64,000 nt of DNA, from the IMG/VR virus record IMGVR_UViG_3300045988_139374, positions 192,001-256,000 of that record; one strand, written 5' to 3'. Numbering within the stretch: position 1 is the stretch's first letter; each line of letters begins with the position of its first letter. The stretch is from a virus. This document shows, one piece after another, positions 1 to 64,000 of the stretch. The notes beneath the pieces were generated by a model. The model did not search any database. It had not been told where the DNA came from and saw only the letters and a list, made by a program, of their open reading frames with translations. Made by a program: the position numbers and the translations under genes.

Positions 1-118
1 CTTCTTCAACAATATGCTGATTAAATTCATTAATGGACTTTTGGCGAGCAAGCTTTGCTGCTTCTTCCTTAGCCTTACGCTGTTCAGCAAGATACTGACG
101 ATCTTCTCTAAGACTCAT
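1..118 (-). CDS. hypothetical protein, N-terminal fragment (gene runs off the left edge)
   Basis: ATG at 118-116 (minus) 8 nt downstream of AGGAGG (minus, 132-127). Frame open to position 1. K/E/A-rich (MSLREDRQYLAEQRKAKEEAAKLARQK..). Confidence 0.55.
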   Translation of the reverse strand, partial: MSLREDRQYLAEQRKAKEEAAKLARQKSINEFNQHIVEE

Positions 119-142
119 TGTATAATCCTCCTAGATTTATTA

Positions 143-3100
143 TTAAATTTCAGAAACATAGATATTGATATCAGGAGCTGTAGTTCCATCCTTTTCAAGA
201 ACATTATTTACATTCAAGAATTCAGGAGCAACATGAATAGGAATCTTAGAATCATCCAGCTTATAAATATGCTGGACATCTGCACCATAATCATTAAACC
301 CTAGATACTCGAAATAAGTAATTTGTTCTTTATAGTTAGTAGTAATCTGTGTAACCAGATTAGGAATATGCAGCTCACTAAGATCATTAAGATCTTCAAT
401 GTAATCCTTAATTTCTTGTACAATATTTCCCTTAGTATAAGAATCATTATCTGCAACCAATTTGACTCTGAAGTATAGAGATAGATTAACCTTATTAATG
501 AATTCAATATTGTCATCGAGCAGACCATTATTGTCTTTATCTTTGATAATATAGAATGTCTTAGAAGGCCCATAAGTATTGAACAGCTTAAAGTCAATTC
601 CGAAAGAATTTTCGAGTCTAATCAGAGCAGATTCGATATATGCTTTTCTATAATTCAAAGCATTGATTGCAGATTGTACAAGAGCTTCATCTTGCGTATA
701 ATCATATCCAATCATCGGAACGGATGCTACATAATAGCCTTTAAGATCCATAGTAGTTGCACTAGTATCAGATTCAGCCTTTTTCACATCGGTTCCATAA
801 GGCTTAACTCTAGATCCCATAATTTCAGAATAGTTATGATACATCGTAACACCATTGACAACGTCATAGGTATTAGTCAATGTCCAATTTCTCAAACCAG
901 GGCAAATAGAATCGAAACCATTTCTTGAATATGTTCCACTAGTATCAGGAATTGCTACTAGAGTGTAAATCTTCATTTCCGTAGTAGGATTGAAGAATCC
1001 ATATTCAGTTGTAGCAGGCTGAGTGCTAGTAGCAGTCAGAATAGTAGGTGTATCAGTAGTTTTGTCAGTATAAGCAATTTGAATATCACCAGAAAAATCA
1101 GTGAGAGAAATTACTTTATAATCAATGATCTTTTCATCTTCATCCTTAATAGGAATTAGAGTAAGAGCACTATTATTACTGACTACCATAGTATCAAACT
1201 CTGTAGGAACTTTGATTCCTAGAGTATTTAGAATAGCAGATAGAGTAACTATTGCACCATTGTTTAGAGTATACTTTGTATCTTTATTACTTTCTCCAGT
1301 AATAGTGACAATATATTCATTCTGACCACAGACTTGTACATTAGTCAGTCTAATATTATTGTCTTGATCAAAGATATCTTCTGCATTAAATTGCTGAGTA
1401 AAAGTGAAAGAGTAGTTACTCTTATCAAAAGACTCTAGATTCAATGCTCTATATCTATAATCAATATTATTACGTCTAAAGACAACAAATGCTTTGATAA
1501 GAGGAACAACCTCATCATCTTCACCTTCAGGAATAACACCAAGATCATCCTGAACAGATTGCATAAGCTCGATTCTTAAAGTATACTTATCTTTTTTATC
1601 TTCACAGAAAGGTCTATTCCAATTAATATTTGTAGAAATAAATTGGATATTAGATTTATCATTTATATAATCGAAATGCAGATAAGGATTCTCTTCCATA
1701 GACATCATATAGAATGCGGAATATAGACGATATCCATTAATATTAATTGCATAGGGATTAGTATAAACAAATCCACGTTTTCCTTCCATAGAAGTTTCAG
1801 TAGGTTCATGCTGATAGTTTTTATCTCCGTACTTGAGATAATTACTAAATGGCAGATAATCCAAACCTCTAGAAAGTTTAATAATAATCTTAGGATTATA
1901 ATTATAGCTAGTAGATCGATAGCTAATCTTATAAGTAATCTGTGTATTGTTTGTAACAGAATTAATCTTATTGACTACTTCGATCTTAGGTACATAGGTA
2001 ATATGAATATCTTTCTTAGTCTGTACTGCACCCTCAGTAACATACATACCATTTTCAATAGCATATACATCTTGAGTTAGATTAATAGTATAAAGCTTAC
2101 TATCAATAACTACATTCAGACTAATAGGTTTATCATCACCAAATTGCTTAGCAATAGTAATGATATATTCATTACCTCTCATACGATTAGTAGGCTTCTC
2201 GGGATCATCAGGATCACCTTCAGCATATTCTACTCCATCGACGATATAATACCAATTGTTCTGAGGACGATCTTCGATAGCAGGAAGTTCATCTTCTTTA
2301 ACAACATTCAGGCTATAATCATTCTTATCATCAGATTCTTGTTGTTCTGCTCCATTAGGAACTCTAGTAGAACTAACGATACCCATGTACCATTCATTTT
2401 CTTTACGATCTTTCAAAGCAGGCATATCCTTTTCAGAAGTAACTTTAAGATCATAATTATCTAGAGTTCCAGCAGGTTTAGTAGAAGCATCTTGATCAGT
2501 TTGCTCTACTTCCATTTCTCTGTAGAACCATTCATTCTTTTCTCGAATGCTTACAGGAGGAATAGTCTCATCTGTAACAACACTGAGCTTATAAGGCTTA
2601 TTAGTTTCACTTTCAGATGGAACTCCTGCTTCAGGATCATTAGGATCCATGATAAGAGGTTTATCTATTGTACCATTAGGAGTTACTGTTACATAATCAG
2701 TATTAGAAGATTTACAATCAGAAATCTCACCAGAAAAATCTAGTGCACTTAGAACAGTAGACAGATTCACCTTAAGATTCTGAACGAGATTATACTGATT
2801 GGACCCATATTTGAAATATGTAATGCCATTAGATTTATCATTCAATCTACGAACGATACCAAAAGTAATCTTAGTATCTTTGGGAAGATCTGTGATAACA
2901 ATAGGTAGGCTACTAAAATGTCTAGTGATCCCATCCACTGTGTAATATGCATCAACAAAATCTAGATTAGAAAGATACTTATCTCTTGCTTGAATGATAG
3001 AATTATCATTCTGAGTAATATATTCAGTAGTGTAGACATATTTCTTACCTACGCCCATTTGAATATAATCTTCTACTTGCTGAGAAGGAGTAGACTCATC

Positions 3101-4663
3101 TTTCTCATAAGTAAATTTGCCGTCAAGAGATCCTGTAGTAGTATCAGGAAATATATGAGTAGCAGAATTACATCCTCCAATTTCTACAGTAGTAGAAAAT
3201 TGTTTCTTTTCTTCTTCTGTAATTTCAATAGTGAAATTACTTTCCACTATATCTCCACGAGAAACAGAAGGTCCAGTGAATTCATATCCATTACCTAGGA
3301 TAGGCATTTCATTAATATATCCTACTCCATCTGTTCCAAGTTTAAAACAAGTTCCAGCAGGCAATAGATATCTAGGAGAATCTACTTCATTAATTCTAGA
3401 CTCAATTAGAGCATCAATAGGAACTTTAATATCAATAGTATTAGAAGGAATGATGTCTCCATTTGTATCTTTTGCTACAAAGTAAGCATAATAGACACGT
3501 TCAATCTGATTATCAATCTTCTTTTGAATGACAATTCTACCATAATCAGAATCAAGCATTCCAAAGTAGTTATTCAGATCTGTAATAGTAGTAAGAGATC
3601 CTCTAGACAAAGCTTCTTTAGGAATAATTCCTTGAAGTTCTTTCTTAGATTTTCTATCAATACCACCAGAAGAATTACTAATAGGAGTAATCAAGCAAGT
3701 GATATTCTTATAGTTATAATTACTCGATTCAAGAGTAGCATAGACATCTTTACCATAAGTAAAGTTTCCACTAGCACCTTGACAAGTCTTTACTAGGCAT
3801 TCAACAGTAGCATTTAGACCAGGCATATAGGACTGCCGGTCAAAACGAACTCTGATAAGATTAGTATCAATATATTGATACCAGCAGTAATACTGAGCAT
3901 TTACATCATCAGGAACTGCACTGCCCTCAAAGACTGGAGTAATATAATAATCTTGATCAGATTCTTTAGAATGAATTTCGAAATAAGCCAATTGATTGGT
4001 AAACTCAAAATTCATAGTCTTATTATCAATGATATTAGAAGTAACCAATTTCTTAGAAACTACATTATGCTCAACCTGAGCAAGGATTGCTGTTAAGTAA
4101 ATATAGTTCTCATGATTTACGTTAACAACTGTAGGAGGGCTAAGATATTGGTTAGCAGAGGTAATAGTAGATGTAGGCACATCTCTATTTGCAGGAATGT
4201 CATATTGAGCAGTATAAGTATTAGTAGCTTTCTTCTCAATATAAATTCTTTTTAGCTTAATATCATATTCCAGATGAAACTCATAATCACCAATCATTAG
4301 AGGACAGTCTCTATCAATTGTGAAAATATTATTTTCATCAAAGTAATCGGTAATATCAGATTCTTTTAGAGCTAGAAATGCTGTCATCTTTGCAGGAACT
4401 GCATTGATGTTTTCGATATTCATCATTATTGCATGAGTAATGACATTTCTTTCTAGTCTTGCTCTAGAGGGAAAGACTTCGTTACACAATTCTCCAGTCA
4501 TCTGAACTTGTGTCTGAAGTCTTTTTGCTTCTAGAGCACCAAGATATCCATATGTACCAATTGCTAAGGTTTCTTCATTTTCATCTGGAAGAAATACTGA
4601 CTTAACATCTTCAACCAGTCTAGACAGGTTGTAGATATCAGAGTTGACTGTTTTCTTTGCCAT
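143..4663 (-). CDS. very large virion structural protein (1506 aa), possibly baseplate wedge/J-like; function uncertain
   Basis: Uninterrupted 1506-codon ORF with AAGGAG upstream of the ATG and a TAA stop. Lies directly downstream of the tube-like gene on the same strand. Contains three tandem ~45-aa repeats. The N-terminus only loosely resembles baseplate J/gp6-type proteins (by eye). Confidence 0.85.
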   Translation of the reverse strand: MAKKTVNSDIYNLSRLVEDVKSVFLPDENEETLAIGTYGYLGALEAKRLQTQVQMTGELCNEVFPSRARLERNVITHAIMMNIENINAVPAKMTAFLALKESDITDYFDENNIFTIDRDCPLMIGDYEFHLEYDIKLKRIYIEKKATNTYTAQYDIPANRDVPTSTITSANQYLSPPTVVNVNHENYIYLTAILAQVEHNVVSKKLVTSNIIDNKTMNFEFTNQLAYFEIHSKESDQDYYITPVFEGSAVPDDVNAQYYCWYQYIDTNLIRVRFDRQSYMPGLNATVECLVKTCQGASGNFTYGKDVYATLESSNYNYKNITCLITPISNSSGGIDRKSKKELQGIIPKEALSRGSLTTITDLNNYFGMLDSDYGRIVIQKKIDNQIERVYYAYFVAKDTNGDIIPSNTIDIKVPIDALIESRINEVDSPRYLLPAGTCFKLGTDGVGYINEMPILGNGYEFTGPSVSRGDIVESNFTIEITEEEKKQFSTTVEIGGCNSATHIFPDTTTGSLDGKFTYEKDESTPSQQVEDYIQMGVGKKYVYTTEYITQNDNSIIQARDKYLSNLDFVDAYYTVDGITRHFSSLPIVITDLPKDTKITFGIVRRLNDKSNGITYFKYGSNQYNLVQNLKVNLSTVLSALDFSGEISDCKSSNTDYVTVTPNGTIDKPLIMDPNDPEAGVPSESETNKPYKLSVVTDETIPPVSIREKNEWFYREMEVEQTDQDASTKPAGTLDNYDLKVTSEKDMPALKDRKENEWYMGIVSSTRVPNGAEQQESDDKNDYSLNVVKEDELPAIEDRPQNNWYYIVDGVEYAEGDPDDPEKPTNRMRGNEYIITIAKQFGDDKPISLNVVIDSKLYTINLTQDVYAIENGMYVTEGAVQTKKDIHITYVPKIEVVNKINSVTNNTQITYKISYRSTSYNYNPKIIIKLSRGLDYLPFSNYLKYGDKNYQHEPTETSMEGKRGFVYTNPYAININGYRLYSAFYMMSMEENPYLHFDYINDKSNIQFISTNINWNRPFCEDKKDKYTLRIELMQSVQDDLGVIPEGEDDEVVPLIKAFVVFRRNNIDYRYRALNLESFDKSNYSFTFTQQFNAEDIFDQDNNIRLTNVQVCGQNEYIVTITGESNKDTKYTLNNGAIVTLSAILNTLGIKVPTEFDTMVVSNNSALTLIPIKDEDEKIIDYKVISLTDFSGDIQIAYTDKTTDTPTILTATSTQPATTEYGFFNPTTEMKIYTLVAIPDTSGTYSRNGFDSICPGLRNWTLTNTYDVVNGVTMYHNYSEIMGSRVKPYGTDVKKAESDTSATTMDLKGYYVASVPMIGYDYTQDEALVQSAINALNYRKAYIESALIRLENSFGIDFKLFNTYGPSKTFYIIKDKDNNGLLDDNIEFINKVNLSLYFRVKLVADNDSYTKGNIVQEIKDYIEDLNDLSELHIPNLVTQITTNYKEQITYFEYLGFNDYGADVQHIYKLDDSKIPIHVAPEFLNVNNVLEKDGTTAPDINIYVSEI
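2240..2610 (-). repeat. three tandem ~45-aa coding repeats inside the 1506-aa gene
   Basis: The three units are PYKLSVVTDETIPPVSIREKNEWFY, DNYDLKVTSEKDMPALKDRKENEWYM and NDYSLNVVKEDELPAIEDRPQNNWYY. Confidence 0.7.
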
Positions 4664-4684
4664 CTGAAATTCTCCTTATCAATT

Positions 4685-5890
4685 TTATTTTTTGCCATAC
4701 CATCTAAGACGATATTTTGCTCTTTCATCTGTAGCTAATTTTCTACCATCAACAAGAGCAGCAACTGGTAATGTACCATCTATTCTTTCAGTGGCTCCAA
4801 TATTATAGGTAGTTTTACCGATTTTTTGAGTAGAGCCACCGAGACTAATAGAAGTATCATAACTATGATTTCTACCATATAGCATATCAGATTTTCTGTT
4901 TTGACGAATAACTGGTAACCAGTTATTTTTGTTAAGTCCATGCTTAGACATAACTCTATTCATCAAAGTATTAAATTGATATAGAATAGTAGGAGTCATA
5001 TCTTCGATAAACGCTGCATCAAAGCTAACAGAGAAAGTTAAGCCGTCAGAAAAAGATGCATCCTGAAATGCATCTCTAGGACAAGATGTTGGGTATACAC
5101 CCCATAAATATGCCCAGTAGATTAGGGTTTCCATATCTTCATCTACAATGAATTTGTATATGCCCATTGTATTATGAAGCTTTTTGTATTGATAATATTT
5201 CATATCTGGAGGAGTTACCAAACCAGATTTTCTAGCAATATGATATTCAGAGTATGCTTTGAAGAATTGGTAAGTATTTAAACTTCTGTCATCTACAAAT
5301 TCTAGAGAGAAAGTATAACTTTCATCAGAAGGTTCTGAATCTTGAAGATATTTGTAAGATGTACCATATATTGTAGCAGGGTTATCCATAGTTTGAGCAC
5401 TAGAAGAATCTAGAGGTAAGCTACTATTAACAGAGAAACTTAATAGATGGCTAAAAGGATCTGGATTATAAACAGCACTCATTTGAAGCTCTTTAATAAC
5501 ATCTGGATTTGTATTAAGCAAACCAGAGAAATATGGAGCAGAAGTTAATTGAGGATTTAATCTCAATCCATTGTTAGAAATAACTCTAGATTTTTGAAAT
5601 CCTCCCATTGTATATAATGTATCAGCTTGTGATTTTCCATATGGTATACATATATGAAGATCAGGTTTCACAAAGAAAAGGTATTCTCTTCCTCCGTTGA
5701 GTCTTCCATATGGATCAAGGACTCTACCAAATCTAGAATACTTATTAAACTTAGCATTGTTAATATCCTTTTTAGAATATAATCCTTGAGAATTTAACAG
5801 CTCATCAGTTACATAAGTAGACGCTTTGGCATTACCACGATCATTAAGTTCTCCATATTGGATAGACTCTTTCGTGTATTGACTAGACAA
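4685..5890 (-). CDS. tail tube family protein (T4 gp19/gp48/gp54-like), 401 aa
   Basis: TTG start 8 nt after AAAAGGAGG. Motifs REYLFFVKPDL, SYTFSLEFVDD and LWGVYPTS..LTFSVSFDAAF parallel the gp19-family pattern RPNLFxV, DWTVTV, GLWPT..FEVTL. AACA-N6-TA motif 34 nt upstream. Confidence 0.75.
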   Translation of the reverse strand: MSSQYTKESIQYGELNDRGNAKASTYVTDELLNSQGLYSKKDINNAKFNKYSRFGRVLDPYGRLNGGREYLFFVKPDLHICIPYGKSQADTLYTMGGFQKSRVISNNGLRLNPQLTSAPYFSGLLNTNPDVIKELQMSAVYNPDPFSHLLSFSVNSSLPLDSSSAQTMDNPATIYGTSYKYLQDSEPSDESYTFSLEFVDDRSLNTYQFFKAYSEYHIARKSGLVTPPDMKYYQYKKLHNTMGIYKFIVDEDMETLIYWAYLWGVYPTSCPRDAFQDASFSDGLTFSVSFDAAFIEDMTPTILYQFNTLMNRVMSKHGLNKNNWLPVIRQNRKSDMLYGRNHSYDTSISLGGSTQKIGKTTYNIGATERIDGTLPVAALVDGRKLATDERAKYRLRWYGKK

Positions 5891-5923
5891 TACTCTTACC
5901 TCCTTTTCTTATATAATAAATAT

Positions 5924-5935
5924 TATACGGATGTT
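5924..5935 (-). promoter_or_regulatory. AACA-N6-TA motif (AR9-type late promoter candidate)
   Basis: Minus strand reads AACA TCCGTA TA. Lies 34 nt upstream of TTG start 5890. Confidence 0.55.
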
Positions 5936-6040
5936 CCAGTACTAACATTATAGAGCCAAATTCGGATATAAAAAGATATTATAAACTTGAGAGAGTATGG
6001 AAACGTATTTTCTCAAATAAAATAAAAGAGGTTGGTAAAA

Positions 6041-6298
6041 ATGGAAATCTGTATTGAATCTATCTTCAGAGATGCAATCCCCTATGTAGTAGACACGGTA
6101 GTATATACCGCCTACGATGCAGGACGCAGATTCGTAGGTAATTATGATAAGCGCCGTGACGTAGGATTTACCCCTTGGCCTTCTGTAAAGGGTTCTTTCC
6201 AAGAGACTAAGCGGTATTATTGTGATACTATCATGGGAAGAACATTTATCGAAGATAAAGCAACCGTATATTTTGTTAATGGAAGGAAGGCAAAATAA
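6041..6298 (+). CDS. hypothetical protein (85 aa), GC-richer codon usage
   Basis: ATG 6041 preceded by AAAGAGG. The ORF-track TTG start at 6032 is less likely. Stop overlaps the next start (TAATG). Confidence 0.7.
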   Translation: MEICIESIFRDAIPYVVDTVVYTAYDAGRRFVGNYDKRRDVGFTPWPSVKGSFQETKRYYCDTIMGRTFIEDKATVYFVNGRKAK

Positions 6299-7083
6299 TG
6301 GATGGAGTAATTGTGATTAGTCCTATTCTCGAGAGTGCAATGAAAAGCACTGCAGTAGAGAAAACTAAAAACAGATTTATTGAACTTTCTGCAGAAGATC
6401 CAAGAGTTGAAGAAGCAATTGATGAGATGTATAAATCATTTGCTTTTGTGGATGGAAATTTTAATAATGGTAATTACAATAGGAATGCTAAAGTAAATCT
6501 TGAAAATGTAGAAGGATATATTCGTGGTAGCAGATTAAAAGAGTTAATGGAAATCTGCGAATATTCTATCGTAATCAATAAAGAAGACGGTAAAGAATAT
6601 GTATCATCAATTAATAAAGAAAGCATTGAAAATATTAATGATGCACATGAGTATATCTTTTATATATATAAAGATACTATCACTGTTGCTGATATGACTT
6701 TATATGCTGAATTAAAATATAAGGCAAGCATCAAAGGAGGAAAGAGCAATAAAAGATGGATATCTACAAAGAATAATAAGCTTACGAATAAAGCTAGAAA
6801 TAGACTTTATAAATCTATGGTATTTATGGATGCATGCTATGATGATGTAACAGATAAAACAAACTGTACATCTTTATTTAGAAAGCCTATTAAAGGTAAG
6901 CTTTGTAAGAAATATTTAAGGCATTGTAAATATCCTGGATCTGGCGGAAGTTTTGAAAATACGGAAGATAATAGATACTATGTTTTGGTAAAATATTATG
7001 ATGCATTGGAAATCAGTGAAGTGTATCATCTTTATGGAAAGAGTGTTGCAGAGATTCATGGTGAATTTAGAGTAATCTATTAA
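6298..7083 (+). CDS. hypothetical protein (261 aa)
   Basis: ATG overlaps the upstream stop. Followed by the strong terminator at 7095-7140. Confidence 0.8.
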   Translation: MDGVIVISPILESAMKSTAVEKTKNRFIELSAEDPRVEEAIDEMYKSFAFVDGNFNNGNYNRNAKVNLENVEGYIRGSRLKELMEICEYSIVINKEDGKEYVSSINKESIENINDAHEYIFYIYKDTITVADMTLYAELKYKASIKGGKSNKRWISTKNNKLTNKARNRLYKSMVFMDACYDDVTDKTNCTSLFRKPIKGKLCKKYLRHCKYPGSGGSFENTEDNRYYVLVKYYDALEISEVYHLYGKSVAEIHGEFRVIY

Positions 7084-7094
7084 TCAAGCAAAAG

Positions 7095-7140
7095 TGCTCT
7101 GGAGCCCAGAAATGGCTCCAGAGCATTATTTTTTATTTTT
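7095..7140 (+). terminator. intrinsic terminator
   Basis: 12-bp stem TGCTCTGGAGCC/GGCTCCAGAGCA followed by a T-rich run. Confidence 0.85.
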
Positions 7141-7141
7141 T

Positions 7142-7153
7142 AACATTAGTATA
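7142..7153 (+). promoter_or_regulatory. AACA-N6-TA motif (late promoter candidate)
   Basis: AACA TTAGTA TA. Lies 37 nt upstream of ATG 7190, just after the terminator at 7095-7140. Confidence 0.55.
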
Positions 7154-7189
7154 ATACTTGGTATTATACCTAAAAAGGAGGTTTTACAG

Positions 7190-8743
7190 ATGGGGAATAC
7201 TCTTCATGAAGCCGGTAGTGATACTGTAGATACTATTGTTCAGATCGCTAAAGGACTTAGCAATGTTGCTACAAATAAAGTTGCTAATAAGAGTGAATAT
7301 TCTTATTCCTCTATTGCAAATGCAGCATCTAAGTTGATTGCTGTTTTTCCTGTTCTTACTAGTCGTACTGTAAGCTTCGATACTGCACGTATGACTTCTA
7401 AGTATATTGAACAAATTTCCTGTCAATTCTTCATGTTTGCTCTACAGCAAGCAAATATTAGTAATGCAAAAGATGGTATTACATATCTAAGACAATTTCA
7501 TCAAAACCTAAATATGGGCGATGATAATACAGATGCTGTTATTGCAGCTATGCAGTCTTGGATTGATGCATATACTAAGGGTACACAAGAAAGTACCACA
7601 TTTGCTGATGCTTTGAATAATGAAGTTCTTAGTGAAGCAATGGTAGATCCTTTTATGATGCAATCTGATGATGTTAAGATCAGTGCTTCTGATATGAGAG
7701 AGCTAATGCATGCTATGCAAGAGAGTGCAAATATTCAGTTCTATGATACTAAGCTGAATCCTCTTTCTATTGACGATTACGTTGTTAGAGAATTTGCTAG
7801 CGGTGACTATAGAGTCACTGTTTCTCCTTATATTCTAAATGAAGCTAAGGCTAATAAGAGGAAAGCAAATAATTCTTATAATGAAAATAAAGAGCAGCAT
7901 CGCCATGAAGAAGAGATGAATAAGATCTTGAATGATCGAATGAAGACTTATCAAAAGGCTCAGTCCGAAAGAGATAAGCAGGATGCTGAAAATGAAAAGC
8001 AGCAAAAAGAAGATCAGAAAAGTACAAGTAGAGACAATGATTGGCGAGATGCAAATAGAATGCATAATAATACTGCATTCCTAAAAGATCAAGATATTAA
8101 GAAGATGAATGATGCTCTTCCTTCTATTTTGATTGTTAAATTCTATCAGAAGAATAGTGACGGTGGAGTTTCTGGTGTTGCTACTGAATTCATTATTGGT
8201 GTTAAGTCTAAAGTTGTTCCTATTACTACTACAGAGATTCTTCGCCGTATTATGAATGATAATAAGGATGGTCAGAAATTCCTTAAGTTCATGAGAGTTA
8301 TTACTGGTGAGCTAAAAGCTTCTGATGTTCTTTTGGGATTGTCTCGTATTACTGACGATGTCAAGTCTTATAAGGTTAAGGGAGCTCGTGGTGATATTTG
8401 GACTCTACTGCAGAATCGTGCAGTAGCAGCCAAAGAACAAGTTCGCTCTGGTAAGCATAATGACTTTTCTGCTATCACTACAGTTCTGATTTCTCAGCAA
8501 GATGCTGATGAACTGTATCGTGAAGAGAACTTTGATATCAATGATCCCAAGAATGCTATTCACTTTATGCAATCCTATAATCTAATGGGATTTGCTATTG
8601 CTGATGATTCTAATGAAGTTCTTCATTTGCTACTAGACAATGGTAGTAAGAATTTTGAAGACATTTCTTATAGAATGCTTGAGAGAGAAACTCAAGATAG
8701 TACTTATAAGAAGCTAATCAATCTGATGGCAGCTTCTAAGTAA
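7190..8743 (+). CDS. hypothetical protein (517 aa), K/E/Q-rich central coiled-coil-like segment; possible virion internal protein
   Basis: ATG 7190 follows AAAAAGGAGG. The ORF-track start at 7094 lies inside the upstream terminator hairpin. AACA-N6-TA at 7142-7153. Confidence 0.85.
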   Translation: MGNTLHEAGSDTVDTIVQIAKGLSNVATNKVANKSEYSYSSIANAASKLIAVFPVLTSRTVSFDTARMTSKYIEQISCQFFMFALQQANISNAKDGITYLRQFHQNLNMGDDNTDAVIAAMQSWIDAYTKGTQESTTFADALNNEVLSEAMVDPFMMQSDDVKISASDMRELMHAMQESANIQFYDTKLNPLSIDDYVVREFASGDYRVTVSPYILNEAKANKRKANNSYNENKEQHRHEEEMNKILNDRMKTYQKAQSERDKQDAENEKQQKEDQKSTSRDNDWRDANRMHNNTAFLKDQDIKKMNDALPSILIVKFYQKNSDGGVSGVATEFIIGVKSKVVPITTTEILRRIMNDNKDGQKFLKFMRVITGELKASDVLLGLSRITDDVKSYKVKGARGDIWTLLQNRAVAAKEQVRSGKHNDFSAITTVLISQQDADELYREENFDINDPKNAIHFMQSYNLMGFAIADDSNEVLHLLLDNGSKNFEDISYRMLERETQDSTYKKLINLMAASK

Positions 8744-8763
8744 GAGAAAGGAGAGATACAAAT

Positions 8764-9915
8764 ATGATCACTAATGCTGACTATATGCAGATCGTAAGTG
8801 AAGCATATGATCTATCTGATCCTTATATTAAGAAGAAAGTTATCTTCTGTAATGAAGCAAAGCGTCAAGAAAATATTGAGAATATTGTTGGTAGACTTTA
8901 TACTCATATTAAGAATGACGTTACTGGAATTGATTTTGGTACTATTCCTAGATCTAAAGGAATTATTACTAAGATTGATAATTATAATGGCCTTATTGAT
9001 TGTATTAATAGCATTCATGATCTGGTTAAGAGCTATAATCAACCTACTAAAAGTGTAGATGAACTAACTACAGCTATTAATAATATTAAGAATAGAGAAA
9101 GAGTATTTACTAAGGCTTTTACTCTTAATATTGAATTCCCAATTATGCTATATAATATGACAGTAACTGCCATTGTAAGTGCTACTTCCCTATTGATGAG
9201 CTCTAGTGTAGAATTCATTAAGAATGGTCATGATTCTTTTACTACTTCTCTAGACAAGGTTGGCTATGTGAAATCTAAGGATCACCTTATGATTGAATAT
9301 GTAAGTCAATTCAATAGAAACTGTGCAAATGGTACTATTGATAAGCTTGTCAATAGTTGTATTAAGAATAATATTACTAATACTAATGAATCTACCATTG
9401 TAGATGCTCAGAACGTAAATAGTGTTAACGAGGGAATCTTTTGGAAAGATAATGATGATGGTACCAAGACTCCTACTGCAGCAACCGCAATTACTGGCGT
9501 AATTATGGGTGCTGGAGCTAAATATATAATTCCTGCTATTGCAAGTAGTCCTCTTGGTATTTTTATCACTGCTGTTATTGGTGCTGGTATTACAGCAGTT
9601 CTTTTCCTATTCTTGTTTAGAAAAGTTGCATTCTTTGTTCTTAAGACACGTATGGATATCTCTGATTGGTTTGAGATTCAAGCAAATTATCTTCAGATTA
9701 ATGCTGAAAATCTTAAGTATCGTGATGATCCTAAGGGTGATGACCATAAGAAGAAAGTCTATGATGCTCAGATGAAATGGGTTGATAGATTCAAGAAAAT
9801 TGCTAATAAACTAGCACTCACTGATTCTAAAGCAAGAAAAGAAACTAATGATAATGATAGAAACGAGTCACACCATTATGAAGATGATGAATCTGATAAT
9901 GGTGGATTATTCTAA
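8764..9915 (+). CDS. hypothetical membrane-associated protein (383 aa)
   Basis: AAAGGAGAG SD. Gly/Ala-rich hydrophobic stretch near the C-terminus (..ITGVIMGAGAKYIIPAIA..LGIFITAVIGAGITAVLFLFLF..) suggests two TM helices. Confidence 0.85.
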   Translation: MITNADYMQIVSEAYDLSDPYIKKKVIFCNEAKRQENIENIVGRLYTHIKNDVTGIDFGTIPRSKGIITKIDNYNGLIDCINSIHDLVKSYNQPTKSVDELTTAINNIKNRERVFTKAFTLNIEFPIMLYNMTVTAIVSATSLLMSSSVEFIKNGHDSFTTSLDKVGYVKSKDHLMIEYVSQFNRNCANGTIDKLVNSCIKNNITNTNESTIVDAQNVNSVNEGIFWKDNDDGTKTPTAATAITGVIMGAGAKYIIPAIASSPLGIFITAVIGAGITAVLFLFLFRKVAFFVLKTRMDISDWFEIQANYLQINAENLKYRDDPKGDDHKKKVYDAQMKWVDRFKKIANKLALTDSKARKETNDNDRNESHHYEDDESDNGGLF

Positions 9916-9933
9916 TTTATAAAATAAAAACTT

Positions 9934-9965
9934 GAGATAGATTCCAAAAGAATCTATCTCATTTC
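9934..9965 (+). terminator. intrinsic terminator (weak T-run)
   Basis: 11-bp stem GAGATAGATTC/GAATCTATCTC, then ATTTC. Confidence 0.55.
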
Positions 9966-9989
9966 ACAAAAAATAATCCCGATATAATC

Positions 9990-9999
9990 GGGGGGGGGG
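9990..9999 (+). repeat. G10 homopolymer in SD position of gene 10007-10987
   Basis: Ten consecutive G, 7 nt upstream of the ATG. Its first three G complete a small hairpin CCCGAT-ATA-ATCGGG (9978-9992). Confidence 0.9.
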
Positions 10000-10006
10000 T
10001 AAAACA

Positions 10007-10987
10007 ATGATTGTTTGTACTGAATCTTATGGAGATAAATTTGTCAAAGATCTTAGTAATATTTCTGATATTAGTATTGAAGAAGCATGTGGCCAATTGC
10101 AGGCAAGTGTATCTGATGCATTAGCAGAAATGAATATGAGTATTATTCTTGCTGAAGCAGAAGGAGAAAGTAGTACCGCTCTTACAGTTGGAAGTAAGCT
10201 TTACAATATGACTGCAACTGAAACAGATGCTAAAAAGTCTGTTGTAGGAAATATCAAAGAAAAGGTTTTTCATATCATTGATAAAGTTTCTAGTGAAATT
10301 GCAAAGCTTTGGGATAAGCTTGTTAATTGGTTTAGAATGGAAATTGAAGCCAATGTGCAAGCGTATAAGCAGCAAAAGGCAGCATATTTTAATTATCAAC
10401 TAATTTATGATGATTTTAGGAGATTTGATAAGCCTGAAATTCATTTTGACAAATATGTTGATTCTGATGGAATTGGAAAACTGGATAATACAATTACAGC
10501 AATTAAAAAAGATTTTATAGCAAGCGGAGCTAGATCTTCTGATAAGTTAACATCAGAAAATATTAAAGATACTGTTAAAGGCATATTTAATAAGCTGAAG
10601 ATTGTCAAAGAAGATTATACAATGACTCCACTTCCTGTCGATTTTCTCAAAAGTGCAATTGCTGTATACGATATTAAGAAAGCATCGTCTAGCGTTTTTA
10701 AGAATATTCTTGATACAAAATCTATTATCAATGAAGAATTTAGAAAACTAAAGAACAAGACTAGGGATCAATACGAAGACGTTTCTCAAAGAAGAGAATT
10801 CATGAATGAAGTAAATCTTACTTCTAGAATGTACTCTATGTTTACCTCTGAGGCAATTAAGGTATATCATATTTTTTATGATTGCGCATATAAGATTTGC
10901 AAAGGATGCGTTACTAATTATAGAGAGTATTTGAGAATTACATATACTGATAAAGAAAAAGAGAAAAATAAATTTGATACGATGTAA
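10007..10987 (+). CDS. paralogue 1 of a three-member family (326 aa); candidate processed internal head/ejected protein
   Basis: N-terminus MIVCTES..ISIEEACGQLQASVSDALAEMNMSIILAE and ..IAKLWDKLVNWF align with the products of 11611-12525 and 12584-13447. G10 tract 7 nt upstream of the ATG. Confidence 0.85.
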   Translation: MIVCTESYGDKFVKDLSNISDISIEEACGQLQASVSDALAEMNMSIILAEAEGESSTALTVGSKLYNMTATETDAKKSVVGNIKEKVFHIIDKVSSEIAKLWDKLVNWFRMEIEANVQAYKQQKAAYFNYQLIYDDFRRFDKPEIHFDKYVDSDGIGKLDNTITAIKKDFIASGARSSDKLTSENIKDTVKGIFNKLKIVKEDYTMTPLPVDFLKSAIAVYDIKKASSSVFKNILDTKSIINEEFRKLKNKTRDQYEDVSQRREFMNEVNLTSRMYSMFTSEAIKVYHIFYDCAYKICKGCVTNYREYLRITYTDKEKEKNKFDTM

Positions 10988-10997
10988 CTCTATAATA
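10986..10997 (+). promoter_or_regulatory. AACT-N6-TA variant motif (weaker promoter candidate)
   Basis: AACT CTATAA TA. Lies 27 nt upstream of ATG 11024. Confidence 0.35.
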
Positions 10998-11023
10998 AAT
11001 CTCAGGAAAGGAGAATTTATACA

Positions 11024-11566
11024 ATGAGTATTTTTGAAGATCTTCTTCATGAAGATACTTGGCATAAGGATGAACCTAATGATACCTGGGATGATGACCA
11101 GGCACAGAATATGTCTAATGATGAAGATAAGAACGATGACAATGTGAATGAGAGCGCATTTGATTCTATCTTTAATGAATCTGATGATGGTTCTGGATTT
11201 GATGGATTTGGTGTCGATAAAATTGATCGACCTTCTAAATCTGGTCTAGTTACCGGAGTAGATGCAGCAACTAAGTTTGCTAATGCTACAGATGGTGGTC
11301 TGGATTGTTCTATTGATTTGTCGTACGATGCTTTTGGTGAATCTGACAACTCTGGGTTCGAAAAGGACGCGAGTCTAGTGATGGAAGATGGATCTGAAAG
11401 TATTCCTGTTGATCCAACTACTATCCCTCATCATGATCTAGAAGATGACCAATATTCTGATAGTCTTGATGGCTCGGAGGTCGATGGAGCAAGTCCTGCT
11501 GAATTGGCTGCAGATGACGATAGTAGCTTTGGCGAATCTGCTACAGGATGGGACGATCTATATTAA
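11024..11566 (+). CDS. highly acidic protein (180 aa, D/E/S-rich)
   Basis: AAAGGAGA SD. Long D/E-rich sequence with no basic patches. GC-richer codons. The antisense ORF 11047-11349 is judged spurious. Confidence 0.8.
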   Translation: MSIFEDLLHEDTWHKDEPNDTWDDDQAQNMSNDEDKNDDNVNESAFDSIFNESDDGSGFDGFGVDKIDRPSKSGLVTGVDAATKFANATDGGLDCSIDLSYDAFGESDNSGFEKDASLVMEDGSESIPVDPTTIPHHDLEDDQYSDSLDGSEVDGASPAELAADDDSSFGESATGWDDLY

Positions 11567-11610
11567 TTCTTTTCTTTACGATCGTAAATTTTAACTAAAG
11601 GAGAATAATT

Positions 11611-12525
11611 ATGATTGTTAATGTTATTAATGGTCAGAGCTCTGGTATCTCTGAGTCTACTGGGCCTAATGTGTTTGAAGGCATGAGCTTGGCTGAAGCA
11701 TGTGGTCAGCTGCAGGCTAACGTGTCTGATATTCTGAATGAGATGAATATGGGCATTCTGCTGAATGAGCATATGTATCTTCGTGAGAATGGTGAGGACA
11801 TCCAGTATGTGAATGAGGCAGATACTAAGCTGAAGGATCGTATTGGCGGTGCTATTGATAATATCATTAAGCAGGTTTCTCAACTGTGGGATAGACTCGT
11901 TATCTGGATTCAGGATCGAGTCGAAGATGCTCGTATGGCATTTGCTCGTGCTGGTATTGATAAGAAGAAGGCAGAAGCTGCTAAGAGTGGATCTGTTGAT
12001 AAGTGCCATGTGAAGTGGGTTGGTTCTGATAAAGTCGATAACCTCATTAAACTAATTAACGCTGGCGATGGTAACAATCTGGATGAGATTGATAAGAAAG
12101 ATTACAATATCTCTGATTGGACTGAGACTAAGGATAAGCTCACCTCTGGCGAGATCACTGATGCATATAATACTGTTTTTGATACGAATAGAACCGTTCT
12201 TGGTAAGGTTCGTGCCGCTAAGAAGACCGCTATTGATGAGCTGAATAAGCAGAAGAAGGCTGCTACTTCTAGCAATAGCGATGATAAGGCTGATCAGATT
12301 AAGAGCATCAATGCAAATTCTCGTAAGATCTCTAAGATCAGTTCCTTTGCAATGAAGGTTTATCATACTCACGTTGAAGGCAGTATTCAGGCTCTGAAGG
12401 CTGCTGTTAAGCCTGAGAAGGCTGCAAAGGCTGTTGATCGTGCTGCTAAGGTTGGCAAGAAGTCTGATAAGGAAGCAACTTCCGAGTCTGCTATCTTCAA
12501 TGACGATCGTTTCTTCAAGGCCTAA
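11611..12525 (+). CDS. paralogue 2 of the three-member family (304 aa), GC-richest copy
   Basis: AAAGGAGA SD. MIVNVING..MSLAEACGQLQANVSDILNEMNMGILLNE..VSQLWDRLVIWIQ aligns with paralogues 1 and 3. Codons such as CTG/GGC/GCT/CGT/AAG are preferred. Confidence 0.9.
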   Translation: MIVNVINGQSSGISESTGPNVFEGMSLAEACGQLQANVSDILNEMNMGILLNEHMYLRENGEDIQYVNEADTKLKDRIGGAIDNIIKQVSQLWDRLVIWIQDRVEDARMAFARAGIDKKKAEAAKSGSVDKCHVKWVGSDKVDNLIKLINAGDGNNLDEIDKKDYNISDWTETKDKLTSGEITDAYNTVFDTNRTVLGKVRAAKKTAIDELNKQKKAATSSNSDDKADQIKSINANSRKISKISSFAMKVYHTHVEGSIQALKAAVKPEKAAKAVDRAAKVGKKSDKEATSESAIFNDDRFFKA

Positions 12526-12540
12526 TATGTCATAAAATTA

Positions 12541-12581
12541 TCCCGTAGGATCTAAAATGATCCTACGGGATTTATTATTTT
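12541..12581. terminator. bidirectional intrinsic terminator between convergent genes
   Basis: 12-bp stem TCCCGTAGGATC/GATCCTACGGGA, flanked by an A-run and a T-run. Confidence 0.8.
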
Positions 12582-12583
12582 AA

Positions 12584-13447
12584 TTATGCATACTCATAAT
12601 CAGGTTCATTATATTTACTATCCCCACCATGGTTAATAATAGCTTTAAGAACTTTTGCACAAGATTTTAGATAATCTCTATATACAGAGATTTCTTCTTT
12701 ACATATTTGAGTAGCAACTTGCGCCATATGCTTAATTTCGCTATCATTGCTTGTAGTATTGTTTTCCTCTTCATTATAAAAAGGATCTATATTCTTCTGA
12801 TTTTTCATAGATTTAATATAATTATTTTTATTTTCTATAACCCCCGATACAAATTTAGATTTAGAATTAAAAATAATATTCCAAGCATTAATTCCAACTT
12901 GTTTCGTAATTTTATATTCATAATCTACACGTCTATATTTAGAAAAATATGTATGAATATCTTTATCTTTTAGATCAATATATTTATTCAATAGCCCATA
13001 GGATGCATTTTCTCTATTTCTTACTATTTTATCATACTGATCATCTGTTACAACAGTTCCTTTAATAGTAACAGTAAAATCTTCTTTCATATTATTAATT
13101 AGATTCCAAGATTTCTTTTTATCTATACCAATAGAAAGAAATTTCTTCATTACCATACTAGTGAAGTTTTGAATAAACTCAATAAACTTATCCCATAATT
13201 TAGATATTTGAGTAATGATCGATTCAATGATATTTTTAATTTTTGATCTATTTACATTATCTCCTTTATTGATAAACTCATCTTCACCATAGTGCCTAAT
13301 ATATGAACCACTGTCATCAACTTTTTCTTCATTCAATATAATATTTACATTTTCTGTAAACATATTAAATGCTTCATCTAATGTCATATTAGAGAAAGGA
13401 TTATTCAATTCAATTAAACTAGATTCACATAATACATTAATAACCAT
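12584..13447 (-). CDS. paralogue 3 of the three-member family (287 aa), most AT-rich copy
   Basis: AAGGAGG SD on the minus strand. MVINVLCES..MTLDEAFNMFTENVNIILNEE..ISKLWDKFIEFIQ aligns with paralogues 1 and 2. Convergent with 11611-12525 across a shared terminator. Confidence 0.85.
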   Translation of the reverse strand: MVINVLCESSLIELNNPFSNMTLDEAFNMFTENVNIILNEEKVDDSGSYIRHYGEDEFINKGDNVNRSKIKNIIESIITQISKLWDKFIEFIQNFTSMVMKKFLSIGIDKKKSWNLINNMKEDFTVTIKGTVVTDDQYDKIVRNRENASYGLLNKYIDLKDKDIHTYFSKYRRVDYEYKITKQVGINAWNIIFNSKSKFVSGVIENKNNYIKSMKNQKNIDPFYNEEENNTTSNDSEIKHMAQVATQICKEEISVYRDYLKSCAKVLKAIINHGGDSKYNEPDYEYA

Positions 13448-13648
13448 TTTAATTAATCCTCCTTATGGTTAATCATTATAAAGTAGTAATCAAAAAAAAA
13501 CGATTTGGATTTAATATATAAAATAAATATATATACTATAAATTTTAAATAATATTACTTCTGTCTGTTTAATAAATCGCTAGGTTATTATAAATACAAT
13601 ATTGAATTATAATGAGATTTAAGGTTATAGAATGCAGTAGTTGTATCA

Positions 13649-13879
13649 CTACAATACATACCTTCTAATGAGATACATCCATTTTTTCTGAACAGCATAA
13701 AATAATGTAGCATTCAAATTATTATAATCTCTAGCATATTCAAAATCAAAATCATATCCAATCATAGTTCCATCTATTTTATATGCATGGCCAGAGTCAT
13801 AGACACTACTACAATCATGAACTTTAGATGTATAAACATTAGTTATTTTCTTTATAGAATTATTATTAGAAGCGTCAGA
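13649..13879 (-). CDS. start-less box cassette C1 (type A-like, degenerate C-terminus, TAG stop)
   Basis: Box TGACGCTTCTA on minus at 13877-13867. The frame from TCT GAC GCT TCT gives SDASNNNSIKKITNVY..YKIDGTMIGYDF... No SD and no start at the box. The ORF-track Met at 13939 lies in the tail of the previous cassette. Confidence 0.45.
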   Translation of the reverse strand, partial: SDASNNNSIKKITNVYTSKVHDCSSVYDSGHAYKIDGTMIGYDFDFEYARDYNNLNATLFYAVQKKWMYLIRRYVL

Positions 13880-13883
13880 CTTA

Positions 13884-14117
13884 TTAAATATAGATGATGT
13901 TTGCATGACATGAAGTATTACCAGATAATGATGAACCATCGGAATAGTGATCCATATCTACGAATCTACAATATAATTTTCCATTATTTTGATAAATATA
14001 GTCTATATCACTGTATTTAATACGATCTAATATATCAAATCCTATCAATGTACCATTTAATGTATATCCATCTTTAGTAATATAAATATTACTAAGCTTT
14101 TTTATAGAAGCGTCATT
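13884..14117 (-). CDS. start-less box cassette C2 (type A, 77 codons)
   Basis: Box on minus at 14115-14105, with TAA 3 codons upstream in frame. Product NDASIKKLSNIYITKDGYTLNGTLIGFDIL..HANIIYI*. Not in the ORF track because it has no start codon. Confidence 0.5.
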   Translation of the reverse strand, partial: NDASIKKLSNIYITKDGYTLNGTLIGFDILDRIKYSDIDYIYQNNGKLYCRFVDMDHYSDGSSLSGNTSCHANIIYI

Positions 14118-14137
14118 AGTATTTTAAAAAGTATTTA

Positions 14138-14192
14138 TTTTCACTTGTATAGTATAAAATTGAAATAGAAAGAAGAAAGAGTACTTCTATTT
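14138..14192 (+). promoter_or_regulatory. promoter-like block plus 5' hairpin, element E1 (subtype 1)
   Basis: TTTCACTTGTATAGTATAAAATTGAAATAGAA followed by the stem AAATAGAA/TTCTATTT. Lies 49 nt upstream of ATG 14241. Confidence 0.55.
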
Positions 14193-14240
14193 ATGTATTA
14201 GCAAAAAAACAAATATAGTGTACTTATAGGAGGTACAATT

Positions 14241-14567
14241 ATGCTGACCGAAAAAAATATTAATGATGTGGCAACGTTGAGTGTTATTGGTAACGACAAC
14301 GGCAAAGGAATCAATCCGACCGTGATCGATTATAAAATAAACAATGGAGGGTATTACGCCCTCGCATTGGTAAAGCTAAATGATGCATATACCATTTTCA
14401 ACATTGCTGGAATGGTTGCCCCTAGCGGGATACAAGCTGAAAGAGTAGGCTTGTATGTATGCAATCCTGAATGGGATTGCATAATAGATATTGTTTCCAA
14501 GAGCGAATTAATTTCTGACGAGCAGACTGCTCGTCAGAAGTTTGAAGATTACTGCAAGCTTCTATAA
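14241..14567 (+). CDS. hypothetical protein (108 aa), GC-rich codons, behind promoter/hairpin element E1
   Basis: TAGGAGG SD and own terminator. The last codons AAG CTT CTA TAA overlap a 12-nt box-like sequence GCTTCTATAAAG. Confidence 0.85.
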   Translation: MLTEKNINDVATLSVIGNDNGKGINPTVIDYKINNGGYYALALVKLNDAYTIFNIAGMVAPSGIQAERVGLYVCNPEWDCIIDIVSKSELISDEQTARQKFEDYCKLL

Positions 14568-14569
14568 AG
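14558..14569 (+). repeat. box-like 12-mer GCTTCTATAAAG at the 3' end of gene 14241-14567
   Basis: Identical to box positions 5-16 of cassettes C11/C13/C2, but lacks the TGAC and is read in a different frame (CTT CTA TAA). Confidence 0.5.
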
Positions 14570-14574
14570 CAAAA

Positions 14575-14614
14575 TGTGAGTAAGAGATATCTCTTACTCA
14601 CATTTATTTTTTTT
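14575..14614 (+). terminator. intrinsic terminator
   Basis: 12-bp stem TGTGAGTAAGAG/CTCTTACTCACA followed by a T-run. The box of cassette C3 starts 10 nt later. Confidence 0.85.
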
Positions 14615-14621
14615 ATAATGA

Positions 14622-14879
14622 TTTGACGCTTCTATTAAGAGTACTGTAATCACAACACCTAGTGATTATTCATCTGTAGATTTTAAGCTTGGAATTCCAG
14701 TAGGCGTATTTCCATATTCATCTAGAGATATAAGCGTATATCAATTGTATGAAGTATATTATAGATATTATGATTCTACCATTATATCATTTGGAATTAG
14801 AAGTATTAATATTAAAAATAATGGAAATATAGAGTATTGTATAGGTCAGCAAATTTTAGTGTATTATATTCCAATTTGA
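14622..14879 (+). CDS. start-less box cassette C3 (85 codons)
   Basis: Box at 14624-14634, with TGA immediately upstream in frame (14619-14621). Product FDASIKSTVITTPSDYSSVDF..GQQILVYYIPI*. No in-frame ATG anywhere and no SD. Absent from the ORF track. Confidence 0.5.
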   Translation, partial: FDASIKSTVITTPSDYSSVDFKLGIPVGVFPYSSRDISVYQLYEVYYRYYDSTIISFGIRSINIKNNGNIEYCIGQQILVYYIPI

Positions 14880-15119
14880 AATATAAAAAATATTTAAAGT
14901 TAACCCTGCAATTCTTTTAAATTTAGTAAAATCATCACCAATAGCTTGACCAACGACTATTACATAATTATCGTTATTATTTTTATATTGCATTATAAAT
15001 TGGAATCCTTCGCTTAAATCATTATTACCAATAATAGTATTAATTAAAATTTTATCTAGTGATATTGTATATCCATTTATAGAACTAATAGCTGTCATCA
15101 TTTTAATAGAAGCGTCAGA
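14856..15119 (-). CDS. start-less box cassette C4 (87 codons), convergent with C3
   Basis: Box on minus at 15117-15107. Product SDASIKMMTAISSINGYTISLDK..LNIFYISNWNIIH*. The part of ORF-track entry 14856-15413 upstream of the box is antisense to gene 15147-15800. Confidence 0.5.
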   Translation of the reverse strand, partial: SDASIKMMTAISSINGYTISLDKILINTIIGNNDLSEGFQFIMQYKNNNDNYVIVVGQAIGDDFTKFKRIAGLTLNIFYISNWNIIH

Positions 15120-15146
15120 CTTATTTATAAAGGAGGTAAATTTATT

Positions 15147-15800
15147 ATGGGAATTATTATAAATGAAAAGTGTGTTACTTATAATAAAATTTATGATATT
15201 AAGAATACTAAAATAGATAAATATAAATTGGTTATCATTGGTGAAATACATGGATCTTCTATGATTGGGGTTTATGATAAACTTCTTAAATCTTCTCATT
15301 ATGATTACTTTCTTGCTGAATTTGCTTATGATGATAAAGCTCTTACTAGAGAAGATATTAAATATAAAATGGATCATGCTACTAATGGTGGAATGGGTCC
15401 GTGTGATTATCAATATAATTATTGGCTTTATGAATTAGCATATAAATATAATATTCCTTTGATTGGTATTGATAGAGGAGATACTAATAGTTTTAAATCT
15501 AGAGAAGAAGAATTTAAAACTAGAGAATCTATTATGATCAATACTATTCAACAATATTCAGGAAAAGGAAGATGCTTAGTGCAAATAGGAGATGCTCATG
15601 TAAGAAATATTCCTATTAGTAAAGAATATATTAAGCAATATAATTATGATGATGAATTCTACGAAGGAAATATTGATAATCAAACAGTATCTTTTGCAAG
15701 TCCAATATATGAAAAATATGTAAATGATCCAAATGCAATTATATTTAGAAATAAAAAAGAATATGAAGATGAACAAAAATTTTTAAAAGAAAATTCATAA
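15147..15800 (+). CDS. Tiki/ChaN/TraB-superfamily-like protein (217 aa)
   Basis: AAAGGAGG SD. Motifs LVIIGEIHGS and LVQIGDAHVRN resemble the paired GxxH motifs of the ChaN/TraB/Tiki fold (by eye). Confidence 0.8.
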   Translation: MGIIINEKCVTYNKIYDIKNTKIDKYKLVIIGEIHGSSMIGVYDKLLKSSHYDYFLAEFAYDDKALTREDIKYKMDHATNGGMGPCDYQYNYWLYELAYKYNIPLIGIDRGDTNSFKSREEEFKTRESIMINTIQQYSGKGRCLVQIGDAHVRNIPISKEYIKQYNYDDEFYEGNIDNQTVSFASPIYEKYVNDPNAIIFRNKKEYEDEQKFLKENS

Positions 15801-15802
15801 AG

Positions 15803-15843
15803 ATAGAGGTAGAGTATTTTTACTCTACCTCTATTATATTTTA
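15803..15843 (+). terminator. intrinsic terminator
   Basis: 14-bp stem ATAGAGGTAGAGTA/TACTCTACCTCTAT followed by a T/A-rich tail. Confidence 0.7.
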
Positions 15844-15860
15844 ATTATTGTACTAAATAA

Positions 15861-15908
15861 ATATATAATATAATAATGAGATAGAAGGAAGAAAGAGTAC
15901 TTCTATTG
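15861..15908 (+). promoter_or_regulatory. promoter-like block plus 5' hairpin, element E2 (subtype 2)
   Basis: ATATAATATAATAATGAGATAGAAG-GAAGAAAGAGTA-CTTCTATT. Same hairpin as E5 but a different upstream half, which is shared with E6. Confidence 0.5.
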
Positions 15909-15936
15909 GCCTGTAAATAAAAGTGGAGGTATTAAA

Positions 15937-16749
15937 ATGATTGATGGATTAAAGATGCTTACAGAAGACGATGTAAAAATCGAATTCTTAGAATCAGCAA
16001 ACAATGGAATATGCTATATTGCAATGGTTGAGTATTCGATTAGTTATGGCAAAATCGAATATAAGATGTATTCCGTAAGAACTGTTGTAAAAATACCAAT
16101 TTTTAGAACTCGTCGTTGTATTATTGTAGATAATATTCCTGATAATGAATATATCGATGCTAATTACGATAATGTCAAATGCCGTTATGATAATATGGCT
16201 AAAACATTATTTGAAAATAATAGAATAGTATATGATGGTGTCGAAACCATTGATCAAAATGCGTTTGTATCTAAGATTTGCTTGGATGCATGTGTAAAAA
16301 AGATCAATCGCGCTACAGCAAAATTATATTTCCAAAATATGAACATCAGTTTTTTAAACATTGATGTGAATAAAAAACTTCCGACTCAGTTGGATATGAC
16401 TATATTTATCAATGGTAATCAGGAAACTATTAGCATTATGAATGTGAACAAAATTAAAAAGCATGGCGCTTCTCGTGCAAGGTCTAATAGTTTTTATATC
16501 ATTGATAAGAAAGTTCATAAATCTATAATTTATTGCATGCTAGATGCAATAAGAGAGATATATGGATATGGACTATACGAATATGGTCTTGACAGATGCG
16601 ATTTAAAATCTATTAATGATATTCTCAATAAATATAACATTGAATATGGCGATGATATATTTATTGATATTGAATCTAAATACGAATATATCATTAATAT
16701 GATAGATAATCATATTAATGATAATACTGATGAAATGGTATATCAATAA
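15937..16749 (+). CDS. hypothetical protein (270 aa), behind promoter/hairpin element E2
   Basis: GTGGAGG SD. Terminator at 16753-16796. Confidence 0.85.
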   Translation: MIDGLKMLTEDDVKIEFLESANNGICYIAMVEYSISYGKIEYKMYSVRTVVKIPIFRTRRCIIVDNIPDNEYIDANYDNVKCRYDNMAKTLFENNRIVYDGVETIDQNAFVSKICLDACVKKINRATAKLYFQNMNISFLNIDVNKKLPTQLDMTIFINGNQETISIMNVNKIKKHGASRARSNSFYIIDKKVHKSIIYCMLDAIREIYGYGLYEYGLDRCDLKSINDILNKYNIEYGDDIFIDIESKYEYIINMIDNHINDNTDEMVYQ

Positions 16750-16752
16750 TAT

Positions 16753-16796
16753 AAAAGGAGTGGGTTCCATTCGCCCACTCCTTTTATTTTTTTTTT
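16753..16796 (+). terminator. intrinsic terminator
   Basis: Stem AAAAGGAGTGGG/CCCACTCCTTTT followed by a long T-run. Cassette C5 follows. Confidence 0.85.
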
Positions 16797-16821
16797 CAAA
16801 AAGTAGATTAAAATACAATAA

Positions 16822-17115
16822 TCTGACGCTTCTATTAAGTACATAGATATTTCATTACATCTAAAGAGTAGTATATCATATGAACATAACATATCATCAA
16901 ATCCTATTATATCTATTATAGGAGTTTTTACAAATATTAGTAATTGTATTCCAATACTTAATAATCTATCTTTTGAAGAAAAAATTGATTCTAATGATAA
17001 CTTAGTCGAATTCCAAGTAATTGACTATAATTTATATACTATAAGTAGTGGAAAATTAATATTAACAAAAGTATCTGGATATGTTACTATATTTTATATT
17101 GAACCTTCCAATTAA
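16822..17115 (+). CDS. start-less box cassette C5 (97 codons)
   Basis: Box at 16824-16834, with TAA immediately upstream in frame (16819-16821). Product SDASIKYIDISLHLK..VSGYVTIFYIEPSN*. Contains no ATG, GTG or TTG codon in frame at all. Absent from the ORF track. Confidence 0.5.
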   Translation, partial: SDASIKYIDISLHLKSSISYEHNISSNPIISIIGVFTNISNCIPILNNLSFEEKIDSNDNLVEFQVIDYNLYTISSGKLILTKVSGYVTIFYIEPSN

Positions 17116-17119
17116 ATAA

Positions 17120-17626
17120 TCTGACGCTTCTAAGAATTTTGGAAATGGAAGTTTTATTAAATCCATTACTTATGAAGGATATTATACAATTAGTGATAAA
17201 TATATAAACCATATGAGTTCAGATACTTGTATTAGAACTACTGTATCTAAAATGTATGATGTTGTGTTATTCGCTGAATTAGAAACTACAAACAATACTT
17301 TATTAGCTGAGCAAAATCCATATGTTAAAGTATTTCAAAATATTATCAAAGGTTCATTTGCTGGATATGTATTTATGAATTTAATGCCTACATCTTGGAA
17401 GATTTTATATAATAATACTTCTAGCAATGATTTTATTGGGCCATATGTTGAATATGATCATTGTCCTACAAGTGGTGTAGTAGCTAGAAGAAATAGATTA
17501 TCCATAGAAAGATACTGTGCAAAGTATACTAACAATATGGATTATCAATTATTAGCTAGACAAGGCATTAGATATGATGTATATGGTCTAATGCTTAGAG
17601 ATGAAATTGCTAATCTATTTAGATAA
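17120..17626 (+). CDS. start-less box cassette C6 (168 codons; includes ORF-track 17213-17626)
   Basis: Box at 17122-17132, with TAA immediately upstream in frame (17117-17119). Reads SDASKNFGNGSFIKSITYEGYYTISDKYINH then MSSDTC... The internal ATG at 17213 has no SD. Confidence 0.5.
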   Translation, partial: SDASKNFGNGSFIKSITYEGYYTISDKYINHMSSDTCIRTTVSKMYDVVLFAELETTNNTLLAEQNPYVKVFQNIIKGSFAGYVFMNLMPTSWKILYNNTSSNDFIGPYVEYDHCPTSGVVARRNRLSIERYCAKYTNNMDYQLLARQGIRYDVYGLMLRDEIANLFR

Positions 17627-17627
17627 G

Positions 17628-17881
17628 TATGACGCTTCTATCAAGCGAACTGTTGTTACTCTTAAATATAATAATACCGAAGTAGGATGTAAATTTACAT
17701 TAGGAGCTCCAGTTGGAGGATATATACTTACAGAAATTAATAGCTGGATTGTAATACGTATGGATAAAAATATGAATATTCTATATTTGGAATTTATGTT
17801 CGTACTTGGTTAGGTGACGGATTAATTGAAAAAATTCAATATATAGATAATTATTATAAAGCTACTATATTTTACATTTAA
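17628..17881 (+). pseudogene. box cassette C7, frame broken at an A5 run
   Basis: Box at 17630-17640. Reads YDASIKRTVVTLKYNNTEVG..IRMDK, and after the A5 run (17766-17770) the family-typical end ..YVRTWLGDGLIEKIQYIDNYYKATIFYI* continues in the +1 frame to 17881. Confidence 0.4.
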
Positions 17882-17886
17882 AAGTA

Positions 17887-17923
17887 TCCCTATGGATTAA
17901 AAGTCCATAGGGACTTTATTTTG
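17887..17923 (+). terminator. intrinsic terminator closing cassette array C5-C7
   Basis: 10-bp stem TCCCTATGGA/TCCATAGGGA followed by CTTTATTTT. Confidence 0.7.
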
Positions 17924-17925
17924 AA

Positions 17926-17937
17926 AACTTTATAATA
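17926..17937 (+). promoter_or_regulatory. AACT-N6-TA variant motif
   Basis: AACT TTATAA TA. Lies 51 nt upstream of ATG 17988. Confidence 0.35.
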
Positions 17938-17987
17938 AAATCGTATCGAAATCGATACTCTCACTCTAGAAAGGAGCGTATAATATT

Positions 17988-20444
17988 ATGGGACTTAATA
18001 TGAACTATCATTTTTTCCTTGAAGGATATCAGTCTCATTGCCATATTCCTGATTATATTAGGGCTAATAATTCTCAGATTCCAGTAGATGAATCCATTCT
18101 GAAGGCTACACTAGAATTTGCTAATACTTGTAGAAATTCTGTTTCCACTATTACTTCTGTTTCTGAAGCAGATGCTGGTACTGTTCAATTTGAGCAAATT
18201 TATTCTTCTCTATCCACTGCTATTAGATCTGTAGATTCTGTAAAAGCTACTATGCTTAAGACAATAGAAGATGCAAGAATGAATGTAGATAGATCTAGAG
18301 ATCATAAAAACGATCAAATTGAATCTCAATATAATATTGCAGAGAGAGTAAAGTATCTAGATAAAGCTATTCATTTTGCTAGCACATCTAATCCTGATGA
18401 TCTAATGTATAATTCTACTGCTAAGCTTTCTGCAGATATTACAGTTAAAGATCAATCATTCCCCAATCTGAATGCTATTAAAGATATTCTTCATGGAAAG
18501 TCGATTGCTATTCCTGATAATATCACTGCTTCTTCTGATTATACTACTGGTATGATCATGGATAAAGATTCTGTTCTTTATACTCTGCTTGGTAAGTATT
18601 ATTCTCCTGTAGAATCTGCTAGTATTATGCAATTTGCAGTGAACTTCACTAATGATTTTATGGATAATACTAAAATAGATCATAAGATTGAAGTACAGGA
18701 TTATCTAACCGCATTCTCTAATATCAATGCAGTAGATGATATGATCAAGTATCTAGATAATCTTAAAGCAACTACAGAGTCTGCTTTTAATGATTGTCTA
18801 AAAACTATGTATGATTACTGTGATCATCTTAAGGGAGAAGCTTCTACTAATTATAAAGAAAATTATGGTACTGTAATTAGTGCATTGATTAACAATGTAC
18901 AGAATATTATCTGTGCTGCTAATATTGTCACTACTAGAAAAGTAAATATTATTTCTAATCTATATGGTGCAAATGGAGATAGTTGGAAGACTATTGAATT
19001 TGCCCATTCTCTGATTGGTAAATACTATGATAAGATCATTACTCCTAATGTAATGGCACAAGATGCTGGAAAAGATATTCCTAATAATGCTATTGTATTC
19101 AATGGAGCAGATCAAGTTCAAGAATTTTATAATATTCAGAGCCAGTCTAATATTCTAGATATGCTTATTGAGAATGCTTATAATGAATATATGTATGACG
19201 ATGCTCTAGAAAAGGTTTTGCAAGAAGCTACTGCTTTGCATGAAAATGATAATAACGGTGGAAATGCTACTCCTGCAAATGGTGGACAATCTGTAGGCTC
19301 TGGTGGTGATCAAGGATCTACTGGACAAGCTGGTCAGCAAGCTGCTCCTGCACAACAGCAAAATGCTAATAATGGCCAGCAACAGCAACAATCCGGAACT
19401 CAGAATTCTGCCAATAATACAAATGATAAGACTAAGAAGAATAAGTTTGGTATTCTTAATTGGCTGAAGCAAATGATGGGCAGACTCGGTGAAGCTATCA
19501 ACAAGTTTAAACTTCGTGTTGAGGAAATGATTACTAAAGGCCCTGATAAAAAGTTCTGGGCTGATAATAAAGATAAGATTAGAAATATTGATATTTCTGG
19601 TACTGAAGTTAATCAGTGGTATCAATATAAGTTTGATATCTTTAAGAATTCTACTTATATCAAATTCAATCCTACTGATAATACTCTTAAGTCTGATACT
19701 GATCTACAAGATGCTATTCTTTCTAAGATTAATGGCGGTACAAAACCCAATATTAATACTGATGAAAAGGATACATTTGCTACCAAGATCAATAAAGTAT
19801 ATCAGGGTGAATATATTAATATTGAAAATGGTAATGGCAAGACTCTAGGAGATATTCAATACAATAAGGATGCTGCATTTACCTTTGTTGATCAATTTAT
19901 CAATAAAGGATTTAATAGTGAATCTCTAGGCTCTATTACTGAAGATTATCGTAAGATTGATGAAGACTATAAAGATGCTGCTAAGAGATATGATGAATAT
20001 GCTAATCAGTTTAAGCAGACTCAATCTCAGAATCAAGCATCTAATAATTCTGGTGAACCTAAATCTAATGGTAACACTTCTGGAAACTCTGGCAATCAAA
20101 GTGGTAATACACAACAGCAGCAAGCAAATGCTGAATCTGCATTCTCTGATTTTTCCTCTGGATTTAATCTGGCTGAATGCCTTGGATTGATGAACTGTGG
20201 AAACGCTATTAATGAAGCAGATATTAAGCCTGATCAATCTACTGCACAATCTGCAGATCAAGCTAACGGTACTATTGATAATGCTGAGCTTGATAAGATG
20301 ATTCATCGTTGCTTCTCTATGAATATTTCTGCTATTACTGCTAAACTTACTAATGCTATGGCAGCATATAAACAGAATATGCAACTCTTTAAAGCAGTTA
20401 CTAAAGCATCTGCTGTAAAGAATAAGGATAATAATAAAAAGTAA
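17988..20444 (+). CDS. hypothetical protein (818 aa) with two Q/N/G/S-rich low-complexity linkers
   Basis: AAAGGAG SD. Low-complexity stretches NGGNATPANGGQSVGSGGDQGSTGQAGQQAAPAQQQNANNGQQQQQSG and SQNQASNNSGEPKSNGNTSGNSGNQSGNTQQQQ. Confidence 0.9.
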   Translation: MGLNMNYHFFLEGYQSHCHIPDYIRANNSQIPVDESILKATLEFANTCRNSVSTITSVSEADAGTVQFEQIYSSLSTAIRSVDSVKATMLKTIEDARMNVDRSRDHKNDQIESQYNIAERVKYLDKAIHFASTSNPDDLMYNSTAKLSADITVKDQSFPNLNAIKDILHGKSIAIPDNITASSDYTTGMIMDKDSVLYTLLGKYYSPVESASIMQFAVNFTNDFMDNTKIDHKIEVQDYLTAFSNINAVDDMIKYLDNLKATTESAFNDCLKTMYDYCDHLKGEASTNYKENYGTVISALINNVQNIICAANIVTTRKVNIISNLYGANGDSWKTIEFAHSLIGKYYDKIITPNVMAQDAGKDIPNNAIVFNGADQVQEFYNIQSQSNILDMLIENAYNEYMYDDALEKVLQEATALHENDNNGGNATPANGGQSVGSGGDQGSTGQAGQQAAPAQQQNANNGQQQQQSGTQNSANNTNDKTKKNKFGILNWLKQMMGRLGEAINKFKLRVEEMITKGPDKKFWADNKDKIRNIDISGTEVNQWYQYKFDIFKNSTYIKFNPTDNTLKSDTDLQDAILSKINGGTKPNINTDEKDTFATKINKVYQGEYINIENGNGKTLGDIQYNKDAAFTFVDQFINKGFNSESLGSITEDYRKIDEDYKDAAKRYDEYANQFKQTQSQNQASNNSGEPKSNGNTSGNSGNQSGNTQQQQANAESAFSDFSSGFNLAECLGLMNCGNAINEADIKPDQSTAQSADQANGTIDNAELDKMIHRCFSMNISAITAKLTNAMAAYKQNMQLFKAVTKASAVKNKDNNKK

Positions 20445-20453
20445 AAAAAAATA

Positions 20454-20486
20454 AAGAGGAGTAGAGAATCAAACTCTACTCCTCTT
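20454..20486. terminator. bidirectional intrinsic terminator
   Basis: 13-bp stem AAGAGGAGTAGAG/CTCTACTCCTCTT between convergent genes. Confidence 0.75.
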
Positions 20487-20512
20487 ATTACATTATTATA
20501 ATGCAGATTCAA

Positions 20513-20788
20513 TTAGATTGGAGCAAGTGAATTTTTAGCAATAGCCGCTTTAAGTTTGGTATTGAATTCTTTATCTGCTTTACATAGTCGGTCAAAGATA
20601 TTTGGTTTCGATTTCTTCGGAACCTCAATAACTTTCTTATCAAGTGTTGGGAATAGATTTGCTACATTTTCAGGAACTCCAGCAGGGATTGTTTTCATAG
20701 TAACAATGTTTGTAGATCCATCATCATTATGTACAATGAATTCATTTTCCTTGTAAAAATCAAAAGCTTTGTAAGTATTGTTAGACAT
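20513..20788 (-). CDS. hypothetical protein (91 aa)
   Basis: ATG preceded by a weak AAAGGA. Convergent with 17988-20444 across the terminator at 20454-20486. Confidence 0.6.
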   Translation of the reverse strand: MSNNTYKAFDFYKENEFIVHNDDGSTNIVTMKTIPAGVPENVANLFPTLDKKVIEVPKKSKPNIFDRLCKADKEFNTKLKAAIAKNSLAPI

Positions 20789-20904
20789 AATGTCATCCTT
20801 TCTTCTATCATACGATAGAGCTAAAATTGTTAATAAATATTGAAACTTTGGTACCTCTAATACTATTATTTCATATTTATAATATCTAATTGAATCTGCA
20901 TTTT

Positions 20905-20950
20905 ATTAAAAATAATCCGGGTAGAGGTTAATCCTCTACCCGGTTTTTAT
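20905..20950. terminator. bidirectional intrinsic terminator (serves minus-strand gene 20951-24610)
   Basis: 11-bp stem CCGGGTAGAGG/CCTCTACCCGG (20917-20943), flanked by A-rich and T-rich runs. Confidence 0.75.
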
Positions 20951-23900
20951 TTATTGAATATTATACCTATCTAATGGTAATGTAGGAATAATTTTTCTAC
21001 ACATGTTATCGATCTTCTTAGAACTATAAACTCCAATACCACCGATAAACATACTGAACAATCTATCATCAATGCTTTTATCAAGATCTCCAGGACTTAC
21101 TAAACTGGCATCTTTAGTAACTCTAAGTTTCAAATTAGCAATTGCTAGGATAGTATAGACGAATTGGCTACACACCATCTCAGTTTTGTTCTTAAATTCA
21201 TTTCCAAAGTCAGAAGCTTTCTTAAAGAAAATATTAATGATAGTCTTCATAGAATATTTGGTATCATCTTGATGCTTAATATACCAATCTACAGCATCTC
21301 TCATCATATCTCTCTGAGCTGCAGTGACAAACAATGCATGAACTTTGAATTTAATACTAGGATCAATTTTCCAATACTTCTCAATGGATTCAATAGTGAA
21401 TCCTGCAGACTTACCATCTGCAAAGACATTATTATTTGCATTGAAAGTATACATTTGTTTCATAGAAGAATCAAAGCTCATTGCTGCATGAGACCATTCT
21501 GTATGAGTATACCATTCAATTGCTCTACTATGTAATGCTTTACCACTGAATAGGCAAATATACACAGGAACAATTTTATCCTTTAATTCTTCATAAGTAG
21601 CTTTATTAAAAGAATGGATACTTTTGATATAATCTTCAGCATCAACTTCTCTAAAGATATGCATTGTATGCTTACTATTTCTAACTCTTTCCAATGCTTC
21701 TTCATTAAATGGTATTTCAGGATTCCAACCAAGTATAGAGATTTCACTCTTGATTGCATTTTTTTGTTCAGAGTCACTAGTATTCTTCATTCTTACACAA
21801 AGTTCACTAATAACTCTTTTCCAAGAAGTTTCATCTACTACTTCTTCATGAGAAACATTTACATCAGAACTAAAATAATCAATTTTATCAGTAGGAGAAT
21901 AATATTGATCAATAGGAGCAATAACCATATTAGAATTATCACTAGTATATCCATCTTGATTATTCATATATTTGGATAATAGTCTTGAATACATAGTATC
22001 ATTATCATATCCAAAGATATTATATGCAGTTCTGTTAGATAGAGTTCTCTTATCCTGATTAAGAGCAAGGTATTGATTATACTTTGTTTTCAATCTATCA
22101 ATATCTTCTTTACCTTTATTAGAAACAATATTATCTGGATAGATAAGTACTAGTCCATAATTCTTTTCTGCTTCCTCTGCTTGTTTAATTTTTGCTACAT
22201 AAGTTGTAGCATCATCAGAAAAGACAGTATCATGGCTACTAGAAGTAGAAGCTTCATGAAGAGTATTTAGATTTGCTAGATTAGAAACCTGTTCTTCTAG
22301 TCTAGTAATAGGATCACCAAGAATAAAGGATCTTACCCCTTCACAGATATCTTGAATCTGTTCATCAAAACTCTGTACCTGCTCAAACCTAGTATCATAT
22401 TTAATTTGATCATCGGATAGAAGTTTAGAACCTTCTGTAAGCCTTCTATAGATATAGTCTCTAGAAACTTCTCCTGCAAAGAAAATCTTTCCATAAGCTT
22501 CACACATTGCTAGCTCGTCATATAGCTCTTTTGCTGTTTGCTTATCTTTGATCTTAAACGTGGTATATTTTTTAGAGATTTTAGATTTATCAGTTTTAAA
22601 GACTTTATAGAATCCATGTTCCTCAGGATCTACAGAGTACATTGTATATTGTACAGGATCTTTAGTAATAGAATAATTAAATACATTATTTTGCATATGC
22701 TGGATAATATAATAATTATCTTTATCACATTCATAAGGAATAGGATTCGGAGTTAGAGGAATAGCAGATCCAATAGCACCAGACATAGACTCTGTAATCT
22801 TGCTATTAGTAATAAAAGGCTTAATCATTTTTTCATCTTCAGGAAGGCAAGCATTTACATAATCATTTAGATTCATACCATTCTTAATTTTAGAGCTATT
22901 TACAGAGCCAACATATAGATTTTTATAATTACCCCAAATCCATGCATTTGCAATAGCAATTTTAAGATCGAAAATACTATTATAAGGACCATGAATTCCA
23001 GTTTGTCCATACCAAGCATTTTCAATCCAATAATATTTTCCATTCTGCTTATAATAAGCAGCAGTATGAGTTTTTCCTCCAGGAGAATTTAGATTATTAT
23101 ATTCAATTACAAATAATCTTCCATTAGAAATATCTTTAGTAGACAATTTACTATGAATATAATTTGCTTGATCGTGACAATCTCCATATCCATATTCTTC
23201 TACCTCTTCAGGAGATAGAAGAATTCCAGTAGATTTATATCTAATATTTGTATTCATCCAACTATAAAGCTCTTTAGGATAATTACTATTAGATACAAAT
23301 TCTAGCAAAGTAGATTCATTTACTTTAACAGGATTTGCTTCTAGGGTCATATAGTACAAATCATCGTCTTCATAATAGACTTTAAATCCATATTCATCAT
23401 AAATCATTTTAGCAAGTTTATTATTCTTATCCACAGAGAGATACTTGCAGTTCATAGTTTTAGTAGCGAAATCAAGAATCTGCTTACTCAAACCATGACC
23501 CTTATAATCTTTCATAATATCTAAACTTACAATCCATTTAGTACCATCATCTAGATATTCGCAAGATCCTACTTGAGCTACTAGATTCTCTTTATCAAAC
23601 CACATGTAGCCGTCACATTTATAAGTATCAGTATCTTTACATCTAACATGGCGTAGATCAGGATACTGCTTTTTATACTTTTCAATGATAGTTTCAGTAA
23701 TATGAACCCTCTTTAGAGAAGATAACTCAATTCTATCCTTAGGTTTAAAATTTCTATCTACGGTACTAGCAGTTTCTAGAAGCATACTTTCATTAACTTT
23801 AATAACAGGATCCTTATATCTATGAGCCATGTTATACTTTAGTACTGCCATGATGCTCAATACCTGACTAAAGTCATTATTAACTACTCTTACATAGCTA

Positions 23901-24610
23901 AATTCATTAAGCTGCCTAATAGCTTCTTCCTTTGCTCTAAGCTTCAGCTCATCTTCTCCAGTACGATGAGGATGATTATTTGGATTACTTCCACCATCTT
24001 TAATCTCAATAATAAGATTATAAGGAATATAATAGAAATCAGGAATATAAAGATGAGTCTTTCCTTCATATTGATATTTAATACTAGGAGCAGGAGCTAG
24101 AATATCTTCAGATTCACAATGCATTACTTGATCCATAAACTGAAGAAACTTTCTCTCATAGCTGCCAAAATACTCAATTTTTCCACCATCGGCGAAAGTA
24201 TATTCTCCATGCATTTTACGTCCAGCTAGTGCTTTTCTCTGGACATATTCTGCATACTCAGGATCAGTCTGAAGACGTTCAGTACCATATTTCTTTTTTG
24301 TTCTTTCTGCAACCATCTTCTTATATGCTTCATGACATTTAGGATCATTACAGAGTCTTTCGTATCTTCCTTTATCTTCATTCCAATCAGTAACATTGCC
24401 GCACATGATGCAATGTCCTTCAGTTTTATTATTAATAGTATTAAAAGCAACTCTAAGCGCAGTATATCCTTCAGGAATTAAATCTTCATGTTTTTCTTGA
24501 ATATGAATATGAAGCTTTGCTCTTGTGAATCGTCCTTCACAATAAGGACACTTATATTTTTTCTGGTAAGTGCTCTTAGTAGCATTGGAAACCATAGCTT
24601 CTGATTGCAT
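20951..24610 (-). CDS. polyvalent multi-domain protein (1219 aa): Zn-finger + PD-(D/E)xK nuclease, GNAT acetyltransferase, transglutaminase-like Cys peptidase, C-terminal permuted NlpC/P60-like domain
   Basis: Motifs by eye:
- CPYCEGRF..HIHIQEKH and CIMCG..CNDPKCH (Zn)
- YIPDFYY..LIIEIKDG (PD..ExK)
- DYKGHGLSKQILDF (GNAT motif A)
- GYGDCHDQANY..HTAAYY (Cys-His)
- WSHAAMSF..CSQFVYTILA (His before Cys)
AAGGAGG SD. AACA-N6-TA 35 nt upstream. Confidence 0.85.
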   Translation of the reverse strand: MQSEAMVSNATKSTYQKKYKCPYCEGRFTRAKLHIHIQEKHEDLIPEGYTALRVAFNTINNKTEGHCIMCGNVTDWNEDKGRYERLCNDPKCHEAYKKMVAERTKKKYGTERLQTDPEYAEYVQRKALAGRKMHGEYTFADGGKIEYFGSYERKFLQFMDQVMHCESEDILAPAPSIKYQYEGKTHLYIPDFYYIPYNLIIEIKDGGSNPNNHPHRTGEDELKLRAKEEAIRQLNEFSYVRVVNNDFSQVLSIMAVLKYNMAHRYKDPVIKVNESMLLETASTVDRNFKPKDRIELSSLKRVHITETIIEKYKKQYPDLRHVRCKDTDTYKCDGYMWFDKENLVAQVGSCEYLDDGTKWIVSLDIMKDYKGHGLSKQILDFATKTMNCKYLSVDKNNKLAKMIYDEYGFKVYYEDDDLYYMTLEANPVKVNESTLLEFVSNSNYPKELYSWMNTNIRYKSTGILLSPEEVEEYGYGDCHDQANYIHSKLSTKDISNGRLFVIEYNNLNSPGGKTHTAAYYKQNGKYYWIENAWYGQTGIHGPYNSIFDLKIAIANAWIWGNYKNLYVGSVNSSKIKNGMNLNDYVNACLPEDEKMIKPFITNSKITESMSGAIGSAIPLTPNPIPYECDKDNYYIIQHMQNNVFNYSITKDPVQYTMYSVDPEEHGFYKVFKTDKSKISKKYTTFKIKDKQTAKELYDELAMCEAYGKIFFAGEVSRDYIYRRLTEGSKLLSDDQIKYDTRFEQVQSFDEQIQDICEGVRSFILGDPITRLEEQVSNLANLNTLHEASTSSSHDTVFSDDATTYVAKIKQAEEAEKNYGLVLIYPDNIVSNKGKEDIDRLKTKYNQYLALNQDKRTLSNRTAYNIFGYDNDTMYSRLLSKYMNNQDGYTSDNSNMVIAPIDQYYSPTDKIDYFSSDVNVSHEEVVDETSWKRVISELCVRMKNTSDSEQKNAIKSEISILGWNPEIPFNEEALERVRNSKHTMHIFREVDAEDYIKSIHSFNKATYEELKDKIVPVYICLFSGKALHSRAIEWYTHTEWSHAAMSFDSSMKQMYTFNANNNVFADGKSAGFTIESIEKYWKIDPSIKFKVHALFVTAAQRDMMRDAVDWYIKHQDDTKYSMKTIINIFFKKASDFGNEFKNKTEMVCSQFVYTILAIANLKLRVTKDASLVSPGDLDKSIDDRLFSMFIGGIGVYSSKKIDNMCRKIIPTLPLDRYNIQ

Positions 24611-24644
24611 ATTTATTCCTCCTTAAATGATATAATCAGTGAAT

Positions 24645-24656
24645 TATTGTGATGTT
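24645..24656 (-). promoter_or_regulatory. AACA-N6-TA motif (late promoter candidate)
   Basis: Minus strand reads AACA TCACAA TA. Lies 35 nt upstream of ATG 24610. Confidence 0.55.
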
Positions 24657-24738
24657 TTAGAGGTCCTATTTTCACTGACTTACTATTAATATTTGATATT
24701 TAATACAATTATATAATTAGGTAAAGGTGGTAATTCAT

Positions 24739-25113
24739 ATGGTAGAACATTTGCTAACTACAAATGAGTATCTTGAACCTAAAACTCTAAAAGGAGCAGA
24801 TGCTTATGGAACATTGCTTTTTCGTCTATTAATTTTACAACCTGGAGAGAATCCATTACATCCTAGAATGGGTGTTGGATTAGGTCCAAAATATAGATTT
24901 ATTTCTGAAGACGATCTTGAAATGCTAAGATCTAGAATTCAAAATCAAATTGAGACTTATCTTCCTGGTGAATTTCTAACATTGGATGTAAATCTGAACC
25001 TAAAAGAGAATAGTAAGTATTTGCAAATAATTATTATCACTGATGAAACAAAATTTGTATATGATACAGAGAGTAGTTCTACTCCTATAGAGTTGAGTGA
25101 TCTTGTATCATAA
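24739..25113 (+). CDS. baseplate wedge protein, T4 gp25 / GPW-like (124 aa)
   Basis: ATG 24739 follows AAAGGTGG. The pattern LQPGENPLHPRMGVGL..LRSRIQNQIETYLPGE..YLQIIIIT matches the gp25/GPW family layout (by eye). The ORF-track GTG start at 24727 is less likely. Confidence 0.75.
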   Translation: MVEHLLTTNEYLEPKTLKGADAYGTLLFRLLILQPGENPLHPRMGVGLGPKYRFISEDDLEMLRSRIQNQIETYLPGEFLTLDVNLNLKENSKYLQIIIITDETKFVYDTESSSTPIELSDLVS

Positions 25114-25146
25114 CATTGAAATCTTTTAAAGAAGGAGAATCAACAA

Positions 25147-27093
25147 ATGAACGTAAACGATCTAAATCGTACAGATACTCAAAGAGTGGTAATTTCTCAG
25201 CCTGGTGTATCTAATAATAATGCTACACAAAATATTAGTATTTCTGCTGTTAAGCCTGAAAACGCTCCTATTTCCATTAATGCAACCAATGGAGCTTCTG
25301 GAATTGAAGAAGATACTAATGGAAATCGACCCGTGATTAGAATTAATCCTAATCGTAGAAAGGGTCATCGCTCTGTTGGTGCTAATGAGACTATTGAGAC
25401 TGTGAATCCTGATGATTATATCCAGACTCAGACTAAGAAGGTAGATCCTAAGTTCTTCCAGGATAAGTATATGACTGAGCTAGATGCTGCAGTTGCTCGT
25501 AAGCAGCAGGAATATGTAGATGCTGTTGAAAGTATGAGCGCTCAAGATGCTGCTAATAGAGAAAAGGTTGAAGCAGGCCTAGAAGATGTCGGTGGCGAAA
25601 TTCAGTATATGCCCGATCCTCTGCACCATCCTATGAGTGAAGATGAAAAGGTTAAGACTACTGCTCCTATTAATCCTAATCGTGGCATTGTTACTGAAGA
25701 TCTAGAAGATGAAGTTCTAGATAATGATGATGAGGAAGAAGAGATTTCTTCTCCTGTGAGAATTCAGGGTAGTGACTATCAGCCTATTAATGATCCTTTC
25801 AATACTCCTGCACATCAGGCAGAGCCTACTTATGGTTCTGGACCTGAGTCTGATGAGGTAGATGAAGATATCGTTGATGATGAGCCTGTAGAAGAGGAAG
25901 AGATTATTCCTGAGGCTCATCCTTCTAAGGTTGAGGATCTTGACACTAAAGTTATTAGTGTTACTTCTGATGATCTAGAAGATATTGATGATTCTGACTT
26001 TGATGAAGAAGATGATGAAGATACAACTTACGATGATGATGAGGAGCAACAGAAGCTGTCTGAAGCTGCTGCTAATAATCTTCGTAATGATATTATTACT
26101 AAGATTATTAATGCTGGCCGTAAGATGAATACTTCTCAGCTAGTTGTTTCTAATAAGGTCATTAATATTAAGGACGCTATGAAGAATATGAAGACTACTA
26201 CTGCTAAGACTGCAGTATGGCCTCTAATGTTTGCAAATCGTCCTTATATTGCATCTGCTCTTAAGGGTGCTGAGCTTGCTATGCTTAATGAGGATAGTAA
26301 TAATAATGGTATTATGACTGTGCCTCAGATGCAGATTCTCTTTGAGCACGATGTTAATCCAAATCGTCCTTCTACTGTTGAAGCTTGGGCTAAGACTATC
26401 CCTTATGCAGATTTGGACAATGTCTTTGCTGCACTATTTATGGCATCTCTTGACGGAGCTAATTTTATGCCTTGCAATTGCTCCAATGATAAGTGTCTGA
26501 ATTCTTGGCTGTCTGATGATGTACCTATGGAGAAGCTCATGCACTTTACAGATGATGATACTAAGAAGAAGTTTGAAAAGATTAAGAAAATGGAACTAAC
26601 TCCTGAAAACTCTGGAGCATATGAGTCCGTGGTTACTGTTATTAATAATAATCTAGCCGTTGGCGTTAAGATTCCTTCTCTGTATACAATTATGTATGAA
26701 ATTGGAGCTCTTGATGATGCATTCGTAAATAAGTATGAATCTATCATCAATATTACTCGCTTCATTGATCGTCTATATATGATTGATGAAAATGGTAATA
26801 TGTATCCCATTGGATGGAAAAAGTATCCTGGCGATCATGCTAAGTCTTTCAAGTCTAAGATTATCACTTATGCTAAGATTCTTAAGAATCTAGATCCTGT
26901 TGAATTTGGCGTCGTATCTACTCTGATTATTACTATGATGAATAATATGCATGCCAATATTACTTATAGTATTCCTAAGTATACTTGTCCTAAGTGTGGC
27001 CATAGTAGCAACGAGGTTGAAGTGAGTCCTCGTAACCTACTTTTTTTGCGCCAGCAGTTGGTCCGTATAGCAACTTCTCTTGGAACAAAATAA
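25147..27093 (+). CDS. hypothetical protein (648 aa): acidic N-terminal half, C-terminal Cys clusters (zinc-ribbon-like)
   Basis: GAAGGAGA SD. D/E-rich segment at aa ~185-300. CNCSNDKC and CPKCGHSS motifs. The T7 run at 27041-27047 lies 15 codons before the stop. Confidence 0.9.
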   Translation: MNVNDLNRTDTQRVVISQPGVSNNNATQNISISAVKPENAPISINATNGASGIEEDTNGNRPVIRINPNRRKGHRSVGANETIETVNPDDYIQTQTKKVDPKFFQDKYMTELDAAVARKQQEYVDAVESMSAQDAANREKVEAGLEDVGGEIQYMPDPLHHPMSEDEKVKTTAPINPNRGIVTEDLEDEVLDNDDEEEEISSPVRIQGSDYQPINDPFNTPAHQAEPTYGSGPESDEVDEDIVDDEPVEEEEIIPEAHPSKVEDLDTKVISVTSDDLEDIDDSDFDEEDDEDTTYDDDEEQQKLSEAAANNLRNDIITKIINAGRKMNTSQLVVSNKVINIKDAMKNMKTTTAKTAVWPLMFANRPYIASALKGAELAMLNEDSNNNGIMTVPQMQILFEHDVNPNRPSTVEAWAKTIPYADLDNVFAALFMASLDGANFMPCNCSNDKCLNSWLSDDVPMEKLMHFTDDDTKKKFEKIKKMELTPENSGAYESVVTVINNNLAVGVKIPSLYTIMYEIGALDDAFVNKYESIINITRFIDRLYMIDENGNMYPIGWKKYPGDHAKSFKSKIITYAKILKNLDPVEFGVVSTLIITMMNNMHANITYSIPKYTCPKCGHSSNEVEVSPRNLLFLRQQLVRIATSLGTK

Positions 27094-27272
27094 TTCTAGC
27101 ACGACATTTTAAAGGTGCTACATCTATATCAGAACTGAATGATCTTCCTGTATATGAACTTCAAATGCTTAATTATATTTGTAATAAAGAAAGAGAAGAG
27201 GAAGCTAAACTTTCTGATAAAGAAAAAGGAGCTAGACAATTTGGTAGAATGATAGAAGACAATCTATCTTAA
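27036..27272 (+). other. -1 frame extension ORF with no start codon, reachable from 25147-27093 by slippage on the T7 run
   Basis: The -1 frame is open from 27036 to the TAA at 27270-27272. Protein-like sequence ..ELNDLPVYELQMLNYICNKEREEEAKLSDKEKGARQFGRMIEDNLS. No SD or start. It fills an otherwise empty 193-nt gap. Confidence 0.45.
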
Positions 27273-27286
27273 AGGAGTAGCTTCTA

Positions 27287-27610
27287 ATGAATATGCCTGA
27301 TTTCATTGGACAGACATATCAAGCATCTGTTTATCCTATAGATGATATACTTAGATTCTTTGACCATTCTATGGCTATATATGACATCATTAAGAGCTAT
27401 AATGTGACTGGTGTGTATGGTATCACAGATAACAACCATTATTCTCTTCAAATGCAAATTATGGCTGCTAATCCTGCCGATTTAGATAGTATGGTAAACT
27501 ATATTAATTGTACTATTCATAATCGTAAGGATATGTATGGCAAAACATTTCAAGTAAATGCTCAATCTATAGGAACCTGTGCTAGTCTGTCTGTACAAGA
27601 GTGTCGCTAA
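27287..27610 (+). CDS. hypothetical protein (107 aa)
   Basis: AAAGGAG SD. Terminator at 27641-27680. Confidence 0.8.
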   Translation: MNMPDFIGQTYQASVYPIDDILRFFDHSMAIYDIIKSYNVTGVYGITDNNHYSLQMQIMAANPADLDSMVNYINCTIHNRKDMYGKTFQVNAQSIGTCASLSVQECR

Positions 27611-27640
27611 ACTTCCAATTGCTTAGATATTATAAAAATG

Positions 27641-27680
27641 AGACCAATAGGAGAAATCCTATTGGTCTTTTATTGTTTTA
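27641..27680 (+). terminator. intrinsic terminator
   Basis: 12-bp stem AGACCAATAGGA/TCCTATTGGTCT followed by a T-run. Near-identical to the stem at 32332. Confidence 0.85.
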
Positions 27681-27690
27681 TTACAATAAA

Positions 27691-27702
27691 AACTGTACAA
27701 TA
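27691..27702 (+). promoter_or_regulatory. AACT-N6-TA variant motif
   Basis: AACT GTACAA TA. Lies 30 nt upstream of ATG 27732. Confidence 0.35.
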
Positions 27703-27731
27703 ACAAGTATAAAGAAAAGGAGTAGCAAAAT

Positions 27732-28787
27732 ATGGAAGACCAGATTAAGACTAATATCGGTAAAATCTTTACTAAGTATAATAAGGATACAGATTCATTT
27801 GATATGATTCGTATTGTTCATACTGATAATGATAGTATTTTCTATAGAAAATTAAATGAAGATTATAATTTTGGGCAGAATAGAATTGAGTTTCTTAAGA
27901 TTAACGAATTCAAAGAAACCTTTAAGGATTGGGATGTATTGTCTCCTGATGGTATTTTGTCTTTGACAAATGCTGTTGTTACAGAAACAGAAAATGGATC
28001 TCCTATTAGAGATATCATCATGATGTTTTTCATTAGAGATAATACTACTCATACCTTTAATCCTCAGAAGCCTTGCGTAATTGCGCGTCAGGCTATCAAT
28101 AATATTTATAAGATGGCATTTGATGACCATGCTGATGATGTAGGAGTTTCTGTTACTGAAGATTGTATGCCTCCTGAATATACATTTGCAGATTTTACAG
28201 CTGCTGAAAAATGTATTAATTCTTATCTTACTTGTGTTTATAAAATTGACACTCCTAAAACTCTAGCAGCAATTCTTAATAATGAAACCACTACTGATAT
28301 TCTTCACACTCTTTATCAGAGTGCCATTGATTATGATAAGAATACTATCATTAATTTCAATAAGGCAATTGAAGACGATTGCTATAAAGGATATTGTAAT
28401 ACTCTATCTGCATTCATTGGTAATTCTGGATTGATTATTGATATCTATTCTAAACTTGGAATCGTAAAGGTAGATTTCGAATTGAAATCTAATGAACCTA
28501 TCAATGATGAGAATAAAGTATTTCTTTCTATGCTTTATGGTGGAATTACTATTGTAAAAGCAATTCCTCTTAAGTTTGGATTTGATATTAATCTATCTTG
28601 TATTAAGATGAAATATATGCTGGTAATGGATTCTACCAGTACTCTTTGGATTGTTCCTTTTACTTCTACAAAGGATGAGTTTAGCCCTGTAGAATTTTAC
28701 AAAATTACTGCAGAGCAAACTAATAAAATACAGGAAAGATTGAAGAAGTGTATTGAGTCGTATGATGCCATTCAAAATAATACCTAA
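27732..28787 (+). CDS. hypothetical protein (351 aa)
   Basis: AAAAGGAG SD. AACT-N6-TA variant motif 30 nt upstream. Confidence 0.85.
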   Translation: MEDQIKTNIGKIFTKYNKDTDSFDMIRIVHTDNDSIFYRKLNEDYNFGQNRIEFLKINEFKETFKDWDVLSPDGILSLTNAVVTETENGSPIRDIIMMFFIRDNTTHTFNPQKPCVIARQAINNIYKMAFDDHADDVGVSVTEDCMPPEYTFADFTAAEKCINSYLTCVYKIDTPKTLAAILNNETTTDILHTLYQSAIDYDKNTIINFNKAIEDDCYKGYCNTLSAFIGNSGLIIDIYSKLGIVKVDFELKSNEPINDENKVFLSMLYGGITIVKAIPLKFGFDINLSCIKMKYMLVMDSTSTLWIVPFTSTKDEFSPVEFYKITAEQTNKIQERLKKCIESYDAIQNNT

Positions 28788-28814
28788 AAATGGGATGTTA
28801 AAATTAAGAATGGC

Positions 28815-28860
28815 AAGATATTATAATAGTGATAGAAAGGTATGAAAATATCTTTTTATT
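28815..28860 (+). terminator. possible weak terminator
   Basis: 8-bp stem AAGATATT/AATATCTT with a 24-nt loop, then TTTTATT. Confidence 0.35.
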
Positions 28861-28887
28861 GATAGCACCAAAGTACACGGTGTATCT

Positions 28888-28899
28888 AACAATCTATTT
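28888..28899 (+). promoter_or_regulatory. AACA-N6-TT motif (late promoter candidate)
   Basis: AACA ATCTAT TT. Lies 21 nt upstream of ATG 28920. Confidence 0.5.
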
Positions 28900-28919
28900 T
28901 ATTTTAGGAGGCATTTTCC

Positions 28920-29768
28920 ATGGAAAACAACATCAACAAAATCACTGGCGCTCACATCAATGACAAGCTCACTCTTAGTGAAAGCGGTGTCAAGAACATT
29001 GACAACGATTGCAATGTCAAGCGTGTCATGACCACTACGTATGAGCTTGGCCCTATCATCACCGATATCTTTAAGAAGACTTTCGCTGATTATTGTGGCA
29101 CCGTGATCGAGGTCGCAACTGTTAACAATGTTCAGACTGTTGTTAACGTCCGTATGGTCTTTAACATCTTTAAGCCCAATGAGTATCGCGATGATGCTTA
29201 TTATGCATTCAAGCCTGAAGGTGCTAACATCGCTAGCACTGGCAGCCTGGATAGCAAGACTATTGTTGAGAACATTGTTCGCAAGAGTTCTTCTGTTCAG
29301 CGTAGCACTCGTAGTATGTACAATGTTGACATCACTCAGGATGGCAAGGATGTTCTGTCCGACTTCCTGTACACCACTAATCAGGCTGTTGAATGGGGTA
29401 AGCTGTTCAAAGCTTTTGATATTGCTGATTATTACAATCAGTATCGTGGTACTAAGGTTATCCTCAGTGGCATGGATATTACTAAGATCCTGAACCAGAT
29501 CTATAATACCCGTGATGATGAAGGTAATCAGATCGGTAAGCACAGCTATGCTGTTATTCCTCTGCGTCCTCTGGTTGATACCAATTCTCAGTTCAACTAT
29601 CAGCAGGCTATGTATCAGCAGCAGTTCCCGATGATCCAGACTAACAATAGTCCTAAGGATAACTGGCTGATCGCTATCGATGAGTACGATGAGAAGAACA
29701 TCGCTAAGGTCTTCAGAAATGTTTATCACATCCAGCCGCAGACCGACAACGATATTTGGTATCTGTAA
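28920..29768 (+). CDS. hypothetical protein (282 aa) with the strongest codon bias in the window; candidate abundant late/structural protein
   Basis: TAGGAGG SD. AACA-N6-TT 21 nt upstream and own terminator. GC-rich third positions. A full-length antisense ORF (28899-29729) is read as a codon-bias artefact. Confidence 0.85.
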   Translation: MENNINKITGAHINDKLTLSESGVKNIDNDCNVKRVMTTTYELGPIITDIFKKTFADYCGTVIEVATVNNVQTVVNVRMVFNIFKPNEYRDDAYYAFKPEGANIASTGSLDSKTIVENIVRKSSSVQRSTRSMYNVDITQDGKDVLSDFLYTTNQAVEWGKLFKAFDIADYYNQYRGTKVILSGMDITKILNQIYNTRDDEGNQIGKHSYAVIPLRPLVDTNSQFNYQQAMYQQQFPMIQTNNSPKDNWLIAIDEYDEKNIAKVFRNVYHIQPQTDNDIWYL

Positions 29769-29802
29769 TTCTCAATTCTCTTAAGCAATAAAATAGGTAA
29801 AG

Positions 29803-29843
29803 GGTCTGGGGAACTTAAGGTCTCCCCAGACCTTTTATTTTTT
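29803..29843 (+). terminator. intrinsic terminator
   Basis: 10-bp GC-rich stem GGTCTGGGGA/TCCCCAGACC followed by TTTTATTTTTT. Confidence 0.85.
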
Positions 29844-29871
29844 AAAGGATAAAAGAAAGAAGGAAATAATT

Positions 29872-30267
29872 ATGGCTTTCCGTAATAATGCAGAATTTAA
29901 ATACTCTATTCGTGGCATCAATCGTATCGTTGATGAAAAGAATAATCAGTTTATTCGTCTTGCAGAGATTGCATGGGCTGGAGCAGATGAAGAGGTTGAT
30001 CCTAGTAAGATTAAGCTTGACATTCGTAAATATACTACAGATGCAGATGGAAATGAGAGAATGCTTAAGGGTTGTAGTTTCTTGACAGAAGATGGTCCTC
30101 ATGAGCTTACTCATGCTCTTGTAGAAGAAGGATTCGGCAATACTGAAAAGATTCTTACTGCTATTAAGCAGCGTAGTGATTTTCCTGATGCTGTAAAGTC
30201 TTGCTATGGTGAGAAAGCAGCTGATGCTACAGATGATACATTTGATCTGCGTAATATCATTGATTAA
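29872..30267 (+). CDS. PC4/YdbC-like ssDNA-binding protein (131 aa)
   Basis: KYSIRGINRIV..FIRLAEIAWAGADE..KLDIRKYTTDADGNERMLKGCSFLTEDG..EL resembles the bacterial YdbC/PC4-like family (lnlvsW..kyDIRrW..mgKGitLt..E), by eye. Confidence 0.7.
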   Translation: MAFRNNAEFKYSIRGINRIVDEKNNQFIRLAEIAWAGADEEVDPSKIKLDIRKYTTDADGNERMLKGCSFLTEDGPHELTHALVEEGFGNTEKILTAIKQRSDFPDAVKSCYGEKAADATDDTFDLRNIID

Positions 30268-30275
30268 ATAAATAC

Positions 30276-30310
30276 GGAGTAGAGAATAATATCTCTACTC
30301 CTTTTAATTT
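30276..30310 (+). terminator. intrinsic terminator
   Basis: 10-bp stem GGAGTAGAGA/TCTCTACTCC followed by TTTTAATTT. Confidence 0.75.
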
Positions 30311-30323
30311 GGAGGATTATAAA

Positions 30324-30680
30324 ATGGGATGCGTAAAAACTACTACGTATGAATCTGTAGAACAGGCTTTACTGACTACTGAAGTTAAATGGAATCTTAT
30401 TGAGAAGATTAAAGAAATTAGAAAAGAGAAAGATATTTCTCAAGACGAATTAGCAAAAAGAGTAGGAGTATCTCATGCTACTATTAGTAAAATTGAATCT
30501 AGACATCAAGTAGGATTGGATACATTGATTCTAATTTATGAAGCTCTTGATCTCGATTTTGATTTGCTAAAAGAGACTAAAAAAGCTAAAGAGAAACTTG
30601 AACTTAAACTTCCATCAGATATGGAACATCGTCATACAGGAAAGTACAATCCAAATAGAAAGGAAGATATTAATGGTTGA
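30324..30680 (+). CDS. XRE-family helix-turn-helix protein (118 aa)
   Basis: ATG 30324 follows GGAGGA. HTH motif ISQDELAKRVGVSHATISKIESRHQ. The stop overlaps the next gene's start (ATGGTTGA). Confidence 0.8.
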   Translation: MGCVKTTTYESVEQALLTTEVKWNLIEKIKEIRKEKDISQDELAKRVGVSHATISKIESRHQVGLDTLILIYEALDLDFDLLKETKKAKEKLELKLPSDMEHRHTGKYNPNRKEDING

Positions 30681-31749
30681 TGAAAAGTATACACTTGAGC
30701 AATTGCTAACTGGACACTTTATAAAATATAATAGACTATCTGAATTGATTAGTGCATCGTATGCTGGATCCAATTGCACTAAAATTAATTTATTTATAGA
30801 TTTAAATTCTCTTGTAAAAGGTTTATATAGCATTGATGCTTGGGGATATAAATCTGTAAGTAGATATGAAATGACCGCCATTATTTTAAACATGTGCGGG
30901 CATTATAGACAGTTCTTCAGAAACCTTGGAGTGTCTACCAATATCTATCTTATATATGGATTAAATTGTCCGAAGAGTAATGAAACTTATGTATTCGGAT
31001 ATAATAATTCTTTTGTAAGATCGTTTCAGAAGAAGCCTTCTGTCACTAATCTTATTGATGATAATATGGCAGCATTAAGTATTATCACTCAGTATCTTCC
31101 GAATATATTTTTCTTTAATGTAGGATTATGTGAAGTATCTTCTATGATTGCTCATATTCTCAGAAAGTCTAATGCTGTACAGAATGGATTTGAGAATATT
31201 GTAATTAGTAAAGATATTCTGATGCTTCAATTGGTACCAGAATATAATGTCAGAGTTCTTAGACCTATTAAGACTAAGAATGGTGATGAATCTATCATTG
31301 TAGACAACAATAATCTTTGGCAGCAATTCTATGCTACCTATAGAAAATTGAAGTCTCCTCCTGATAGTATTCCTACTACTTTTATCTCTAATATTCTAGC
31401 AATGACAAACGTAAGAGAAAGAAGTATTAGTACAATCTTTACTATTCCTAAAGCTATGAAATATATTAATATTGCTATAGCTAGTGGATTCCTAGAACCT
31501 AATAAGTTTTATACTCAAGCATCTATGAATACTGCATTGGAAATTATGGATGTAGCAGCATATAATCCAGTAGAATTTGATATGCGATATAAAGCAATAT
31601 CTACTCAATTTCAATCTATGTATATTCTTCCAATTGAAAGACCTGATCTTGTAGATTATCAGTTAGTAAATTTGGAAGATGTACAAGGACTTCAGATGGT
31701 TATCTCTAAGTATTTATACAAAACTCCGATTGACTTAGACAGGTTGTGA
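30673..31749 (+). CDS. hypothetical protein (358 aa); divergent, possibly catalytically degenerate FEN/5'-3' exonuclease-like layout
   Basis: Start ATG 30673 is translationally coupled to the upstream HTH gene. NLFIDLNSL, IYLIYGLN, LCEVSS and IVISKDILMLQLV follow the order of FEN motifs (lIDg, vFD, EADD, sgDkDl.QL), but most acidic residues are replaced. Confidence 0.75.
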   Translation: MVDEKYTLEQLLTGHFIKYNRLSELISASYAGSNCTKINLFIDLNSLVKGLYSIDAWGYKSVSRYEMTAIILNMCGHYRQFFRNLGVSTNIYLIYGLNCPKSNETYVFGYNNSFVRSFQKKPSVTNLIDDNMAALSIITQYLPNIFFFNVGLCEVSSMIAHILRKSNAVQNGFENIVISKDILMLQLVPEYNVRVLRPIKTKNGDESIIVDNNNLWQQFYATYRKLKSPPDSIPTTFISNILAMTNVRERSISTIFTIPKAMKYINIAIASGFLEPNKFYTQASMNTALEIMDVAAYNPVEFDMRYKAISTQFQSMYILPIERPDLVDYQLVNLEDVQGLQMVISKYLYKTPIDLDRL

Positions 31750-31755
31750 TAATAA

Positions 31756-31998
31756 ATGAATTTTAAAGAAACTTATGATGACTATCAGGTTGGCAATCTA
31801 ATTACCAAAACAAGAATTGAGGAAGGAATTCCTCAGAAAGAATTAGCAGAGCAATTGGGAATTGCAGCTTCTACAATTTCTAAGATCGAAAATGGTCATA
31901 GAGATTGTAGAATTAAAGAGCTTAGAAAAATTGCCCATGCTCTTGGGAAAGAATTGAAAATTTCTTTTGTAGATCCTGAAGAGGAGAATGATAAATGA
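31756..31998 (+). CDS. XRE-family helix-turn-helix protein (80 aa)
   Basis: HTH motif IPQKELAEQLGIAASTISKIENGHRD. The stop overlaps the next start (ATGA). Confidence 0.8.
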   Translation: MNFKETYDDYQVGNLITKTRIEEGIPQKELAEQLGIAASTISKIENGHRDCRIKELRKIAHALGKELKISFVDPEEENDK

Positions 31999-32321
31999 AA
32001 TTAATTACAACCGATATTGCAATTGAAGCTGTAGTAAGATTCATGAAAAGAAATTATCATAAATTCTCCAGATTAGAGATTTTATTTGTAGAGCTCTATA
32101 AAGAGCATGTTGTAATTGTAGCTTCTGTAAAACATAGTAAGGATAATCTTAAATACTATGTGTTTGAATATGTGATGTGTCAATGTACCGAGCTTCCTGT
32201 AAATCTTCTACAGTTTGCAATTGCTAATAATAATGCATTGCAATACCATACAATTGGATTTTCTACTGAAGAAGATGCAAGAGAAACTGCTGAACAGATT
32301 ATTCAAAAGCTAAAAGAATAA
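31995..32321 (+). CDS. hypothetical protein (108 aa), coupled to the upstream HTH gene
   Basis: ATGA overlap with 31756-31998. Terminator at 32332-32368. Confidence 0.75.
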   Translation: MKLITTDIAIEAVVRFMKRNYHKFSRLEILFVELYKEHVVIVASVKHSKDNLKYYVFEYVMCQCTELPVNLLQFAIANNNALQYHTIGFSTEEDARETAEQIIQKLKE

Positions 32322-32331
32322 TAAATAAAAG

Positions 32332-32368
32332 GCCAATAGGAGTAATCCTATTGGCTTTATTTTTTTTA
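32332..32368 (+). terminator. intrinsic terminator
   Basis: 10-bp stem GCCAATAGGA/TCCTATTGGC followed by a long T-run. Confidence 0.85.
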
Positions 32369-32379
32369 ATTATTCAAAA

Positions 32380-32432
32380 TTTCACTTGTATAGTATAAAA
32401 TTGAAATAGAAGGTTAGATAATACCTTTTATT
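32380..32432 (+). promoter_or_regulatory. promoter-like block plus 5' hairpin, element E3 (subtype 1)
   Basis: TTTCACTTGTATAGTATAAAATTGAAATAGAAGGT, with stem AATAGAAGGT/ACCTTTTATT (one G-U pair) and a different loop. Confidence 0.55.
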
Positions 32433-32476
32433 GGTGTATTAACAAAATATAATTGACATATGTGGAGGTAAATACT

Positions 32477-32785
32477 ATGTCGTTCAATAAGAAGCATTTC
32501 GAAACTCGTAAAGCTGCTAAAATTGAAGAGGCAGTCGAATTTGATGGTTTCATGCCTTGGAGTCCTGAAAATGGTCTCATGCCTTGGGGATCTAAAGTTA
32601 CTGAGGAGAACAACGATGATACTGATGATGGTCTCATGCCTTGGGATCCTGAAAATGGTTGTCATCTTGAAAATGAAGTTACCGAGACCAGCAACGATGA
32701 TACTGATGATGGTCTCATGCCTTGGGGAACTCCTGCTCAGCGTGAAGCAGCTGAGCAAGCACTTGTCCGTCATTTCACCTACTAA
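32477..32785 (+). CDS. acidic repeat protein (102 aa) with four DG[LF]MPW motifs
   Basis: ATG 32477 follows GTGGAGG (the ORF-track start at 32453 is rejected). Product ..EFDGFMPWSPENGLMPWGSKVTEENNDDTDDGLMPWDPENG..NDDTDDGLMPWGTPAQ... Lies behind element E3. Confidence 0.8.
   Translation: MSFNKKHFETRKAAKIEEAVEFDGFMPWSPENGLMPWGSKVTEENNDDTDDGLMPWDPENGCHLENEVTETSNDDTDDGLMPWGTPAQREAAEQALVRHFTY
32612..32726 (+). repeat. perfect 34-nt direct repeat (32612-32645 and 32693-32726), period 81 nt
   Basis: AACGATGATACTGATGATGGTCTCATGCCTTGGG occurs twice and encodes NDDTDDGLMPWG/D. Confidence 0.9.
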
Positions 32786-32814
32786 TTAAAAAAAGAATAA
32801 AAGGAGATATAATT

Positions 32815-33231
32815 ATGCTTATTAATTTTGAAAATTCTATGTTCGTCATCAAGAATGCTACTGGTACCGTTGAGCAGGGTCTCATCGGTTTCCAGGAATG
32901 TTCTGGCCATGCAGACCTTGATATTCTTGACTGCAACACTGATGAGAAACTCGGCACCGCAACTGTTGATATCGAGTGTTCTGGCATGGATGCTACTGGA
33001 TATGATGGCCAGAGCATCTTCTCTATCTTCAATGGTGAAGAAGAGATTTTCCATGCCACGTTCAACAGCACGAATGGACTCGATGGATATAACAAGTTCA
33101 TCGAATCTATTGCCCTTGTGACTTGCAAGACAAATGCAAATGTCAAAGAAATGCTGGCTAATGCTGGTGAAGCTGTTAGCCGCAACACCAAAGTTCACAA
33201 GGAAACTTGGAGCTTTGGTAGCAAGCACTAA
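32815..33231 (+). CDS. hypothetical protein (138 aa), GC-rich codons
   Basis: AAAAGGAGA SD and the terminator at 33235-33276. Several overlapping alternative-frame and antisense ORFs are judged artefacts. Confidence 0.85.
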   Translation: MLINFENSMFVIKNATGTVEQGLIGFQECSGHADLDILDCNTDEKLGTATVDIECSGMDATGYDGQSIFSIFNGEEEIFHATFNSTNGLDGYNKFIESIALVTCKTNANVKEMLANAGEAVSRNTKVHKETWSFGSKH

Positions 33232-33234
33232 AAT

Positions 33235-33276
33235 AAAAGGGAGTGGAGAAATCTACTCCCTTTTATTTTTTTTTTG
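33235..33276 (+). terminator. intrinsic terminator
   Basis: Stem AAAAGGGAGTGGA/TCTACTCCCTTTT (one G-U pair) followed by a long T-run. Confidence 0.85.
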
Positions 33277-33294
33277 ATTTATTATGATCTCCGA

Positions 33295-33306
33295 AACTCA
33301 CTAATA
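33295..33306 (+). promoter_or_regulatory. AACT-N6-TA variant motif
   Basis: AACT CACTAA TA. Lies 27 nt upstream of ATG 33333. Confidence 0.35.
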
Positions 33307-33332
33307 AAATTAGTCTAGGAGGTTATTTACTT

Positions 33333-33503
33333 ATGGATGATAAATCTAAATTTGATTGCATTTATTCTTCTATTAATGAAGATGGAAATAGATTCTGTTT
33401 ATTAACCTTCTCTGAGTGTATCCATTCTTGTGAGTTTAATAACGACTGTAAATATTGTAACGCAAAATTTAAGAAATGCAATGAGTGCGATCTTAAACTT
33501 TAA
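33333..33503 (+). CDS. small Cys-rich protein (56 aa, 8 Cys), not in the ORF track
   Basis: ATG 10 nt after AGGAGG (33317-33322). Product MDDKSKFDCIYSSINEDGNRFCLLTFSECIHSCEFNNDCKYCNAKFKKCNECDLKL. AACT-N6-TA variant 27 nt upstream. Confidence 0.6.
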   Translation: MDDKSKFDCIYSSINEDGNRFCLLTFSECIHSCEFNNDCKYCNAKFKKCNECDLKL

Positions 33504-33507
33504 TATA
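33496..33507 (+). promoter_or_regulatory. AACT-N6-TA variant motif
   Basis: AACT TTAATA TA. Lies 30 nt upstream of ATG 33537. Confidence 0.35.
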
Positions 33508-33536
33508 ATGATCTCTACAGTGAAAGGAGCTTATAT

Positions 33537-35027
33537 ATGCCAGGCGATATTAATTCAAGAGAGCAGATTAGCGAGGATGAAATCATTGATCTTATAAATA
33601 TTGATAGATTTAGACCTTCTCTAAAATGTGATCTATTTATTCCCTCTTATGTGCACTCCTTATCTGTAGCGACTGAGTTTGTGTATAACTACGTTTTGAG
33701 TAGATTTCCTCAAAATTATTTTCAGACTATTCATATTGCAGGTAAGCATCCATACGAGGATTTTCGTAGACTCCAGAAGGGTAATATACAAGTCAGAGAA
33801 AACCCTGCTGTCGCAATTTCTTACACTATTCAATATGATTATAATGATAATAATATTGATCTAAATCTACTAAGTACCAATAAGTATCTAAAAAGATCTC
33901 AGTGGCAGAGAAGCTTTTTTAAATGTCCTCATAAGGGACTATACTTAGGTATGGATCTTGAAGCTATGATGATTAATTATAACTTTAGATTCAGAGTTAA
34001 TACAAAAGCTCAACAACTAGATTTGTTTAACAGGATGCGTAAAGTATTTCGTTTAGGATGCACGGAAACTATTGACATTGATTGCGACTTTCATCTTGAT
34101 AAATATCTTATTGCAGAAATGGCTAAAGAAGCTGGATTTGCGATAGATAAAGAAAATGATGAAGTTGTAGATCCTTGGAATTTTACAAGATTTTTGAATC
34201 AATATTCTCAGATGCCGATTCTCTATAAGCTAAGAGAAATTAATCAAAAATATGAGTATTTTCTAAGGATGAGAAATCTTCCTGTTCATTTGGATTTCCA
34301 AGATGGCCTAGATGTAGATGAAGGAAATCAAATCGGAATGGTATCCAAAGATTATATTGTAGAATTCCAGATAGCTATGCGTTTTCCTGCACCACGTACA
34401 TTTGCTCTCTATAACGAGGGACACAATCGTCAGTGGATTAAGATTGAAAACGATGATGCTGTTAAGGTATTCTCTATGAAGGTCTTTGATATACCTGAAG
34501 AGAATTATAAGCATTGGCCAATTTATGGTCATAGTAATTATCTTGCAGATGAATCTGAGAATATAGTAGAAAAAATTGATATTACAGAGCTTTTCAAAGC
34601 TCCTGTGGATATTAAAGTTGGAACTTGCTTAGATGATCTGATCCAAGATGCTATTGATCAATTTATTGATCCTAGTACATTTATTGAAATTGCTGTGTAT
34701 ACCAATGAACTAGCCATAGATGGAACTGGAAGATTACCTATCCAAATGGATTGGAAAAATAGAACTATTCTTTTACCAGACAATACTCCTAACATATATT
34801 TTTATATTGCTATCTATATCGATCGTGGTTATGTAAATAGTAAAGTAATAGAGAAAACACATGCACAGAGCAATAGAATTGTAGAAAGTAGGATTGATTC
34901 CGATGATGAATTGGAACAGAAAGTCAGAAAGGCATATGCTCAAGATCATATAATTGAAGAAGTAAATCCTCAAACAACTACAATTCTAAAAAAAGGAAGC
35001 AAAGCTAGATTCATTGTAAATAGGTAA
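33537..35027 (+). CDS. hypothetical protein (496 aa)
   Basis: GAAAGGAG SD and a long uninterrupted ORF. Confidence 0.9.
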   Translation: MPGDINSREQISEDEIIDLINIDRFRPSLKCDLFIPSYVHSLSVATEFVYNYVLSRFPQNYFQTIHIAGKHPYEDFRRLQKGNIQVRENPAVAISYTIQYDYNDNNIDLNLLSTNKYLKRSQWQRSFFKCPHKGLYLGMDLEAMMINYNFRFRVNTKAQQLDLFNRMRKVFRLGCTETIDIDCDFHLDKYLIAEMAKEAGFAIDKENDEVVDPWNFTRFLNQYSQMPILYKLREINQKYEYFLRMRNLPVHLDFQDGLDVDEGNQIGMVSKDYIVEFQIAMRFPAPRTFALYNEGHNRQWIKIENDDAVKVFSMKVFDIPEENYKHWPIYGHSNYLADESENIVEKIDITELFKAPVDIKVGTCLDDLIQDAIDQFIDPSTFIEIAVYTNELAIDGTGRLPIQMDWKNRTILLPDNTPNIYFYIAIYIDRGYVNSKVIEKTHAQSNRIVESRIDSDDELEQKVRKAYAQDHIIEEVNPQTTTILKKGSKARFIVNR

Positions 35028-35092
35028 ACGCTTCTCATTTATTAGCTCTGGAAGAAAGCACCAATATTTTAAATATAAGGAGATTGTTCCAG

Positions 35093-35602
35093 ATGTCTAT
35101 ATATGAGATTTATCAACTGATTGTTGCGAATCCAGGGCGACTTGGTATTTGTATAGCTTGCATTATTGCTGTAACTAAGCTTATTAAAATAAATCCTTTT
35201 AATGTTCAGAATCCTTTTGCTTTGCTGGGTCATGCTATTGGTACAGCTATTACTAAGGATATATCTGATCAAATAAAGGAAATGAATAAGAAAATAGATG
35301 ACAATAATAATGCAATGAAAGATCACCTTAATGCCGTGGAAAAGAAAGTTGATAAAATCGATTATCAGTTTCATGAGAATAATGCTGTTGAAGCAAGAAC
35401 CAGGATTTTAAGATTTGGTGATGAAGTTAGTCATGGGAAAAATCATTCCCGTGATCATTTTCAACAAGTATTACTCGATATAACAAATTATAATCAGTAT
35501 TGTGCTGATCATAAAGAGTTTAAAAACGATATGACAAAAATTACTGCTGAAAGAATTAAAGAAGACTATATGATCAAAGATAGAGATAATAGTTTTCTTT
35601 GA
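35093..35602 (+). CDS. membrane protein (169 aa): N-terminal TM helix plus coiled-coil
   Basis: ATG 35093 follows AAGGAGA. Hydrophobic segment LGICIACIIAVTKLI. TGA stop. Confidence 0.8.
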   Translation: MSIYEIYQLIVANPGRLGICIACIIAVTKLIKINPFNVQNPFALLGHAIGTAITKDISDQIKEMNKKIDDNNNAMKDHLNAVEKKVDKIDYQFHENNAVEARTRILRFGDEVSHGKNHSRDHFQQVLLDITNYNQYCADHKEFKNDMTKITAERIKEDYMIKDRDNSFL

Positions 35603-35626
35603 GTCTTTTATAAGGAGAGATTTATT

Positions 35627-36247
35627 ATGGCTATCTTTACAAAAGAATTCATTCTTCATGAAAAGTATGTGTCTAAGTATGCTAAGTATTTGGATGACGA
35701 CGATGATAAAATGGAAGACGAAGAAGATGACAATGATGAAGAAGAGGAAGATGATGACGAAAAATCTGATTCTAACAAATCTAAGGATACTAAATCTTCT
35801 AATAATGTAAAGAATCAGTCTAATAATAATTCATCTTCCGAAGAAAAGAAAACTCCTCAGCATTTATCCAAAGAAGAGATTCGTAGAATTATGACTATTG
35901 CTACGTCTATCCTAATGGATTTTCCTAAACTAAAAAAGTGTTGTGATTATGTTGATCTTAACGATAAAGATCATATCAATGATGATGGTGTACGAGAATC
36001 TTCTTTTGGTAAATATTATAATAGCTCTGCTAAAGCATTTATCGAATTAATGAATGGAGATATTTATAGTGGATATCCTGACTTTAAGGATAAAGGTAGC
36101 GAAGCATATGAAAAAGATGCTCATGCTTTTATAAAAGCTGTAAATGAAACACTTGAAAGTAGACATATTCAAGCTAAATTTTCTATTGGTTCTGATAAAG
36201 AAGACGATGCTATTAGTTTTGGAGTTAAAAGTACTAAAGAAAAATAA
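35627..36247 (+). CDS. hypothetical protein (206 aa) with poly-acidic tract
   Basis: AAGGAGAG SD. DDDDDKMEDEEDDNDEEEEDDDEKSD tract. Terminator at 36256-36290. Confidence 0.85.
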   Translation: MAIFTKEFILHEKYVSKYAKYLDDDDDKMEDEEDDNDEEEEDDDEKSDSNKSKDTKSSNNVKNQSNNNSSSEEKKTPQHLSKEEIRRIMTIATSILMDFPKLKKCCDYVDLNDKDHINDDGVRESSFGKYYNSSAKAFIELMNGDIYSGYPDFKDKGSEAYEKDAHAFIKAVNETLESRHIQAKFSIGSDKEDDAISFGVKSTKEK

Positions 36248-36255
36248 GAAAATAT

Positions 36256-36290
36256 CGGAGTAGGATTTCAATATCCTACTCCGTTTTTTA
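36256..36290 (+). terminator. intrinsic terminator
   Basis: 11-bp stem CGGAGTAGGAT/ATCCTACTCCG followed by TTTTTTA. Confidence 0.85.
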
Positions 36291-36301
36291 ATTATTCTTA
36301 T

Positions 36302-36354
36302 TTTCACTTGTATAGTATAAAAGTGATAAGAAGGATAAATATATTCCTTCTTAT
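36302..36354 (+). promoter_or_regulatory. promoter-like block plus 5' hairpin, element E4 (subtype 1)
   Basis: TTTCACTTGTATAGTATAAAAGTGATAAGAAGGA, with a compensated stem ATAAGAAGGA/TCCTTCTTAT. Confidence 0.55.
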
Positions 36355-36401
36355 AAAGAATTTTATTATATTGAAAGGTACAATATTGGAGGTACTTTAC
36401 T

Positions 36402-36764
36402 ATGTCTATTAGTAATGAGGAGTGGGAAAGATTTTGTGAAGGCATTGATAGTGGCAGTGCTCATCACGTTTACGAAATTGAAAAGCATGATTATAATATG
36501 ATTTTTACTCGTAAGGGTAAAAAATATTCTGCCATGCTTCATCGTATGATTAATCATGGCAATGCAAAATCTGGCAAGACCATGCGCCAGATTTATAGGT
36601 ACTGCTATCAGTACTTGTTTGATATAGGCTTGACGCAATTTTATCCTCCTATCTTTAACCCTAGAGCGAGATACATCGTTGAGTTAGGCGATGACAATTA
36701 TTTATATATTAAGAATGTAACAAAGGATAAGAGGTATAGGACATTGTCCAATAATGAGAAATAA
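36402..36764 (+). CDS. hypothetical protein (120 aa), behind promoter/hairpin element E4
   Basis: TTGGAGG SD. The terminator at 36770-36811 is followed directly by the cassette array. Confidence 0.85.
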   Translation: MSISNEEWERFCEGIDSGSAHHVYEIEKHDYNMIFTRKGKKYSAMLHRMINHGNAKSGKTMRQIYRYCYQYLFDIGLTQFYPPIFNPRARYIVELGDDNYLYIKNVTKDKRYRTLSNNEK

Positions 36765-36769
36765 CTGAA

Positions 36770-36811
36770 AAAGGAGTGAAGAGTAAAATCTTCACTTCCT
36801 TTTATTTTTTT
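36770..36811 (+). terminator. intrinsic terminator directly preceding cassette array C8-C13
   Basis: Stem AAAAGGAGTGAAG/CTTCACTTCCTTTT (one bulge) followed by a T-run. The box starts at 36818. Confidence 0.75.
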
Positions 36812-36815
36812 ATAA

Positions 36816-37059
36816 TCTGACGCTTCTACTAATATTAAAAAACTTGATAATGTATATATATATATATTCAAAAGGATATGAATTAGCAGGTACAATGATA
36901 GGATGTAATATACTAGACAGGCCAAGTATAGCCAAGAATGATTTTGTCTACATGGCATATCAAATTGAAGGTATAGTATATGCCGTATATGGACCATATA
37001 AGTCTTCTTCGATTAACTTTACAGTGTATGGTACTAATGCAAATATACTATACATTTAA
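36816..37059 (+). pseudogene. box cassette C8 (type A), frame interrupted inside a (TA)7 microsatellite
   Basis: Box at 36818-36828, with TAA immediately upstream in frame. Reads SDASTNIKKLDNVYIYI, and then the family sequence ..SKGYELAGTMIGCNIL..ANILYI* continues in the +1 frame. One extra TA unit would restore a single frame. Confidence 0.45.
36853..36866 (+). repeat. (TA)7 dinucleotide microsatellite inside cassette C8
   Basis: TATATATATATATA. The frame switch of C8 maps inside it. Confidence 0.9.
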
Positions 37060-37395
37060 TACACTGACGCTTCTAATAAAATTTTTAAAATGGATATTAA
37101 GTCTGATACAATAATATTCGATGGATTATTTGATTATAAAAGAATATTTCTTTGGCCAGATTGCGATTTTGTTATATTATCAATTTATGATGATAATGCT
37201 GTTATACGGCCTTTTAATGTTAATAATAATCATAAGGTACTTCTTTGGTATTCTTGGTATCATGATCATTATATGAATAATGGTGAAGATGCAATAGGCA
37301 CTGCAATAGATCTTTTATTTTCACAAAATTATGAAAATTATTCTCATACATTTCAAGAAATCAATACAATTATTTATTATAAGAACAAGAATTAA
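37060..37395 (+). CDS. start-less box cassette C9 (type B, 111 codons; includes ORF-track 37090-37395)
   Basis: Box at 37065-37075, with TAA two codons upstream in frame. Product YTDASNKIFKMDIKSD..VLLWYSWYHDHY..FQEINTIIYYKNKN*. The Met at 37090 is not conserved in paralogue C10 and has no SD. Confidence 0.5.
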   Translation, partial: YTDASNKIFKMDIKSDTIIFDGLFDYKRIFLWPDCDFVILSIYDDNAVIRPFNVNNNHKVLLWYSWYHDHYMNNGEDAIGTAIDLLFSQNYENYSHTFQEINTIIYYKNKN

Positions 37396-37401
37396 GATTA
37401 G

Positions 37402-37707
37402 TATGACGCTTCTAATAAAATCTATAAAACGGAAATTAGTTGTGGATATAAATCATTTAAGCAAGTAGTAGATTATATAAAGATAGGCGATATAAGTGAT
37501 TTTGTTATTCCAATATCAATATATAAAAAATCTGCAGATATACGTCCTATGAGTAATTCTACTGGAGCAGATGCACTTCTTTGGTATTCTTGGTATTATA
37601 CTGAAAATAAAACTAGTATATTTCTTTTATATACTACCAAAGCTACTTCTACGAATTATTCATTTCAAGAACTTAATACGATTGTATATTATATTCTACC
37701 AATCTGA
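37402..37707 (+). CDS. start-less box cassette C10 (type B, 101 codons)
   Basis: Box at 37404-37414, with TAG immediately upstream in frame. Product YDASNKIYKTEISCGYKSF..ALLWYSWYYTENK..FQELNTIVYYILPI. Its stop is the TGA of the next box. Absent from the ORF track. Confidence 0.5.
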   Translation, partial: YDASNKIYKTEISCGYKSFKQVVDYIKIGDISDFVIPISIYKKSADIRPMSNSTGADALLWYSWYYTENKTSIFLLYTTKATSTNYSFQELNTIVYYILPI

Positions 37708-37948
37708 CGCTTCTATAAAGAAGCTTAATAATATTTATATTGCTTATGATGTTGGGTATGAATTAAATGGTACAATGATAGGATATAATATATTAACAGT
37801 TCCAAATAATTTTGTCATCAATGACAAATATAATTATATTGGAGCGTTTCAGTATAAAGATAAAATATATGCTATATATGGATACACTGTGATCAACGGA
37901 TTTACTCTTACCAGATATAATAGCTATGCTAATATAGTATATATTTAA
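37703..37948 (+). CDS. start-less box cassette C11 (type A, 81 codons)
   Basis: Box at 37705-37715. Product SDASIKKLNNIYIAYDVGYELNGTMIGYNIL..YANIVYI*. The part of ORF-track entry 37571-37948 upstream of the box overlaps C10 in another frame. Confidence 0.5.
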   Translation, partial: SDASIKKLNNIYIAYDVGYELNGTMIGYNILTVPNNFVINDKYNYIGAFQYKDKIYAIYGYTVINGFTLTRYNSYANIVYI

Positions 37949-37949
37949 G

Positions 37950-38240
37950 TCTAATGACGCTTCTATTAAACATCTTAGTTTTGCCTGTGATACTGTTACA
38001 TTTGTTGCTATGATAGGTTTTAGAAAGATATATAATACATATAATAGTATTATATATCCGATATCTATATATACTACAGATCGTATACTTCCTGCTACTG
38101 ATGGAGAAGACATAATTGTCCCAATATTTGCATGGTATAATTATAGTAACAATACTAGCATTTATCTATGCTTATTTCAGACAGAGCTGCATACAACTGT
38201 AATGAATAATTTTACAACACATGTTTATTATATAAAATAA
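37950..38240 (+). CDS. start-less box cassette C12 (type B, 96 codons; includes ORF-track 38010-38240)
   Basis: Box at 37955-37965. Product SNDASIKHLSFACDTVTFVAMIGFRK..PIFAWYNYSNNTS..THVYYIK*. No SD. Confidence 0.5.
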   Translation, partial: SNDASIKHLSFACDTVTFVAMIGFRKIYNTYNSIIYPISIYTTDRILPATDGEDIIVPIFAWYNYSNNTSIYLCLFQTELHTTVMNNFTTHVYYIK

Positions 38241-38244
38241 TTAA

Positions 38245-38469
38245 TCTAATGACGCTTCTATAAAAAAGCTTAGTAATATTTATATTAATACTTTTAATGG
38301 ATATCCATTAAATGGCACAATGATAGGATGCGATATATTAGATAGTCCAAATTGGATGTTTAATTATATTACAGCATATCAATATAAAGGTAAAATATAT
38401 GTTACATCATGGGCATCTGGCAGCGATTTTCAAAGTTTTAATAGCCATGCAAATATTGTATATATTTAA
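38245..38469 (+). CDS. start-less box cassette C13 (type A, 74 codons)
   Basis: Box at 38250-38260, with TAA at 38242-38244 in frame. Product SNDASIKKLSNIYINTFNGYPLNGTMIGCDIL..HANIVYI*. Absent from the ORF track. Confidence 0.5.
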   Translation, partial: SNDASIKKLSNIYINTFNGYPLNGTMIGCDILDSPNWMFNYITAYQYKGKIYVTSWASGSDFQSFNSHANIVYI

Positions 38470-38592
38470 TTTATTTACACATCTGGTGCATTAAAGCTAA
38501 AATAACATCTCAGTAAGGTATCCAATTTTGGTGCTGATTGGATATCTGTCCAATATCACTTAGGCGATGTTGGTAGGCATAATATTTTCTCC

Positions 38593-38636
38593 AAAAAGAT
38601 CGGTAGGAAGTTTAAACTTCCTACCGGTTTTTATTT
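38593..38636. terminator. bidirectional intrinsic terminator (closes the cassette array and minus-strand gene 38637-39383)
   Basis: 10-bp stem CGGTAGGAAG/CTTCCTACCG, flanked by AAAAAGA and GTTTTTATTTTT. Confidence 0.8.
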
Positions 38637-39383
38637 TTAGTTATCTCGTTCTATTCTCTTAGCATGCTTTTCAAGCGTATAAGGATTATAGTAATTTTCA
38701 TCAATTAGATTACTATGAATATTAGCACCAATTAGATATACGTTCATAGCATTCTTAGGAATACTATCTGTCTTTTCAGAATCAATGTCATCAAAGCTAA
38801 CTTCACCTTTGACATTGATAGTATTATAAGCTTCAGCTTTAGCTTTCATAGCAGCAGCTTTAACACGAGCATACTCAGCAGTAGTGTTCTCTAGATTCAA
38901 CGCCATCGCACCCTCGAATTCTTTATTTGACTCTAGGCCACCTTTATCGGTACTCTGAAGGCGTCCTGTTAGTTTCATATCGCGTTTAGCAATTTCAATA
39001 GCAGTATTATTCTTCTTAGTAAGCATCTGCTTTAGACGCTTAATATTTAGATACCCTACTAGACATTCTTTACTCTCGATAGGTTTGCCAGTTACAGGAT
39101 CTGTAGCTAGATAAGGAAGCTTAACTTTTTCCATTAGAGGCTTATTAAGAACTTTAAAAGCCTTAAATATATCAGGCATCTTAGGCTCGTTATCAAAAGG
39201 AGCCACATGGTATCTAAAAGGAAGTCTACCAGAAATTAGCTTAGTAAATTCTGCATCAGACATATCTGCAAATAGCTTCTGATAATACTCAGTATTAGCA
39301 CCAGTAGGATCAATTGCAGAAAATGTTTTATAAATAAGCTCTTCACATTTTTGACGAGTTTCAGGAGTTATAGTTTTAGGCAT
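38637..39383 (-). CDS. hypothetical protein (248 aa)
   Basis: AAGGAG SD on minus. Downstream of 39397-40593 in the same operon. Bidirectional terminator at 38593-38636. Confidence 0.85.
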   Translation of the reverse strand: MPKTITPETRQKCEELIYKTFSAIDPTGANTEYYQKLFADMSDAEFTKLISGRLPFRYHVAPFDNEPKMPDIFKAFKVLNKPLMEKVKLPYLATDPVTGKPIESKECLVGYLNIKRLKQMLTKKNNTAIEIAKRDMKLTGRLQSTDKGGLESNKEFEGAMALNLENTTAEYARVKAAAMKAKAEAYNTINVKGEVSFDDIDSEKTDSIPKNAMNVYLIGANIHSNLIDENYYNPYTLEKHAKRIERDN

Positions 39384-39396
39384 AATTCATTACTCC

Positions 39397-40593
39397 TTAA
39401 GATTGTTTATTGGCTACATTAACAGTGATTGCAATATAGCCAAGAATGGATTTATAATAATTATTTTTTGTAGCTTGCGTTTTAATATTTTGGTATCTTT
39501 CACTAGTATTAAGCCAATTAAGAATAATATTTTTCATTTCAATAATATTCTTATCTTTAGTATTGGGTTTCATAGCAATACTATTAGCAATAAATTTAGG
39601 TCCAGTCATATCCTTTTCATCTGGATATTTAGTATGGAAATCTGTTAGTAGAGTATTGATAACAGTTCTAAGATCATTTAGCCGTGCATTACTATTAAGA
39701 ATATTTTCCATGATAGCTTTGATTTCATAAGGATCTACTCCTGTACTAGATACACTATAACAGACATTAATACTAATTTGAGTACTAGTAAAATATGTCA
39801 TCGCTTTTTCTGTAATAGCAGATATTACAGTAGAATCATTATTAGCAATTCTATAATCTTCTTTATCATAATTATCAGATTCTTTATTTAGATAAAGCTT
39901 ATTATCATATGCTTTATAATAAGGAACCGAAATATTCTTTAGAAATGCTAGAATTCTATTATGCAGCTGATGAATAATATAGCAAACTCTTTCATCTGTA
40001 ATGTCAGACATTAGTTCATCTTTATATGCTTCTAACCAAGTCATAGTCAGACTTCTAATAGCACCAAATACACTCTTCTGTTTAATAAGATCATATTTCT
40101 GAGAAAGCATATAATTGATGACATAATCCATAACTTCTCGCTTAGGTAAGCTATGAGGCCATAGTTTATAATGGCATGATGCATAGAATTTACCAGAGAA
40201 AGAAATATATACAGCACATAGTTCAATAAGTTTTTGATCTTTTTTATTGCTCAATAACCATCTTAGAACCATAAAAGCTGTAAGAGAAAATTCATCTTTA
40301 CATGCTTGGAGTTCATCATCTTTCCAATAATATAACTGAGGTAGAATATTAGTAACAGTTTTTTGATTTACATTAATACTCTTAAAGAAATCATTAACGT
40401 CACTCTTCTTAAAGAAAATTCTATCTACAGGAGCATAATCATATAGACTAGCTTGTCTACTATGAATAAATCTTTCAATACAAGATTTTAATGCACTACA
40501 TTTACTACCCATAGTAGCTTCTACAAGAGGATAAATTTGATCTATAATAACAGTATCTTCTATGAGATATTGCTTTTTGGAAACTTTAGCCAT
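39397..40593 (-). CDS. hypothetical protein (398 aa)
   Basis: AAGGAGG SD on minus. AACATCCTTATA motif 24 nt upstream. Confidence 0.85.
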   Translation of the reverse strand: MAKVSKKQYLIEDTVIIDQIYPLVEATMGSKCSALKSCIERFIHSRQASLYDYAPVDRIFFKKSDVNDFFKSINVNQKTVTNILPQLYYWKDDELQACKDEFSLTAFMVLRWLLSNKKDQKLIELCAVYISFSGKFYASCHYKLWPHSLPKREVMDYVINYMLSQKYDLIKQKSVFGAIRSLTMTWLEAYKDELMSDITDERVCYIIHQLHNRILAFLKNISVPYYKAYDNKLYLNKESDNYDKEDYRIANNDSTVISAITEKAMTYFTSTQISINVCYSVSSTGVDPYEIKAIMENILNSNARLNDLRTVINTLLTDFHTKYPDEKDMTGPKFIANSIAMKPNTKDKNIIEMKNIILNWLNTSERYQNIKTQATKNNYYKSILGYIAITVNVANKQS

Positions 40594-40616
40594 CTTCTAT
40601 CTCCTCCTTATAATTT

Positions 40617-40628
40617 TATAAGGATGTT
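40617..40628 (-). promoter_or_regulatory. AACA-N6-TA motif (late promoter candidate)
   Basis: Minus strand reads AACA TCCTTA TA. Lies 24 nt upstream of ATG 40593. The same 12-mer occurs at 46457 and 59590. Confidence 0.6.
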
Positions 40629-40640
40629 TTGGTAAGTCAA

Positions 40641-40652
40641 AACATATAGATA
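40641..40652 (+). promoter_or_regulatory. AACA-N6-TA motif, divergent partner of 40617-40628
   Basis: AACA TATAGA TA. The predicted start point coincides with the first base of a 15-bp inverted repeat arm. Lies 115 nt upstream of ATG 40767. Confidence 0.45.
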
Positions 40653-40747
40653 AAATGGTAGATAAGATTTTCATCATTGTGATTATACTCTCCTTAAAGA
40701 TATTGGTTGCATTTCATAACAGCTTACGGTATCTTATCTACCATTTT
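40652..40747 (+). repeat. 15-bp perfect inverted repeat bracketing a 66-nt segment (leader hairpin, sRNA or attenuator candidate)
   Basis: AAAATGGTAGATAAG (40652-40666) pairs with CTTATCTACCATTTT (40733-40747). The second arm is followed by TATTTATT. Confidence 0.6.
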
Positions 40748-40766
40748 TATTTATTGAGGTAATCTT

Positions 40767-41165
40767 ATGAATAATATGAATATTAGAATCTATTATAATC
40801 ATCTTTATGATGATTATAAGAAATATTGTTTTCTGCTTTATATTGAAGAACTAGGAATATTTGTTTCAACTACCAATGACTTATTCACTTCTATTGAAAA
40901 ACCTGATGTAGTTATTGATAATGAAATAATTGATGCTTATGCTATGTCCAGAGGATTTACTAAGCTACTAGAAACATATTTTAGAGAAGATAATATTTCT
41001 TGGATTAATGATGCATATGATAGGAAAAATGATTTGATAAGTACTCTTAATAATGCTAAGGATAGTATTAAGGACCATTATAAATACACGGTTAATGGAA
41101 GAGTACCCAAACTTTCTTATACTCTATATGCAGTCATTAATAGTCTGCTAAATAAAATTAAATAA
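40767..41165 (+). CDS. hypothetical protein (132 aa)
   Basis: ATG follows TTGAGGT. Preceded by a structured ~100-nt leader. Confidence 0.75.
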   Translation: MNNMNIRIYYNHLYDDYKKYCFLLYIEELGIFVSTTNDLFTSIEKPDVVIDNEIIDAYAMSRGFTKLLETYFREDNISWINDAYDRKNDLISTLNNAKDSIKDHYKYTVNGRVPKLSYTLYAVINSLLNKIK

Positions 41166-41171
41166 TAAAAC

Positions 41172-41196
41172 GGGAGTAGGATTTAATCCTACTCCC
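41172..41196. terminator. bidirectional hairpin between convergent genes
   Basis: 11-bp stem GGGAGTAGGAT/ATCCTACTCCC with a short loop. Confidence 0.65.
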
Positions 41197-41202
41197 AATA
41201 TT

Positions 41203-42513
41203 TTAATCCTTTTTAACGCCGAATTCACGAGAAGAAAATACTTCGATAATATTCAACTTGCCACTCTTAATACCAGAAATAGTAATCGTATGAGCATTTG
41301 TTCCACTTTCCAATTTGGTCTTAATATTAATATTTCCGAATGTATAAGTCTTTTCAGTCTGATCTTTCCAATTCATTATGACCATAGTACTCAGAGGAGT
41401 ATTATTACCATTGATATCAATAAGATTACTAAATACTAGATTGTATATATTCAGAGTAGCATTATCATGCCAGTTATCGACATATATCTTAACAGTAGCA
41501 GTATTATTACTTACATTCAGTGTATAATTAGAGATATCATTATTCTTAGAATCCTTGACAACAGAATTGGGGAATTGATAATTAAGTGCATCTACACCAG
41601 AAATAGTAATATTACTATTCATGTAGAATCCACCACATTTGATAGTCTGTGCTTCTTTTGCAGGAGCTACAGTCTGTCCATCCATATCAGGAACATTTTG
41701 AATGATATATCCATTTCCTGTATGATATCCCTTAGGAATATAATACTTACTATTCATTTTGAAGTTAATAACTTCAGGTTCTACTTTCTTAACGCTACCT
41801 ACAACCTGTTCACCATTAACCCAAGCCGTATAACCTTCAACAATAACTTCAGAATATGCTGTACCATTAGTTTGTCCTGCTAGATTTGCAGCGTTGACTA
41901 CACCTCTGCCATCATGATATCCTTCAGGAATTGTATAACTACCACCTGCAACTAGTGTATTAGTAGTAGATTTATTTACAGTCATTGTACCATCTACTCT
42001 TTTACCATTAGCCCAGCAATAGCTACCTTTCTTAATATCTGCAGCAACGATAGATGCCTTTGTTTGGCTCATTAGATCTTTTGCTACAATAATTCCATTG
42101 CCATCGTGATATCCTTTAGAAATTCTATGAGAAGCACCACATAGCAGAGTATCATTTTCGGAACCATTATCAGGCATTGCACCTGTAACTTTTACACCAT
42201 TAACCCAAGCAGTTCTATTAATTAGAATATCATCAGCAGTAGCATTAGAAGGCGTAAGATTAGATAGATCTTGAGCCTTTACTGTATATGCTTTAGGGTT
42301 AATGCCGTAAGGAATATTTAGTGTAGATCCTGCAGTCAGAGTAATTGTACCAGTTCTAGTACTATTAACAGGAATAGTACCAGATTCCATATGCTGAGTA
42401 GAGCCAATAAATTGCTTGCCTTGAGCAACATCAGCAGGAGTAGCATTTAGCAAATTTCTATCTGCAACTACAACATCTACGATATTAATAGAATCAGTAA
42501 ATGGCATAACCAA
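41203..42513 (-). CDS. tail fibre-like repeat protein (436 aa)
   Basis: TAGGAGG SD. About 4 copies of the unit [..A.DV..GK.F.G....GT.P] + [..L.AG.S..IP.GYH.G.G.V.A..LA.QT] shared with the divergent gene 42612-45722. Confidence 0.85.
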   Translation of the reverse strand: MVMPFTDSINIVDVVVADRNLLNATPADVAQGKQFIGSTQHMESGTIPVNSTRTGTITLTAGSTLNIPYGINPKAYTVKAQDLSNLTPSNATADDILINRTAWVNGVKVTGAMPDNGSENDTLLCGASHRISKGYHDGNGIIVAKDLMSQTKASIVAADIKKGSYCWANGKRVDGTMTVNKSTTNTLVAGGSYTIPEGYHDGRGVVNAANLAGQTNGTAYSEVIVEGYTAWVNGEQVVGSVKKVEPEVINFKMNSKYYIPKGYHTGNGYIIQNVPDMDGQTVAPAKEAQTIKCGGFYMNSNITISGVDALNYQFPNSVVKDSKNNDISNYTLNVSNNTATVKIYVDNWHDNATLNIYNLVFSNLIDINGNNTPLSTMVIMNWKDQTEKTYTFGNINIKTKLESGTNAHTITISGIKSGKLNIIEVFSSREFGVKKD

Positions 42514-42611
42514 AACCTCCTATTTTGTTACTATAAATTACTATGAAGTTGAACTTTCGAGCTTTCGCACATTATATTAATATTAGTAAAGGAGAGGAGT
42601 TGGATCAATAT

Positions 42612-45600
42612 ATGGCTGATAAAGAAATGTATTTCGATACATCTAGTGCCAATAATCTTGGGACATTGGCACTAGAGCCTGACGAATCTATGGCTACTCC
42701 ATCGTCAGTAAAAGATAAATATGCCTTTAAAGATGCAGTAACAAGAGATGTATTGATAGGTACAATGCCTCTTATTCCTGCTGCTAATACTAAGATTGAC
42801 CCTAAATATGATGGCCATGTAAATAATACTTATAATATTCCAGAAGGCTATCATAATGGTAAAGGTACTGTTTATGTAGGAGATCTTAGCGAATATACTC
42901 CTGGTACAGCTAAGCCAGAAGATGTTTCTGCATCTAAGACTTTCTGGGTAAATGGTAAAAAATATTCTGGTACCCTAGATGTAAAGCAAGCAACCCAAGA
43001 AGCAGATGCTACACCTTGGGATATCGTTTCTCCTAAGACTGCTTGGGTAAATGGTAAGAAAGTTACTGGTTTGATTCCTTCTCTCCCTAGAAAAGATCAA
43101 AATTTACTTGCTGGAGAATCTTATACTTTTCCATATGGATTATCTGCTGGTACTACTGTAATTTCTGCTGCTGATCTAGCATCGCAAACTGTAGCTAATG
43201 CAAAGGCTAATCAGATTATAAAAGGACAAACAGCTTGGGTTAATGGTGTTAAAGTTACTGGTACATTTGATCTTGTAGAAAATACAAAAGAATATCTGAA
43301 AGAAACAAATGCTACTCAGAATCAAGTTCTGAGTAGTAAAAAATTCTATTCTTCTGTATATGGCCAAGTAATGTCTGGTACAATGCTTGACCATAGCAAT
43401 GATCCAGTTAGAACTCTTTTAAATGGAGTCACATTTACAATTCCTGAAGGATATTACTCTGGTAGAACATCTATCAAAGTTCAATCTCTTAGAGATGCTA
43501 CTATATCTAATGCTACAGAAGATACAATTCTAGTTAATAGAACAGCTTGGGTTAATGGTGTTAAAGTCACCGGCACTATGCCTATGATAGATTCTAAGAT
43601 TGTAGAACTTGGAGCTGGAGAATCTTTTGATATTAAGAAGGGTTTCCATACTGGTACTGGTAAAGTAAGAGCAAAAGATCTATCTGGAGAAACTATAGGC
43701 ACTGCTGAAGCTGGAGATCTACTAGTTGGAAAATCTATGTGGGTCAATGGTAAGAAGATAGTTGGTACAATGCCAGATATCGAAGCTTCTACTACTAATC
43801 TTAAGCCTGGTGGAACATATCAAATTCCTGAAGGTCATCATAGTGGTAATGGATCTGTAACAGTAAAATCTCTTGCATATTATACTTCTGCAAATGCTAC
43901 TGCTAGTGATATTCTTACTACTAAGAATGCTTGGGTAAATGGAGTTAAAGTAGAAGGCACTATGGCAAATAATGGTGCTGTTTCTTCTATTCTTGCTGCT
44001 GGAGCATCTTATACAGTTCCTAAAGGATATCATAATGGATCTGGTGTTATTAAGGCACAAGATCTTGCATCTCAGACTTCTGCAAATGCTGCTGCAGATG
44101 ATATTCTATCTCCCAAAACTGCATGGGTTAATGGTAAGAAAGTCACTGGCACACTAGCAATTGATGGATCTGCGTCTCAAGATGATGTAATTGCAGGTAA
44201 GACATTCTACAATAACGATCCTAAGGCTAAAAGAACTGGTACACTAACCCTTACTGGTAATGCTACTGAATCTGATGTAGTATCTGGAGTTACTTATTAT
44301 ACTACAGATCCTAAGAGAAAGCATACTGGATCTTTAACTCTTAATGGCACTGCTAATACTGCACAAGTATTGTCTGGATATACTTTCTATAAGAATAATC
44401 CTAAAGCTAAAGTAACTGGCACCATGAAGAATAATGGTGGAATATCTGCCACTCTTAATGCAAATCAGTCCTTTACTATTCCTGAAGGATATCATGATGG
44501 ATCAGGTACAATTATTGCAAATGGTCTATCTGGACAAACTTCTGGTACTGCTACTGCTAGTGATATTGCAAAAGGAGCTACTGCTTGGATTAATGGAGTC
44601 AAAGTAACTGGTACTTTGGAATTAACAGGCGATGCTACTCCTGAACAAGTTGTTGCTGGAGCCACTTTCTATAGTAATAATCTTAAGCAAAAAATGATAG
44701 GCACTATGATTCAAGTGCCTACTAAAATCGTTTCCCTTCGTGCTGGTGAATCTTATACAATTCCTGCTGGCTATTATGATGGTACATCCAAAGTATTTGC
44801 TGTAGATCTTGCTTCTCAGACTCAAGCAACTGCTGATGTAAATAAAGTTCTAGAAGGATATACGGCATGGGTTAATGGTAAAAAGATTACTGGTAAGATG
44901 CTAAACCAAGGATCTAGATCTTTTAGAGATTTAGTAGCTGGTAGTAATATTAAGATTCCAGAAGGATATTATTCTGGATATGGATATATTACTACTCTTG
45001 ATCTTGCTACTCAAACCCAATCAGATGCTACGGCAAATGATATCCTGATAACTAAAACTGCATGGGTTAATGGAGTTAAGGTTACTGGATCTATGCCAAA
45101 TAATGGATCTTGGACTCAAGAAAATGTAAATGCTGGATCAAGTGTTACTATTCCTAAGGGATATCATAATGGTTCTGGTAAAATTACTATTAAAAGTCTA
45201 AGAGATCAAACTCAATCTAATGCTGTTCCTTATAATCTACTTATTGCTAAGACTGCATGGGTTAATGGATCTAAAATTACTGGTACTATGCCAGATAATA
45301 CTGGATGGTCTTCTAAAGAAATGACCGCAGGATCTTCTGCTACCATTCCTGCTGGATTCCATGATGGTACAGGTGTTATAACTGCAAAGTCTCTTGCTTC
45401 TCAAACTCAAGCAACTGCAGGAGCTGCTGATATTCTATCTCCAAAGACTGCATGGGTTAATGGATCTAAAATTACTGGTACTATTCCTACTTATACTACG
45501 TCTAAGTTGAGAATAGCTGCTGGCTACGATACTATTCTTCCTGCTGGATATTATGCAAATCCGATTCATATTTATAGCTTGTATGGAGATGATGTTCTAG

Positions 45601-45722
45601 ACCTAACAGGTACTAGTGCAGAATATGAGCAACCTACTGAATCTCTACTGCCTAATGATGATGGATATGTTGATACGGCAGAGACTAAGCTTGTTATCAC
45701 TGCAGATCTAATAGGTGGATAA
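42612..45722 (+). CDS. tail fibre protein (1036 aa) built of ~17 tandem repeat units
   Basis: ATG 42612 follows AAAGGAGAGGAG (the ORF-track start at 42543 is rejected). There are 12 copies of [AM]W[VI]NG.K.[TVE]G plus 5 short variants (G.TFY.N.PK.K.TGT), alternating with ..AG.S.TIP.GYH.G.G...A.DLASQT. Confidence 0.9.
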   Translation: MADKEMYFDTSSANNLGTLALEPDESMATPSSVKDKYAFKDAVTRDVLIGTMPLIPAANTKIDPKYDGHVNNTYNIPEGYHNGKGTVYVGDLSEYTPGTAKPEDVSASKTFWVNGKKYSGTLDVKQATQEADATPWDIVSPKTAWVNGKKVTGLIPSLPRKDQNLLAGESYTFPYGLSAGTTVISAADLASQTVANAKANQIIKGQTAWVNGVKVTGTFDLVENTKEYLKETNATQNQVLSSKKFYSSVYGQVMSGTMLDHSNDPVRTLLNGVTFTIPEGYYSGRTSIKVQSLRDATISNATEDTILVNRTAWVNGVKVTGTMPMIDSKIVELGAGESFDIKKGFHTGTGKVRAKDLSGETIGTAEAGDLLVGKSMWVNGKKIVGTMPDIEASTTNLKPGGTYQIPEGHHSGNGSVTVKSLAYYTSANATASDILTTKNAWVNGVKVEGTMANNGAVSSILAAGASYTVPKGYHNGSGVIKAQDLASQTSANAAADDILSPKTAWVNGKKVTGTLAIDGSASQDDVIAGKTFYNNDPKAKRTGTLTLTGNATESDVVSGVTYYTTDPKRKHTGSLTLNGTANTAQVLSGYTFYKNNPKAKVTGTMKNNGGISATLNANQSFTIPEGYHDGSGTIIANGLSGQTSGTATASDIAKGATAWINGVKVTGTLELTGDATPEQVVAGATFYSNNLKQKMIGTMIQVPTKIVSLRAGESYTIPAGYYDGTSKVFAVDLASQTQATADVNKVLEGYTAWVNGKKITGKMLNQGSRSFRDLVAGSNIKIPEGYYSGYGYITTLDLATQTQSDATANDILITKTAWVNGVKVTGSMPNNGSWTQENVNAGSSVTIPKGYHNGSGKITIKSLRDQTQSNAVPYNLLIAKTAWVNGSKITGTMPDNTGWSSKEMTAGSSATIPAGFHDGTGVITAKSLASQTQATAGAADILSPKTAWVNGSKITGTIPTYTTSKLRIAAGYDTILPAGYYANPIHIYSLYGDDVLDLTGTSAEYEQPTESLLPNDDGYVDTAETKLVITADLIGG
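42870..45560 (+). repeat. about 17 tandem degenerate coding repeats (~45-55 aa) in the tail fibre gene
   Basis: Recurrent ..TAWVNG[VKS]K[VI]TGTMP.. and ..AG.S.TIP.GYH.G.G...A.DLASQT.. Nucleotide identity between some units is high, for example 43230-43262 versus 43540-43572. Confidence 0.85.
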
Positions 45723-45732
45723 TAGTAAGAAA

Positions 45733-45744
45733 AACATGATAATA
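45733..45744 (+). promoter_or_regulatory. AACA-N6-TA motif (late promoter candidate)
   Basis: AACA TGATAA TA. Lies 40 nt upstream of ATG 45784. Confidence 0.55.
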
Positions 45745-45783
45745 AATAATTAGTAATTTCATAGATAAGGAGACGATTCATTT

Positions 45784-46401
45784 ATGGCTAAGATTGAAAA
45801 CCGTAAAGTTAGAATCGAAGACTGGCAGGGTAATAGATATTTCCCTATTGGTGCTTCAGCTGATTCTACTTCTGGTACAGTTAGTGACTCTACATCTGCA
45901 TCTACAGATAAAAATGATAATACTTATACTGAAGGAACCAAGACATCTGATAGTTCTGCTAATAATGGCAGTTCTATTGTTCTAAGCTCTTCTTCTACTA
46001 GACGAGTTCTATACTCTACTATGATTTCTAATATTCCTTTTGGAAGCACTTCTATTACTTATAGAATTAAATCTTCTAAGGGATCTGGAACTATTAATCT
46101 TCTAGAGGTTAACACTTACTTTGTAGATACTTCTGGCACTAATCCTAAGTCTACTAAGATTCATACCCAAACTATCAATGGAGATCAAATTGGTACTCCT
46201 AATCAATATGTAGGGCTTGGCCACGTTGTTGACTTTAAGGGAACTGCAACTGGATCTTATATGATGAAGATTGAGTTTATTGTTTTGCCCGATACAGGTG
46301 CAGCCATATACTTTGATAATATGGCTGTTGCTCTTGCTCCTATGTCTGCAAACTCTGCAAATAAAGCATTTGTAGATCAAACTACTGTTGTTCTTCCGTA
46401 A
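45784..46401 (+). CDS. hypothetical protein (205 aa), likely fibre-associated
   Basis: AAGGAGA SD. AACA-N6-TA 40 nt upstream. S/T-rich N-terminal linker. Terminator at 46413-46449. Confidence 0.85.
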   Translation: MAKIENRKVRIEDWQGNRYFPIGASADSTSGTVSDSTSASTDKNDNTYTEGTKTSDSSANNGSSIVLSSSSTRRVLYSTMISNIPFGSTSITYRIKSSKGSGTINLLEVNTYFVDTSGTNPKSTKIHTQTINGDQIGTPNQYVGLGHVVDFKGTATGSYMMKIEFIVLPDTGAAIYFDNMAVALAPMSANSANKAFVDQTTVVLP

Positions 46402-46412
46402 AGAATTGAAAT

Positions 46413-46449
46413 CCACTACTTGGATTCACCAAGTAGTGGTTTATTCTTC
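46413..46449 (+). terminator. intrinsic terminator
   Basis: 11-bp stem CCACTACTTGG/CCAAGTAGTGG followed by TTTATTCTT. Confidence 0.75.
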
Positions 46450-46456
46450 AAAATTA

Positions 46457-46468
46457 AACATCCTTATA
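46457..46468 (+). promoter_or_regulatory. AACA-N6-TA motif (late promoter candidate)
   Basis: AACA TCCTTA TA. Lies 30 nt upstream of ATG 46498, just after the terminator at 46413-46449. Confidence 0.6.
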
Positions 46469-46497
46469 AAATATTTAGATAAGTGGAGGGCCATGAT

Positions 46498-47475
46498 ATG
46501 AAGCTGATCTCTGACTCTTATCTGTACCAAACTGCAGACTATAATAAAGAACTGTTTAAGTACATTATGGAAGCAGAGCGTGTAGATAAGAATTCTAAAG
46601 CATTTGATGACATTATATTTGCTGTGAAGCAACAAGCTACTGCGGTTCTTCTAAAAGTTTTGATGAGCAATAAGGTTGTTCTAATGATTAGAGATCCTGG
46701 AGTCTCTAGAGCATTTAAAGTACTTTATCTAAGAGATATTAAGAACGATAGTAAAGATAAGAAGGTTTTTATTGACTGTTCTGGAGTCATTAAGAAAGCA
46801 GATAACGGATCGTATAAGCTTTCTAAAGTAGGAGCTTTGATTTCTTATCTCACTGCTGCTATGGTATATATTATCTACTATAATAATCCTAGACTTATTA
46901 CTAGTAGTGCTTCTCTTATGAAGAATGGAGCATCTGCATTTACTGATATGATGCTTTATACTCTTGGATATCTAAAAGTACCTGTTACTTATGCTGATAA
47001 TAAAGAACGAATTTCTTTTGTTATGTCTGAATATTATCTTCTATGTGTAGAAGGTGTGTCTTCTAGTGGAGATACTGTATATAATATTGCAAAGCAAGTA
47101 TCTGGTATTAAAGATAAGAAAATTTGCGATTATCTACATAGTCTATTCTCATTTACTTTTGATGATGGAGCAGCAGATTTCAATAAATTCCTTGCTAAAT
47201 TTGCTGAAGTATTTCTAGATCAAAAGGAAGGCATGATTTCTCCTAAGAATAGAGCGAGACTTACTACAGATTCTTTTGTTCAGAGATGGATGTATGTATT
47301 TGGTCCTGGCACTTTCCTAGGTCTAGAATGTTTTGTTCCTTTCTCTCAGATCATTACCGACTGCTATAATGGTGCATTTTTGAATCAGCAAAATACAATC
47401 GAAAAGATTGTTGGTAGTAAGACAGTTGTTGCATTTACTAATGAGCTACTTAAAATCGGAGGGGAGAATGCATAA
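46498..47475 (+). CDS. hypothetical protein (325 aa)
   Basis: ATG 46498 follows GTGGAGG. AACATCCTTATA motif 30 nt upstream. Stop overlaps the next start (TAATG). Confidence 0.85.
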   Translation: MKLISDSYLYQTADYNKELFKYIMEAERVDKNSKAFDDIIFAVKQQATAVLLKVLMSNKVVLMIRDPGVSRAFKVLYLRDIKNDSKDKKVFIDCSGVIKKADNGSYKLSKVGALISYLTAAMVYIIYYNNPRLITSSASLMKNGASAFTDMMLYTLGYLKVPVTYADNKERISFVMSEYYLLCVEGVSSSGDTVYNIAKQVSGIKDKKICDYLHSLFSFTFDDGAADFNKFLAKFAEVFLDQKEGMISPKNRARLTTDSFVQRWMYVFGPGTFLGLECFVPFSQIITDCYNGAFLNQQNTIEKIVGSKTVVAFTNELLKIGGENA

Positions 47476-50015
47476 TGATGGATCAAAAATTCATTGATAA
47501 AATTGAAGAATTGAGACATCATACTTACTCTCGTATTACGGAACTGCAAAAAGATCTCTGTCCAATGGTTAGAAATATTTATATGAATCACCAATATGAA
47601 TATTGGTATGATGGGTATAAATATAATATTTGGGAAATAGATGTGCATCTATATGCAGTAAATGAAATTCCTTATTGCTATGATAATGAATTGAAGAATA
47701 CTGTATTTAAAGATACACTAGATCATCTTGTAGAGCAAGATAAAGTCTGGCCATTTATTCTTTTTGTAGAAGGAGTTGCAATTCCGTGGAGTAAGATAAC
47801 TATTATTCATGATTATGATTATAGTTATCTTAGAATTGATGGGCTCAAGAGAGATAGTCAACCATTTATGGCAAAAATGGTTGTATTTCCTATTGCTTCT
47901 AAATATATTAGATATGGTGAAGATAGTAATGTTCTTTTGAATCACGATAGAAAAGGATTCTATTTTGATTTAAATGGAAGAAGACTAGAAGATACTGATT
48001 TTGTTAGAATTGGTATGCGTTTAGAAATTCTAGATCCTAATATCTATTATAAAGAAATTAATCTATTTGAAACTCCTTATCAGATGATGGAATTAGAAGA
48101 TCTTCCTGTTGGATATATTCCCACTATTGATAATATCATCACTTTTAATGATACTGGCCTATTCAATGAATCCGGATCTGAGAAAAAAATTGATGATATT
48201 TATAATGGCACATTTGGATTGTTCAAAGTTCTTCAAACTACTACTCCTATTAAATGGGCAATTTGTATGTATAATACTAAGCATGCAAATATTCAACAAT
48301 CATCGATGATTAATAGAGAAGATGTAGATAAAGATCTTGTAAAATCTATCATTACAGCAAATAAGAATAATACTTCTAGTACCGATTGGAATACCATTAT
48401 TGCTCCACTTATCAAGCCTTTTGATTTCGATCATTCTAGAGATCTTACATATGAAAAGAATATTGAGAATTCTGCAAAATACATCACTCAATATGATTTT
48501 AATCTGTGGAAAGATGTATTTGCAAAAGAATCTAATGTAAGATCTATTTGTTATGAAGGAAACGATTTTAAAGCTCTCGCAGACACAGATGGATATGTTC
48601 ATCTATCTAGAAAATTTGGTGATACTATTGAATCTAGCATTATAATGTTTGTCAATAATAGACTCTATCAATATATGATTGATGTAGTATATACTACTAA
48701 TACAATCAATGTTCCTATCTTTGGAATACTAGATGGAGATCATGTAGAGATTCTTATGTTTACTATCTGTAATAATAAGATTCTTGAATTAACTGTACCA
48801 AATGCTAAGACTGATATCTATCTCCATGATGAGTATAATCTAGATGATTGCTATTTAATGTCTGAATATTGCCCAAATTCTGTGTATGAAGTTCCTGACT
48901 CTGCAGAAGATAGAAAGAATTATATTGTAGATTTTACCTATAGTTCTGTTAAAGCTAATTATTATCGTATTCAGTTTACTAATATTGAATATTATGGTAG
49001 AAAGCTTAAACTAGTTCCTAAGAAGCAATTCAGATATTATAGATTTAAGCAAAAGGATAATCAGTATAAAGTAATTCTTCCTACTCAGTTTAATTACTGC
49101 CATAACCCTGATCAATATATGATCTTTATTAATGGCCAAAAGATTGACAAGACTGAGTATACTATTACATTCATGAATAAATATCGTCCTTTTGATAAAT
49201 TGGTTCTATATTTTACTACTATTCTTGATAAAGGAGATTATATTGATATCTTCTATATCCCTGAAGTATTTGTAGAAAAATATAAACAATCTACTATTCC
49301 TAAGAGCGGTATGCTTGCTCTTACAGATACTCCTACTGATGTAAATTATCCGACTACTTATCCTCTATCTAAAGATACTTCCCTTGTTTTTATTAATGGT
49401 CTTAAGGTTAATCCTCTTGATATTAAAGATATTGATCTTAATACTTTGCTTATCAATATGGATAAGTATAATAGAGATAAAGATGGAAATATTGTTATAG
49501 ATGGTACAGGTAAGCAATCTGTTAATAAACATTATGTAGACTCTGTAAACAATATTACTATTATGGAATATATTGTAGGAGATAATAGTGTAGCACAATA
49601 CTTAATTAAGAATGGAAAATCTGTTTCTGATTCTTGGAAAGTATTTATCACTAATCTGCTTGCAAAATATGCTACTAGTGATAAACCTTATAATGGACTT
49701 CAGAAAATCTTTGGCGCTATTAATGAACTTGAGACTCCTGCTGCTAATTATAAGGATAACTTTGCTAGTCTTAAGACCATTCTCTATGACGTTATTATCG
49801 ACTTCTATCTTGGTCGTAATGATGTCACTACTGGAAATAGATTTGTCTACGATTTCCATCCTGAATACTTTGATAACGAAGCAGCAGGAAGTAATACTAA
49901 GATTGTACGTCTATTCCCCGATAAGGATAAACTACTTAATTATATTGCTACAGATCTTGTTGCTGATACAGATGATGTCAAGGATGGAAAGAAGTTTATT
50001 CCTGTTAATCAATAA
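47475..50015 (+). CDS. hypothetical protein (846 aa), probably structural
   Basis: Translationally coupled to 46498-47475. Long intact ORF. Terminator at 50021-50055. Confidence 0.9.
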   Translation: MMDQKFIDKIEELRHHTYSRITELQKDLCPMVRNIYMNHQYEYWYDGYKYNIWEIDVHLYAVNEIPYCYDNELKNTVFKDTLDHLVEQDKVWPFILFVEGVAIPWSKITIIHDYDYSYLRIDGLKRDSQPFMAKMVVFPIASKYIRYGEDSNVLLNHDRKGFYFDLNGRRLEDTDFVRIGMRLEILDPNIYYKEINLFETPYQMMELEDLPVGYIPTIDNIITFNDTGLFNESGSEKKIDDIYNGTFGLFKVLQTTTPIKWAICMYNTKHANIQQSSMINREDVDKDLVKSIITANKNNTSSTDWNTIIAPLIKPFDFDHSRDLTYEKNIENSAKYITQYDFNLWKDVFAKESNVRSICYEGNDFKALADTDGYVHLSRKFGDTIESSIIMFVNNRLYQYMIDVVYTTNTINVPIFGILDGDHVEILMFTICNNKILELTVPNAKTDIYLHDEYNLDDCYLMSEYCPNSVYEVPDSAEDRKNYIVDFTYSSVKANYYRIQFTNIEYYGRKLKLVPKKQFRYYRFKQKDNQYKVILPTQFNYCHNPDQYMIFINGQKIDKTEYTITFMNKYRPFDKLVLYFTTILDKGDYIDIFYIPEVFVEKYKQSTIPKSGMLALTDTPTDVNYPTTYPLSKDTSLVFINGLKVNPLDIKDIDLNTLLINMDKYNRDKDGNIVIDGTGKQSVNKHYVDSVNNITIMEYIVGDNSVAQYLIKNGKSVSDSWKVFITNLLAKYATSDKPYNGLQKIFGAINELETPAANYKDNFASLKTILYDVIIDFYLGRNDVTTGNRFVYDFHPEYFDNEAAGSNTKIVRLFPDKDKLLNYIATDLVADTDDVKDGKKFIPVNQ

Positions 50016-50020
50016 TAATA

Positions 50021-50055
50021 GCGGAAGGGAACTAAATCCCTTCCGCATTTTAATT
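50021..50055 (+). terminator. intrinsic terminator
   Basis: 10-bp stem GCGGAAGGGA/TCCCTTCCGC followed by ATTTTAATT. Confidence 0.75.
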
Positions 50056-50063
50056 ATTCTTAT

Positions 50064-50116
50064 TTTCACTTGTATAGTATAAAATTGAAATAGAAGGAAG
50101 AAAGAGTACTTCTATT
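50064..50116 (+). promoter_or_regulatory. promoter-like block plus 5' hairpin, element E5 (subtype 1)
   Basis: TTTCACTTGTATAGTATAAAATTGAAATAGAAG-GAAGAAAGAGTA-CTTCTATT. Lies 41 nt upstream of ATG 50157. Confidence 0.55.
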
Positions 50117-50156
50117 GGTCGTATAAAAAGATGTAAAATAAAAGGAGAAGTTTAAT

Positions 50157-50480
50157 ATGAAAAAGTCTAGCAAGTTCGTCCGTATCAATAAGCTGTTCCT
50201 GGCTACTCTGTTCGTCCTGGTTACATTGGTTGCTTTCTGGCTTGGTGGCAAGTTCACTATGATGAAGAACACTGAACTCGTAGTTGATCACTATGTCAGC
50301 TACAAAGTCAGTGCACAGGATACTCTTTCTGAAATCGCATCAAAGTATAAGATGGATGGCGAGAAAGACTATCGCCGTCAGCTTCATGCTATTCGCGAAG
50401 CTAATGATATCAACGCCGACTGTGATATCCATAGCGGTGAAGTACTTCAGATCCCTGTGTTCATCAGGGTTGTGAAGTAA
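50157..50480 (+). CDS. membrane-anchored LysM protein (107 aa), same architecture as the B. subtilis division inhibitor YneA
   Basis: AAAAGGAGA SD. N-terminal TM helix (LFLATLFVLVTLVAFWLGG) followed by a LysM-like segment (YKVSAQDTLSEIASKY..IREANDI..IHSGEVLQIP). GC-rich codons. Lies behind element E5. Confidence 0.8.
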   Translation: MKKSSKFVRINKLFLATLFVLVTLVAFWLGGKFTMMKNTELVVDHYVSYKVSAQDTLSEIASKYKMDGEKDYRRQLHAIREANDINADCDIHSGEVLQIPVFIRVVK

Positions 50481-50502
50481 ACAAGAATTAAGAGGAAAGT
50501 AC

Positions 50503-50548
50503 GAGGATCATATGATCCTCAATGCAACTCCTTTTAATTTTTTATTTA
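50503..50548 (+). terminator. possible terminator
   Basis: 8-bp palindromic stem GAGGATCA/TGATCCTC. The T-run begins only about 10 nt later. Confidence 0.4.
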
Positions 50549-50630
50549 GCTAGATATTATAATTATGAATAGAATACCAGAAGTGATATTTTATTATTCA
50601 GATTACCAATTAATAAATGGAGGTTGCATT

Positions 50631-50855
50631 ATGGGTATAGGCAAGAATCATGATTATTATATCAATCAATGTACTAAAAGAAATACATTAAAGTCAGATT
50701 TTCTAACAAATAAAGAAAAGCTTCAAATGATCTTTGATATTGATAAAGAAGCTTTAAAGAAACAATTTCCTGAATTGTATTATTGTATACTAGCGGTATT
50801 GGATGAAGATAAGATCAGTACTCCAGGAGATTATTTTAAAACTGATAATTCCTGA
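50631..50855 (+). CDS. hypothetical protein (74 aa)
   Basis: ATG 50631 follows ATGGAGG (the ORF-track start at 50565 is rejected). TGA stop. Confidence 0.65.
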   Translation: MGIGKNHDYYINQCTKRNTLKSDFLTNKEKLQMIFDIDKEALKKQFPELYYCILAVLDEDKISTPGDYFKTDNS

Positions 50856-50867
50856 AACTCAATATTA
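50856..50867 (+). promoter_or_regulatory. AACT-N6-TA variant motif
   Basis: AACT CAATAT TA. Lies 38 nt upstream of ATG 50905. Confidence 0.35.
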
Positions 50868-50904
50868 CTGGTATAACTAATTTGTTTTATAAGGAGATAA
50901 ACAA

Positions 50905-53028
50905 ATGGTAACGTATTATGAAAACTATGGTCCGTATGTCCAATTGGCAAAAACAGGATATCAGGAGATTGAGTCTACTTCCTTGACTCCTGATAATTAT
51001 ATGAGCAATTTTAATGGTATTCTTAATATCATGAAAGATGGCATTGAACAGCCTGATGTTCAAGCATATATGATTGGTGTACAATTTCCTCATGACGATT
51101 TGTTGGGGCTTAATCGTAGTGATGAATTTGTAAAATTTACTCTTGTTGATTATTGGTATAATCTTCTGTTTTGGACATTTCCTATTTGTGCTGGAAATGT
51201 AATTACTGTAAGATATATTTTTGATACAAGAGCAATTACTAAAGGAGCTATTGTTTCGTTCTTTAATAAGCTTATTAAGAGCTATCGTAAGGATATGAAC
51301 TTTATGCTTCTTAATAATCTCCTTGATGATAGTATTTCTAAAATGAAAGAAATCGATACATTTGCATTGTATCTTGCAAATACTGTCAATTTTAAAGATA
51401 CTATTAATCTAATGGAGAAATATCCTGAATTCAACGCATCTATGCATGCAGATCTTTCTGATACTCCTATCGAGGATGTCAAGTCTATCGGTATGGATTA
51501 TACAAACATGCAGATTAGATATATTAAGGATAATGATCATTGTTTGAGAGATTCTTTTGTATCTGGTGAGGCTATTTCTCCGAAACAGTTTAAGGAAGTG
51601 TCTGTCAACGTCGGTACTAAACCTGATGGTCAGGGAGGAATTTTTCCATATATCATCAATAATTCTTTTATGAATGGTGGTGTGGCAAATCCTGAATCCT
51701 ATGTCATTGACTCTTCTGTTGGTAGAATTGCACAGATCTTGCAGAAGATGAATGTCGGTACCTCTGGTGCATTTGCACGATTGCTTGAAACTAATAATTT
51801 GGATACATTCTTAAACGATGATCCTAATTATACTTGTAATACTGCAAACTTCATTGAAATTACTATTAAGGATGCTAAATTCCTGAGGCTTTATGATAAG
51901 AGATACTATAAGATCAATCCTCATGGCGTTGATTATCTATTGGATGCGGATAGAGACACTCATCTGATTGGTAAAACTTTGTATTTCAGATCTCCTATCA
52001 CTTGTCAATCTTATGCTAGAGGCACTGGTATTTGCCATAAGTGTTATGGAGATCTGTATTATACAAATAGGGATATCAATCCTGGTAAGTTGGCTGCTGA
52101 GTTATTGTCCGAAAAATATACTCAAATGCTATTGTCTGCAAAACATCTATTGGAATCTGCTGTAGTTGAAATGAAGTGGAATCCGGAATTCTTTGATATC
52201 TTTAATATCGAATTGAATACTATCAATATTGATGAAGATACCGATGTATCTGGATTCTTTATGATTCTTGATTCTTCTAAATTCGATTCAGATGATGATG
52301 ATGACTCTGATGGTATCATTTATGAAGAATTTACCCCTTCTTTTGATATTAGATATCCTGATGGTCATGTAGTTACTTTCCATACTGTAGATGAGGATAA
52401 TATTTATCTTACTGAAGATTTAAATAGAGTCCTTAAATCTAAGAAAGCAAAAGAAGATGATGGAATCTATACTATTCCTTTGGATGCGGTTAAATCTCTT
52501 CCTAGTATTTTTACAGTAAAGATTCAGAATAAGGAGCTTCAGAGAACTCTGGAAAGATCTAAGCATATTATTGATAGAGAGAAAGATACTTCCTCTTTCA
52601 ATAAGAATACTATCGTCAGTGAATTTATCAATGCAAACCTTGAAGGTGGATTGGTAATTTCTGCTGTGCATCTGGAAGTTCTTCTGTCTAATCAGATGAG
52701 AGATCCTGATAATATTCTTGAAATGCCTAACTGGGCTATTGAGAATGCTCCTTATAAGATTCTTACTCTTAGCTCTGCATTGAACTATTCTCCGAGTATT
52801 ACCGTTAACTTTGAATATCAGAGAGTAGGTAAGACTCTAGTTTCTCCGCTATCTACAAAGAAGCATAAACCTTCTATCTTCGATCTTTACTTTATGGAAA
52901 AGCCTCAGGACTTTATGGTTAACACTGAAATGGTTTCTGATAAGTTCCATGAGAAAGATGAGTATGATATGAAGGGTAATAAAGATGCTATCTATTTTGT
53001 TACGCCTGACAAAGGTAGCAAAGATTAA
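50905..53028 (+). CDS. multisubunit RNA polymerase beta-prime subunit, C-terminal half as a separate polypeptide (707 aa)
   Basis: NSFMNGGVANPESYVIDSSVGRIAQILQKMNVGTSGAFARLL aligns with the bridge-helix region (FLEGL..[30 protein letters not shown]). RSPITCQSYARGTGICHKCYGDLY..GKLAAELLSEKYTQMLLSAKH aligns with [43 protein letters not shown] of E. coli beta-prime. No NADFDGD region is present, so the catalytic N-terminal half must be encoded elsewhere. Confidence 0.8.
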   Translation: MVTYYENYGPYVQLAKTGYQEIESTSLTPDNYMSNFNGILNIMKDGIEQPDVQAYMIGVQFPHDDLLGLNRSDEFVKFTLVDYWYNLLFWTFPICAGNVITVRYIFDTRAITKGAIVSFFNKLIKSYRKDMNFMLLNNLLDDSISKMKEIDTFALYLANTVNFKDTINLMEKYPEFNASMHADLSDTPIEDVKSIGMDYTNMQIRYIKDNDHCLRDSFVSGEAISPKQFKEVSVNVGTKPDGQGGIFPYIINNSFMNGGVANPESYVIDSSVGRIAQILQKMNVGTSGAFARLLETNNLDTFLNDDPNYTCNTANFIEITIKDAKFLRLYDKRYYKINPHGVDYLLDADRDTHLIGKTLYFRSPITCQSYARGTGICHKCYGDLYYTNRDINPGKLAAELLSEKYTQMLLSAKHLLESAVVEMKWNPEFFDIFNIELNTINIDEDTDVSGFFMILDSSKFDSDDDDDSDGIIYEEFTPSFDIRYPDGHVVTFHTVDEDNIYLTEDLNRVLKSKKAKEDDGIYTIPLDAVKSLPSIFTVKIQNKELQRTLERSKHIIDREKDTSSFNKNTIVSEFINANLEGGLVISAVHLEVLLSNQMRDPDNILEMPNWAIENAPYKILTLSSALNYSPSITVNFEYQRVGKTLVSPLSTKKHKPSIFDLYFMEKPQDFMVNTEMVSDKFHEKDEYDMKGNKDAIYFVTPDKGSKD

Positions 53029-53039
53029 TTAAAAAGAGA

Positions 53040-53075
53040 CCGGAGAGAACTTAAACTCTCCGGCCTTTTATTTTT
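53040..53075 (+). terminator. intrinsic terminator
   Basis: 8-bp stem CCGGAGAG/CTCTCCGG followed by CCTTTTATTTTT. Confidence 0.75.
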
Positions 53076-53090
53076 AGAAAGTGTGATCAT

Positions 53091-54740
53091 ATGGTATATA
53101 AATCTATTGATGATTATAAAATGGTAGTCCATAATTCATCAATTGTTATTAATCATTGTAAACTAACTGATTTTCCTACACTGATTAGACAATTTGGGGT
53201 ATGGGATAAAGTTTGCCATCGAGTAAATTATATAGGAATTCATTATGATCCAGAAAAACAGAGACTCTTTTTACCAAGAGGAATTGATGTAGATTATGTA
53301 AGGCGTAAAGTAGAATCTACAATGGATCCAGATGAATTCTCTTCTTATATTGCTCGATATAATCACTATGATAAAGTATCTAAGAGAATTAAAATGAAGA
53401 TGCTTCCTAGGGATGATGTTCAAAAAGAAGCATTAAATTTTGGTCTCTGTAAAGGAAAGTACTATTGCAATAGTGGTAAGACTCAATTTGCTATAAATCT
53501 TACTACTGGTAAAGGAAAGACTTATATTGCATCTTGTATTATGAGTTATCTAGGAATCAGATCTATTGTAATTACTTCTCAGTCTGGTATTCTAGACCAA
53601 TGGAGAGAAAAGGTTAAAGAATATACTGATATTGATGATTCTGAAATCGTAAAGATTGAAGGAGGGCCAATGATTGGTAGAATTCTTAATGATTCTTCTA
53701 TGATGACTAATAAGTCTTTATATCTTTGCACACATTCTACTTTACAGACTTATGGCTCTACTCATGGTTGGGATAAAGTAGGTTTATTATTTGAAAAACT
53801 TGGTATTGGAATTAAGTTTTTTGATGAAGCACATCAGAATTTCCAAAACATGGCGTTGATAGATTTTGCAACTAGAGATGTTTGGAGAACTTATTATATT
53901 ACTGCTACTCCTTCTAGATCTGATAGACAAGAGGATATTATTTATAAACTTTATATGAAGAATGTCCCATCCATTAATCTATTCAATCCAGAAGTGGATG
54001 CCCATACTAGCTATATTGCAATTAAGTATAATTCGTATCCTACACCTTCTGATGTAAATGCTTGTAAGAATAATGTATATGGTTTAAGCAATCCATTATA
54101 TATTGATTATCTGATGAGAAACAATAGATTTTGGATTATGTTTGATTATATCTTCTCTCTGATTTATAGATCTGGTGGTAAAGCATTATTCTATATTGGT
54201 ACTAATTCAGCAATTGAAAAAGTATATGAAAGGATTATGTTTAATTATCCTGAATTATGGAATGATGTTGGAATCTATACTTCTATTAGTGAAGATAAAC
54301 AGCAAGCAAAAACCAAGAAATATATTCTTACAACTACTAAGTCTGCAGGTGCTGGTGAAGATATTCCTGACTTAAAATATTCTGTAGTTTTGGCAGAACC
54401 TTTTAAATCTGAAGTCATCACTAGACAGACTCTAGGAAGAACTAGAAATCCTAATACTTCCTATATAGAACTCGTAGATGTCGGTTTTAGACAGCTTCAG
54501 GGATTCTTCAATGCTAAGAGACACATTTTCAATAAATATGCCTCAAAATCAAAAGTCATGTTCGTAGATAATCCTAAATTGGCTAATATAGACGAAGAGA
54601 CTAGGATTCAGATGCGTGATAGATTCAAATATCAACTAGAATTCAATGTTCCTAATAATATTGAAGCTATTAGCTTCATTAAGGAAAAGAATATTCCTGC
54701 TGTATATTTTGCATCTGAGATTCAAGAGAGAAAGGAGTAA
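53091..54740 (+). CDS. SF2 DEAH-box helicase (549 aa)
   Basis: Walker A TTGKGKT, motif II FFDEAHQN, motif III TATPSR, motif VI QTLGRTRN, in canonical order. Confidence 0.85.
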   Translation: MVYKSIDDYKMVVHNSSIVINHCKLTDFPTLIRQFGVWDKVCHRVNYIGIHYDPEKQRLFLPRGIDVDYVRRKVESTMDPDEFSSYIARYNHYDKVSKRIKMKMLPRDDVQKEALNFGLCKGKYYCNSGKTQFAINLTTGKGKTYIASCIMSYLGIRSIVITSQSGILDQWREKVKEYTDIDDSEIVKIEGGPMIGRILNDSSMMTNKSLYLCTHSTLQTYGSTHGWDKVGLLFEKLGIGIKFFDEAHQNFQNMALIDFATRDVWRTYYITATPSRSDRQEDIIYKLYMKNVPSINLFNPEVDAHTSYIAIKYNSYPTPSDVNACKNNVYGLSNPLYIDYLMRNNRFWIMFDYIFSLIYRSGGKALFYIGTNSAIEKVYERIMFNYPELWNDVGIYTSISEDKQQAKTKKYILTTTKSAGAGEDIPDLKYSVVLAEPFKSEVITRQTLGRTRNPNTSYIELVDVGFRQLQGFFNAKRHIFNKYASKSKVMFVDNPKLANIDEETRIQMRDRFKYQLEFNVPNNIEAISFIKEKNIPAVYFASEIQERKE

Positions 54741-54744
54741 TAAT

Positions 54745-55086
54745 ATGAAATGTATTTATCAGCTCACTAGCCAGAATGTAAAAGTATCAGTTACTAATAG
54801 TGAAAGTCCTATTAAAGTAGAAGGATGCTTTAATGCTTTACAAGATGCAATCTTTTACCTTGGAGTAAAGTGTGGTAAGATTGCTAAGCAATATGAAAAG
54901 ATTGGAGAAGTAATTACTACTATCTTTAATGAAAATAGCTTAGATGAAATCGATAAAGAACGTGATATTGTATATGTGGCATTTATCAATATTAAGACAA
55001 ATAAGAATAAAACTAAGCTCGAAAATGAAGAGTTTAAATTTCTTATCTATCAATATCCTTTCTATGAAAATACAATGAGTATCTAA
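54745..55086 (+). CDS. hypothetical protein (113 aa)
   Basis: ATG 54745 follows AAAGGAG (the ORF-track start at 54646 lies inside the helicase gene and is rejected). Terminator at 55093-55130. Confidence 0.75.
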   Translation: MKCIYQLTSQNVKVSVTNSESPIKVEGCFNALQDAIFYLGVKCGKIAKQYEKIGEVITTIFNENSLDEIDKERDIVYVAFINIKTNKNKTKLENEEFKFLIYQYPFYENTMSI

Positions 55087-55092
55087 ATAACC

Positions 55093-55130
55093 GGGTAAGG
55101 AAGTAAAATTCCTTACCCATATTTTATTTA
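55093..55130 (+). terminator. intrinsic terminator
   Basis: 10-bp stem GGGTAAGGAA/TTCCTTACCC followed by ATATTTTATTT. Confidence 0.7.
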
Positions 55131-55150
55131 AAAAGTCATTGAAATAGATT

Positions 55151-55194
55151 AGATAATATAATAATGAAATAGAAGCGAAAGAGTACTTCTATTT
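55151..55194 (+). promoter_or_regulatory. promoter-like block plus 5' hairpin, element E6 (subtype 2)
   Basis: ATAATATAATAATGAAATAGAAGCGAAAGAGTACTTCTATTT, with stem AAATAGAAG/CTTCTATTT. The 5' arm AATAGAAGCG is the exact reverse complement of box positions CGCTTCTATT. Confidence 0.5.
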
Positions 55195-55234
55195 TAGTCG
55201 TTTAATTAATCACAATATATCTGGAGGTATAACT

Positions 55235-55477
55235 ATGTTTTACAAGACTCTTTACTACTGGTATTTCTCTGAGTTTCTTCCTAAGAAGAACAAGACAACT
55301 CAGGACTTCAAAGATTTGACCGCCTACTTTGCAGAGCTGGCAGTCATCGGCGCATTGATGGGTTTGGGAGTTTCCAAACTCATCGATGCATTCTGTGAGA
55401 TCAAGGAAGCCAAGGATAAGATGGCTTCTCTGAAGCAGCAGAATCAGTCTGAGGCAACTGAGTCTCAGGCTGAGTAA
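55235..55477 (+). CDS. small membrane protein (80 aa)
   Basis: CTGGAGG SD. One TM helix (LAVIGALMGLGVSKLI). GC-rich codons. Lies behind element E6. Terminator at 55491-55520. Confidence 0.8.
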   Translation: MFYKTLYYWYFSEFLPKKNKTTQDFKDLTAYFAELAVIGALMGLGVSKLIDAFCEIKEAKDKMASLKQQNQSEATESQAE

Positions 55478-55490
55478 GTAACCTACAACC

Positions 55491-55520
55491 GGCCTGGGAT
55501 ATCCCAGGCCTTTATTTTTA
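55491..55520 (+). terminator. intrinsic terminator (perfect 20-bp palindrome)
   Basis: GGCCTGGGAT/ATCCCAGGCC followed by TTTATTTTT. Confidence 0.8.
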
Positions 55521-55544
55521 CGAACATAAATGGAGGTATAAGTT

Positions 55545-57566
55545 ATGTTCTATATTAACCAGTTTGTCGAGTCTATCAGCAATGACTGGAGGAATCGTAA
55601 GATCAACTCCAGCTATGTCAACGAAGAGGAGATCAATAACCGGGTCACCTCTAAGAAGAAGGGGTATACCAACCAGAGCCCCTTTAAGATGATTGGCGTA
55701 AAGGAGGGCTATAAGTTCTCCCGCACCTGCTATGATGCTGGTAAGGACCAGCACTTCTTCGAGGCTCTGAAGAAGTACTCTGATGAGTATATCAAGAGCT
55801 TTGAACAAGGCAAGATCCGTACTCCGTTCACTCATGCTGACGGAGACATCTATGGCTTTACCAAGCCTTTCTACGATATGCCCAAATTAGATAGCAGCGA
55901 AGGCTTTAAGGGAATCTGCAATTACTATGATTCCCTTACTCGTGCCCTCGTTCAGAGGGGCACTAAGGAGGATATTGAGAAAGTTGAGTCCAGTCTTCAC
56001 TATCTGTATGATACCGCAAATGCCAATTTCTTCAAGAAACTGGCATGGGGCGTCCTTCATGGATTCGTCTGTGGATGGATGGATGAGGAGCAGTTAACAA
56101 ATCTGATTCCTGCGTTCAGTGCACGCAAGAAGTACACTGATCTCAGGCACATTAAAACCTGGAATATGAGTATTGAAGCAAATATTGATATTCCTATCGA
56201 AATTCGTAGGATGTTCATGAGCAACTCCGATGGCCAGGTTGCAGCTCTGTTCTTCTTAGTCCCAGAAGCAGAGCTGGAGCATCCTGAGGACGAAGCCGAT
56301 GACCCTCTGAGTGCCATCGGCAACAATGCAGAGGTTGTCGATATTGATCCTGATAATATCAAAGAGACTCCGAAGCCTCAGAAGAATCCCCAGCCTCAGC
56401 CTGTAGCACAGGCACCTAAGCCGGATGATATCAAAAAGGCTCCTATTCAGGAACTGCATGTTGTAGTTCCTCAGGAGCCTTCTCCTGCAGAGGTTGCTCC
56501 GAAGGTTACCAAGGATGGTAAGGCAGTAATTCCTGATCCTCCGGTAAAACCTGATACCCCCATTGAGGTTCCTCCTCAGGACTCTGTAAATCCTCAGGCA
56601 TCTGCGGTTCCCAACTTTGATAATCTCAAAGCTGAGAATAATACAGAGTTGAAGGATGCTGTCTCTTTTGGCGATCCGAAAGAGAAGTATGACTTCAACG
56701 ATATCCTGAAGCAGGCACGTGAGGTTCTGCTGAAGGAGCAGGAGATGCACAAACAGCAGGAACCTGTTCAGCAGTCTCAGCCTGTAGCACAGGCACCTGC
56801 TGATGTTCCTCTTGATTGGAATTGGGACGTAAATTCCATCGACAAAGAGAACAATGAGGAATATCATAAGCGGGTGATCGGTATTGATCGGTTCACCAAG
56901 ATGGTCCATGATCAGAATAAGATCGTGAATTATTCTGATCTTGACAACTATCCTGGCCTGATTAAGGCTACCATTTTTGATGTCACGAAGGCCAATAATG
57001 ACATCAACAATCCTGAAGCAATGCGGGGTTACGTTGTAATTGATCCTCGTGTCATCTATGGTGACACGATTCGAGTCTATCAGTTCTATGATAGAATTGA
57101 TATCCGCAAACAGTGGTCTGTGCCTCTCTATAACGAGACGATGGTTAAGAAGATGATTGCGGAAACTTATTCTGCAGCCGATGATCGATATATTCGTGCT
57201 CAAACCCCTCAGGAGCTGCAGAATAACTTAACTGGAAAGTATTGGTTCATCGACCGAATTGATATGTCCGGTATCTATGATGAAGTCGGTGATCTGACCA
57301 ATGAGAACTGGCGTAAGTTGGTTGCCAATATTTGCAAGGTTCTGAAGGCTGATAAGACTCTTGCCGGTATCCGCTTCCGCATCTACGATTATGAGAGTCC
57401 CAGCAAATTCAAGATGATCGCTGATGAGAAAGTGAAATATCCGTTCTCCAGCAACATTCTGAACACCATTCAGAACCAGGATGCTATCCGTGTTGGCCGC
57501 AAGATTGTTGTGACTACCAACAAGGATGGCAAACTTGTTTGGAATTTACAGACCACTAAGATCTAA
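55545..57566 (+). CDS. hypothetical protein (673 aa) with central Pro/Gln-rich linker
   Basis: ATGGAGG SD and GC-rich codons. Linker contains QPVAQAP twice. The 315-aa antisense ORF (56256-57203) is judged an artefact. Confidence 0.9.
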   Translation: MFYINQFVESISNDWRNRKINSSYVNEEEINNRVTSKKKGYTNQSPFKMIGVKEGYKFSRTCYDAGKDQHFFEALKKYSDEYIKSFEQGKIRTPFTHADGDIYGFTKPFYDMPKLDSSEGFKGICNYYDSLTRALVQRGTKEDIEKVESSLHYLYDTANANFFKKLAWGVLHGFVCGWMDEEQLTNLIPAFSARKKYTDLRHIKTWNMSIEANIDIPIEIRRMFMSNSDGQVAALFFLVPEAELEHPEDEADDPLSAIGNNAEVVDIDPDNIKETPKPQKNPQPQPVAQAPKPDDIKKAPIQELHVVVPQEPSPAEVAPKVTKDGKAVIPDPPVKPDTPIEVPPQDSVNPQASAVPNFDNLKAENNTELKDAVSFGDPKEKYDFNDILKQAREVLLKEQEMHKQQEPVQQSQPVAQAPADVPLDWNWDVNSIDKENNEEYHKRVIGIDRFTKMVHDQNKIVNYSDLDNYPGLIKATIFDVTKANNDINNPEAMRGYVVIDPRVIYGDTIRVYQFYDRIDIRKQWSVPLYNETMVKKMIAETYSAADDRYIRAQTPQELQNNLTGKYWFIDRIDMSGIYDEVGDLTNENWRKLVANICKVLKADKTLAGIRFRIYDYESPSKFKMIADEKVKYPFSSNILNTIQNQDAIRVGRKIVVTTNKDGKLVWNLQTTKI

Positions 57567-57577
57567 AATATAATAAA

Positions 57578-57626
57578 AGTCTAGTAGAAAAGGAGGTGAT
57601 CATCTCTACTAGACTTTTATTTTTTC
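57578..57626 (+). terminator. intrinsic terminator
   Basis: 11-bp stem AGTCTAGTAGA/TCTACTAGACT with a 16-nt loop, followed by TTTTATTTTTT. Confidence 0.7.
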
Positions 57627-57670
57627 TTTGACTTCTTATTATAATACACCCTCTAGGAGATAAATCTATT

Positions 57671-58507
57671 ATGACACAAGAAGAAAGAAAACGGTTAGAA
57701 CTATTATTCGAATTAGAAAACATTAAAGCAAATTTAATGTGTATTGCACCTAGGGTAAATCTTAAAGCGGTAACAGATTTATCCTATAAAGATCCTGATG
57801 GAAGAAAACATAGATTTTATGAAGAAATAAGATATAGATCTAATAAGTATAAAAATATTGATCATCTTATTACTGCAAGTTTTCATTTAAACACTTATCT
57901 TACGATTGATTATCCAAATCCTAGATATACACCTAATAATGGAGAATTAAAGAGTTCTATTATTAATATCAGAGGATATAATTTGGATGAATTAGTCGCT
58001 AAGATGAAATTGTTTAATGATAGAATTCTTAATCATTGTTTTGGAGAGAGAAATGGTGAATATATCATTTATTCTGATAAAGTAAGATCTCTTAATGTAG
58101 TGATATATCAATATAGAGATAAGGATAATGATATAATTACTTTTTCTCCTGACATTTATTCCTTCGTATCTGAGAAAAAAGATAAGATTAATATTCCTGG
58201 AGTTATGATAACCTTTAATAATGAATATCAATGCATTATTGATGTAGATTCTACTTGGATGGAATTAATCTATAGATTAAGTCATTGTGATCTTAGCACT
58301 TTAGGATTTCAGATGATTCAACCTTTTATTGGATTACTTCCAGGCAATGCAGTTTCTGATATTGGAGGTAATTATAACTCATCGTCTAGATATGCTCCGT
58401 ATTATGCAGTAGAAGATCCAGATGATATTGCTAATAATGAGAACTCTGTATCAGTAAATCAATCTAAAAGGTCTAACGAATATAAGAAGCATATTTTTGA
58501 CATTTAA
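57671..58507 (+). CDS. hypothetical protein (278 aa)
   Basis: TAGGAGA SD. Terminator at 58513-58551. Confidence 0.85.
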   Translation: MTQEERKRLELLFELENIKANLMCIAPRVNLKAVTDLSYKDPDGRKHRFYEEIRYRSNKYKNIDHLITASFHLNTYLTIDYPNPRYTPNNGELKSSIINIRGYNLDELVAKMKLFNDRILNHCFGERNGEYIIYSDKVRSLNVVIYQYRDKDNDIITFSPDIYSFVSEKKDKINIPGVMITFNNEYQCIIDVDSTWMELIYRLSHCDLSTLGFQMIQPFIGLLPGNAVSDIGGNYNSSSRYAPYYAVEDPDDIANNENSVSVNQSKRSNEYKKHIFDI

Positions 58508-58512
58508 AACTC

Positions 58513-58551
58513 ATAAGTAATATACTAAACGTATATTACTTATTTTTTTTA
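58513..58551 (+). terminator. intrinsic terminator
   Basis: 13-bp AT-rich stem ATAAGTAATATAC/GTATATTACTTAT followed by a T8 run. Confidence 0.7.
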
Positions 58552-58579
58552 CAAAAATTTATAGAAAGAGGTAATACTA

Positions 58580-59059
58580 ATGCTGAATCAAGATGTGTAC
58601 ACAAAAGCCATGATTAATATTCTTTCTGAACGGCTAAAGTTTAACAACCTTAAATATAAGGTTATTCTTTATTCATCTAGCCTTGGATATGAATATAATT
58701 ATCAAACATTAAGAATTAGACCGATTAATTCAGTATTTTGGTTTAATATTGATAATGCAAATGCATTCAACTTTATGGAATTTCTCAATAATCAAATTAA
58801 TAAGGTAATCAGCCAAGATAATAATTCTGGATGGATTAAAGATTTTCCATTTGGAGATTGTGAGAATGGAAATATCACTATTGATATGGATACTATTAAT
58901 CTGGAAAATATTATGCTGATTGTAGAAGATCCTGAGCAAGCAGAAACCATCTGGAACGAGTATTATTATCTATGCGTATTCTTATCCAAGATATATAATG
59001 ATTCCGATAAAGCATTTAAGAATATTATCTCTGATATGGATTTTACTGATATTGAATAA
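58580..59059 (+). CDS. hypothetical protein (159 aa)
   Basis: AAAGAGG SD. Confidence 0.8.
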   Translation: MLNQDVYTKAMINILSERLKFNNLKYKVILYSSSLGYEYNYQTLRIRPINSVFWFNIDNANAFNFMEFLNNQINKVISQDNNSGWIKDFPFGDCENGNITIDMDTINLENIMLIVEDPEQAETIWNEYYYLCVFLSKIYNDSDKAFKNIISDMDFTDIE

Positions 59060-59075
59060 TTAAGGAGAAAGTAAA

Positions 59076-59588
59076 ATGAACGCAGCTATTAAGAAGATTA
59101 ATGATCAAATCGAAGATTATAAGAAAGAAACTGGAAATTCTGCAGATGATATTTCTGATGGATATCATTCTTTTGGTGATCTTTATAAGCATCGTACATA
59201 TTTATTAGCACTTGCTATGATTCATATGCCTTATGCATGGAAATCTAGAGTACATGAAGATGGTACTATGTATGATGGTATGTTTGTTGTAGGATTTCCT
59301 ACTCCTAATGGAATGGTGACTTATCACTGTGACAATGAATACTGGGAAGATTTTAAGATTCCTGTAATTCCTCATGCACCCCATTTTGATGGTTATACAG
59401 ATAAAGATGTTCTAGATAGAGAAAAAGCTTTCCTTGATAGTGCTAATACACGTCTTGTGAATAACAATAATATTGTGCAGATTAGTAGAATCTTCAAAGA
59501 TGAGATTCTACCGGTATTTGATAATCCTGTTCAATCAGCTTCTTTTATCAATTTCTATACACATGCACCCGCAACCGGTAGCATCTGA
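59076..59588 (+). CDS. hypothetical protein (170 aa)
   Basis: AAGGAGA SD and TGA stop. The motif SDGYHSFGDLYKHRTYL..AWKSRVHEDG looks like a conserved phage family that I cannot name. Confidence 0.8.
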   Translation: MNAAIKKINDQIEDYKKETGNSADDISDGYHSFGDLYKHRTYLLALAMIHMPYAWKSRVHEDGTMYDGMFVVGFPTPNGMVTYHCDNEYWEDFKIPVIPHAPHFDGYTDKDVLDREKAFLDSANTRLVNNNNIVQISRIFKDEILPVFDNPVQSASFINFYTHAPATGSI

Positions 59589-59589
59589 A

Positions 59590-59601
59590 AACATCCTTAT
59601 A
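59590..59601 (+). promoter_or_regulatory. AACA-N6-TA motif (late promoter candidate)
   Basis: AACA TCCTTA TA. Lies 26 nt upstream of GTG 59627. Confidence 0.6.
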
Positions 59602-59626
59602 ATTATTTAAATGGAGGTAGATAACT

Positions 59627-60892
59627 GTGGGATTACTTAATGTAAGTCATTCTACTATGACGCAATCCGTCATTGATCTACAGGAAGATCTACTGAAAAA
59701 TCCATTTTATTTGTTCAACGACAAAAAGGCTCTTCCTGTAGACTACTATAATATCAATAATAATCAATCTACTCTTGATAAAGGTCTTAAGATCAATTAT
59801 GATAATGATGGAAAAGATACTCCATTTAGATATAATCTAATTCATGATATGTATCTTTATGGAATTGATAGAGTAGCGACTTCACTAGAATCTGGAGAAT
59901 TTGGTATTTCTGGAAGTGAAATTTCTGGAGATGCATATATTCTACCTGATACTATTACTCCTTATCCTGGAGATCATTTTGTGATCAATATGATTAAACA
60001 GAGATATCAATTTATTGTTTCTTCTGTTTCTACTGATACTTTTGATAATGGCGGTAATTACTATAAGATAGAATATTCTCTTATTCATAATGATGATTCT
60101 AGACTTTCTGGAAATGTAATAGAAGAGTTTAAGTTTGTATCTGGAAACATTGGTACAGAGTTTACTCCGATTCTTCAGAGTCAAAAATATGATGTATGTA
60201 AGAATCTAGATGATGTATGCGTAAATTTAAAGCAGTTGTTTAAGGGACTTTATTTTAACAATAAAGTCCAGACTTACACGTTTGTTCATCTATATTACGT
60301 TTGCCAAGCAGGAATGAATTCTGATTTCTTTTATGATCCATATATGATTGAATTTTGTATTCGGAATAAAATTCTTTATAATTCTGGAGATAAATATGAC
60401 TATGTAGATCATAAGACTAATCTAAAACCTGATTTCAATATCAAGTATAATAAATCTATTTGGAAAGTTATTGAAAACAGAGAAAAGAATTTACTTCCTG
60501 AATGTAAACATAGTTCCACTGCATTGTTCATTGATGATCCTGGAACTATTTTTAGTACAAGATATGAAAAGTATTTTGAACTTACATATGCTGCTCATGA
60601 TACTGCACTAGAAACTTATGCTTCTGTATTAAATATTCTAGATCCTCAGATTATAGGGCATATTCTAGAAAATCAACTATTTCCTAGTGATAGTAAATAT
60701 GCTAAATATAATCTATTAATCAAATACTTTAATTTCGATGATCATATCGGAACTGAAGATATTTTACCTTTGGAAAGAATCATTGAAACTGAGAATACTA
60801 TGGAAAACTATTTCTTGATTCCGATGATTATTTATATTATTGAATTTAACATTAAAAATACTATGGCAAGAATTCCTAAAAGTAGTAAATAA
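59627..60892 (+). CDS. hypothetical protein (421 aa)
   Basis: GTG start 8 nt after ATGGAGG. AACATCCTTATA motif 26 nt upstream. Confidence 0.8.
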   Translation: MGLLNVSHSTMTQSVIDLQEDLLKNPFYLFNDKKALPVDYYNINNNQSTLDKGLKINYDNDGKDTPFRYNLIHDMYLYGIDRVATSLESGEFGISGSEISGDAYILPDTITPYPGDHFVINMIKQRYQFIVSSVSTDTFDNGGNYYKIEYSLIHNDDSRLSGNVIEEFKFVSGNIGTEFTPILQSQKYDVCKNLDDVCVNLKQLFKGLYFNNKVQTYTFVHLYYVCQAGMNSDFFYDPYMIEFCIRNKILYNSGDKYDYVDHKTNLKPDFNIKYNKSIWKVIENREKNLLPECKHSSTALFIDDPGTIFSTRYEKYFELTYAAHDTALETYASVLNILDPQIIGHILENQLFPSDSKYAKYNLLIKYFNFDDHIGTEDILPLERIIETENTMENYFLIPMIIYIIEFNIKNTMARIPKSSK

Positions 60893-60912
60893 AGAAAAGG
60901 AGGGATAATCGA

Positions 60913-61194
60913 ATGAATAGACTTACTTCTCTCTTTGAAGACGATATTGAGATGCAAGATGAACTAGAATCTGCTATTGGAGATATCGCTGGTGAATCTG
61001 AAGAAATGATTGCTGGTGTTATTGAAGATAGAATTTCTCCTTCTGAAGATAAGATTCACCTGTTTGAAAGTTCTCAAGAAGATGTGAATGATGATGGATT
61101 GACTGCAGATGAAGAGCGAGAGATTGCTATTGCTCTAATGAATGAGCCTGATTCTGAAATCAGTGATCTTCTTGATGACGAAGATGATATTTAA
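60913..61194 (+). CDS. hyper-acidic protein (93 aa)
   Basis: AAAGGAGGG SD. D/E dominate the sequence. Confidence 0.8.
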   Translation: MNRLTSLFEDDIEMQDELESAIGDIAGESEEMIAGVIEDRISPSEDKIHLFESSQEDVNDDGLTADEEREIAIALMNEPDSEISDLLDDEDDI

Positions 61195-61207
61195 AAGAAA
61201 GGAGAAT

Positions 61208-61558
61208 ATGAATATGAATCGACTAAATGAAGATGTAATCGATTGTATTAATTCTATTGAAGATCCTGAAGATTGTGCTATTCTTGGGGATGAAGATATG
61301 GAAAATGCTCTAATCGATTCTGATACTGAAGAGCTTCCTGATGATGACGATTATGAAGATACAGATGATGATATTGATCTGAATCAAGACTTCACTGGAG
61401 ATATTGCTGATCTTGATATTGAGGGTATAGATGCAGATGATATCATCGCTGCAGAAAGAGATATTGCTCATGATCCCTTTGAGGATGATGAACTAATCGA
61501 TACCGCTACTAATGGTGGAGATGACGATGATATTTTCCTAGATGATGATGAAGATTAA
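61208..61558 (+). CDS. hyper-acidic protein (116 aa)
   Basis: ATG 61208 (or 61214) follows AAAGGAGA (the ORF-track start at 61142 is rejected). D/E-rich throughout, ending ..DDDDIFLDDDED. Confidence 0.75.
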   Translation: MNMNRLNEDVIDCINSIEDPEDCAILGDEDMENALIDSDTEELPDDDDYEDTDDDIDLNQDFTGDIADLDIEGIDADDIIAAERDIAHDPFEDDELIDTATNGGDDDDIFLDDDED

Positions 61559-61573
61559 GGAGGAAATACTACA

Positions 61574-63229
61574 ATGAGTGTACGTATTGCTATTAAGCCG
61601 AAGTATCCTACTCGTAGAGCAACTGATAAAGTGCTATTCAATGAAGGTAACTTTATTGATACCATTGATGAGCATTCTACTAGACATATTCTATCTATTC
61701 TAGATACTGCTCATGTTGCTCTCGTCTCTGAAGATGGTAAATATTATCCTGTCGATAAGGATAATTATGAGGAACAGTATAAGCTTGCCAATGCTGGTGA
61801 AACTCCTACTGTTGAAGCAGATGAAAAGTTTGGCGTTAAGAAGCTAGAAGAGTTTATTACCGCTACTGTGTCTGATGATGCAGCTAAGATTCAAAATTGT
61901 GCTATTTACAATGGTATTATTGTTGGACAGCTGCTAAAGGTTTCTAATTATCTGACTATCGATGATGAGCGTTTTACCAAGAATGGCTATTATCTGATGT
62001 TCGATTACGATAAGACTGCTGCTGAAGCTGAAGGCTATTCTAATGCTAAGCTTCTTATGGGCGAAGAGCTTGTCGATGGTAGCAATCTGATATACTTTGG
62101 AGAAGATGCATCTCTTATTAGCAATACTATTATTGCTATTGAGAGTACTCTTACAGTAGATGGTAAGGCTGGTAGCTATATGGCTACTTTCAATAATTCT
62201 CTGACTGGTAAGGTCCTTATTGCCTCTGATGATCTACCTTATGTTGCAATCGGCAATAATTCGTATGATAGTCTTGCATCTGCTATCGCAAGTGCTACTG
62301 CAGGCGATATTATTGAAATTAATAAGTCTATTCCTGTACCTAAGACTATTGCTATCACTAAGGATGTCACTATTAATATTAATAATGATGCCGTGGTTAC
62401 TGTTTCTGGATATATTTGTGTCAAGAGTGGCGGTAAGCTTACTGTTACTGGCAATGGCACTATTAAGGAATCTACTCCTTATCTAGCTCCTATCATTCTT
62501 ATGAATGAGGATGAGAATAATAGTGTTAATGCTTATATTGCTGCTGGCATTACTCTATGGGGTTGGGCAGGTCTTATGTTTGATAAGAAGTCTGTCAATA
62601 TCAATGCTACTTGCCATGGTACTCTAGTTGGTAACAACGATGGTTCTGATGACGGCGCAGGATTCTACTGCAATGGCAATGTTAAGGAAGGTACCTTTAA
62701 CTTTACTGGCAGCACTAAGGGAACTGTTGGACATGGTATGTATATTGCTAGTAATCTGAATAATACTATTACTGGTGCATACATTGAGGGTACTCAAGTT
62801 GGTATTGAGGTTCGTGCTGGAAGCCTTGATATTAGTAACTCTACTGTTAAGTCTCTAAGTTCTGCTGAACCTGCTATGGCTGCTAATGGAAACGGAACCA
62901 CTGCAACTGCAGTTGGTCTGGCTGTTGCTCAGCATACTACTAAGAGAGATATGAAGGTCTCTGTTAATAATTGTACTCTGACTGGTTCTGCAGCATTTAT
63001 GGAAGGTAATCCTCAGAAGAATCCTGATTGTACTAAGCAGATGAACATTGCTATTGGTGGTGAATCTGTCATGAACGGTAAGATTCTGACTCTGGATCCT
63101 GAAAATGATTGCAAGAACTTTGTATATGAGTCTCGTTGCTCTGAGAAGCCTGATGACAAGTATATTGCTAAGGGATACGAAGCAACTGAAACTTTCACTG
63201 GAACCTTTGACATTGCTAAGAAGCAGTAA
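61574..63229 (+). CDS. beta-helix (pectin-lyase-fold-like) protein (551 aa), candidate tail spike/depolymerase
   Basis: AAGGAGG SD. The C-terminal two thirds show periodic G/N/T/V-rich ~22-aa segments (..VTVSGYICVKSGGKLTVTGNGTIK.., ..GTFNFTGSTKGTVGHGMYIASN.., ..AYIEGTQVGIEVRAGSLDISNSTV.., ..VSVNNCTLTGSAAF..). Confidence 0.8.
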   Translation: MSVRIAIKPKYPTRRATDKVLFNEGNFIDTIDEHSTRHILSILDTAHVALVSEDGKYYPVDKDNYEEQYKLANAGETPTVEADEKFGVKKLEEFITATVSDDAAKIQNCAIYNGIIVGQLLKVSNYLTIDDERFTKNGYYLMFDYDKTAAEAEGYSNAKLLMGEELVDGSNLIYFGEDASLISNTIIAIESTLTVDGKAGSYMATFNNSLTGKVLIASDDLPYVAIGNNSYDSLASAIASATAGDIIEINKSIPVPKTIAITKDVTININNDAVVTVSGYICVKSGGKLTVTGNGTIKESTPYLAPIILMNEDENNSVNAYIAAGITLWGWAGLMFDKKSVNINATCHGTLVGNNDGSDDGAGFYCNGNVKEGTFNFTGSTKGTVGHGMYIASNLNNTITGAYIEGTQVGIEVRAGSLDISNSTVKSLSSAEPAMAANGNGTTATAVGLAVAQHTTKRDMKVSVNNCTLTGSAAFMEGNPQKNPDCTKQMNIAIGGESVMNGKILTLDPENDCKNFVYESRCSEKPDDKYIAKGYEATETFTGTFDIAKKQ

Positions 63230-63244
63230 TTAAGTTATAAATTT

Positions 63245-63282
63245 AAGTCATAGAGAATTGCTTCTCTATGACTTTTCTTTGT
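63245..63282 (+). terminator. intrinsic terminator
   Basis: 13-bp stem AAGTCATAGAGAA/TTCTCTATGACTT followed by TTCTTTG. Confidence 0.7.
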
Positions 63283-63332
63283 TATAGCGATAACCTTGTA
63301 ATAATCTAAAAAAAAATAAAGGAGACCTTTTA

Positions 63333-63986
63333 ATGTATAAGACTAATCTACGTGATATTAGATTTCCTACTGAGAATGCTCCTATTATTCTACAAAAGGG
63401 TCTAATCACTAAAGACGATTTTACTCACTCTGACTGTAATGTTACGCTATATAACACTCCTTATGCAATTGCTAAGAGAATCTTTGTATGGACTGATATT
63501 GAAGTTCTTACTAGCAAATGGACTCTGGTTGGTAATGGAGACTATAAGGCGCTTGAGAATGCATATTCCAATTTTGATATTGTAACTACAGATGATAATA
63601 CAAGTCAAGACACTCCTTCTATGGATTGCTTTACTAAGGTTGAGGAAACTGTATATGCAGAGTCTAGTGTACCTGAATCTACTCCTGAGGCTGTTGAAGA
63701 ACCTATTTCTGAAGAAATTGAAGAAGCAGTAGTGGATGAACCTTCTGAAGAAATCAAGCCTGAAGCTCAGGAAGAAGAAATTGTAGAAGATTCTGTTGAA
63801 AATGAAGATACTTCTGCAGAAGAAATCATCGATCAACCTGCAGAAGAGGTAGTTGAAGAGTCTAAGCCTGTAGTTGAGGAGCAATCTACAGAGAATACTC
63901 CTGTTGCAGTTCCTGTAAATGCTCAGTTCAATAGCCAGAATTATACTCGTATTAACAATAAGAGAAATAAGCATAATCGTCGTTAA
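63333..63986 (+). CDS. hypothetical protein (217 aa) with E/V/P-rich acidic repeat region
   Basis: AAAGGAGA SD. Segment ..PEAVEEPISEEIEEAVVDEPSEEIKPEAQEEEIVEDSVENED... The antisense ORF 63447-63974 is judged an artefact. Confidence 0.85.
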   Translation: MYKTNLRDIRFPTENAPIILQKGLITKDDFTHSDCNVTLYNTPYAIAKRIFVWTDIEVLTSKWTLVGNGDYKALENAYSNFDIVTTDDNTSQDTPSMDCFTKVEETVYAESSVPESTPEAVEEPISEEIEEAVVDEPSEEIKPEAQEEEIVEDSVENEDTSAEEIIDQPAEEVVEESKPVVEEQSTENTPVAVPVNAQFNSQNYTRINNKRNKHNRR

Positions 63987-64000
63987 AAAAATAAATATCT

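Follow-up and report, generated by a model that had tools for sequence, protein, structure and literature searches.

Probable silent tip cassettes in a jumbo phage genome and a putative mobile head element that would switch them on

How can a gene be expressed if its reading frame opens at a conserved box with neither a start codon nor an SD sequence? This question is raised by 13 open reading frames in the window, that is, the whole 64,000-nucleotide stretch of DNA analyzed here, which belongs to a distant AR9/PBS1-like jumbo phage. The window contains 13 exact copies of the box TGACGCTTCTA, compared with 0.01 expected from dinucleotide shuffles, at precisely the positions and on the strands given in a preliminary description of this DNA; the sole copy with one mismatch, at 22246 on the minus strand, lies within a gene for a 1219-aa protein and looks like a chance match. 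In 12 of the 13 copies, the frame T|GAC GCT TCT (D-A-S) remains open from the box over 60-167 codons; the preliminary description, which had 74-168 codons throughout, was thus right on the open frame except at 36818 (plus strand), where it runs for 20 codons only. Its other observations on the frame hold on recounting: an in-frame stop lies 1-3 codons 5' of the box in eight copies, the frame at 14624 has no ATG, that at 16824 has no ATG, GTG or TTG, and nearly all other genes in the window are preceded by a strong SD sequence, in contrast to the box. The claim that coding runs from the box itself is likewise upheld, because paralogues have L, I or F in place of the first Met of type A (LNGTMIG) and every length difference in the stretch from the box to the conserved I-K (0, 6, 9, 12, 18 or 24 nt) is a multiple of three. 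The cassettes lack a promoter, an SD sequence and a start codon, and the first cassette of each array adjoins an intrinsic terminator, so that they appear to be unexpressed in place. The cassettes, putatively silent tips, and the terminators are as follows.

13649-13877, minus strand: putative silent tip cassette, divergent type A (DASNNNSIKKI...), 75 codons, box at 13867-13877; probably damaged, because the C-terminal strand is missing (longer homologue, P0026)
13884-14115, minus strand: putative silent tip cassette, type A (DASIKKLSNIYI...ANIIYI), 76 codons
14572-14605, plus strand: intrinsic terminator directly 5' of box 14624, insulating the cassette
14624-14879, plus strand: putative silent tip cassette (DASIKSTVITTPSDY...YYIPI), 84 codons
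14856-15117, minus strand: putative silent tip cassette (DASIKMMTAISSINGY...NIFYIS..), 86 codons; its box adjoins the region upstream of a gene for a 217-aa protein
16751-16787, plus strand: intrinsic terminator of a gene for a 270-aa protein, 5' of box 16824
16824-17115, plus strand: putative silent tip cassette (DASIKYIDISLHLK...IFYIEPSN), 96 codons
17122-17626, plus strand: putative silent cassette of a different and larger kind (DASKNFGNGSFIK...), 167 codons
17630-17813, plus strand: putative silent cassette (DASIKRTVVTLKY...), 60 codons, probably truncated
17887-17913, plus strand: terminator ending the second array
36773-36798, plus strand: intrinsic terminator of a gene for a 120-aa protein, directly 5' of box 36818
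36818-37059, plus strand: type A cassette (DASTNIKKLDNVYI...ANILYI) with a frameshift in a (TA)n run after codon 20; P0011 is an intact homologue
37065-37395, plus strand: putative silent tip cassette, type B (DASNKIFKMDIK...IIYYKNKN), 109 codons
37404-37707, plus strand: putative silent tip cassette, type B (DASNKIYKTEISCGYKSFKQ...VYYILPI), 100 codons
37705-37948, plus strand: putative silent tip cassette, type A, 80 codons
37955-38240, plus strand: putative silent tip cassette (DASIKHLSFACDT...HVYYIK), 94 codons
38250-38469, plus strand: putative silent tip cassette, type A, 72 codons
38595-38632, strand unassigned: bidirectional terminator ending the third array

Related metagenomic genomes encode an N-terminal module of 138 aa (MANVDHIKVGSTSYD…IYSMNQTLTSLN) that has a normal SD sequence and ATG at the start of its gene and is joined in frame to such tips exactly at the box. 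The module is present in 85 database proteins, most of which are 205-242 aa long and consist of the module, DAS and one small tip; a further class of about 425 aa combines the module and DAS with a 287-aa C-terminal domain. Altogether, 86 fused proteins form 26 clusters, at least 20 of which are tip families. Five window cassettes have homologues among the fused tips, namely those with boxes at 13877, 14115 (60-64% identity to the tips of P0167, P0158 and P0191) and 15117 (54% identity to the tip of P0149) on the minus strand, and at 37705 (50-58% to P0190 and P0148) and 38250 (63-65% to the same two tips) on the plus strand. At the DNA level, the junction ...ACTTCGCTAAA|TGACGCTTCTA|tip was found at 8 metagenome loci with six different tips; the fused junction of L119 has the Ser codon AGT instead of the exact box. 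These comparisons indicate that the window ORFs are parts of fused genes rather than free-standing genes. Among the three explanations offered in the preliminary description, the first, in which an expressed 5' part with a normal start is joined at the box to C-terminal cassettes that are otherwise silent, is therefore borne out in substance; the other two, a non-AUG, SD-independent start signal and joining at the RNA level, fall away because the genes are already fused in DNA in many assemblies and no odd initiation or RNA joining is needed.

The expressed product is a putative tail-fibre-like protein, an identification that is indirect: the N-terminal module has no matches in Pfam, PHROG or PDB. 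The helix formed by residues 121-137 in the AlphaFold model of P0148 runs up to DAS, beyond which comes the tip, a confidently modelled beta domain (pLDDT 80-95) with IKKLSNIY as the first strand and ANIVYI as the last one. The tips are presumably receptor-binding modules.

Examination of the fused loci shows that the N-terminal module is carried on a discrete "head" element of 835-944 bp, located between direct TGACGCT repeats, with the left end TGACGCT|ATTACGAAGT and the right end ACTTCGCTAAA|TGACGCT. The left arm, ATTACGAAGT, contains an in-frame stop (DAITK*) and is followed by a hairpin terminator, approximately six GAAG-N3-4-CGTT repeats, the SD sequence and ATG, 138 codons to ...LTSLN, and the right arm, ACTTCGCTAAA. 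The left end (TGACGCTATTACGAAGTAG) and the fusion junction are 834-836 nt apart in L120, L122-125, L128 and L133, and 944 nt apart in L119. The left flank of the element is always of the silent-site type, consisting of a terminator and ATAATC or of the terminal part of the preceding cassette; in L119, this flank is homologous to the left flank of the window cassette 16824-17115. When joined, the two ends give ACTTCGCTAAA-TGACGCT-ATTACGAAGT, a near-palindromic sequence with inverted arms around 7 bp, which is the layout, with a 7-bp overlap, of a tyrosine-recombinase core site. The 5' site of a cassette, accordingly, consists of the 7-bp core TGACGCT and the right arm TCTA-NW-AA, in which the frame reads D-A-S-x-K/N. 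A census yielded 60 distinct empty sites and a single joined-ends site, together with left and right junctions, 7 of each, and neither the core nor the TCTA arm varies among them. All 13 boxes of the window are empty. Conservation extends beyond the 11 nt of the box, with A14 in 60 of 60 and A15 in 58 of 60 distinct sites (the T of the box being position 1).

Different boxes are occupied in related genomes with collinear backbones, as two empty/occupied pairs demonstrate. In the first pair, L148 1-705 aligns with L122 2513-3217 (99.1% identity) and L148 699-947 with L122 4046-4295 (98.4%); TGACGCT is shared by both alignments, and L148 thus lacks precisely the head element. In the second pair, L149 5017-6580 and 7408-7906 match L133 10225-11806 and 11800-12300 in the forward direction, and the element itself (L149 6555-7424) matches L133 8129-7262, at another site and in the opposite orientation; hence, the element has changed place within a backbone that remains collinear. 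In both pairs, the collinear flanks are 89-99% identical, with the 835-bp element present or absent between direct TGACGCT repeats, which speaks against the inversion or pilS/vls-type gene conversion entertained earlier. The element of L149 occupies the box equivalent to 15117 in the window; in L122 and L133, it lies directly 3' of the orthologue of cassette 17122-17626, at the site of which box 17630 is the empty counterpart. The window cassette 37404-37707 is 87% identical at the nucleotide level to the L133 cassette that is second in line after the expressed gene. The joined ends were seen in L146, a circular-looking contig (1085 nt, with a 141-nt terminal repeat equal to the assembler's k) that reduces to a 944-bp unit, exactly the length of the L119 element; instead of a free circle, this contig may represent a tandem duplication or a loop in the assembly. 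In L147, the joined-ends junction has its origin in a resident N-module gene that precedes the left end of the element. Cassettes themselves also come and go: L148 lacks exactly one cassette that L133 has between direct boxes, and L001 (96% identical) has five cassettes fewer than the window, with cassette 38250-38469 as the only one at the corresponding locus; one end of this 1962-bp difference falls exactly at box 38250.

A candidate enzyme is available. The search for a serine or tyrosine recombinase, also proposed in the preliminary description, revealed an Xer-like tyrosine recombinase on five related jumbo-phage contigs (Phage_integrase, 1e-39; XerA/integron-integrase model, 211-220 bits), with 92-100% identity on four of them and 63% on one; in L135, L137 and L138, its gene is located 1.3 kb 5' of the cassette array. 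This conserved protein is likely to act at the box, the link being circumstantial; alternatively, it could function in genome-multimer resolution. Both the head element and the recombinase are absent from the window and from the 10 kb to the left of it, and so were not visible from the window sequence; in the window phage, they would have another genomic location or have ended up in a separate assembly.

Taken together, these observations suggest that a movable DNA segment with the front end of a gene plugs in at the 11-base box before one tip, and we consider it probable that the 13 ORFs are silent alternative C-terminal tips of a single tail-fibre-like gene, one of which is switched on by box-specific insertion of the head element. 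Under the proposed mechanism, the joined ends of the element, presumably as a circle, would recombine conservatively with any box, and insertion before that cassette would create an in-frame gene for the N-terminal module, D-A-S and the tip; excision would leave the box empty again, and recombination between direct boxes would cause loss or gain of single cassettes. The Xer-like recombinase of the phage group would probably catalyze these reactions.

A classical shufflon, in which, as in R64 Rci/sfx and bifidophage Rin/rix, a tyrosine invertase turns round the DNA between inverted boxes and so brings different cassettes behind a fixed N-terminal part, without excision or integration, is unlikely but deserves consideration. 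Boxes occur in both orientations, with convergent cassette pairs between inverted boxes (e.g., 14624 plus and 15117 minus), and an inverted box is present inside the head element; the 217-aa gene is faced by a different member of the convergent pair in the window and in L133; and Rin, an armless XerD-like recombinase acting on an asymmetric 11-bp repeat (PMC6109161), is matched exactly by the box and the enzyme found here. Against inversion stand the collinear backbones of both pairs, with the N-terminal module on an insertion between direct repeats, and the direct tandem arrays that hold most cassettes. Furthermore, on contig 125976 cassettes are up to ~100 kb away from the N-terminal module, so that one inversion would flip much of the genome, and the precise loss of a cassette between direct boxes is not expected from a pure invertase.

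We are slightly more doubtful still that ordinary homologous or illegitimate recombination swapped fibre modules at the box, as in the modular exchange of T-even fibres and the PeSL-flanked modules of T4, with the cassettes as remnants or a reservoir drawn on occasionally. Damage is apparent in three of the 13 window cassettes, N-terminal modules that are 100% identical in five samples carry the same tip in all five, different tips accompany 4-9% divergence of the module, and no alternative junctions were found inside any single sample. The identity of tips on identical modules implies that the switching we propose may be slow, on the timescale of evolution and not of a programmed switch. Undedicated recombination, however, does not account for the invariance of the box across 60 sites, synonymous positions of D, A and S included, next to N-module DNA that drops to 75% identity between lineages, nor for the inverted arms around a 7-bp core, the constant length of the element and its precise insertion at different sites; RecA-type exchange would not be efficient over 7-11 bp of homology, and most cassettes retain intact ORFs despite the lack of expression in place.

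It is very improbable that promoter and translation start are combined in the box to give leaderless non-AUG mRNAs, each cassette encoding a free-standing small protein. There are stand-alone units flanked by a terminator on each side, in which nothing but a T-run, ATAATC and the box precedes the ORF, a -10-like AATAAT lies close upstream of the box, the promoter motifs of AR9-type phages are short and highly conserved (PMC5312081), and the I-K after the box resembles a typical MK N-terminus. The frame of the box, however, contains no near-cognate start codon; the box is an in-frame internal junction in 86 complete genes with a normal SD sequence and ATG; the AR9-like early and late promoter motifs of the window have another form; occupied junctions lack the upstream consensus; and DAS is modelled as a helix-to-tip linker rather than an N-terminus. 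Trans-splicing or discontinuous transcription at a TRS-like box is barely credible, since, beyond the repeated box, its one point of support, a conserved hairpin-terminated stretch of ~115 nt from the box-like left end, is the left end of the inserted element, the joined genes exist as DNA in many independent assemblies, and no intron-like or leader-like conserved sequence was found upstream of the boxes.

The head-element switch proposed here would resemble integrons and shufflons, with the difference that the 5' part of the gene moves and the cassettes stay in place.

The window contains 13 copies of the box TGACGCTTCTA, of which 10 are on the plus strand and 3 on the minus strand, compared with an expected 0.01 copies. 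At 12 of the 13 boxes, the frame that reads GAC GCT TCT (D-A-S) after the initial T is open for 60-167 codons, and 8 of the 13 are preceded by an in-frame stop 1-3 codons upstream. At the remaining box, the cassette frame is shifted within a (TA)n run relative to the intact homologue P0011; slippage, degeneration of the silent copy or an error of assembly could account for this. The boxes and arrays discussed individually are listed here by box start and strand:

13877, minus strand: cassette without the usual ..YYI C-terminal strand
14115, minus strand: cassette
14624, plus strand: cassette without an in-frame ATG
15117, minus strand: cassette
16824, plus strand: cassette without an in-frame ATG, GTG or TTG
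17630, plus strand: cassette also without the ..YYI C-terminal strand
16824-17813: tandem array in direct orientation
36818, plus strand: the box with the shifted frame, with a type A cassette; (TA)n run at 36851-36868
37705, plus strand: cassette
38250, plus strand: cassette
36818-38469: tandem array in direct orientation

Nearly all other genes in the window have a strong SD. Because the first Met of the type A cassettes varies among paralogues and the indels downstream of the box are, without exception, multiples of three, the box itself is coding. The 13 start-less D-A-S cassettes of the preliminary description are confirmed. Each array has an intrinsic terminator directly 5' of its head cassette and another that closes the array, and in the stand-alone units a terminator, a T-run and ATAATC precede the box and ORF, with a second terminator behind them; the cassette arrays are the lowest-GC stretches of the window. 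A profile search with type A retrieved only gene calls with spurious N-terminal extensions, along with weak similarity to beta-propeller repeats. As a consequence for annotation, gene callers overlook the cassettes or assign them spurious N-termini (P0001, P0004-P0011, P0027).

The nature of the cassettes became apparent from their homologues. About 500 homologues of a 287-aa cassette from a related genome (L043:742) fall into two length classes, the longer of which (about 425 aa) consists of a 137-aa N-terminal part ending in IYSMNQTLTSLN, followed by DAS and the cassette body. A search with this N-module, a 138-aa N-terminal part equipped with an SD and ATG, yielded 85 proteins, most of them 205-242 aa long and composed of the module, DAS and one small C-terminal tip. 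The tips of 86 fused proteins form 26 clusters, at least 20 of which are real tip families, and five window cassettes (13877-, 14115-, 15117-, 37705+ and 38250+) have homologues among them. In 8 metagenome loci with six different tips, the DNA of the fusion junction is the exact box, that is, ACTTCGCTAAA followed by TGACGCTTCTA and the tip; the junction of another related locus, L119, has the Ser codon AGT rather than the exact box. In the AlphaFold model of the fused protein P0148, a helix ends at DAS and is followed by a confident beta domain, with the conserved IKKLSNIY in the first strand and the conserved ANIVYI in the last. Given these box-exact fusions to the N-module, we interpret the cassettes as alternative C-terminal tips of one gene that are silent in place, and consider it highly probable that they are modules joined at the box in DNA. 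The first of the three options in the preliminary description, silent C-terminal cassettes joined to a 5' gene part at the box, was accordingly right in substance. In five samples with identical N-modules, the tip is the same, and different tips accompany 4-9% divergence of the module.

Neither Pfam nor PHROGs contained a match for the cassettes or the N-module, and a Foldseek comparison of the P0148 model with the PDB produced no significant match. In the locus L120, the module is continued by another C-terminus, about 175 aa long and beginning DAYLPIAGGTMTG, with a weak Peptidase_G2/IMC match; a PDB sequence search with the alternative long C-terminus found nothing. This weak match, a neighbouring Phage_fiber_rpt gene and a reverse transcriptase near the long tip of L119 suggest that the gene might encode a fibre. 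In L119 (10001-13790), the N-module is fused to a 287-aa tip that is a silent cassette in contigs 125976 and 126218; the C-terminus of this tip (WAWLRG...GLRPLIYIR) varies among homologues at N/Y/S/D/C/H positions, and the reverse transcriptase is encoded one gene downstream, past a 269-aa ORF. Probably, this is a diversity-generating retroelement working on one cassette.

Examination of the DNA upstream of the N-module indicates that the module is itself part of a mobile unit. Every N-module is preceded by the same sequence, which begins with a box-like TGACGCT followed by ATTACGAAGTAG; this left end lies 834-836 nt from the fusion junction in most genomes, but 944 nt from it in the lineage of L119. 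The left flank of the element is in every case the flank of a silent site, with seven different left flanks represented. From the constant length and the silent-site left flanks, it follows that the N-module resides on a discrete head element bounded by direct TGACGCT repeats. Two pairs of related loci allow a clean comparison of an occupied with an empty site. In the first, L148 corresponds to L122 with precisely the element missing; the alignments of the two flanks, at 99.1% and 98.4% identity, overlap on TGACGCT. In the second, L149 has the backbone of L133, forward on both sides, with the element at a box that is empty in L133; L133 carries the element at another box, in the opposite orientation. 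The counterparts of the two insertion sites in the window are boxes 17630+ and 15117-, both of which are empty. The expressed tip keeps its own genomic context, with the element inserted alongside and silent-site flanks on both sides. An inversion between L129 and L133 was considered and rejected when the longer contig L149 revealed that the element is inserted and the backbone collinear.

An inverted copy of the box lies inside the element, exact in L149 (6845, minus strand) and with one mismatch in L119 (9839, minus strand) and in L120 and L121 (9844, minus strand), among about six GAAG-N3-4-CGTT.AA repeats and about 160 nt 5' of the ATG; its role might be accessory or regulatory, or it might be a partner in on/off inversion. 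The two ends of the element abut in L146, a 1085-nt contig whose termini share a repeat of 141 nt, the k of the assembler, so that the unit is 944 bp, the length of the L119 element; a tandem copy or a loop in the assembly may explain L146. In L147, a joined-ends junction is found downstream of a resident N-module gene. Neither the head element nor a recombinase is present in the window or in the 10 kb to its left, and the head-element junction pattern is absent from IMG/VR. The near-complete 249-kb genome of contig 3300045988_126218 has a recombinase and many cassettes but no head element, contig _127334 (161 kb; L136 10851) ends 54 nt into the head element, and many contigs with the N-module are only 1-4 kb long. 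These breaks and absences suggest assembly breaks caused by heterogeneity at the locus, which fits, without proving, heterogeneity within the population.

The joined-ends site, ACTTCGCTAAA-TGACGCT-ATTACGAAGT, consists of two inverted arms around a 7-bp core, and all 77 sites have the same core, TGACGCT. The right arm of the box, TCTAnwAAr, and the arm of the element share T-A-x-x-A-A-R, which accounts for the invariant or near-invariant A's past the 11-mer. Sites were classified as empty (flank, TGACGCT, TCTA), left junctions (flank, TGACGCT, ATTACG), right junctions (GCTAAA, TGACGCT, TCTA plus tip) or joined ends (GCTAAA, TGACGCT, ATTACG), and the census comprises 60 different empty sites, 7 left and 7 right junctions and a single joined-ends site. 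This architecture is that of tyrosine-recombinase core sites such as Xer/dif and Cre/lox, in which inverted arms of about 10 bp enclose an identical overlap of 6-8 bp. The box itself, 11 nt long, is not palindromic and lacks a conserved hairpin.

A candidate enzyme is an Xer-like tyrosine recombinase of 324-329 aa that is conserved in this group of phages and encoded on five related jumbo-phage contigs, for example at 6001-6972 of L137 (Phage_integrase, 1e-39). It scores 211-220 bits on the XerA/integron-integrase model (cut-off 220 bits), 101-103 bits on the integron-integrase subfamily model (cut-off 265) and 66-69 bits on the IntI equivalog (cut-off 435 bits). The gene is located 1.3-5 kb from cassette arrays in L119, L135, L137 and L138, and 5 kb from the fused gene in L119. 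No match to Resolvase or another recombinase family was found among 38 window ORFs scanned against Pfam. This recombinase may act on the box; its predicted substrates would be ACTTCGCTAAATGACGCTATTACGAAGT and the box. Under the proposed mechanism, the head element would insert site-specifically at a box, giving one tip its promoter-proximal 5' gene part, and we regard recombinase-mediated cut-and-paste of the head element as the likely mode of joining.

Cassettes, too, are gained and lost among close relatives. The metagenomic genome L001, which is 96% identical, has one cassette where the window has six, and the 1962-bp difference ends exactly at box 38250. The loci L148 and L133 are 95-99% identical, and L148 (906-947, against 6748-7049 in L133) lacks exactly one type B cassette between two direct boxes; L148 thus lacks the head element as well as this one cassette of L133. 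Related IMG/VR contigs of 190-259 kb contain many boxes and show the same anatomy. In the window, 13 cassettes lie within 25 kb; there are more elsewhere, spread over more than 100 kb and mostly in direct tandem. Compared with window positions 12584-14600, L144 and L145 encode an identical 1506-aa protein, yet lack cassettes next to the 287-aa gene, the place of the 13877-/14115- array in the window; entire cassette arrays vary between strains.

The other explanations fare less well. One rival, the box as a promoter yielding leaderless mRNA with a non-AUG start, drew on the comparison of the upstream logo with AR9 promoter spacing and on the resemblance of I-K to an MK N-terminus; it was dropped when the fused genes were found, and the non-AUG start signal entertained in the preliminary description is unsupported now that genes with the N-module are known. 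The window also carries promoter motifs of other kinds. PHROG matches here include virion proteins and a split RNA polymerase subunit, and AR9-type promoter motifs are found as well; split beta/beta' RNA polymerase genes and such motifs are the hallmarks of AR9/PBS1-like phages. The relationship is distant: AR9/PBS1 are the closest phage relatives at only 28% protein identity, and the window has no nucleotide-level match to known phages in the phage collection. These and other features of the window are:

39397-40593, minus strand; 46483-47475, plus strand; 59627-60892, plus strand: genes with AAACATCCTTATAA 25-40 nt before the start codon
14142, 32383, 36305 and 50067, and about 15870 and about 55155, all plus strand: two AT-rich repeated motifs, TTTTCACTTGTATAGTATAAAA and ATATAATATAATAATGAgATAGAAG
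50905-53028: gene for a product with a match to the RNAP beta family of PHROG (6e-48) and 28% identity to AR9 beta'
20951-24610, minus strand: 1219-aa protein with an N-terminal phage endonuclease family match (phrog_15137, 1e-42) and a GNAT acetyltransferase-like region
41203-42513, minus strand, and 42543-45722, plus strand: large proteins of about 65-aa repeats with AWVNG.K.TG, matching PHROG 13589 (function unknown) and containing nine exact copies of TGGGTTAATGG

The late-promoter consensus of AR9 is AACA-N6-TA (PMC5312081). Since AAACATCCTTATAA fits this consensus, the promoter specificity of the non-virion RNA polymerase seems to be conserved in this distant relative. A 5' hairpin (..AGAAGG...CTTCTAT..) follows each AT-rich motif, its copies differing by compensatory changes, and an SD and ATG come next, so that these motifs resemble early promoters whose 5' leader is structured. 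Because the window has both AR9-style late motifs and AT-rich early-like motifs, the box is not an ordinary promoter type of the phage. The AWVNG.K.TG repeat proteins are likely to be a further fibre or adhesin family. No tRNAs were detected in the window, and no record was found for the protein at its right end.

Joining at the RNA level, the third option raised earlier, is not supported. Translational bypassing between tandem cassettes with matching take-off and landing codons, tmRNA-like resumption, IRES-like initiation and A-to-I editing were rejected, the matches being no more than AT-rich codon usage predicts and the stand-alone cassettes lying behind terminators. A 15-nt pattern scan of IMG/VR returned mostly chance matches. 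An unrelated small phage, L020 (IMGVR_UViG_3300030118_003550), has exact boxes at 216 and 1698, both on the minus strand and in the frame A-T-D-A-S, within the gene for a 612-aa portal-like protein, which we judged a coincidence. The only literature match to the box string was an unrelated human tumour-immunology study.

Taken further, cut-and-paste of the head element leads to a scheme that can be described as a 'reverse integron', in which a circle of about 0.84 kb would re-integrate via the 7-bp core at any of dozens of silent tips scattered over a genome of about 250 kb, with cassettes also gained and lost at the same sites. The cargo would be a regulatory region insulated by a terminator, together with the start codon and first 138 codons of a fibre gene. 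We consider the chances of this full scheme to be evenly balanced; if it is true, one lysate would hold virions of many receptor specificities. Phages are known to switch their receptor-binding proteins in a programmed way by diversity-generating retroelements and at a few small inversion loci (Mu, P1, p15B and bifidophage Rin). With 13 tips in the window and no fewer than 20 tip families in the group, the repertoire described here is larger by an order of magnitude, and the organisation is different in that it seems to be the common 5' half of the gene that travels to the cassettes; no description of such a system was found in the literature searched. If the element is active, it would represent a new viral way of hedging host range, would account for the 'orphan' start-less ORFs and fragmented fibre loci in such assemblies, and would offer a natural plug-in site (the core TGACGCT with its arms and a small recombinase) for the engineering of fibre tips.

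Among described systems, the Rin shufflon of bifidophages comes closest. In Bifidobacterium prophages, a constant N-terminal part, Rc, and start-less variable C-terminal genes, Rv, encode one receptor-binding protein, each Rv being preceded by an 11-bp asymmetric rix site, TTCCCTAACCC, and the recombinase is an armless XerD-like tyrosine enzyme (Mavrich et al. 2018, PMC6109161). The constant N-terminal part, the start-less C-terminal segments, the short asymmetric 11-bp site and the Xer-type tyrosine recombinase (here a candidate) are common to both systems, whereas the sequences of rix and the box are unrelated. Moreover, Rin is a compact locus, with few Rv genes beside rin, that operates by inversion, whereas here the N-terminal part is located on an insertable element of about 0.84 kb.

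In the R64/IncI shufflon, the tyrosine recombinase Rci switches the C-termini of PilV at sfx sites that have a 7-bp core, one conserved arm and another arm that is free to vary. The joining of alternative C-terminal segments to a constant N-terminal part at a 7-bp core with one conserved arm is shared with R64, as is the general shufflon layout of a constant 5' part and start-less 3' segments behind the same in-frame site. Unlike Rci, which only inverts and blocks recombination between direct sites, the system described here shows direct-site events, namely gain and loss of the element and loss of a single cassette, and the flanks are collinear in both insertion pairs; inversions at the boxes are possible as an additional mode. 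The product also differs, a putative phage fibre as opposed to a pilus adhesin.

With integrons, the system shares direct arrays of promoterless cassettes, each with its own recombination site and varying in number among close relatives, as well as a candidate Xer-related tyrosine recombinase and movement by excision and integration rather than inversion. The polarity, however, is reversed: in place of a fixed platform (intI, attI and Pc) that receives mobile cassettes, the promoter-proximal part is mobile, and a unit with promoter, SD, start codon and N-terminal codons would go to the cassettes, producing a translational fusion. The IntI-type integrase and hairpin attC of integrons likewise have no counterpart, given the low IntI scores and the lack of a conserved hairpin at the box, which is a short core of the double-strand type as opposed to the folded single-stranded attC.

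The Gin, Cin and Min systems of Mu, P1 and p15B similarly fuse alternative tail-fibre C-termini to a constant N-terminal part by site-specific recombination, but employ serine invertases, 26-bp inverted sites and an enhancer with Fis, with 2-6 alternatives per invertible locus; no Resolvase match was found among the window ORFs scanned, and the box is unrelated to these sites. Gene conversion of the pilE/pilS or vlsE type, in which silent sequence is copied non-reciprocally to a single fixed site of expression and the silent copy is retained, does not match the loci examined, where no duplicate silent copy was found. Finally, in the vsa/HvsR locus of Mycoplasma pulmonis and the sap locus of Campylobacter fetus, one promoter and a moving 5' end serve many silent, 5'-truncated genes, through site-specific inversion in vsa and RecA-dependent inversion in sap, each within one locus; here, by contrast, a small element is indicated by the comparisons to move by cut-and-paste to sites dispersed over a virus genome.

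What the first reader, a model, noticed from the sequence alone, without database searches (positions are those of the whole stretch)
14622..15119. Convergent cassette pair flanked by inverted boxes has the topology of an invertible shufflon segment
- C3 (box 14624-14634, plus) and C4 (box 15117-15107, minus) face each other. Their 3' ends overlap by 24 nt (14856-14879).
- The 496-bp segment is therefore bounded by the conserved box in inverted orientation, with a start-less ORF reading inward from each end.
- This is the arrangement of the R64 shufflon segments A/A', B/B', C/C' and of the p15B Min cassettes, where the crossover repeat lies inside the coding sequence.
- The C4 box is only 29 nt from the ATG of the divergent gene 15147-15800, and that spacer is occupied by that gene's SD. 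C4 therefore has no room for its own promoter plus RBS.
- Caveat: no constant 5' gene part abuts either box here, so the analogy is incomplete.
Basis: partly seen in the sequence, partly recalled or inferred. Interest (0 to 1): 0.75.

Follow-up and report, generated by a model that had tools for sequence, protein, structure and literature searches.

The report
Silent tail-fibre tip cassette pair
The segment holds two start-less gene endings that a giant human-gut phage keeps in reserve; related phages join such endings, by DNA recombination at an 11-letter box, to the front half of a tail-fibre gene, which probably changes which bacteria the phage can attach to.

Summary
TGACGCTTCTA lies at 14624-14634 (+) and 15107-15117 (-), and a start-less ORF reads inward from each copy. 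The window has 13 exact copies against 0.01 expected by chance. Every copy heads a start-less ORF beginning xDAS(I/N)K.

In related gut jumbo-phage contigs, a 136-137-aa tail-fibre-like N-terminal part with its own SD and ATG is fused in frame, exactly at this box, to one such ORF. N-terminal parts that are 100% identical carry 2-4 unrelated cassettes. Homology between relatives breaks at the boxes.

This part belongs to a discrete 834-944-bp "expression module" (M) that runs from a variant box to a normal box. M is found in at least six different contexts. These include either side of the convergent pair that occupies the C3/C4 position, and window box 38250 in a contig 98-99% identical to the window. 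The crossover lies within the 7-bp core TGACGCT. A Xer-like tyrosine recombinase lies 3-7 kb from cassettes in two relatives.

C3 and C4 are therefore silent alternative fibre tips of a shufflon-like system. The window itself holds neither M nor a recombinase. The C3/C4 segment had the same orientation in all seven places examined. No within-sample switching was shown. Verdict: a new variant of a known kind.

The parts
14624..14634 (+). Box at the head of C3: 7-bp core TGACGCT plus TCTA. Putative crossover site.
   Evidence: Exact 11-mer. Core and right side are invariant or nearly so in 64 cassette-heading sites.
14625..14879 (+). C3, a silent start-less cassette (84 aa, DASIKSTVITT...LVYYIPI).
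   Evidence: In-frame stop one codon upstream, and no start codon until 14745. Conserved at 97-100% in L124-L126. No homolog among the fused proteins.
15107..15117 (-). Box at the head of C4.
   Evidence: Exact reverse complement of the C3 box.
14856..15116 (-). C4, a silent start-less cassette (86 aa, DASIKMMTAISS...).
   Evidence: 54% identical to the cassette of the fused fibre protein P0019. dN/dS is 0.40 against its homolog L111 4747+.
14572..14605 (+). Hairpin plus T-run terminator of the upstream 108-aa gene, 18 nt before the C3 box.
15147..15800 (+). Ordinary 217-aa gene with SD and ATG, forming the right flank of the pair. In L116-118 the expression module sits between its homolog and the adjacent box.
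13649..13877 (-). Box (13867-13877) plus a silent cassette (DASNNNSIKK...).
   Evidence: Homology with L124 ends at 13866, inside the box, and a different cassette follows.
13884..14115 (-). Box (14105-14115) plus a silent cassette (DASIKKLSNIYITKDGY...ANIIYI).
   Evidence: 58-64% identical to cassettes of fused proteins P0026, P0031 and P0038.
16824..17115 (+). Box plus a silent cassette (96 aa), preceded by the terminator at 16751-16787.
   Evidence: Replaced by a different cassette in L121/L122.
17122..17626 (+). Box plus a 167-aa box-headed ORF (DASKNFGNGS...). It has an internal ATG at 17213. It is conserved in relatives but was never seen fused.
17630..17813 (+). Box plus a cassette with an aberrant C-terminus, probably decaying.
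   Evidence: L121 has the intact 82-aa form. dN/dS is 1.44.
36818..37059 (+). Box plus a cassette that is frameshifted in a (TA)n tract.
   Evidence: It is intact in L127, which is 99.96% identical to the window.
37065..37395 (+). Box plus a silent cassette (109 aa).
37404..37707 (+). Box plus a silent cassette (100 aa). Its stop codon is the TGA of the next box.
37705..37948 (+). Box plus a silent cassette (80 aa).
37955..38240 (+). Box plus a silent cassette (94 aa).
38250..38469 (+). Box plus a silent cassette (72 aa). This is the empty site of the expression module: L128 carries the module inserted exactly here, fused in frame to this cassette.
36402..36764 (+). 120-aa gene forming the left flank of cluster 2. 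It is a homolog of the gene upstream of the long fibre gene in L110.

Best explanation
C3 and C4 are two of at least 13 silent cassettes in this window. Each encodes an alternative C-terminal tip of a short tail-fibre (appendage) protein of a human-gut jumbo phage of about 260 kb.

A cassette has no promoter, SD or start codon. It is expressed only when DNA recombination at the box places it behind a constant part. The box is the core TGACGCT plus a right side TCTAnnAA, encoding D-A-S at the end of a predicted helix. The constant part has its own regulatory region, SD and ATG, and encodes 136-137 aa ending in ...SMNQTLTSLN.

The constant part sits in a discrete 834-944-bp module (M). M starts at a variant box (TGACGCTATTA, heading a 5-aa null cassette) and ends at a normal box. 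It also contains an internal inverted box.

Shown:
- In-frame fusions exactly at the box.
- Identical constant parts carrying unrelated cassettes.
- Homology breaks at the boxes.
- M present or absent at window box 38250 between near-identical phages.
- M in at least six different contexts and in both orientations.

Inferred:
- The exchange is catalysed by the phage's Xer-like tyrosine recombinase.
- Both inversion (between inverted boxes) and excision/integration (between direct boxes) occur.
- Switching is frequent enough to act as host-range bet-hedging.

In the window's own genome M lies outside these 64 kb, or has been lost. C3 and C4 are therefore silent here.
For: Cassettes and boxes:
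- 13 exact boxes against 0.01 expected.
- Each heads an ORF with no start. In most, an in-frame stop lies 1-6 codons upstream.
- In nine loci, 64 of 75 distinct TGACGCT sites are followed by at least 45 open codons, although the DNA is about 30% GC.

Fusions:
- L111 9340-9969 has SD and ATG, then a 136-aa N-terminal part, fused at the box to a cassette.
- The N-terminal part has 82 homologs, about 60 of them fused at SLN|DAS to different cassettes of 69-108 aa.
- Eight groups with 100% identical N-terminal parts carry 2-4 unrelated cassettes each.

Breakpoints:
- They lie at boxes in L115 and L116 against L111, and in L121 and L124 against the window.
- L128 is 98-99% identical to the window. 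It has M inserted at box 38250, and the junctions show a crossover inside TGACGCT.
- The same M (96% identical) sits in unrelated flanks in L137.
- M lies on either side of the pair homologous in position to C3/C4 (L148, L116-118).
- Fusions to the null cassettes exist (P0059, P0077, P0076).

Fibre nature:
- Weak PHROG tail-fibre hits for the homologous N-terminus.
- HxH motifs in the long paralog.
- One cassette type carries GGTMTG and a sub-threshold Peptidase_G2 IMC match.
- The model shows a helix ending at the junction, followed by an all-beta tip (low confidence).

Recombinase:
- PF00589 at E=5e-38. It lies 7 kb from cassettes in L110 and 3 kb from M in L119.
- Homologs occur on contigs up to 283 kb.

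Selection: cassette dN/dS is mostly 0.26-0.7.
Against: - No constant part, no variant box and no recombinase was found in the 64-kb window.
- C3 has no homolog among the fused proteins.
- The C3/C4 segment was never seen inverted, in seven places of the window's lineage.
- No two alternative junctions were found in one sample. All comparisons are between consensus assemblies from different samples.
- The link between the recombinase and the boxes rests on co-occurrence in two contigs. A Xer-like enzyme in a large phage could instead resolve genome multimers.
- L139 carries the recombinase but no box within 17 kb.
- The fibre assignment rests on weak or sub-threshold matches.
Confidence: 0.8

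Rival explanations
1. This is a strict R64-type shufflon. Segments bounded by inverted boxes, such as 14622-15119, flip in place next to a fixed constant gene part. Inversion is the only reaction.
For: - C3 and C4 are bounded by inverted boxes.
- The box has the sfx-like layout of variable left side, 7-bp core and conserved right side.
- M and the cassettes occur in both orientations relative to conserved flanks.
- The L116 arrangement can be derived from L111 by two inversions between boxes (inference).
Against: - The six boxes of cluster 2, and all five in L119, are in direct orientation with M.
- In L128 M is a clean insertion with collinear flanks on both sides, flanked by direct boxes.
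- M is not at a fixed place.
- The segment was never seen inverted.
Confidence: 0.12
2. This is evolutionary mosaicism only. The cassettes and the module were shuffled by rare illegitimate or homologous recombination between co-infecting phages. The box is conserved only because it encodes part of the fibre neck, and there is no programmed switching.
For: - All the variation seen is between assemblies from different samples.
- Homologous recombination between similar cassettes does occur, as in the L130 deletion.
- Some cassettes are decaying.
Against: - Silent cassettes keep the box at nucleotide level, including GAC, GCT and TCT at synonymous positions, while everything else diverges to below 30% identity.
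- Breakpoints fall within 7-15 bp of identity, which is too short for homologous recombination.
- Dozens of start-less ORFs stay open, mostly with dN/dS below 1.
- Identical N-terminal parts carry unrelated cassettes.
- Fusions to null cassettes should be counter-selected if fixed, yet they exist.
Confidence: 0.12
3. The box is an expression signal, such as a phage-RNAP promoter, an initially transcribed sequence or an unconventional initiation site. Each cassette would then be an independent small gene.
For: - Many boxes follow terminators and a TATAAT-like ATAATC.
- An NTG overlaps every box.
- The phage encodes its own RNAP subunits.
Against: - The NTG is out of frame with the conserved ORF.
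- There is no SD and no start codon.
- The same box lies in frame in the middle of about 60 full-length genes.
- A stand-alone tip would lack the part that is conserved across all fused proteins.
Confidence: 0.04
4. Joining happens at the RNA level, by trans-splicing, template switching or ribosomal bypass, between a constant transcript and cassette transcripts. The DNA is not rearranged.
For: A conserved junction sequence at the 5' end of start-less ORFs would also fit a splice-acceptor or landing site.
Against: - The fusions are present in the DNA of many assemblies.
- Cassettes lie on both strands and up to 20 kb apart.
Confidence: 0.02

Closest known systems
Rin shufflon of Bifidobacterium prophages (PMC6109161)
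   Same: - It is phage-encoded.
- A constant 5' part of a receptor-binding protein gene combines with several dissimilar start-less 3' cassettes.
- Each cassette is headed by a short asymmetric 11-bp repeat.
- A tyrosine-family recombinase is predicted.
- Its variants were likewise found by comparing genomes.
   Different: - Rin has 5 cassettes in one compact locus, with rin and the constant part fixed at its two ends. Here there are 13 or more cassettes in at least two clusters 19 kb apart, and at least four cluster locations across relatives.
- Here the constant part is itself in a box-flanked module found at many positions.
- Here whole arrays stand in direct orientation.
- The phage is a jumbo phage, not a small temperate one.
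- The repeat sequence is unrelated (TTCCCTAACCC against TGACGCTTCTA).
R64 / IncI shufflon (Rci tyrosine recombinase, sfx sites, pilV)
   Same: - The crossover site lies inside the coding sequence.
- Convergent cassette pairs are bounded by inverted sites.
- The site has a 7-bp core with a conserved right side and a variable left side (PMC11852207).
   Different: - R64 is a plasmid pilus adhesin system, not a phage fibre.
- Rci is adjacent to its shufflon and is reported to do inversions only. Here direct-repeat products (module insertion or absence) are seen.
- Here the recombinase is Xer-like and is not adjacent.
Gin/Cin/Min invertible tail-fibre segments (Mu, P1, p15B)
   Same: - They switch phage tail-fibre C-termini by site-specific DNA rearrangement at a crossover inside the gene.
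- Min has multiple segments.
   Different: - Those systems use serine invertases, 26-bp sites and an enhancer (my own knowledge). No serine recombinase was found here.
- Their cassettes are accompanied by assembly genes.
- Their constant part is fixed.
Mycoplasma surface-antigen switches (M. pulmonis vsa/HvsR, M. agalactiae vpma/Xer1). This comparison rests on my own knowledge and was not checked here.
   Same: - There are many silent genes lacking a 5' end and one expression site.
- Recombination occurs at a short box near the 5' end.
- The recombinase is Xer-like, and for Xer1 both inversions and excisions have been reported.
   Different: - These are cellular lipoprotein genes, with a single locus and a fixed expression site.
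- In vpma the box lies in the 5' UTR or leader rather than deep inside the coding sequence.
Integrons
   Same: - They hold arrays of promoter-less cassettes, mostly in one orientation.
- A tyrosine recombinase carries out excision and integration.
- Only the cassette next to the expression platform is expressed.
   Different: - Integron cassettes are complete genes with attC hairpin sites, and no protein fusion is made.
- In integrons the platform is fixed and the cassettes move. Here the platform appears to move.
- No IntI or attC features were found (one search is below the integron-integrase cut-offs).

Membership tests
Shufflon-type multiple recombination system (tyrosine recombinase; R64, Rin) | Multiple copies of one short asymmetric crossover site, with a conserved core and one conserved arm. 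| tested here: met
   13 exact copies in the window. In 64 sites the core TGACGCT is invariant, the right side TCTAnnAA is at least 91% conserved at six positions, and the left side is variable.
Shufflon-type multiple recombination system (tyrosine recombinase; R64, Rin) | Sites in inverted orientation bounding segments that carry start-less alternative 3' gene parts. | tested here: met
   C3/C4 at 14624(+) and 15117(-). Homologous pairs exist in L111, L116 and L148.
Shufflon-type multiple recombination system (tyrosine recombinase; R64, Rin) | A constant 5' gene part ending in the same site, giving in-frame fusions. | tested here: inconclusive
   Absent from the window (tblastn at E<=10). Present in relatives, including one 98-99% identical to the window (L128), and in about 60 fused proteins.
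Shufflon-type multiple recombination system (tyrosine recombinase; R64, Rin) | A dedicated tyrosine recombinase encoded by the same element. | tested here: inconclusive
   None in the window. A Xer-like tyrosine recombinase sits on the same contigs as boxes in L110 and L119. Its activity on the box is untested.
Shufflon-type multiple recombination system (tyrosine recombinase; R64, Rin) | Coexisting rearranged forms within one clonal population. | not testable with these tools
   Only consensus assemblies were available. Proteins with identical N-terminal parts came from different samples. Contig ends at 38275 are explained by a 42-nt internal repeat.
Serine-invertase fibre switches (Gin/Cin/Min) | A serine recombinase gene next to the invertible segment. 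| tested here: not met
   No resolvase or invertase domain was found in the ORFs next to both clusters or in the large ORFs of the window. Not every small ORF of the window was scanned.
Serine-invertase fibre switches (Gin/Cin/Min) | Crossover sites of about 26 bp with dyad symmetry around a 2-bp core. | tested here: not met
   The box is asymmetric and its left side is not conserved.
Integron | IntI-type integrase, an attI site and a Pc promoter at a fixed platform. | tested here: not met
   The recombinase scores far below the integron-integrase cut-offs (98-104 bits against 265). The platform (M) is not fixed.
Integron | attC sites (imperfect inverted repeats) at the 3' end of each complete gene cassette. 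| tested here: not met
   The cassettes are start-less gene parts headed by an 11-bp box. Only a few bases separate a stop codon from the next box.
Phage tail fibre / receptor-binding protein | Sequence or fold similarity to known fibre proteins. | tested here: inconclusive
   PHROG tail-fibre families match at E about 1e-5 for the homologous N-terminus in L110. Peptidase_G2 IMC matches at 23.7 bits against a cut-off of 25 for one cassette type. There is no PDB sequence match. The model has pLDDT 64.

The most novel reading that the evidence does not exclude
The mobile element is not the cassette but the expression platform. A module of about 0.84-0.94 kb carries a regulatory region, an SD and the constant N-terminal coding part. 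It excises between its two direct boxes, possibly as a circle whose junction would read constant-part|DAITK*, as in P0059 and P0077. It then re-integrates at any of the dozens of boxes scattered over several loci of a 260-kb phage genome, and so activates whichever silent fibre tip lies downstream. This would be an 'inside-out integron' that builds protein fusions.
Probability: 0.35. Interest if true: 0.8.

Novelty: new variant of a known kind. Interest (0 to 1): 0.66.

Why it matters
If the switching is active, these uncultured gut jumbo phages carry by far the largest known repertoire of interchangeable receptor-binding tips. There are 13 in this window and about a dozen per 20-kb locus in relatives, against 2 in Mu/P1 and 5-7 in Rin, Min and R64.

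That would give a single phage lineage a built-in way to hop between host surface types. It bears on phage-host dynamics in the human gut and on host prediction from metagenomes. It also affects assembly and annotation: gene callers currently emit truncated or spuriously extended ORFs for every cassette.

The short, asymmetric 7+8-bp site, together with a small Xer-like enzyme, would also be a candidate multiplex shuffling tool. Interest in that use is documented for Rci/sfx (PMC11852207).

Tried and rejected
- Box as a sigma-70, MotA-like or phage promoter. Promoter-like hits are not enriched (45 against 43 expected), and the box lies in frame inside full-length genes.
- Initiation at the overlapping ATG/CTG/TTG followed by a frameshift, or prfB-like +1 shifting at the TGA of the box. 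The NTG frame is short and not conserved. Upstream frames are inconsistent between copies.
- Exact 15-mer scan of IMG/VR. It gave only single, chance-level matches per locus.
- Megablast against INPHARED found nothing. tblastn of the fused fibre found only a weak partial hit to Roseburia phage Jekyll.
- Search for within-sample heterogeneity. P0019 and P0020 have identical N-terminal parts but come from different samples. Three Logan contigs end exactly 25 nt into box 38250. This is explained by a 42-nt repeat shared by the heads of cassettes 38250(+) and 14115(-), so it is not evidence of heterogeneity.
- Search for the predicted circular-module junction in JGI metagenomes and IMG/VR found no match. 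The ENA contig of P0059 could not be fetched because the look-ups were exhausted.
- Cluster-member listing gave no sample accessions.
- Structure prediction of a fused protein had low confidence (pLDDT 64). No fold search was run on it.
- The position of the module in the window's own genome could not be found.

Full report
**1. The observation**

The sequence of 14300-15900 shows TGACGCTTCTA at 14624-14634 on the + strand and its exact reverse complement at 15107-15117. The identity runs for 15 nt. An ORF in the frame GAC-GCT-TCT (D-A-S) reads inward from each box. C3 ends with the TGA at 14877-14879 and C4 with the TAA at 14858-14856, so their ends overlap by 24 nt.

C3 has an in-frame TGA one codon before the box and no start codon until a TTG at 14745. 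C4 has an ATG six codons after the box but no SD. The 29 nt between its box and the ATG of the divergent 217-aa gene hold that gene's AAAGGAGG. A hairpin plus T-run terminator (14572-14605) ends 18 nt before the C3 box.

The exact 11-mer occurs 13 times in the window, against a mean of 0.01 in shuffles. The copies form two clusters:
- 13.6-17.8 kb, with orientations - - + - + + +.
- 36.8-38.5 kb, with six copies, all +.

Every copy heads an ORF of 60-167 codons that begins xDAS(I/N)K. In most, an in-frame stop lies 1-6 codons upstream. The one exception is a cassette broken by a (TA)n tract. The products are diverse, sharing little beyond the DAS..IK head and an N-I-x-Y-I tail.

**2. What the window is**

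The window is AT-rich, at 27-41% GC. It has strong SDs and intrinsic terminators. PHROG matches include an RNA-polymerase beta subunit and a helicase, with almost no Pfam hits. Identical or related DNA lies on human-gut metagenome contigs of 128-283 kb and on an IMG/VR genome of 259 kb. It is part of an uncultured gut jumbo phage. No deposited phage matches it.

**3. The missing constant part exists in relatives**

A profile of the cassettes found only metagenomic homologs, all with the DAS head. Their contigs carry the same exact box at the head of 11-12 start-less ORFs per 20 kb, on both strands.

In L111, one box lies in the middle of a normal gene (9340-9969, with SD and ATG). The gene encodes a 136-aa N-terminal part...GKAAANHSHKVAQLP...SALIYSMNQTLTSLN, followed by DASIKKL... 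and a cassette.

A search with that N-terminal part returned 82 proteins. About 60 are the N-terminal part (82-99% identical) fused at SLN|DAS to a different cassette of 69-108 aa. Eight groups have 100% identical N-terminal parts but 2-4 unrelated cassettes. More distant sister systems join at SLN|DA(L/W/M/Y/I).

The evidence for a fibre nature is modest:
- The homologous N-terminus of a long paralog with repeated HTH motifs in L110 hits PHROG tail-fibre families at E about 1e-5.
- One cassette type begins DAYLPIAGGTMTG and has a sub-threshold Peptidase_G2 intramolecular-chaperone match.
- A low-confidence model (pLDDT 64) puts a helix ending exactly at the junction, followed by an all-beta domain.

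**4. Recombination happens at the box**

Homology blocks between relatives break at boxes:
- L115 947-1245 equals L111 7083-6784 in reverse, running from box to box.
- L124 matches the window down to 13866, inside box 13877-13867, and then carries another cassette.
- L121 swaps the cassettes between the terminator at 16.8 kb and box 17630.

The constant part belongs to a discrete module (M). M runs from a variant box (TGACGCTATTA, heading the null cassette DAITK*) to a normal box. It also contains a terminator hairpin, an internal inverted box with a second null cassette, four copies of a TGTGAAGAC...TTAAGA motif, a promoter region and an SD.

L128 is 98-99% identical to window 31.3-40.8 kb and has M inserted exactly at window box 38250. 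The three junctions read:
- Window empty site: ...ttaatctaaTGACGCT|TCTAtaaaaaag
- L128 left junction: ...ttaatctaaTGACGCT|ATTAcgaag
- L128 right junction: ...cgctaaaTGACGCT|TCTAtaaaaaag

The crossover therefore lies within the 7-bp core. The same M (96% identical) lies in unrelated flanks in L137. It also lies at the cluster-2 position in L149, and in front of a 282-292-aa cassette in L151, L154 and L157. That cassette's silent homolog lies next to the recombinase in L110.

Fusions to both null cassettes exist (P0059, P0077, P0076).

**5. The C3/C4 pair**

The convergent pair next to the 217/219-aa gene is conserved in position in L111 (4747+/5225-), where it is silent. In L116, L117 and L118, M is fused to its - cassette and sits between that box and the 219-aa gene. 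This is the 29-nt spacer position of the window. In L148, M is fused to its + cassette, which is the C4-type sequence.

So a constant part abuts either box of this pair in relatives. C4-type cassettes occur in both positions relative to the flanking gene.

In the window's own lineage, the pair has the same orientation in all seven places examined. No M, variant box or recombinase lies in the window. C3 has no homolog among the fused proteins.

**6. Mechanism**

The box layout is a variable left side, an invariant TGACGCT core and a conserved TCTAnnAA right side. This mirrors the sfx site of the R64 shufflon as described in PMC11852207.

A tyrosine recombinase (PF00589, E=5e-38; Xer-like by NCBIfam, below all equivalog cut-offs) lies 7 kb from cassettes in L110 and 3 kb from M in L119. 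Many homologs lie on jumbo-sized contigs. That it acts on the box is inference.

Inversion alone cannot explain the data, for three reasons:
- Cluster 2 and all of the L119 boxes are in direct orientation.
- M is flanked by direct boxes.
- The L128 insertion leaves both flanks collinear.

Both orientations of M and of the cassettes relative to conserved flanks do occur. The L116 arrangement can be derived from L111 either by two inversions between boxes or by excision and integration of M.

Silent cassettes stay open, in 64 of 75 sites, and mostly show dN/dS of 0.26-0.7. This implies that they are used. A few are decaying, namely window 17630 and the (TA)n frameshift at 36852-36867.

**7. Comparison and novelty**

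The closest described system is the Rin shufflon of Bifidobacterium prophages. It has a constant RBP part, five start-less cassettes each headed by an asymmetric 11-bp repeat, and a predicted tyrosine invertase (PMC6109161). Tail fibres are a known target of programmed inversions (PMC9881135).

The present system differs in four ways:
- Scale: 13 cassettes in 64 kb, with at least four cluster locations across relatives.
- Arrays stand in direct orientation.
- The expression module is itself box-flanked and found at many positions.
- It sits in a jumbo phage.

It is a new variant of a known kind.

**8. Limits**

All evidence for exchange comes from comparing consensus assemblies of different samples. 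No coexisting forms were shown. Apparent contig breaks at box 38250 are explained by a 42-nt internal repeat. The predicted circular junction was not found in the collections that could be scanned. The contig of P0059 could not be fetched; its 1085-bp length equals a 944-bp module plus a 141-nt assembler overlap.

Noticed in passing
window 36852-36867: A (TA)n tract inside the first cassette of cluster 2 is 4 nt longer than in L127, which is 99.96% identical to the window. The extra 4 nt break the reading frame. L131 has yet another tract length that stays in frame. The tract is hypervariable.
   Followed up: partly
window 17630-17813: This cassette ends in ...LYLEFMFVLG instead of the family's ...IFYI tail. 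The close relative L121 has an intact 82-aa version, and dN/dS is 1.44. It is probably a decaying cassette.
   Followed up: partly
window 17122-17626: A box-headed ORF of 167 aa (DASKNFGNGS...) has an internal ATG at 17213. It is conserved in L110, L111 and L003, sometimes with the variant box TGACGCTACTA. It was never seen fused to the constant part. It may be a different kind of cargo, for example an assembly factor.
   Followed up: no
L110 about 8650-8670 (minus strand); P0084-P0093: A second, long fibre gene shares the N-terminal domain. It is split by a G-run (CNGGGG...) whose length differs between assemblies. This is either a sequencing artefact or slipped-strand phase variation.
   Followed up: no
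L128 7090-7290 (inside the expression module): Four copies of TGTGAAGAC(N5-7)TTAAGA-like motifs lie upstream of the SD of the constant part. They are candidate binding sites for a regulator or for recombinase accessory (arm-type) binding.
   Followed up: no
window 38246-38287 and 14078-14119 (reverse complement): A 42-nt identical stretch covers the box and the first 31 nt of two cassettes in different clusters. It explains why three Logan contigs end at 38275.
   Followed up: yes
L130 against window 36982-38261: A close relative lacks five cassettes of cluster 2. The deletion joins two similar cassettes within their bodies, so it arose by homologous recombination and not at a box.
   Followed up: partly
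P0059 (ENA contig of 1085 bp), P0077: The constant part is fused to the 5-aa null cassette DAITK*. This is the junction expected for an excised circular module. 944 bp plus a 141-nt assembler overlap equals 1085 bp. The contig could not be fetched.
   Followed up: partly
window 11611-12525 (+) and 12584-13447 (-): Convergent paralogous genes (26% identity, E=4e-18) of unknown function lie directly left of cluster 1.
   Followed up: no
window 17988-20444: An 818-aa protein with long Q/N/G-rich low-complexity stretches lies immediately right of cluster 1. It is conserved in that position in L111, L115 and L116.
   Followed up: no
L139 8001-8966 against window 38637-42513: In a more distant relative, the Xer-like recombinase lies between gyrase genes on one side and an amidase on the other, about 2 kb from homologs of the window genes just right of cluster 2. 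No box lies within those 17 kb.
   Followed up: partly
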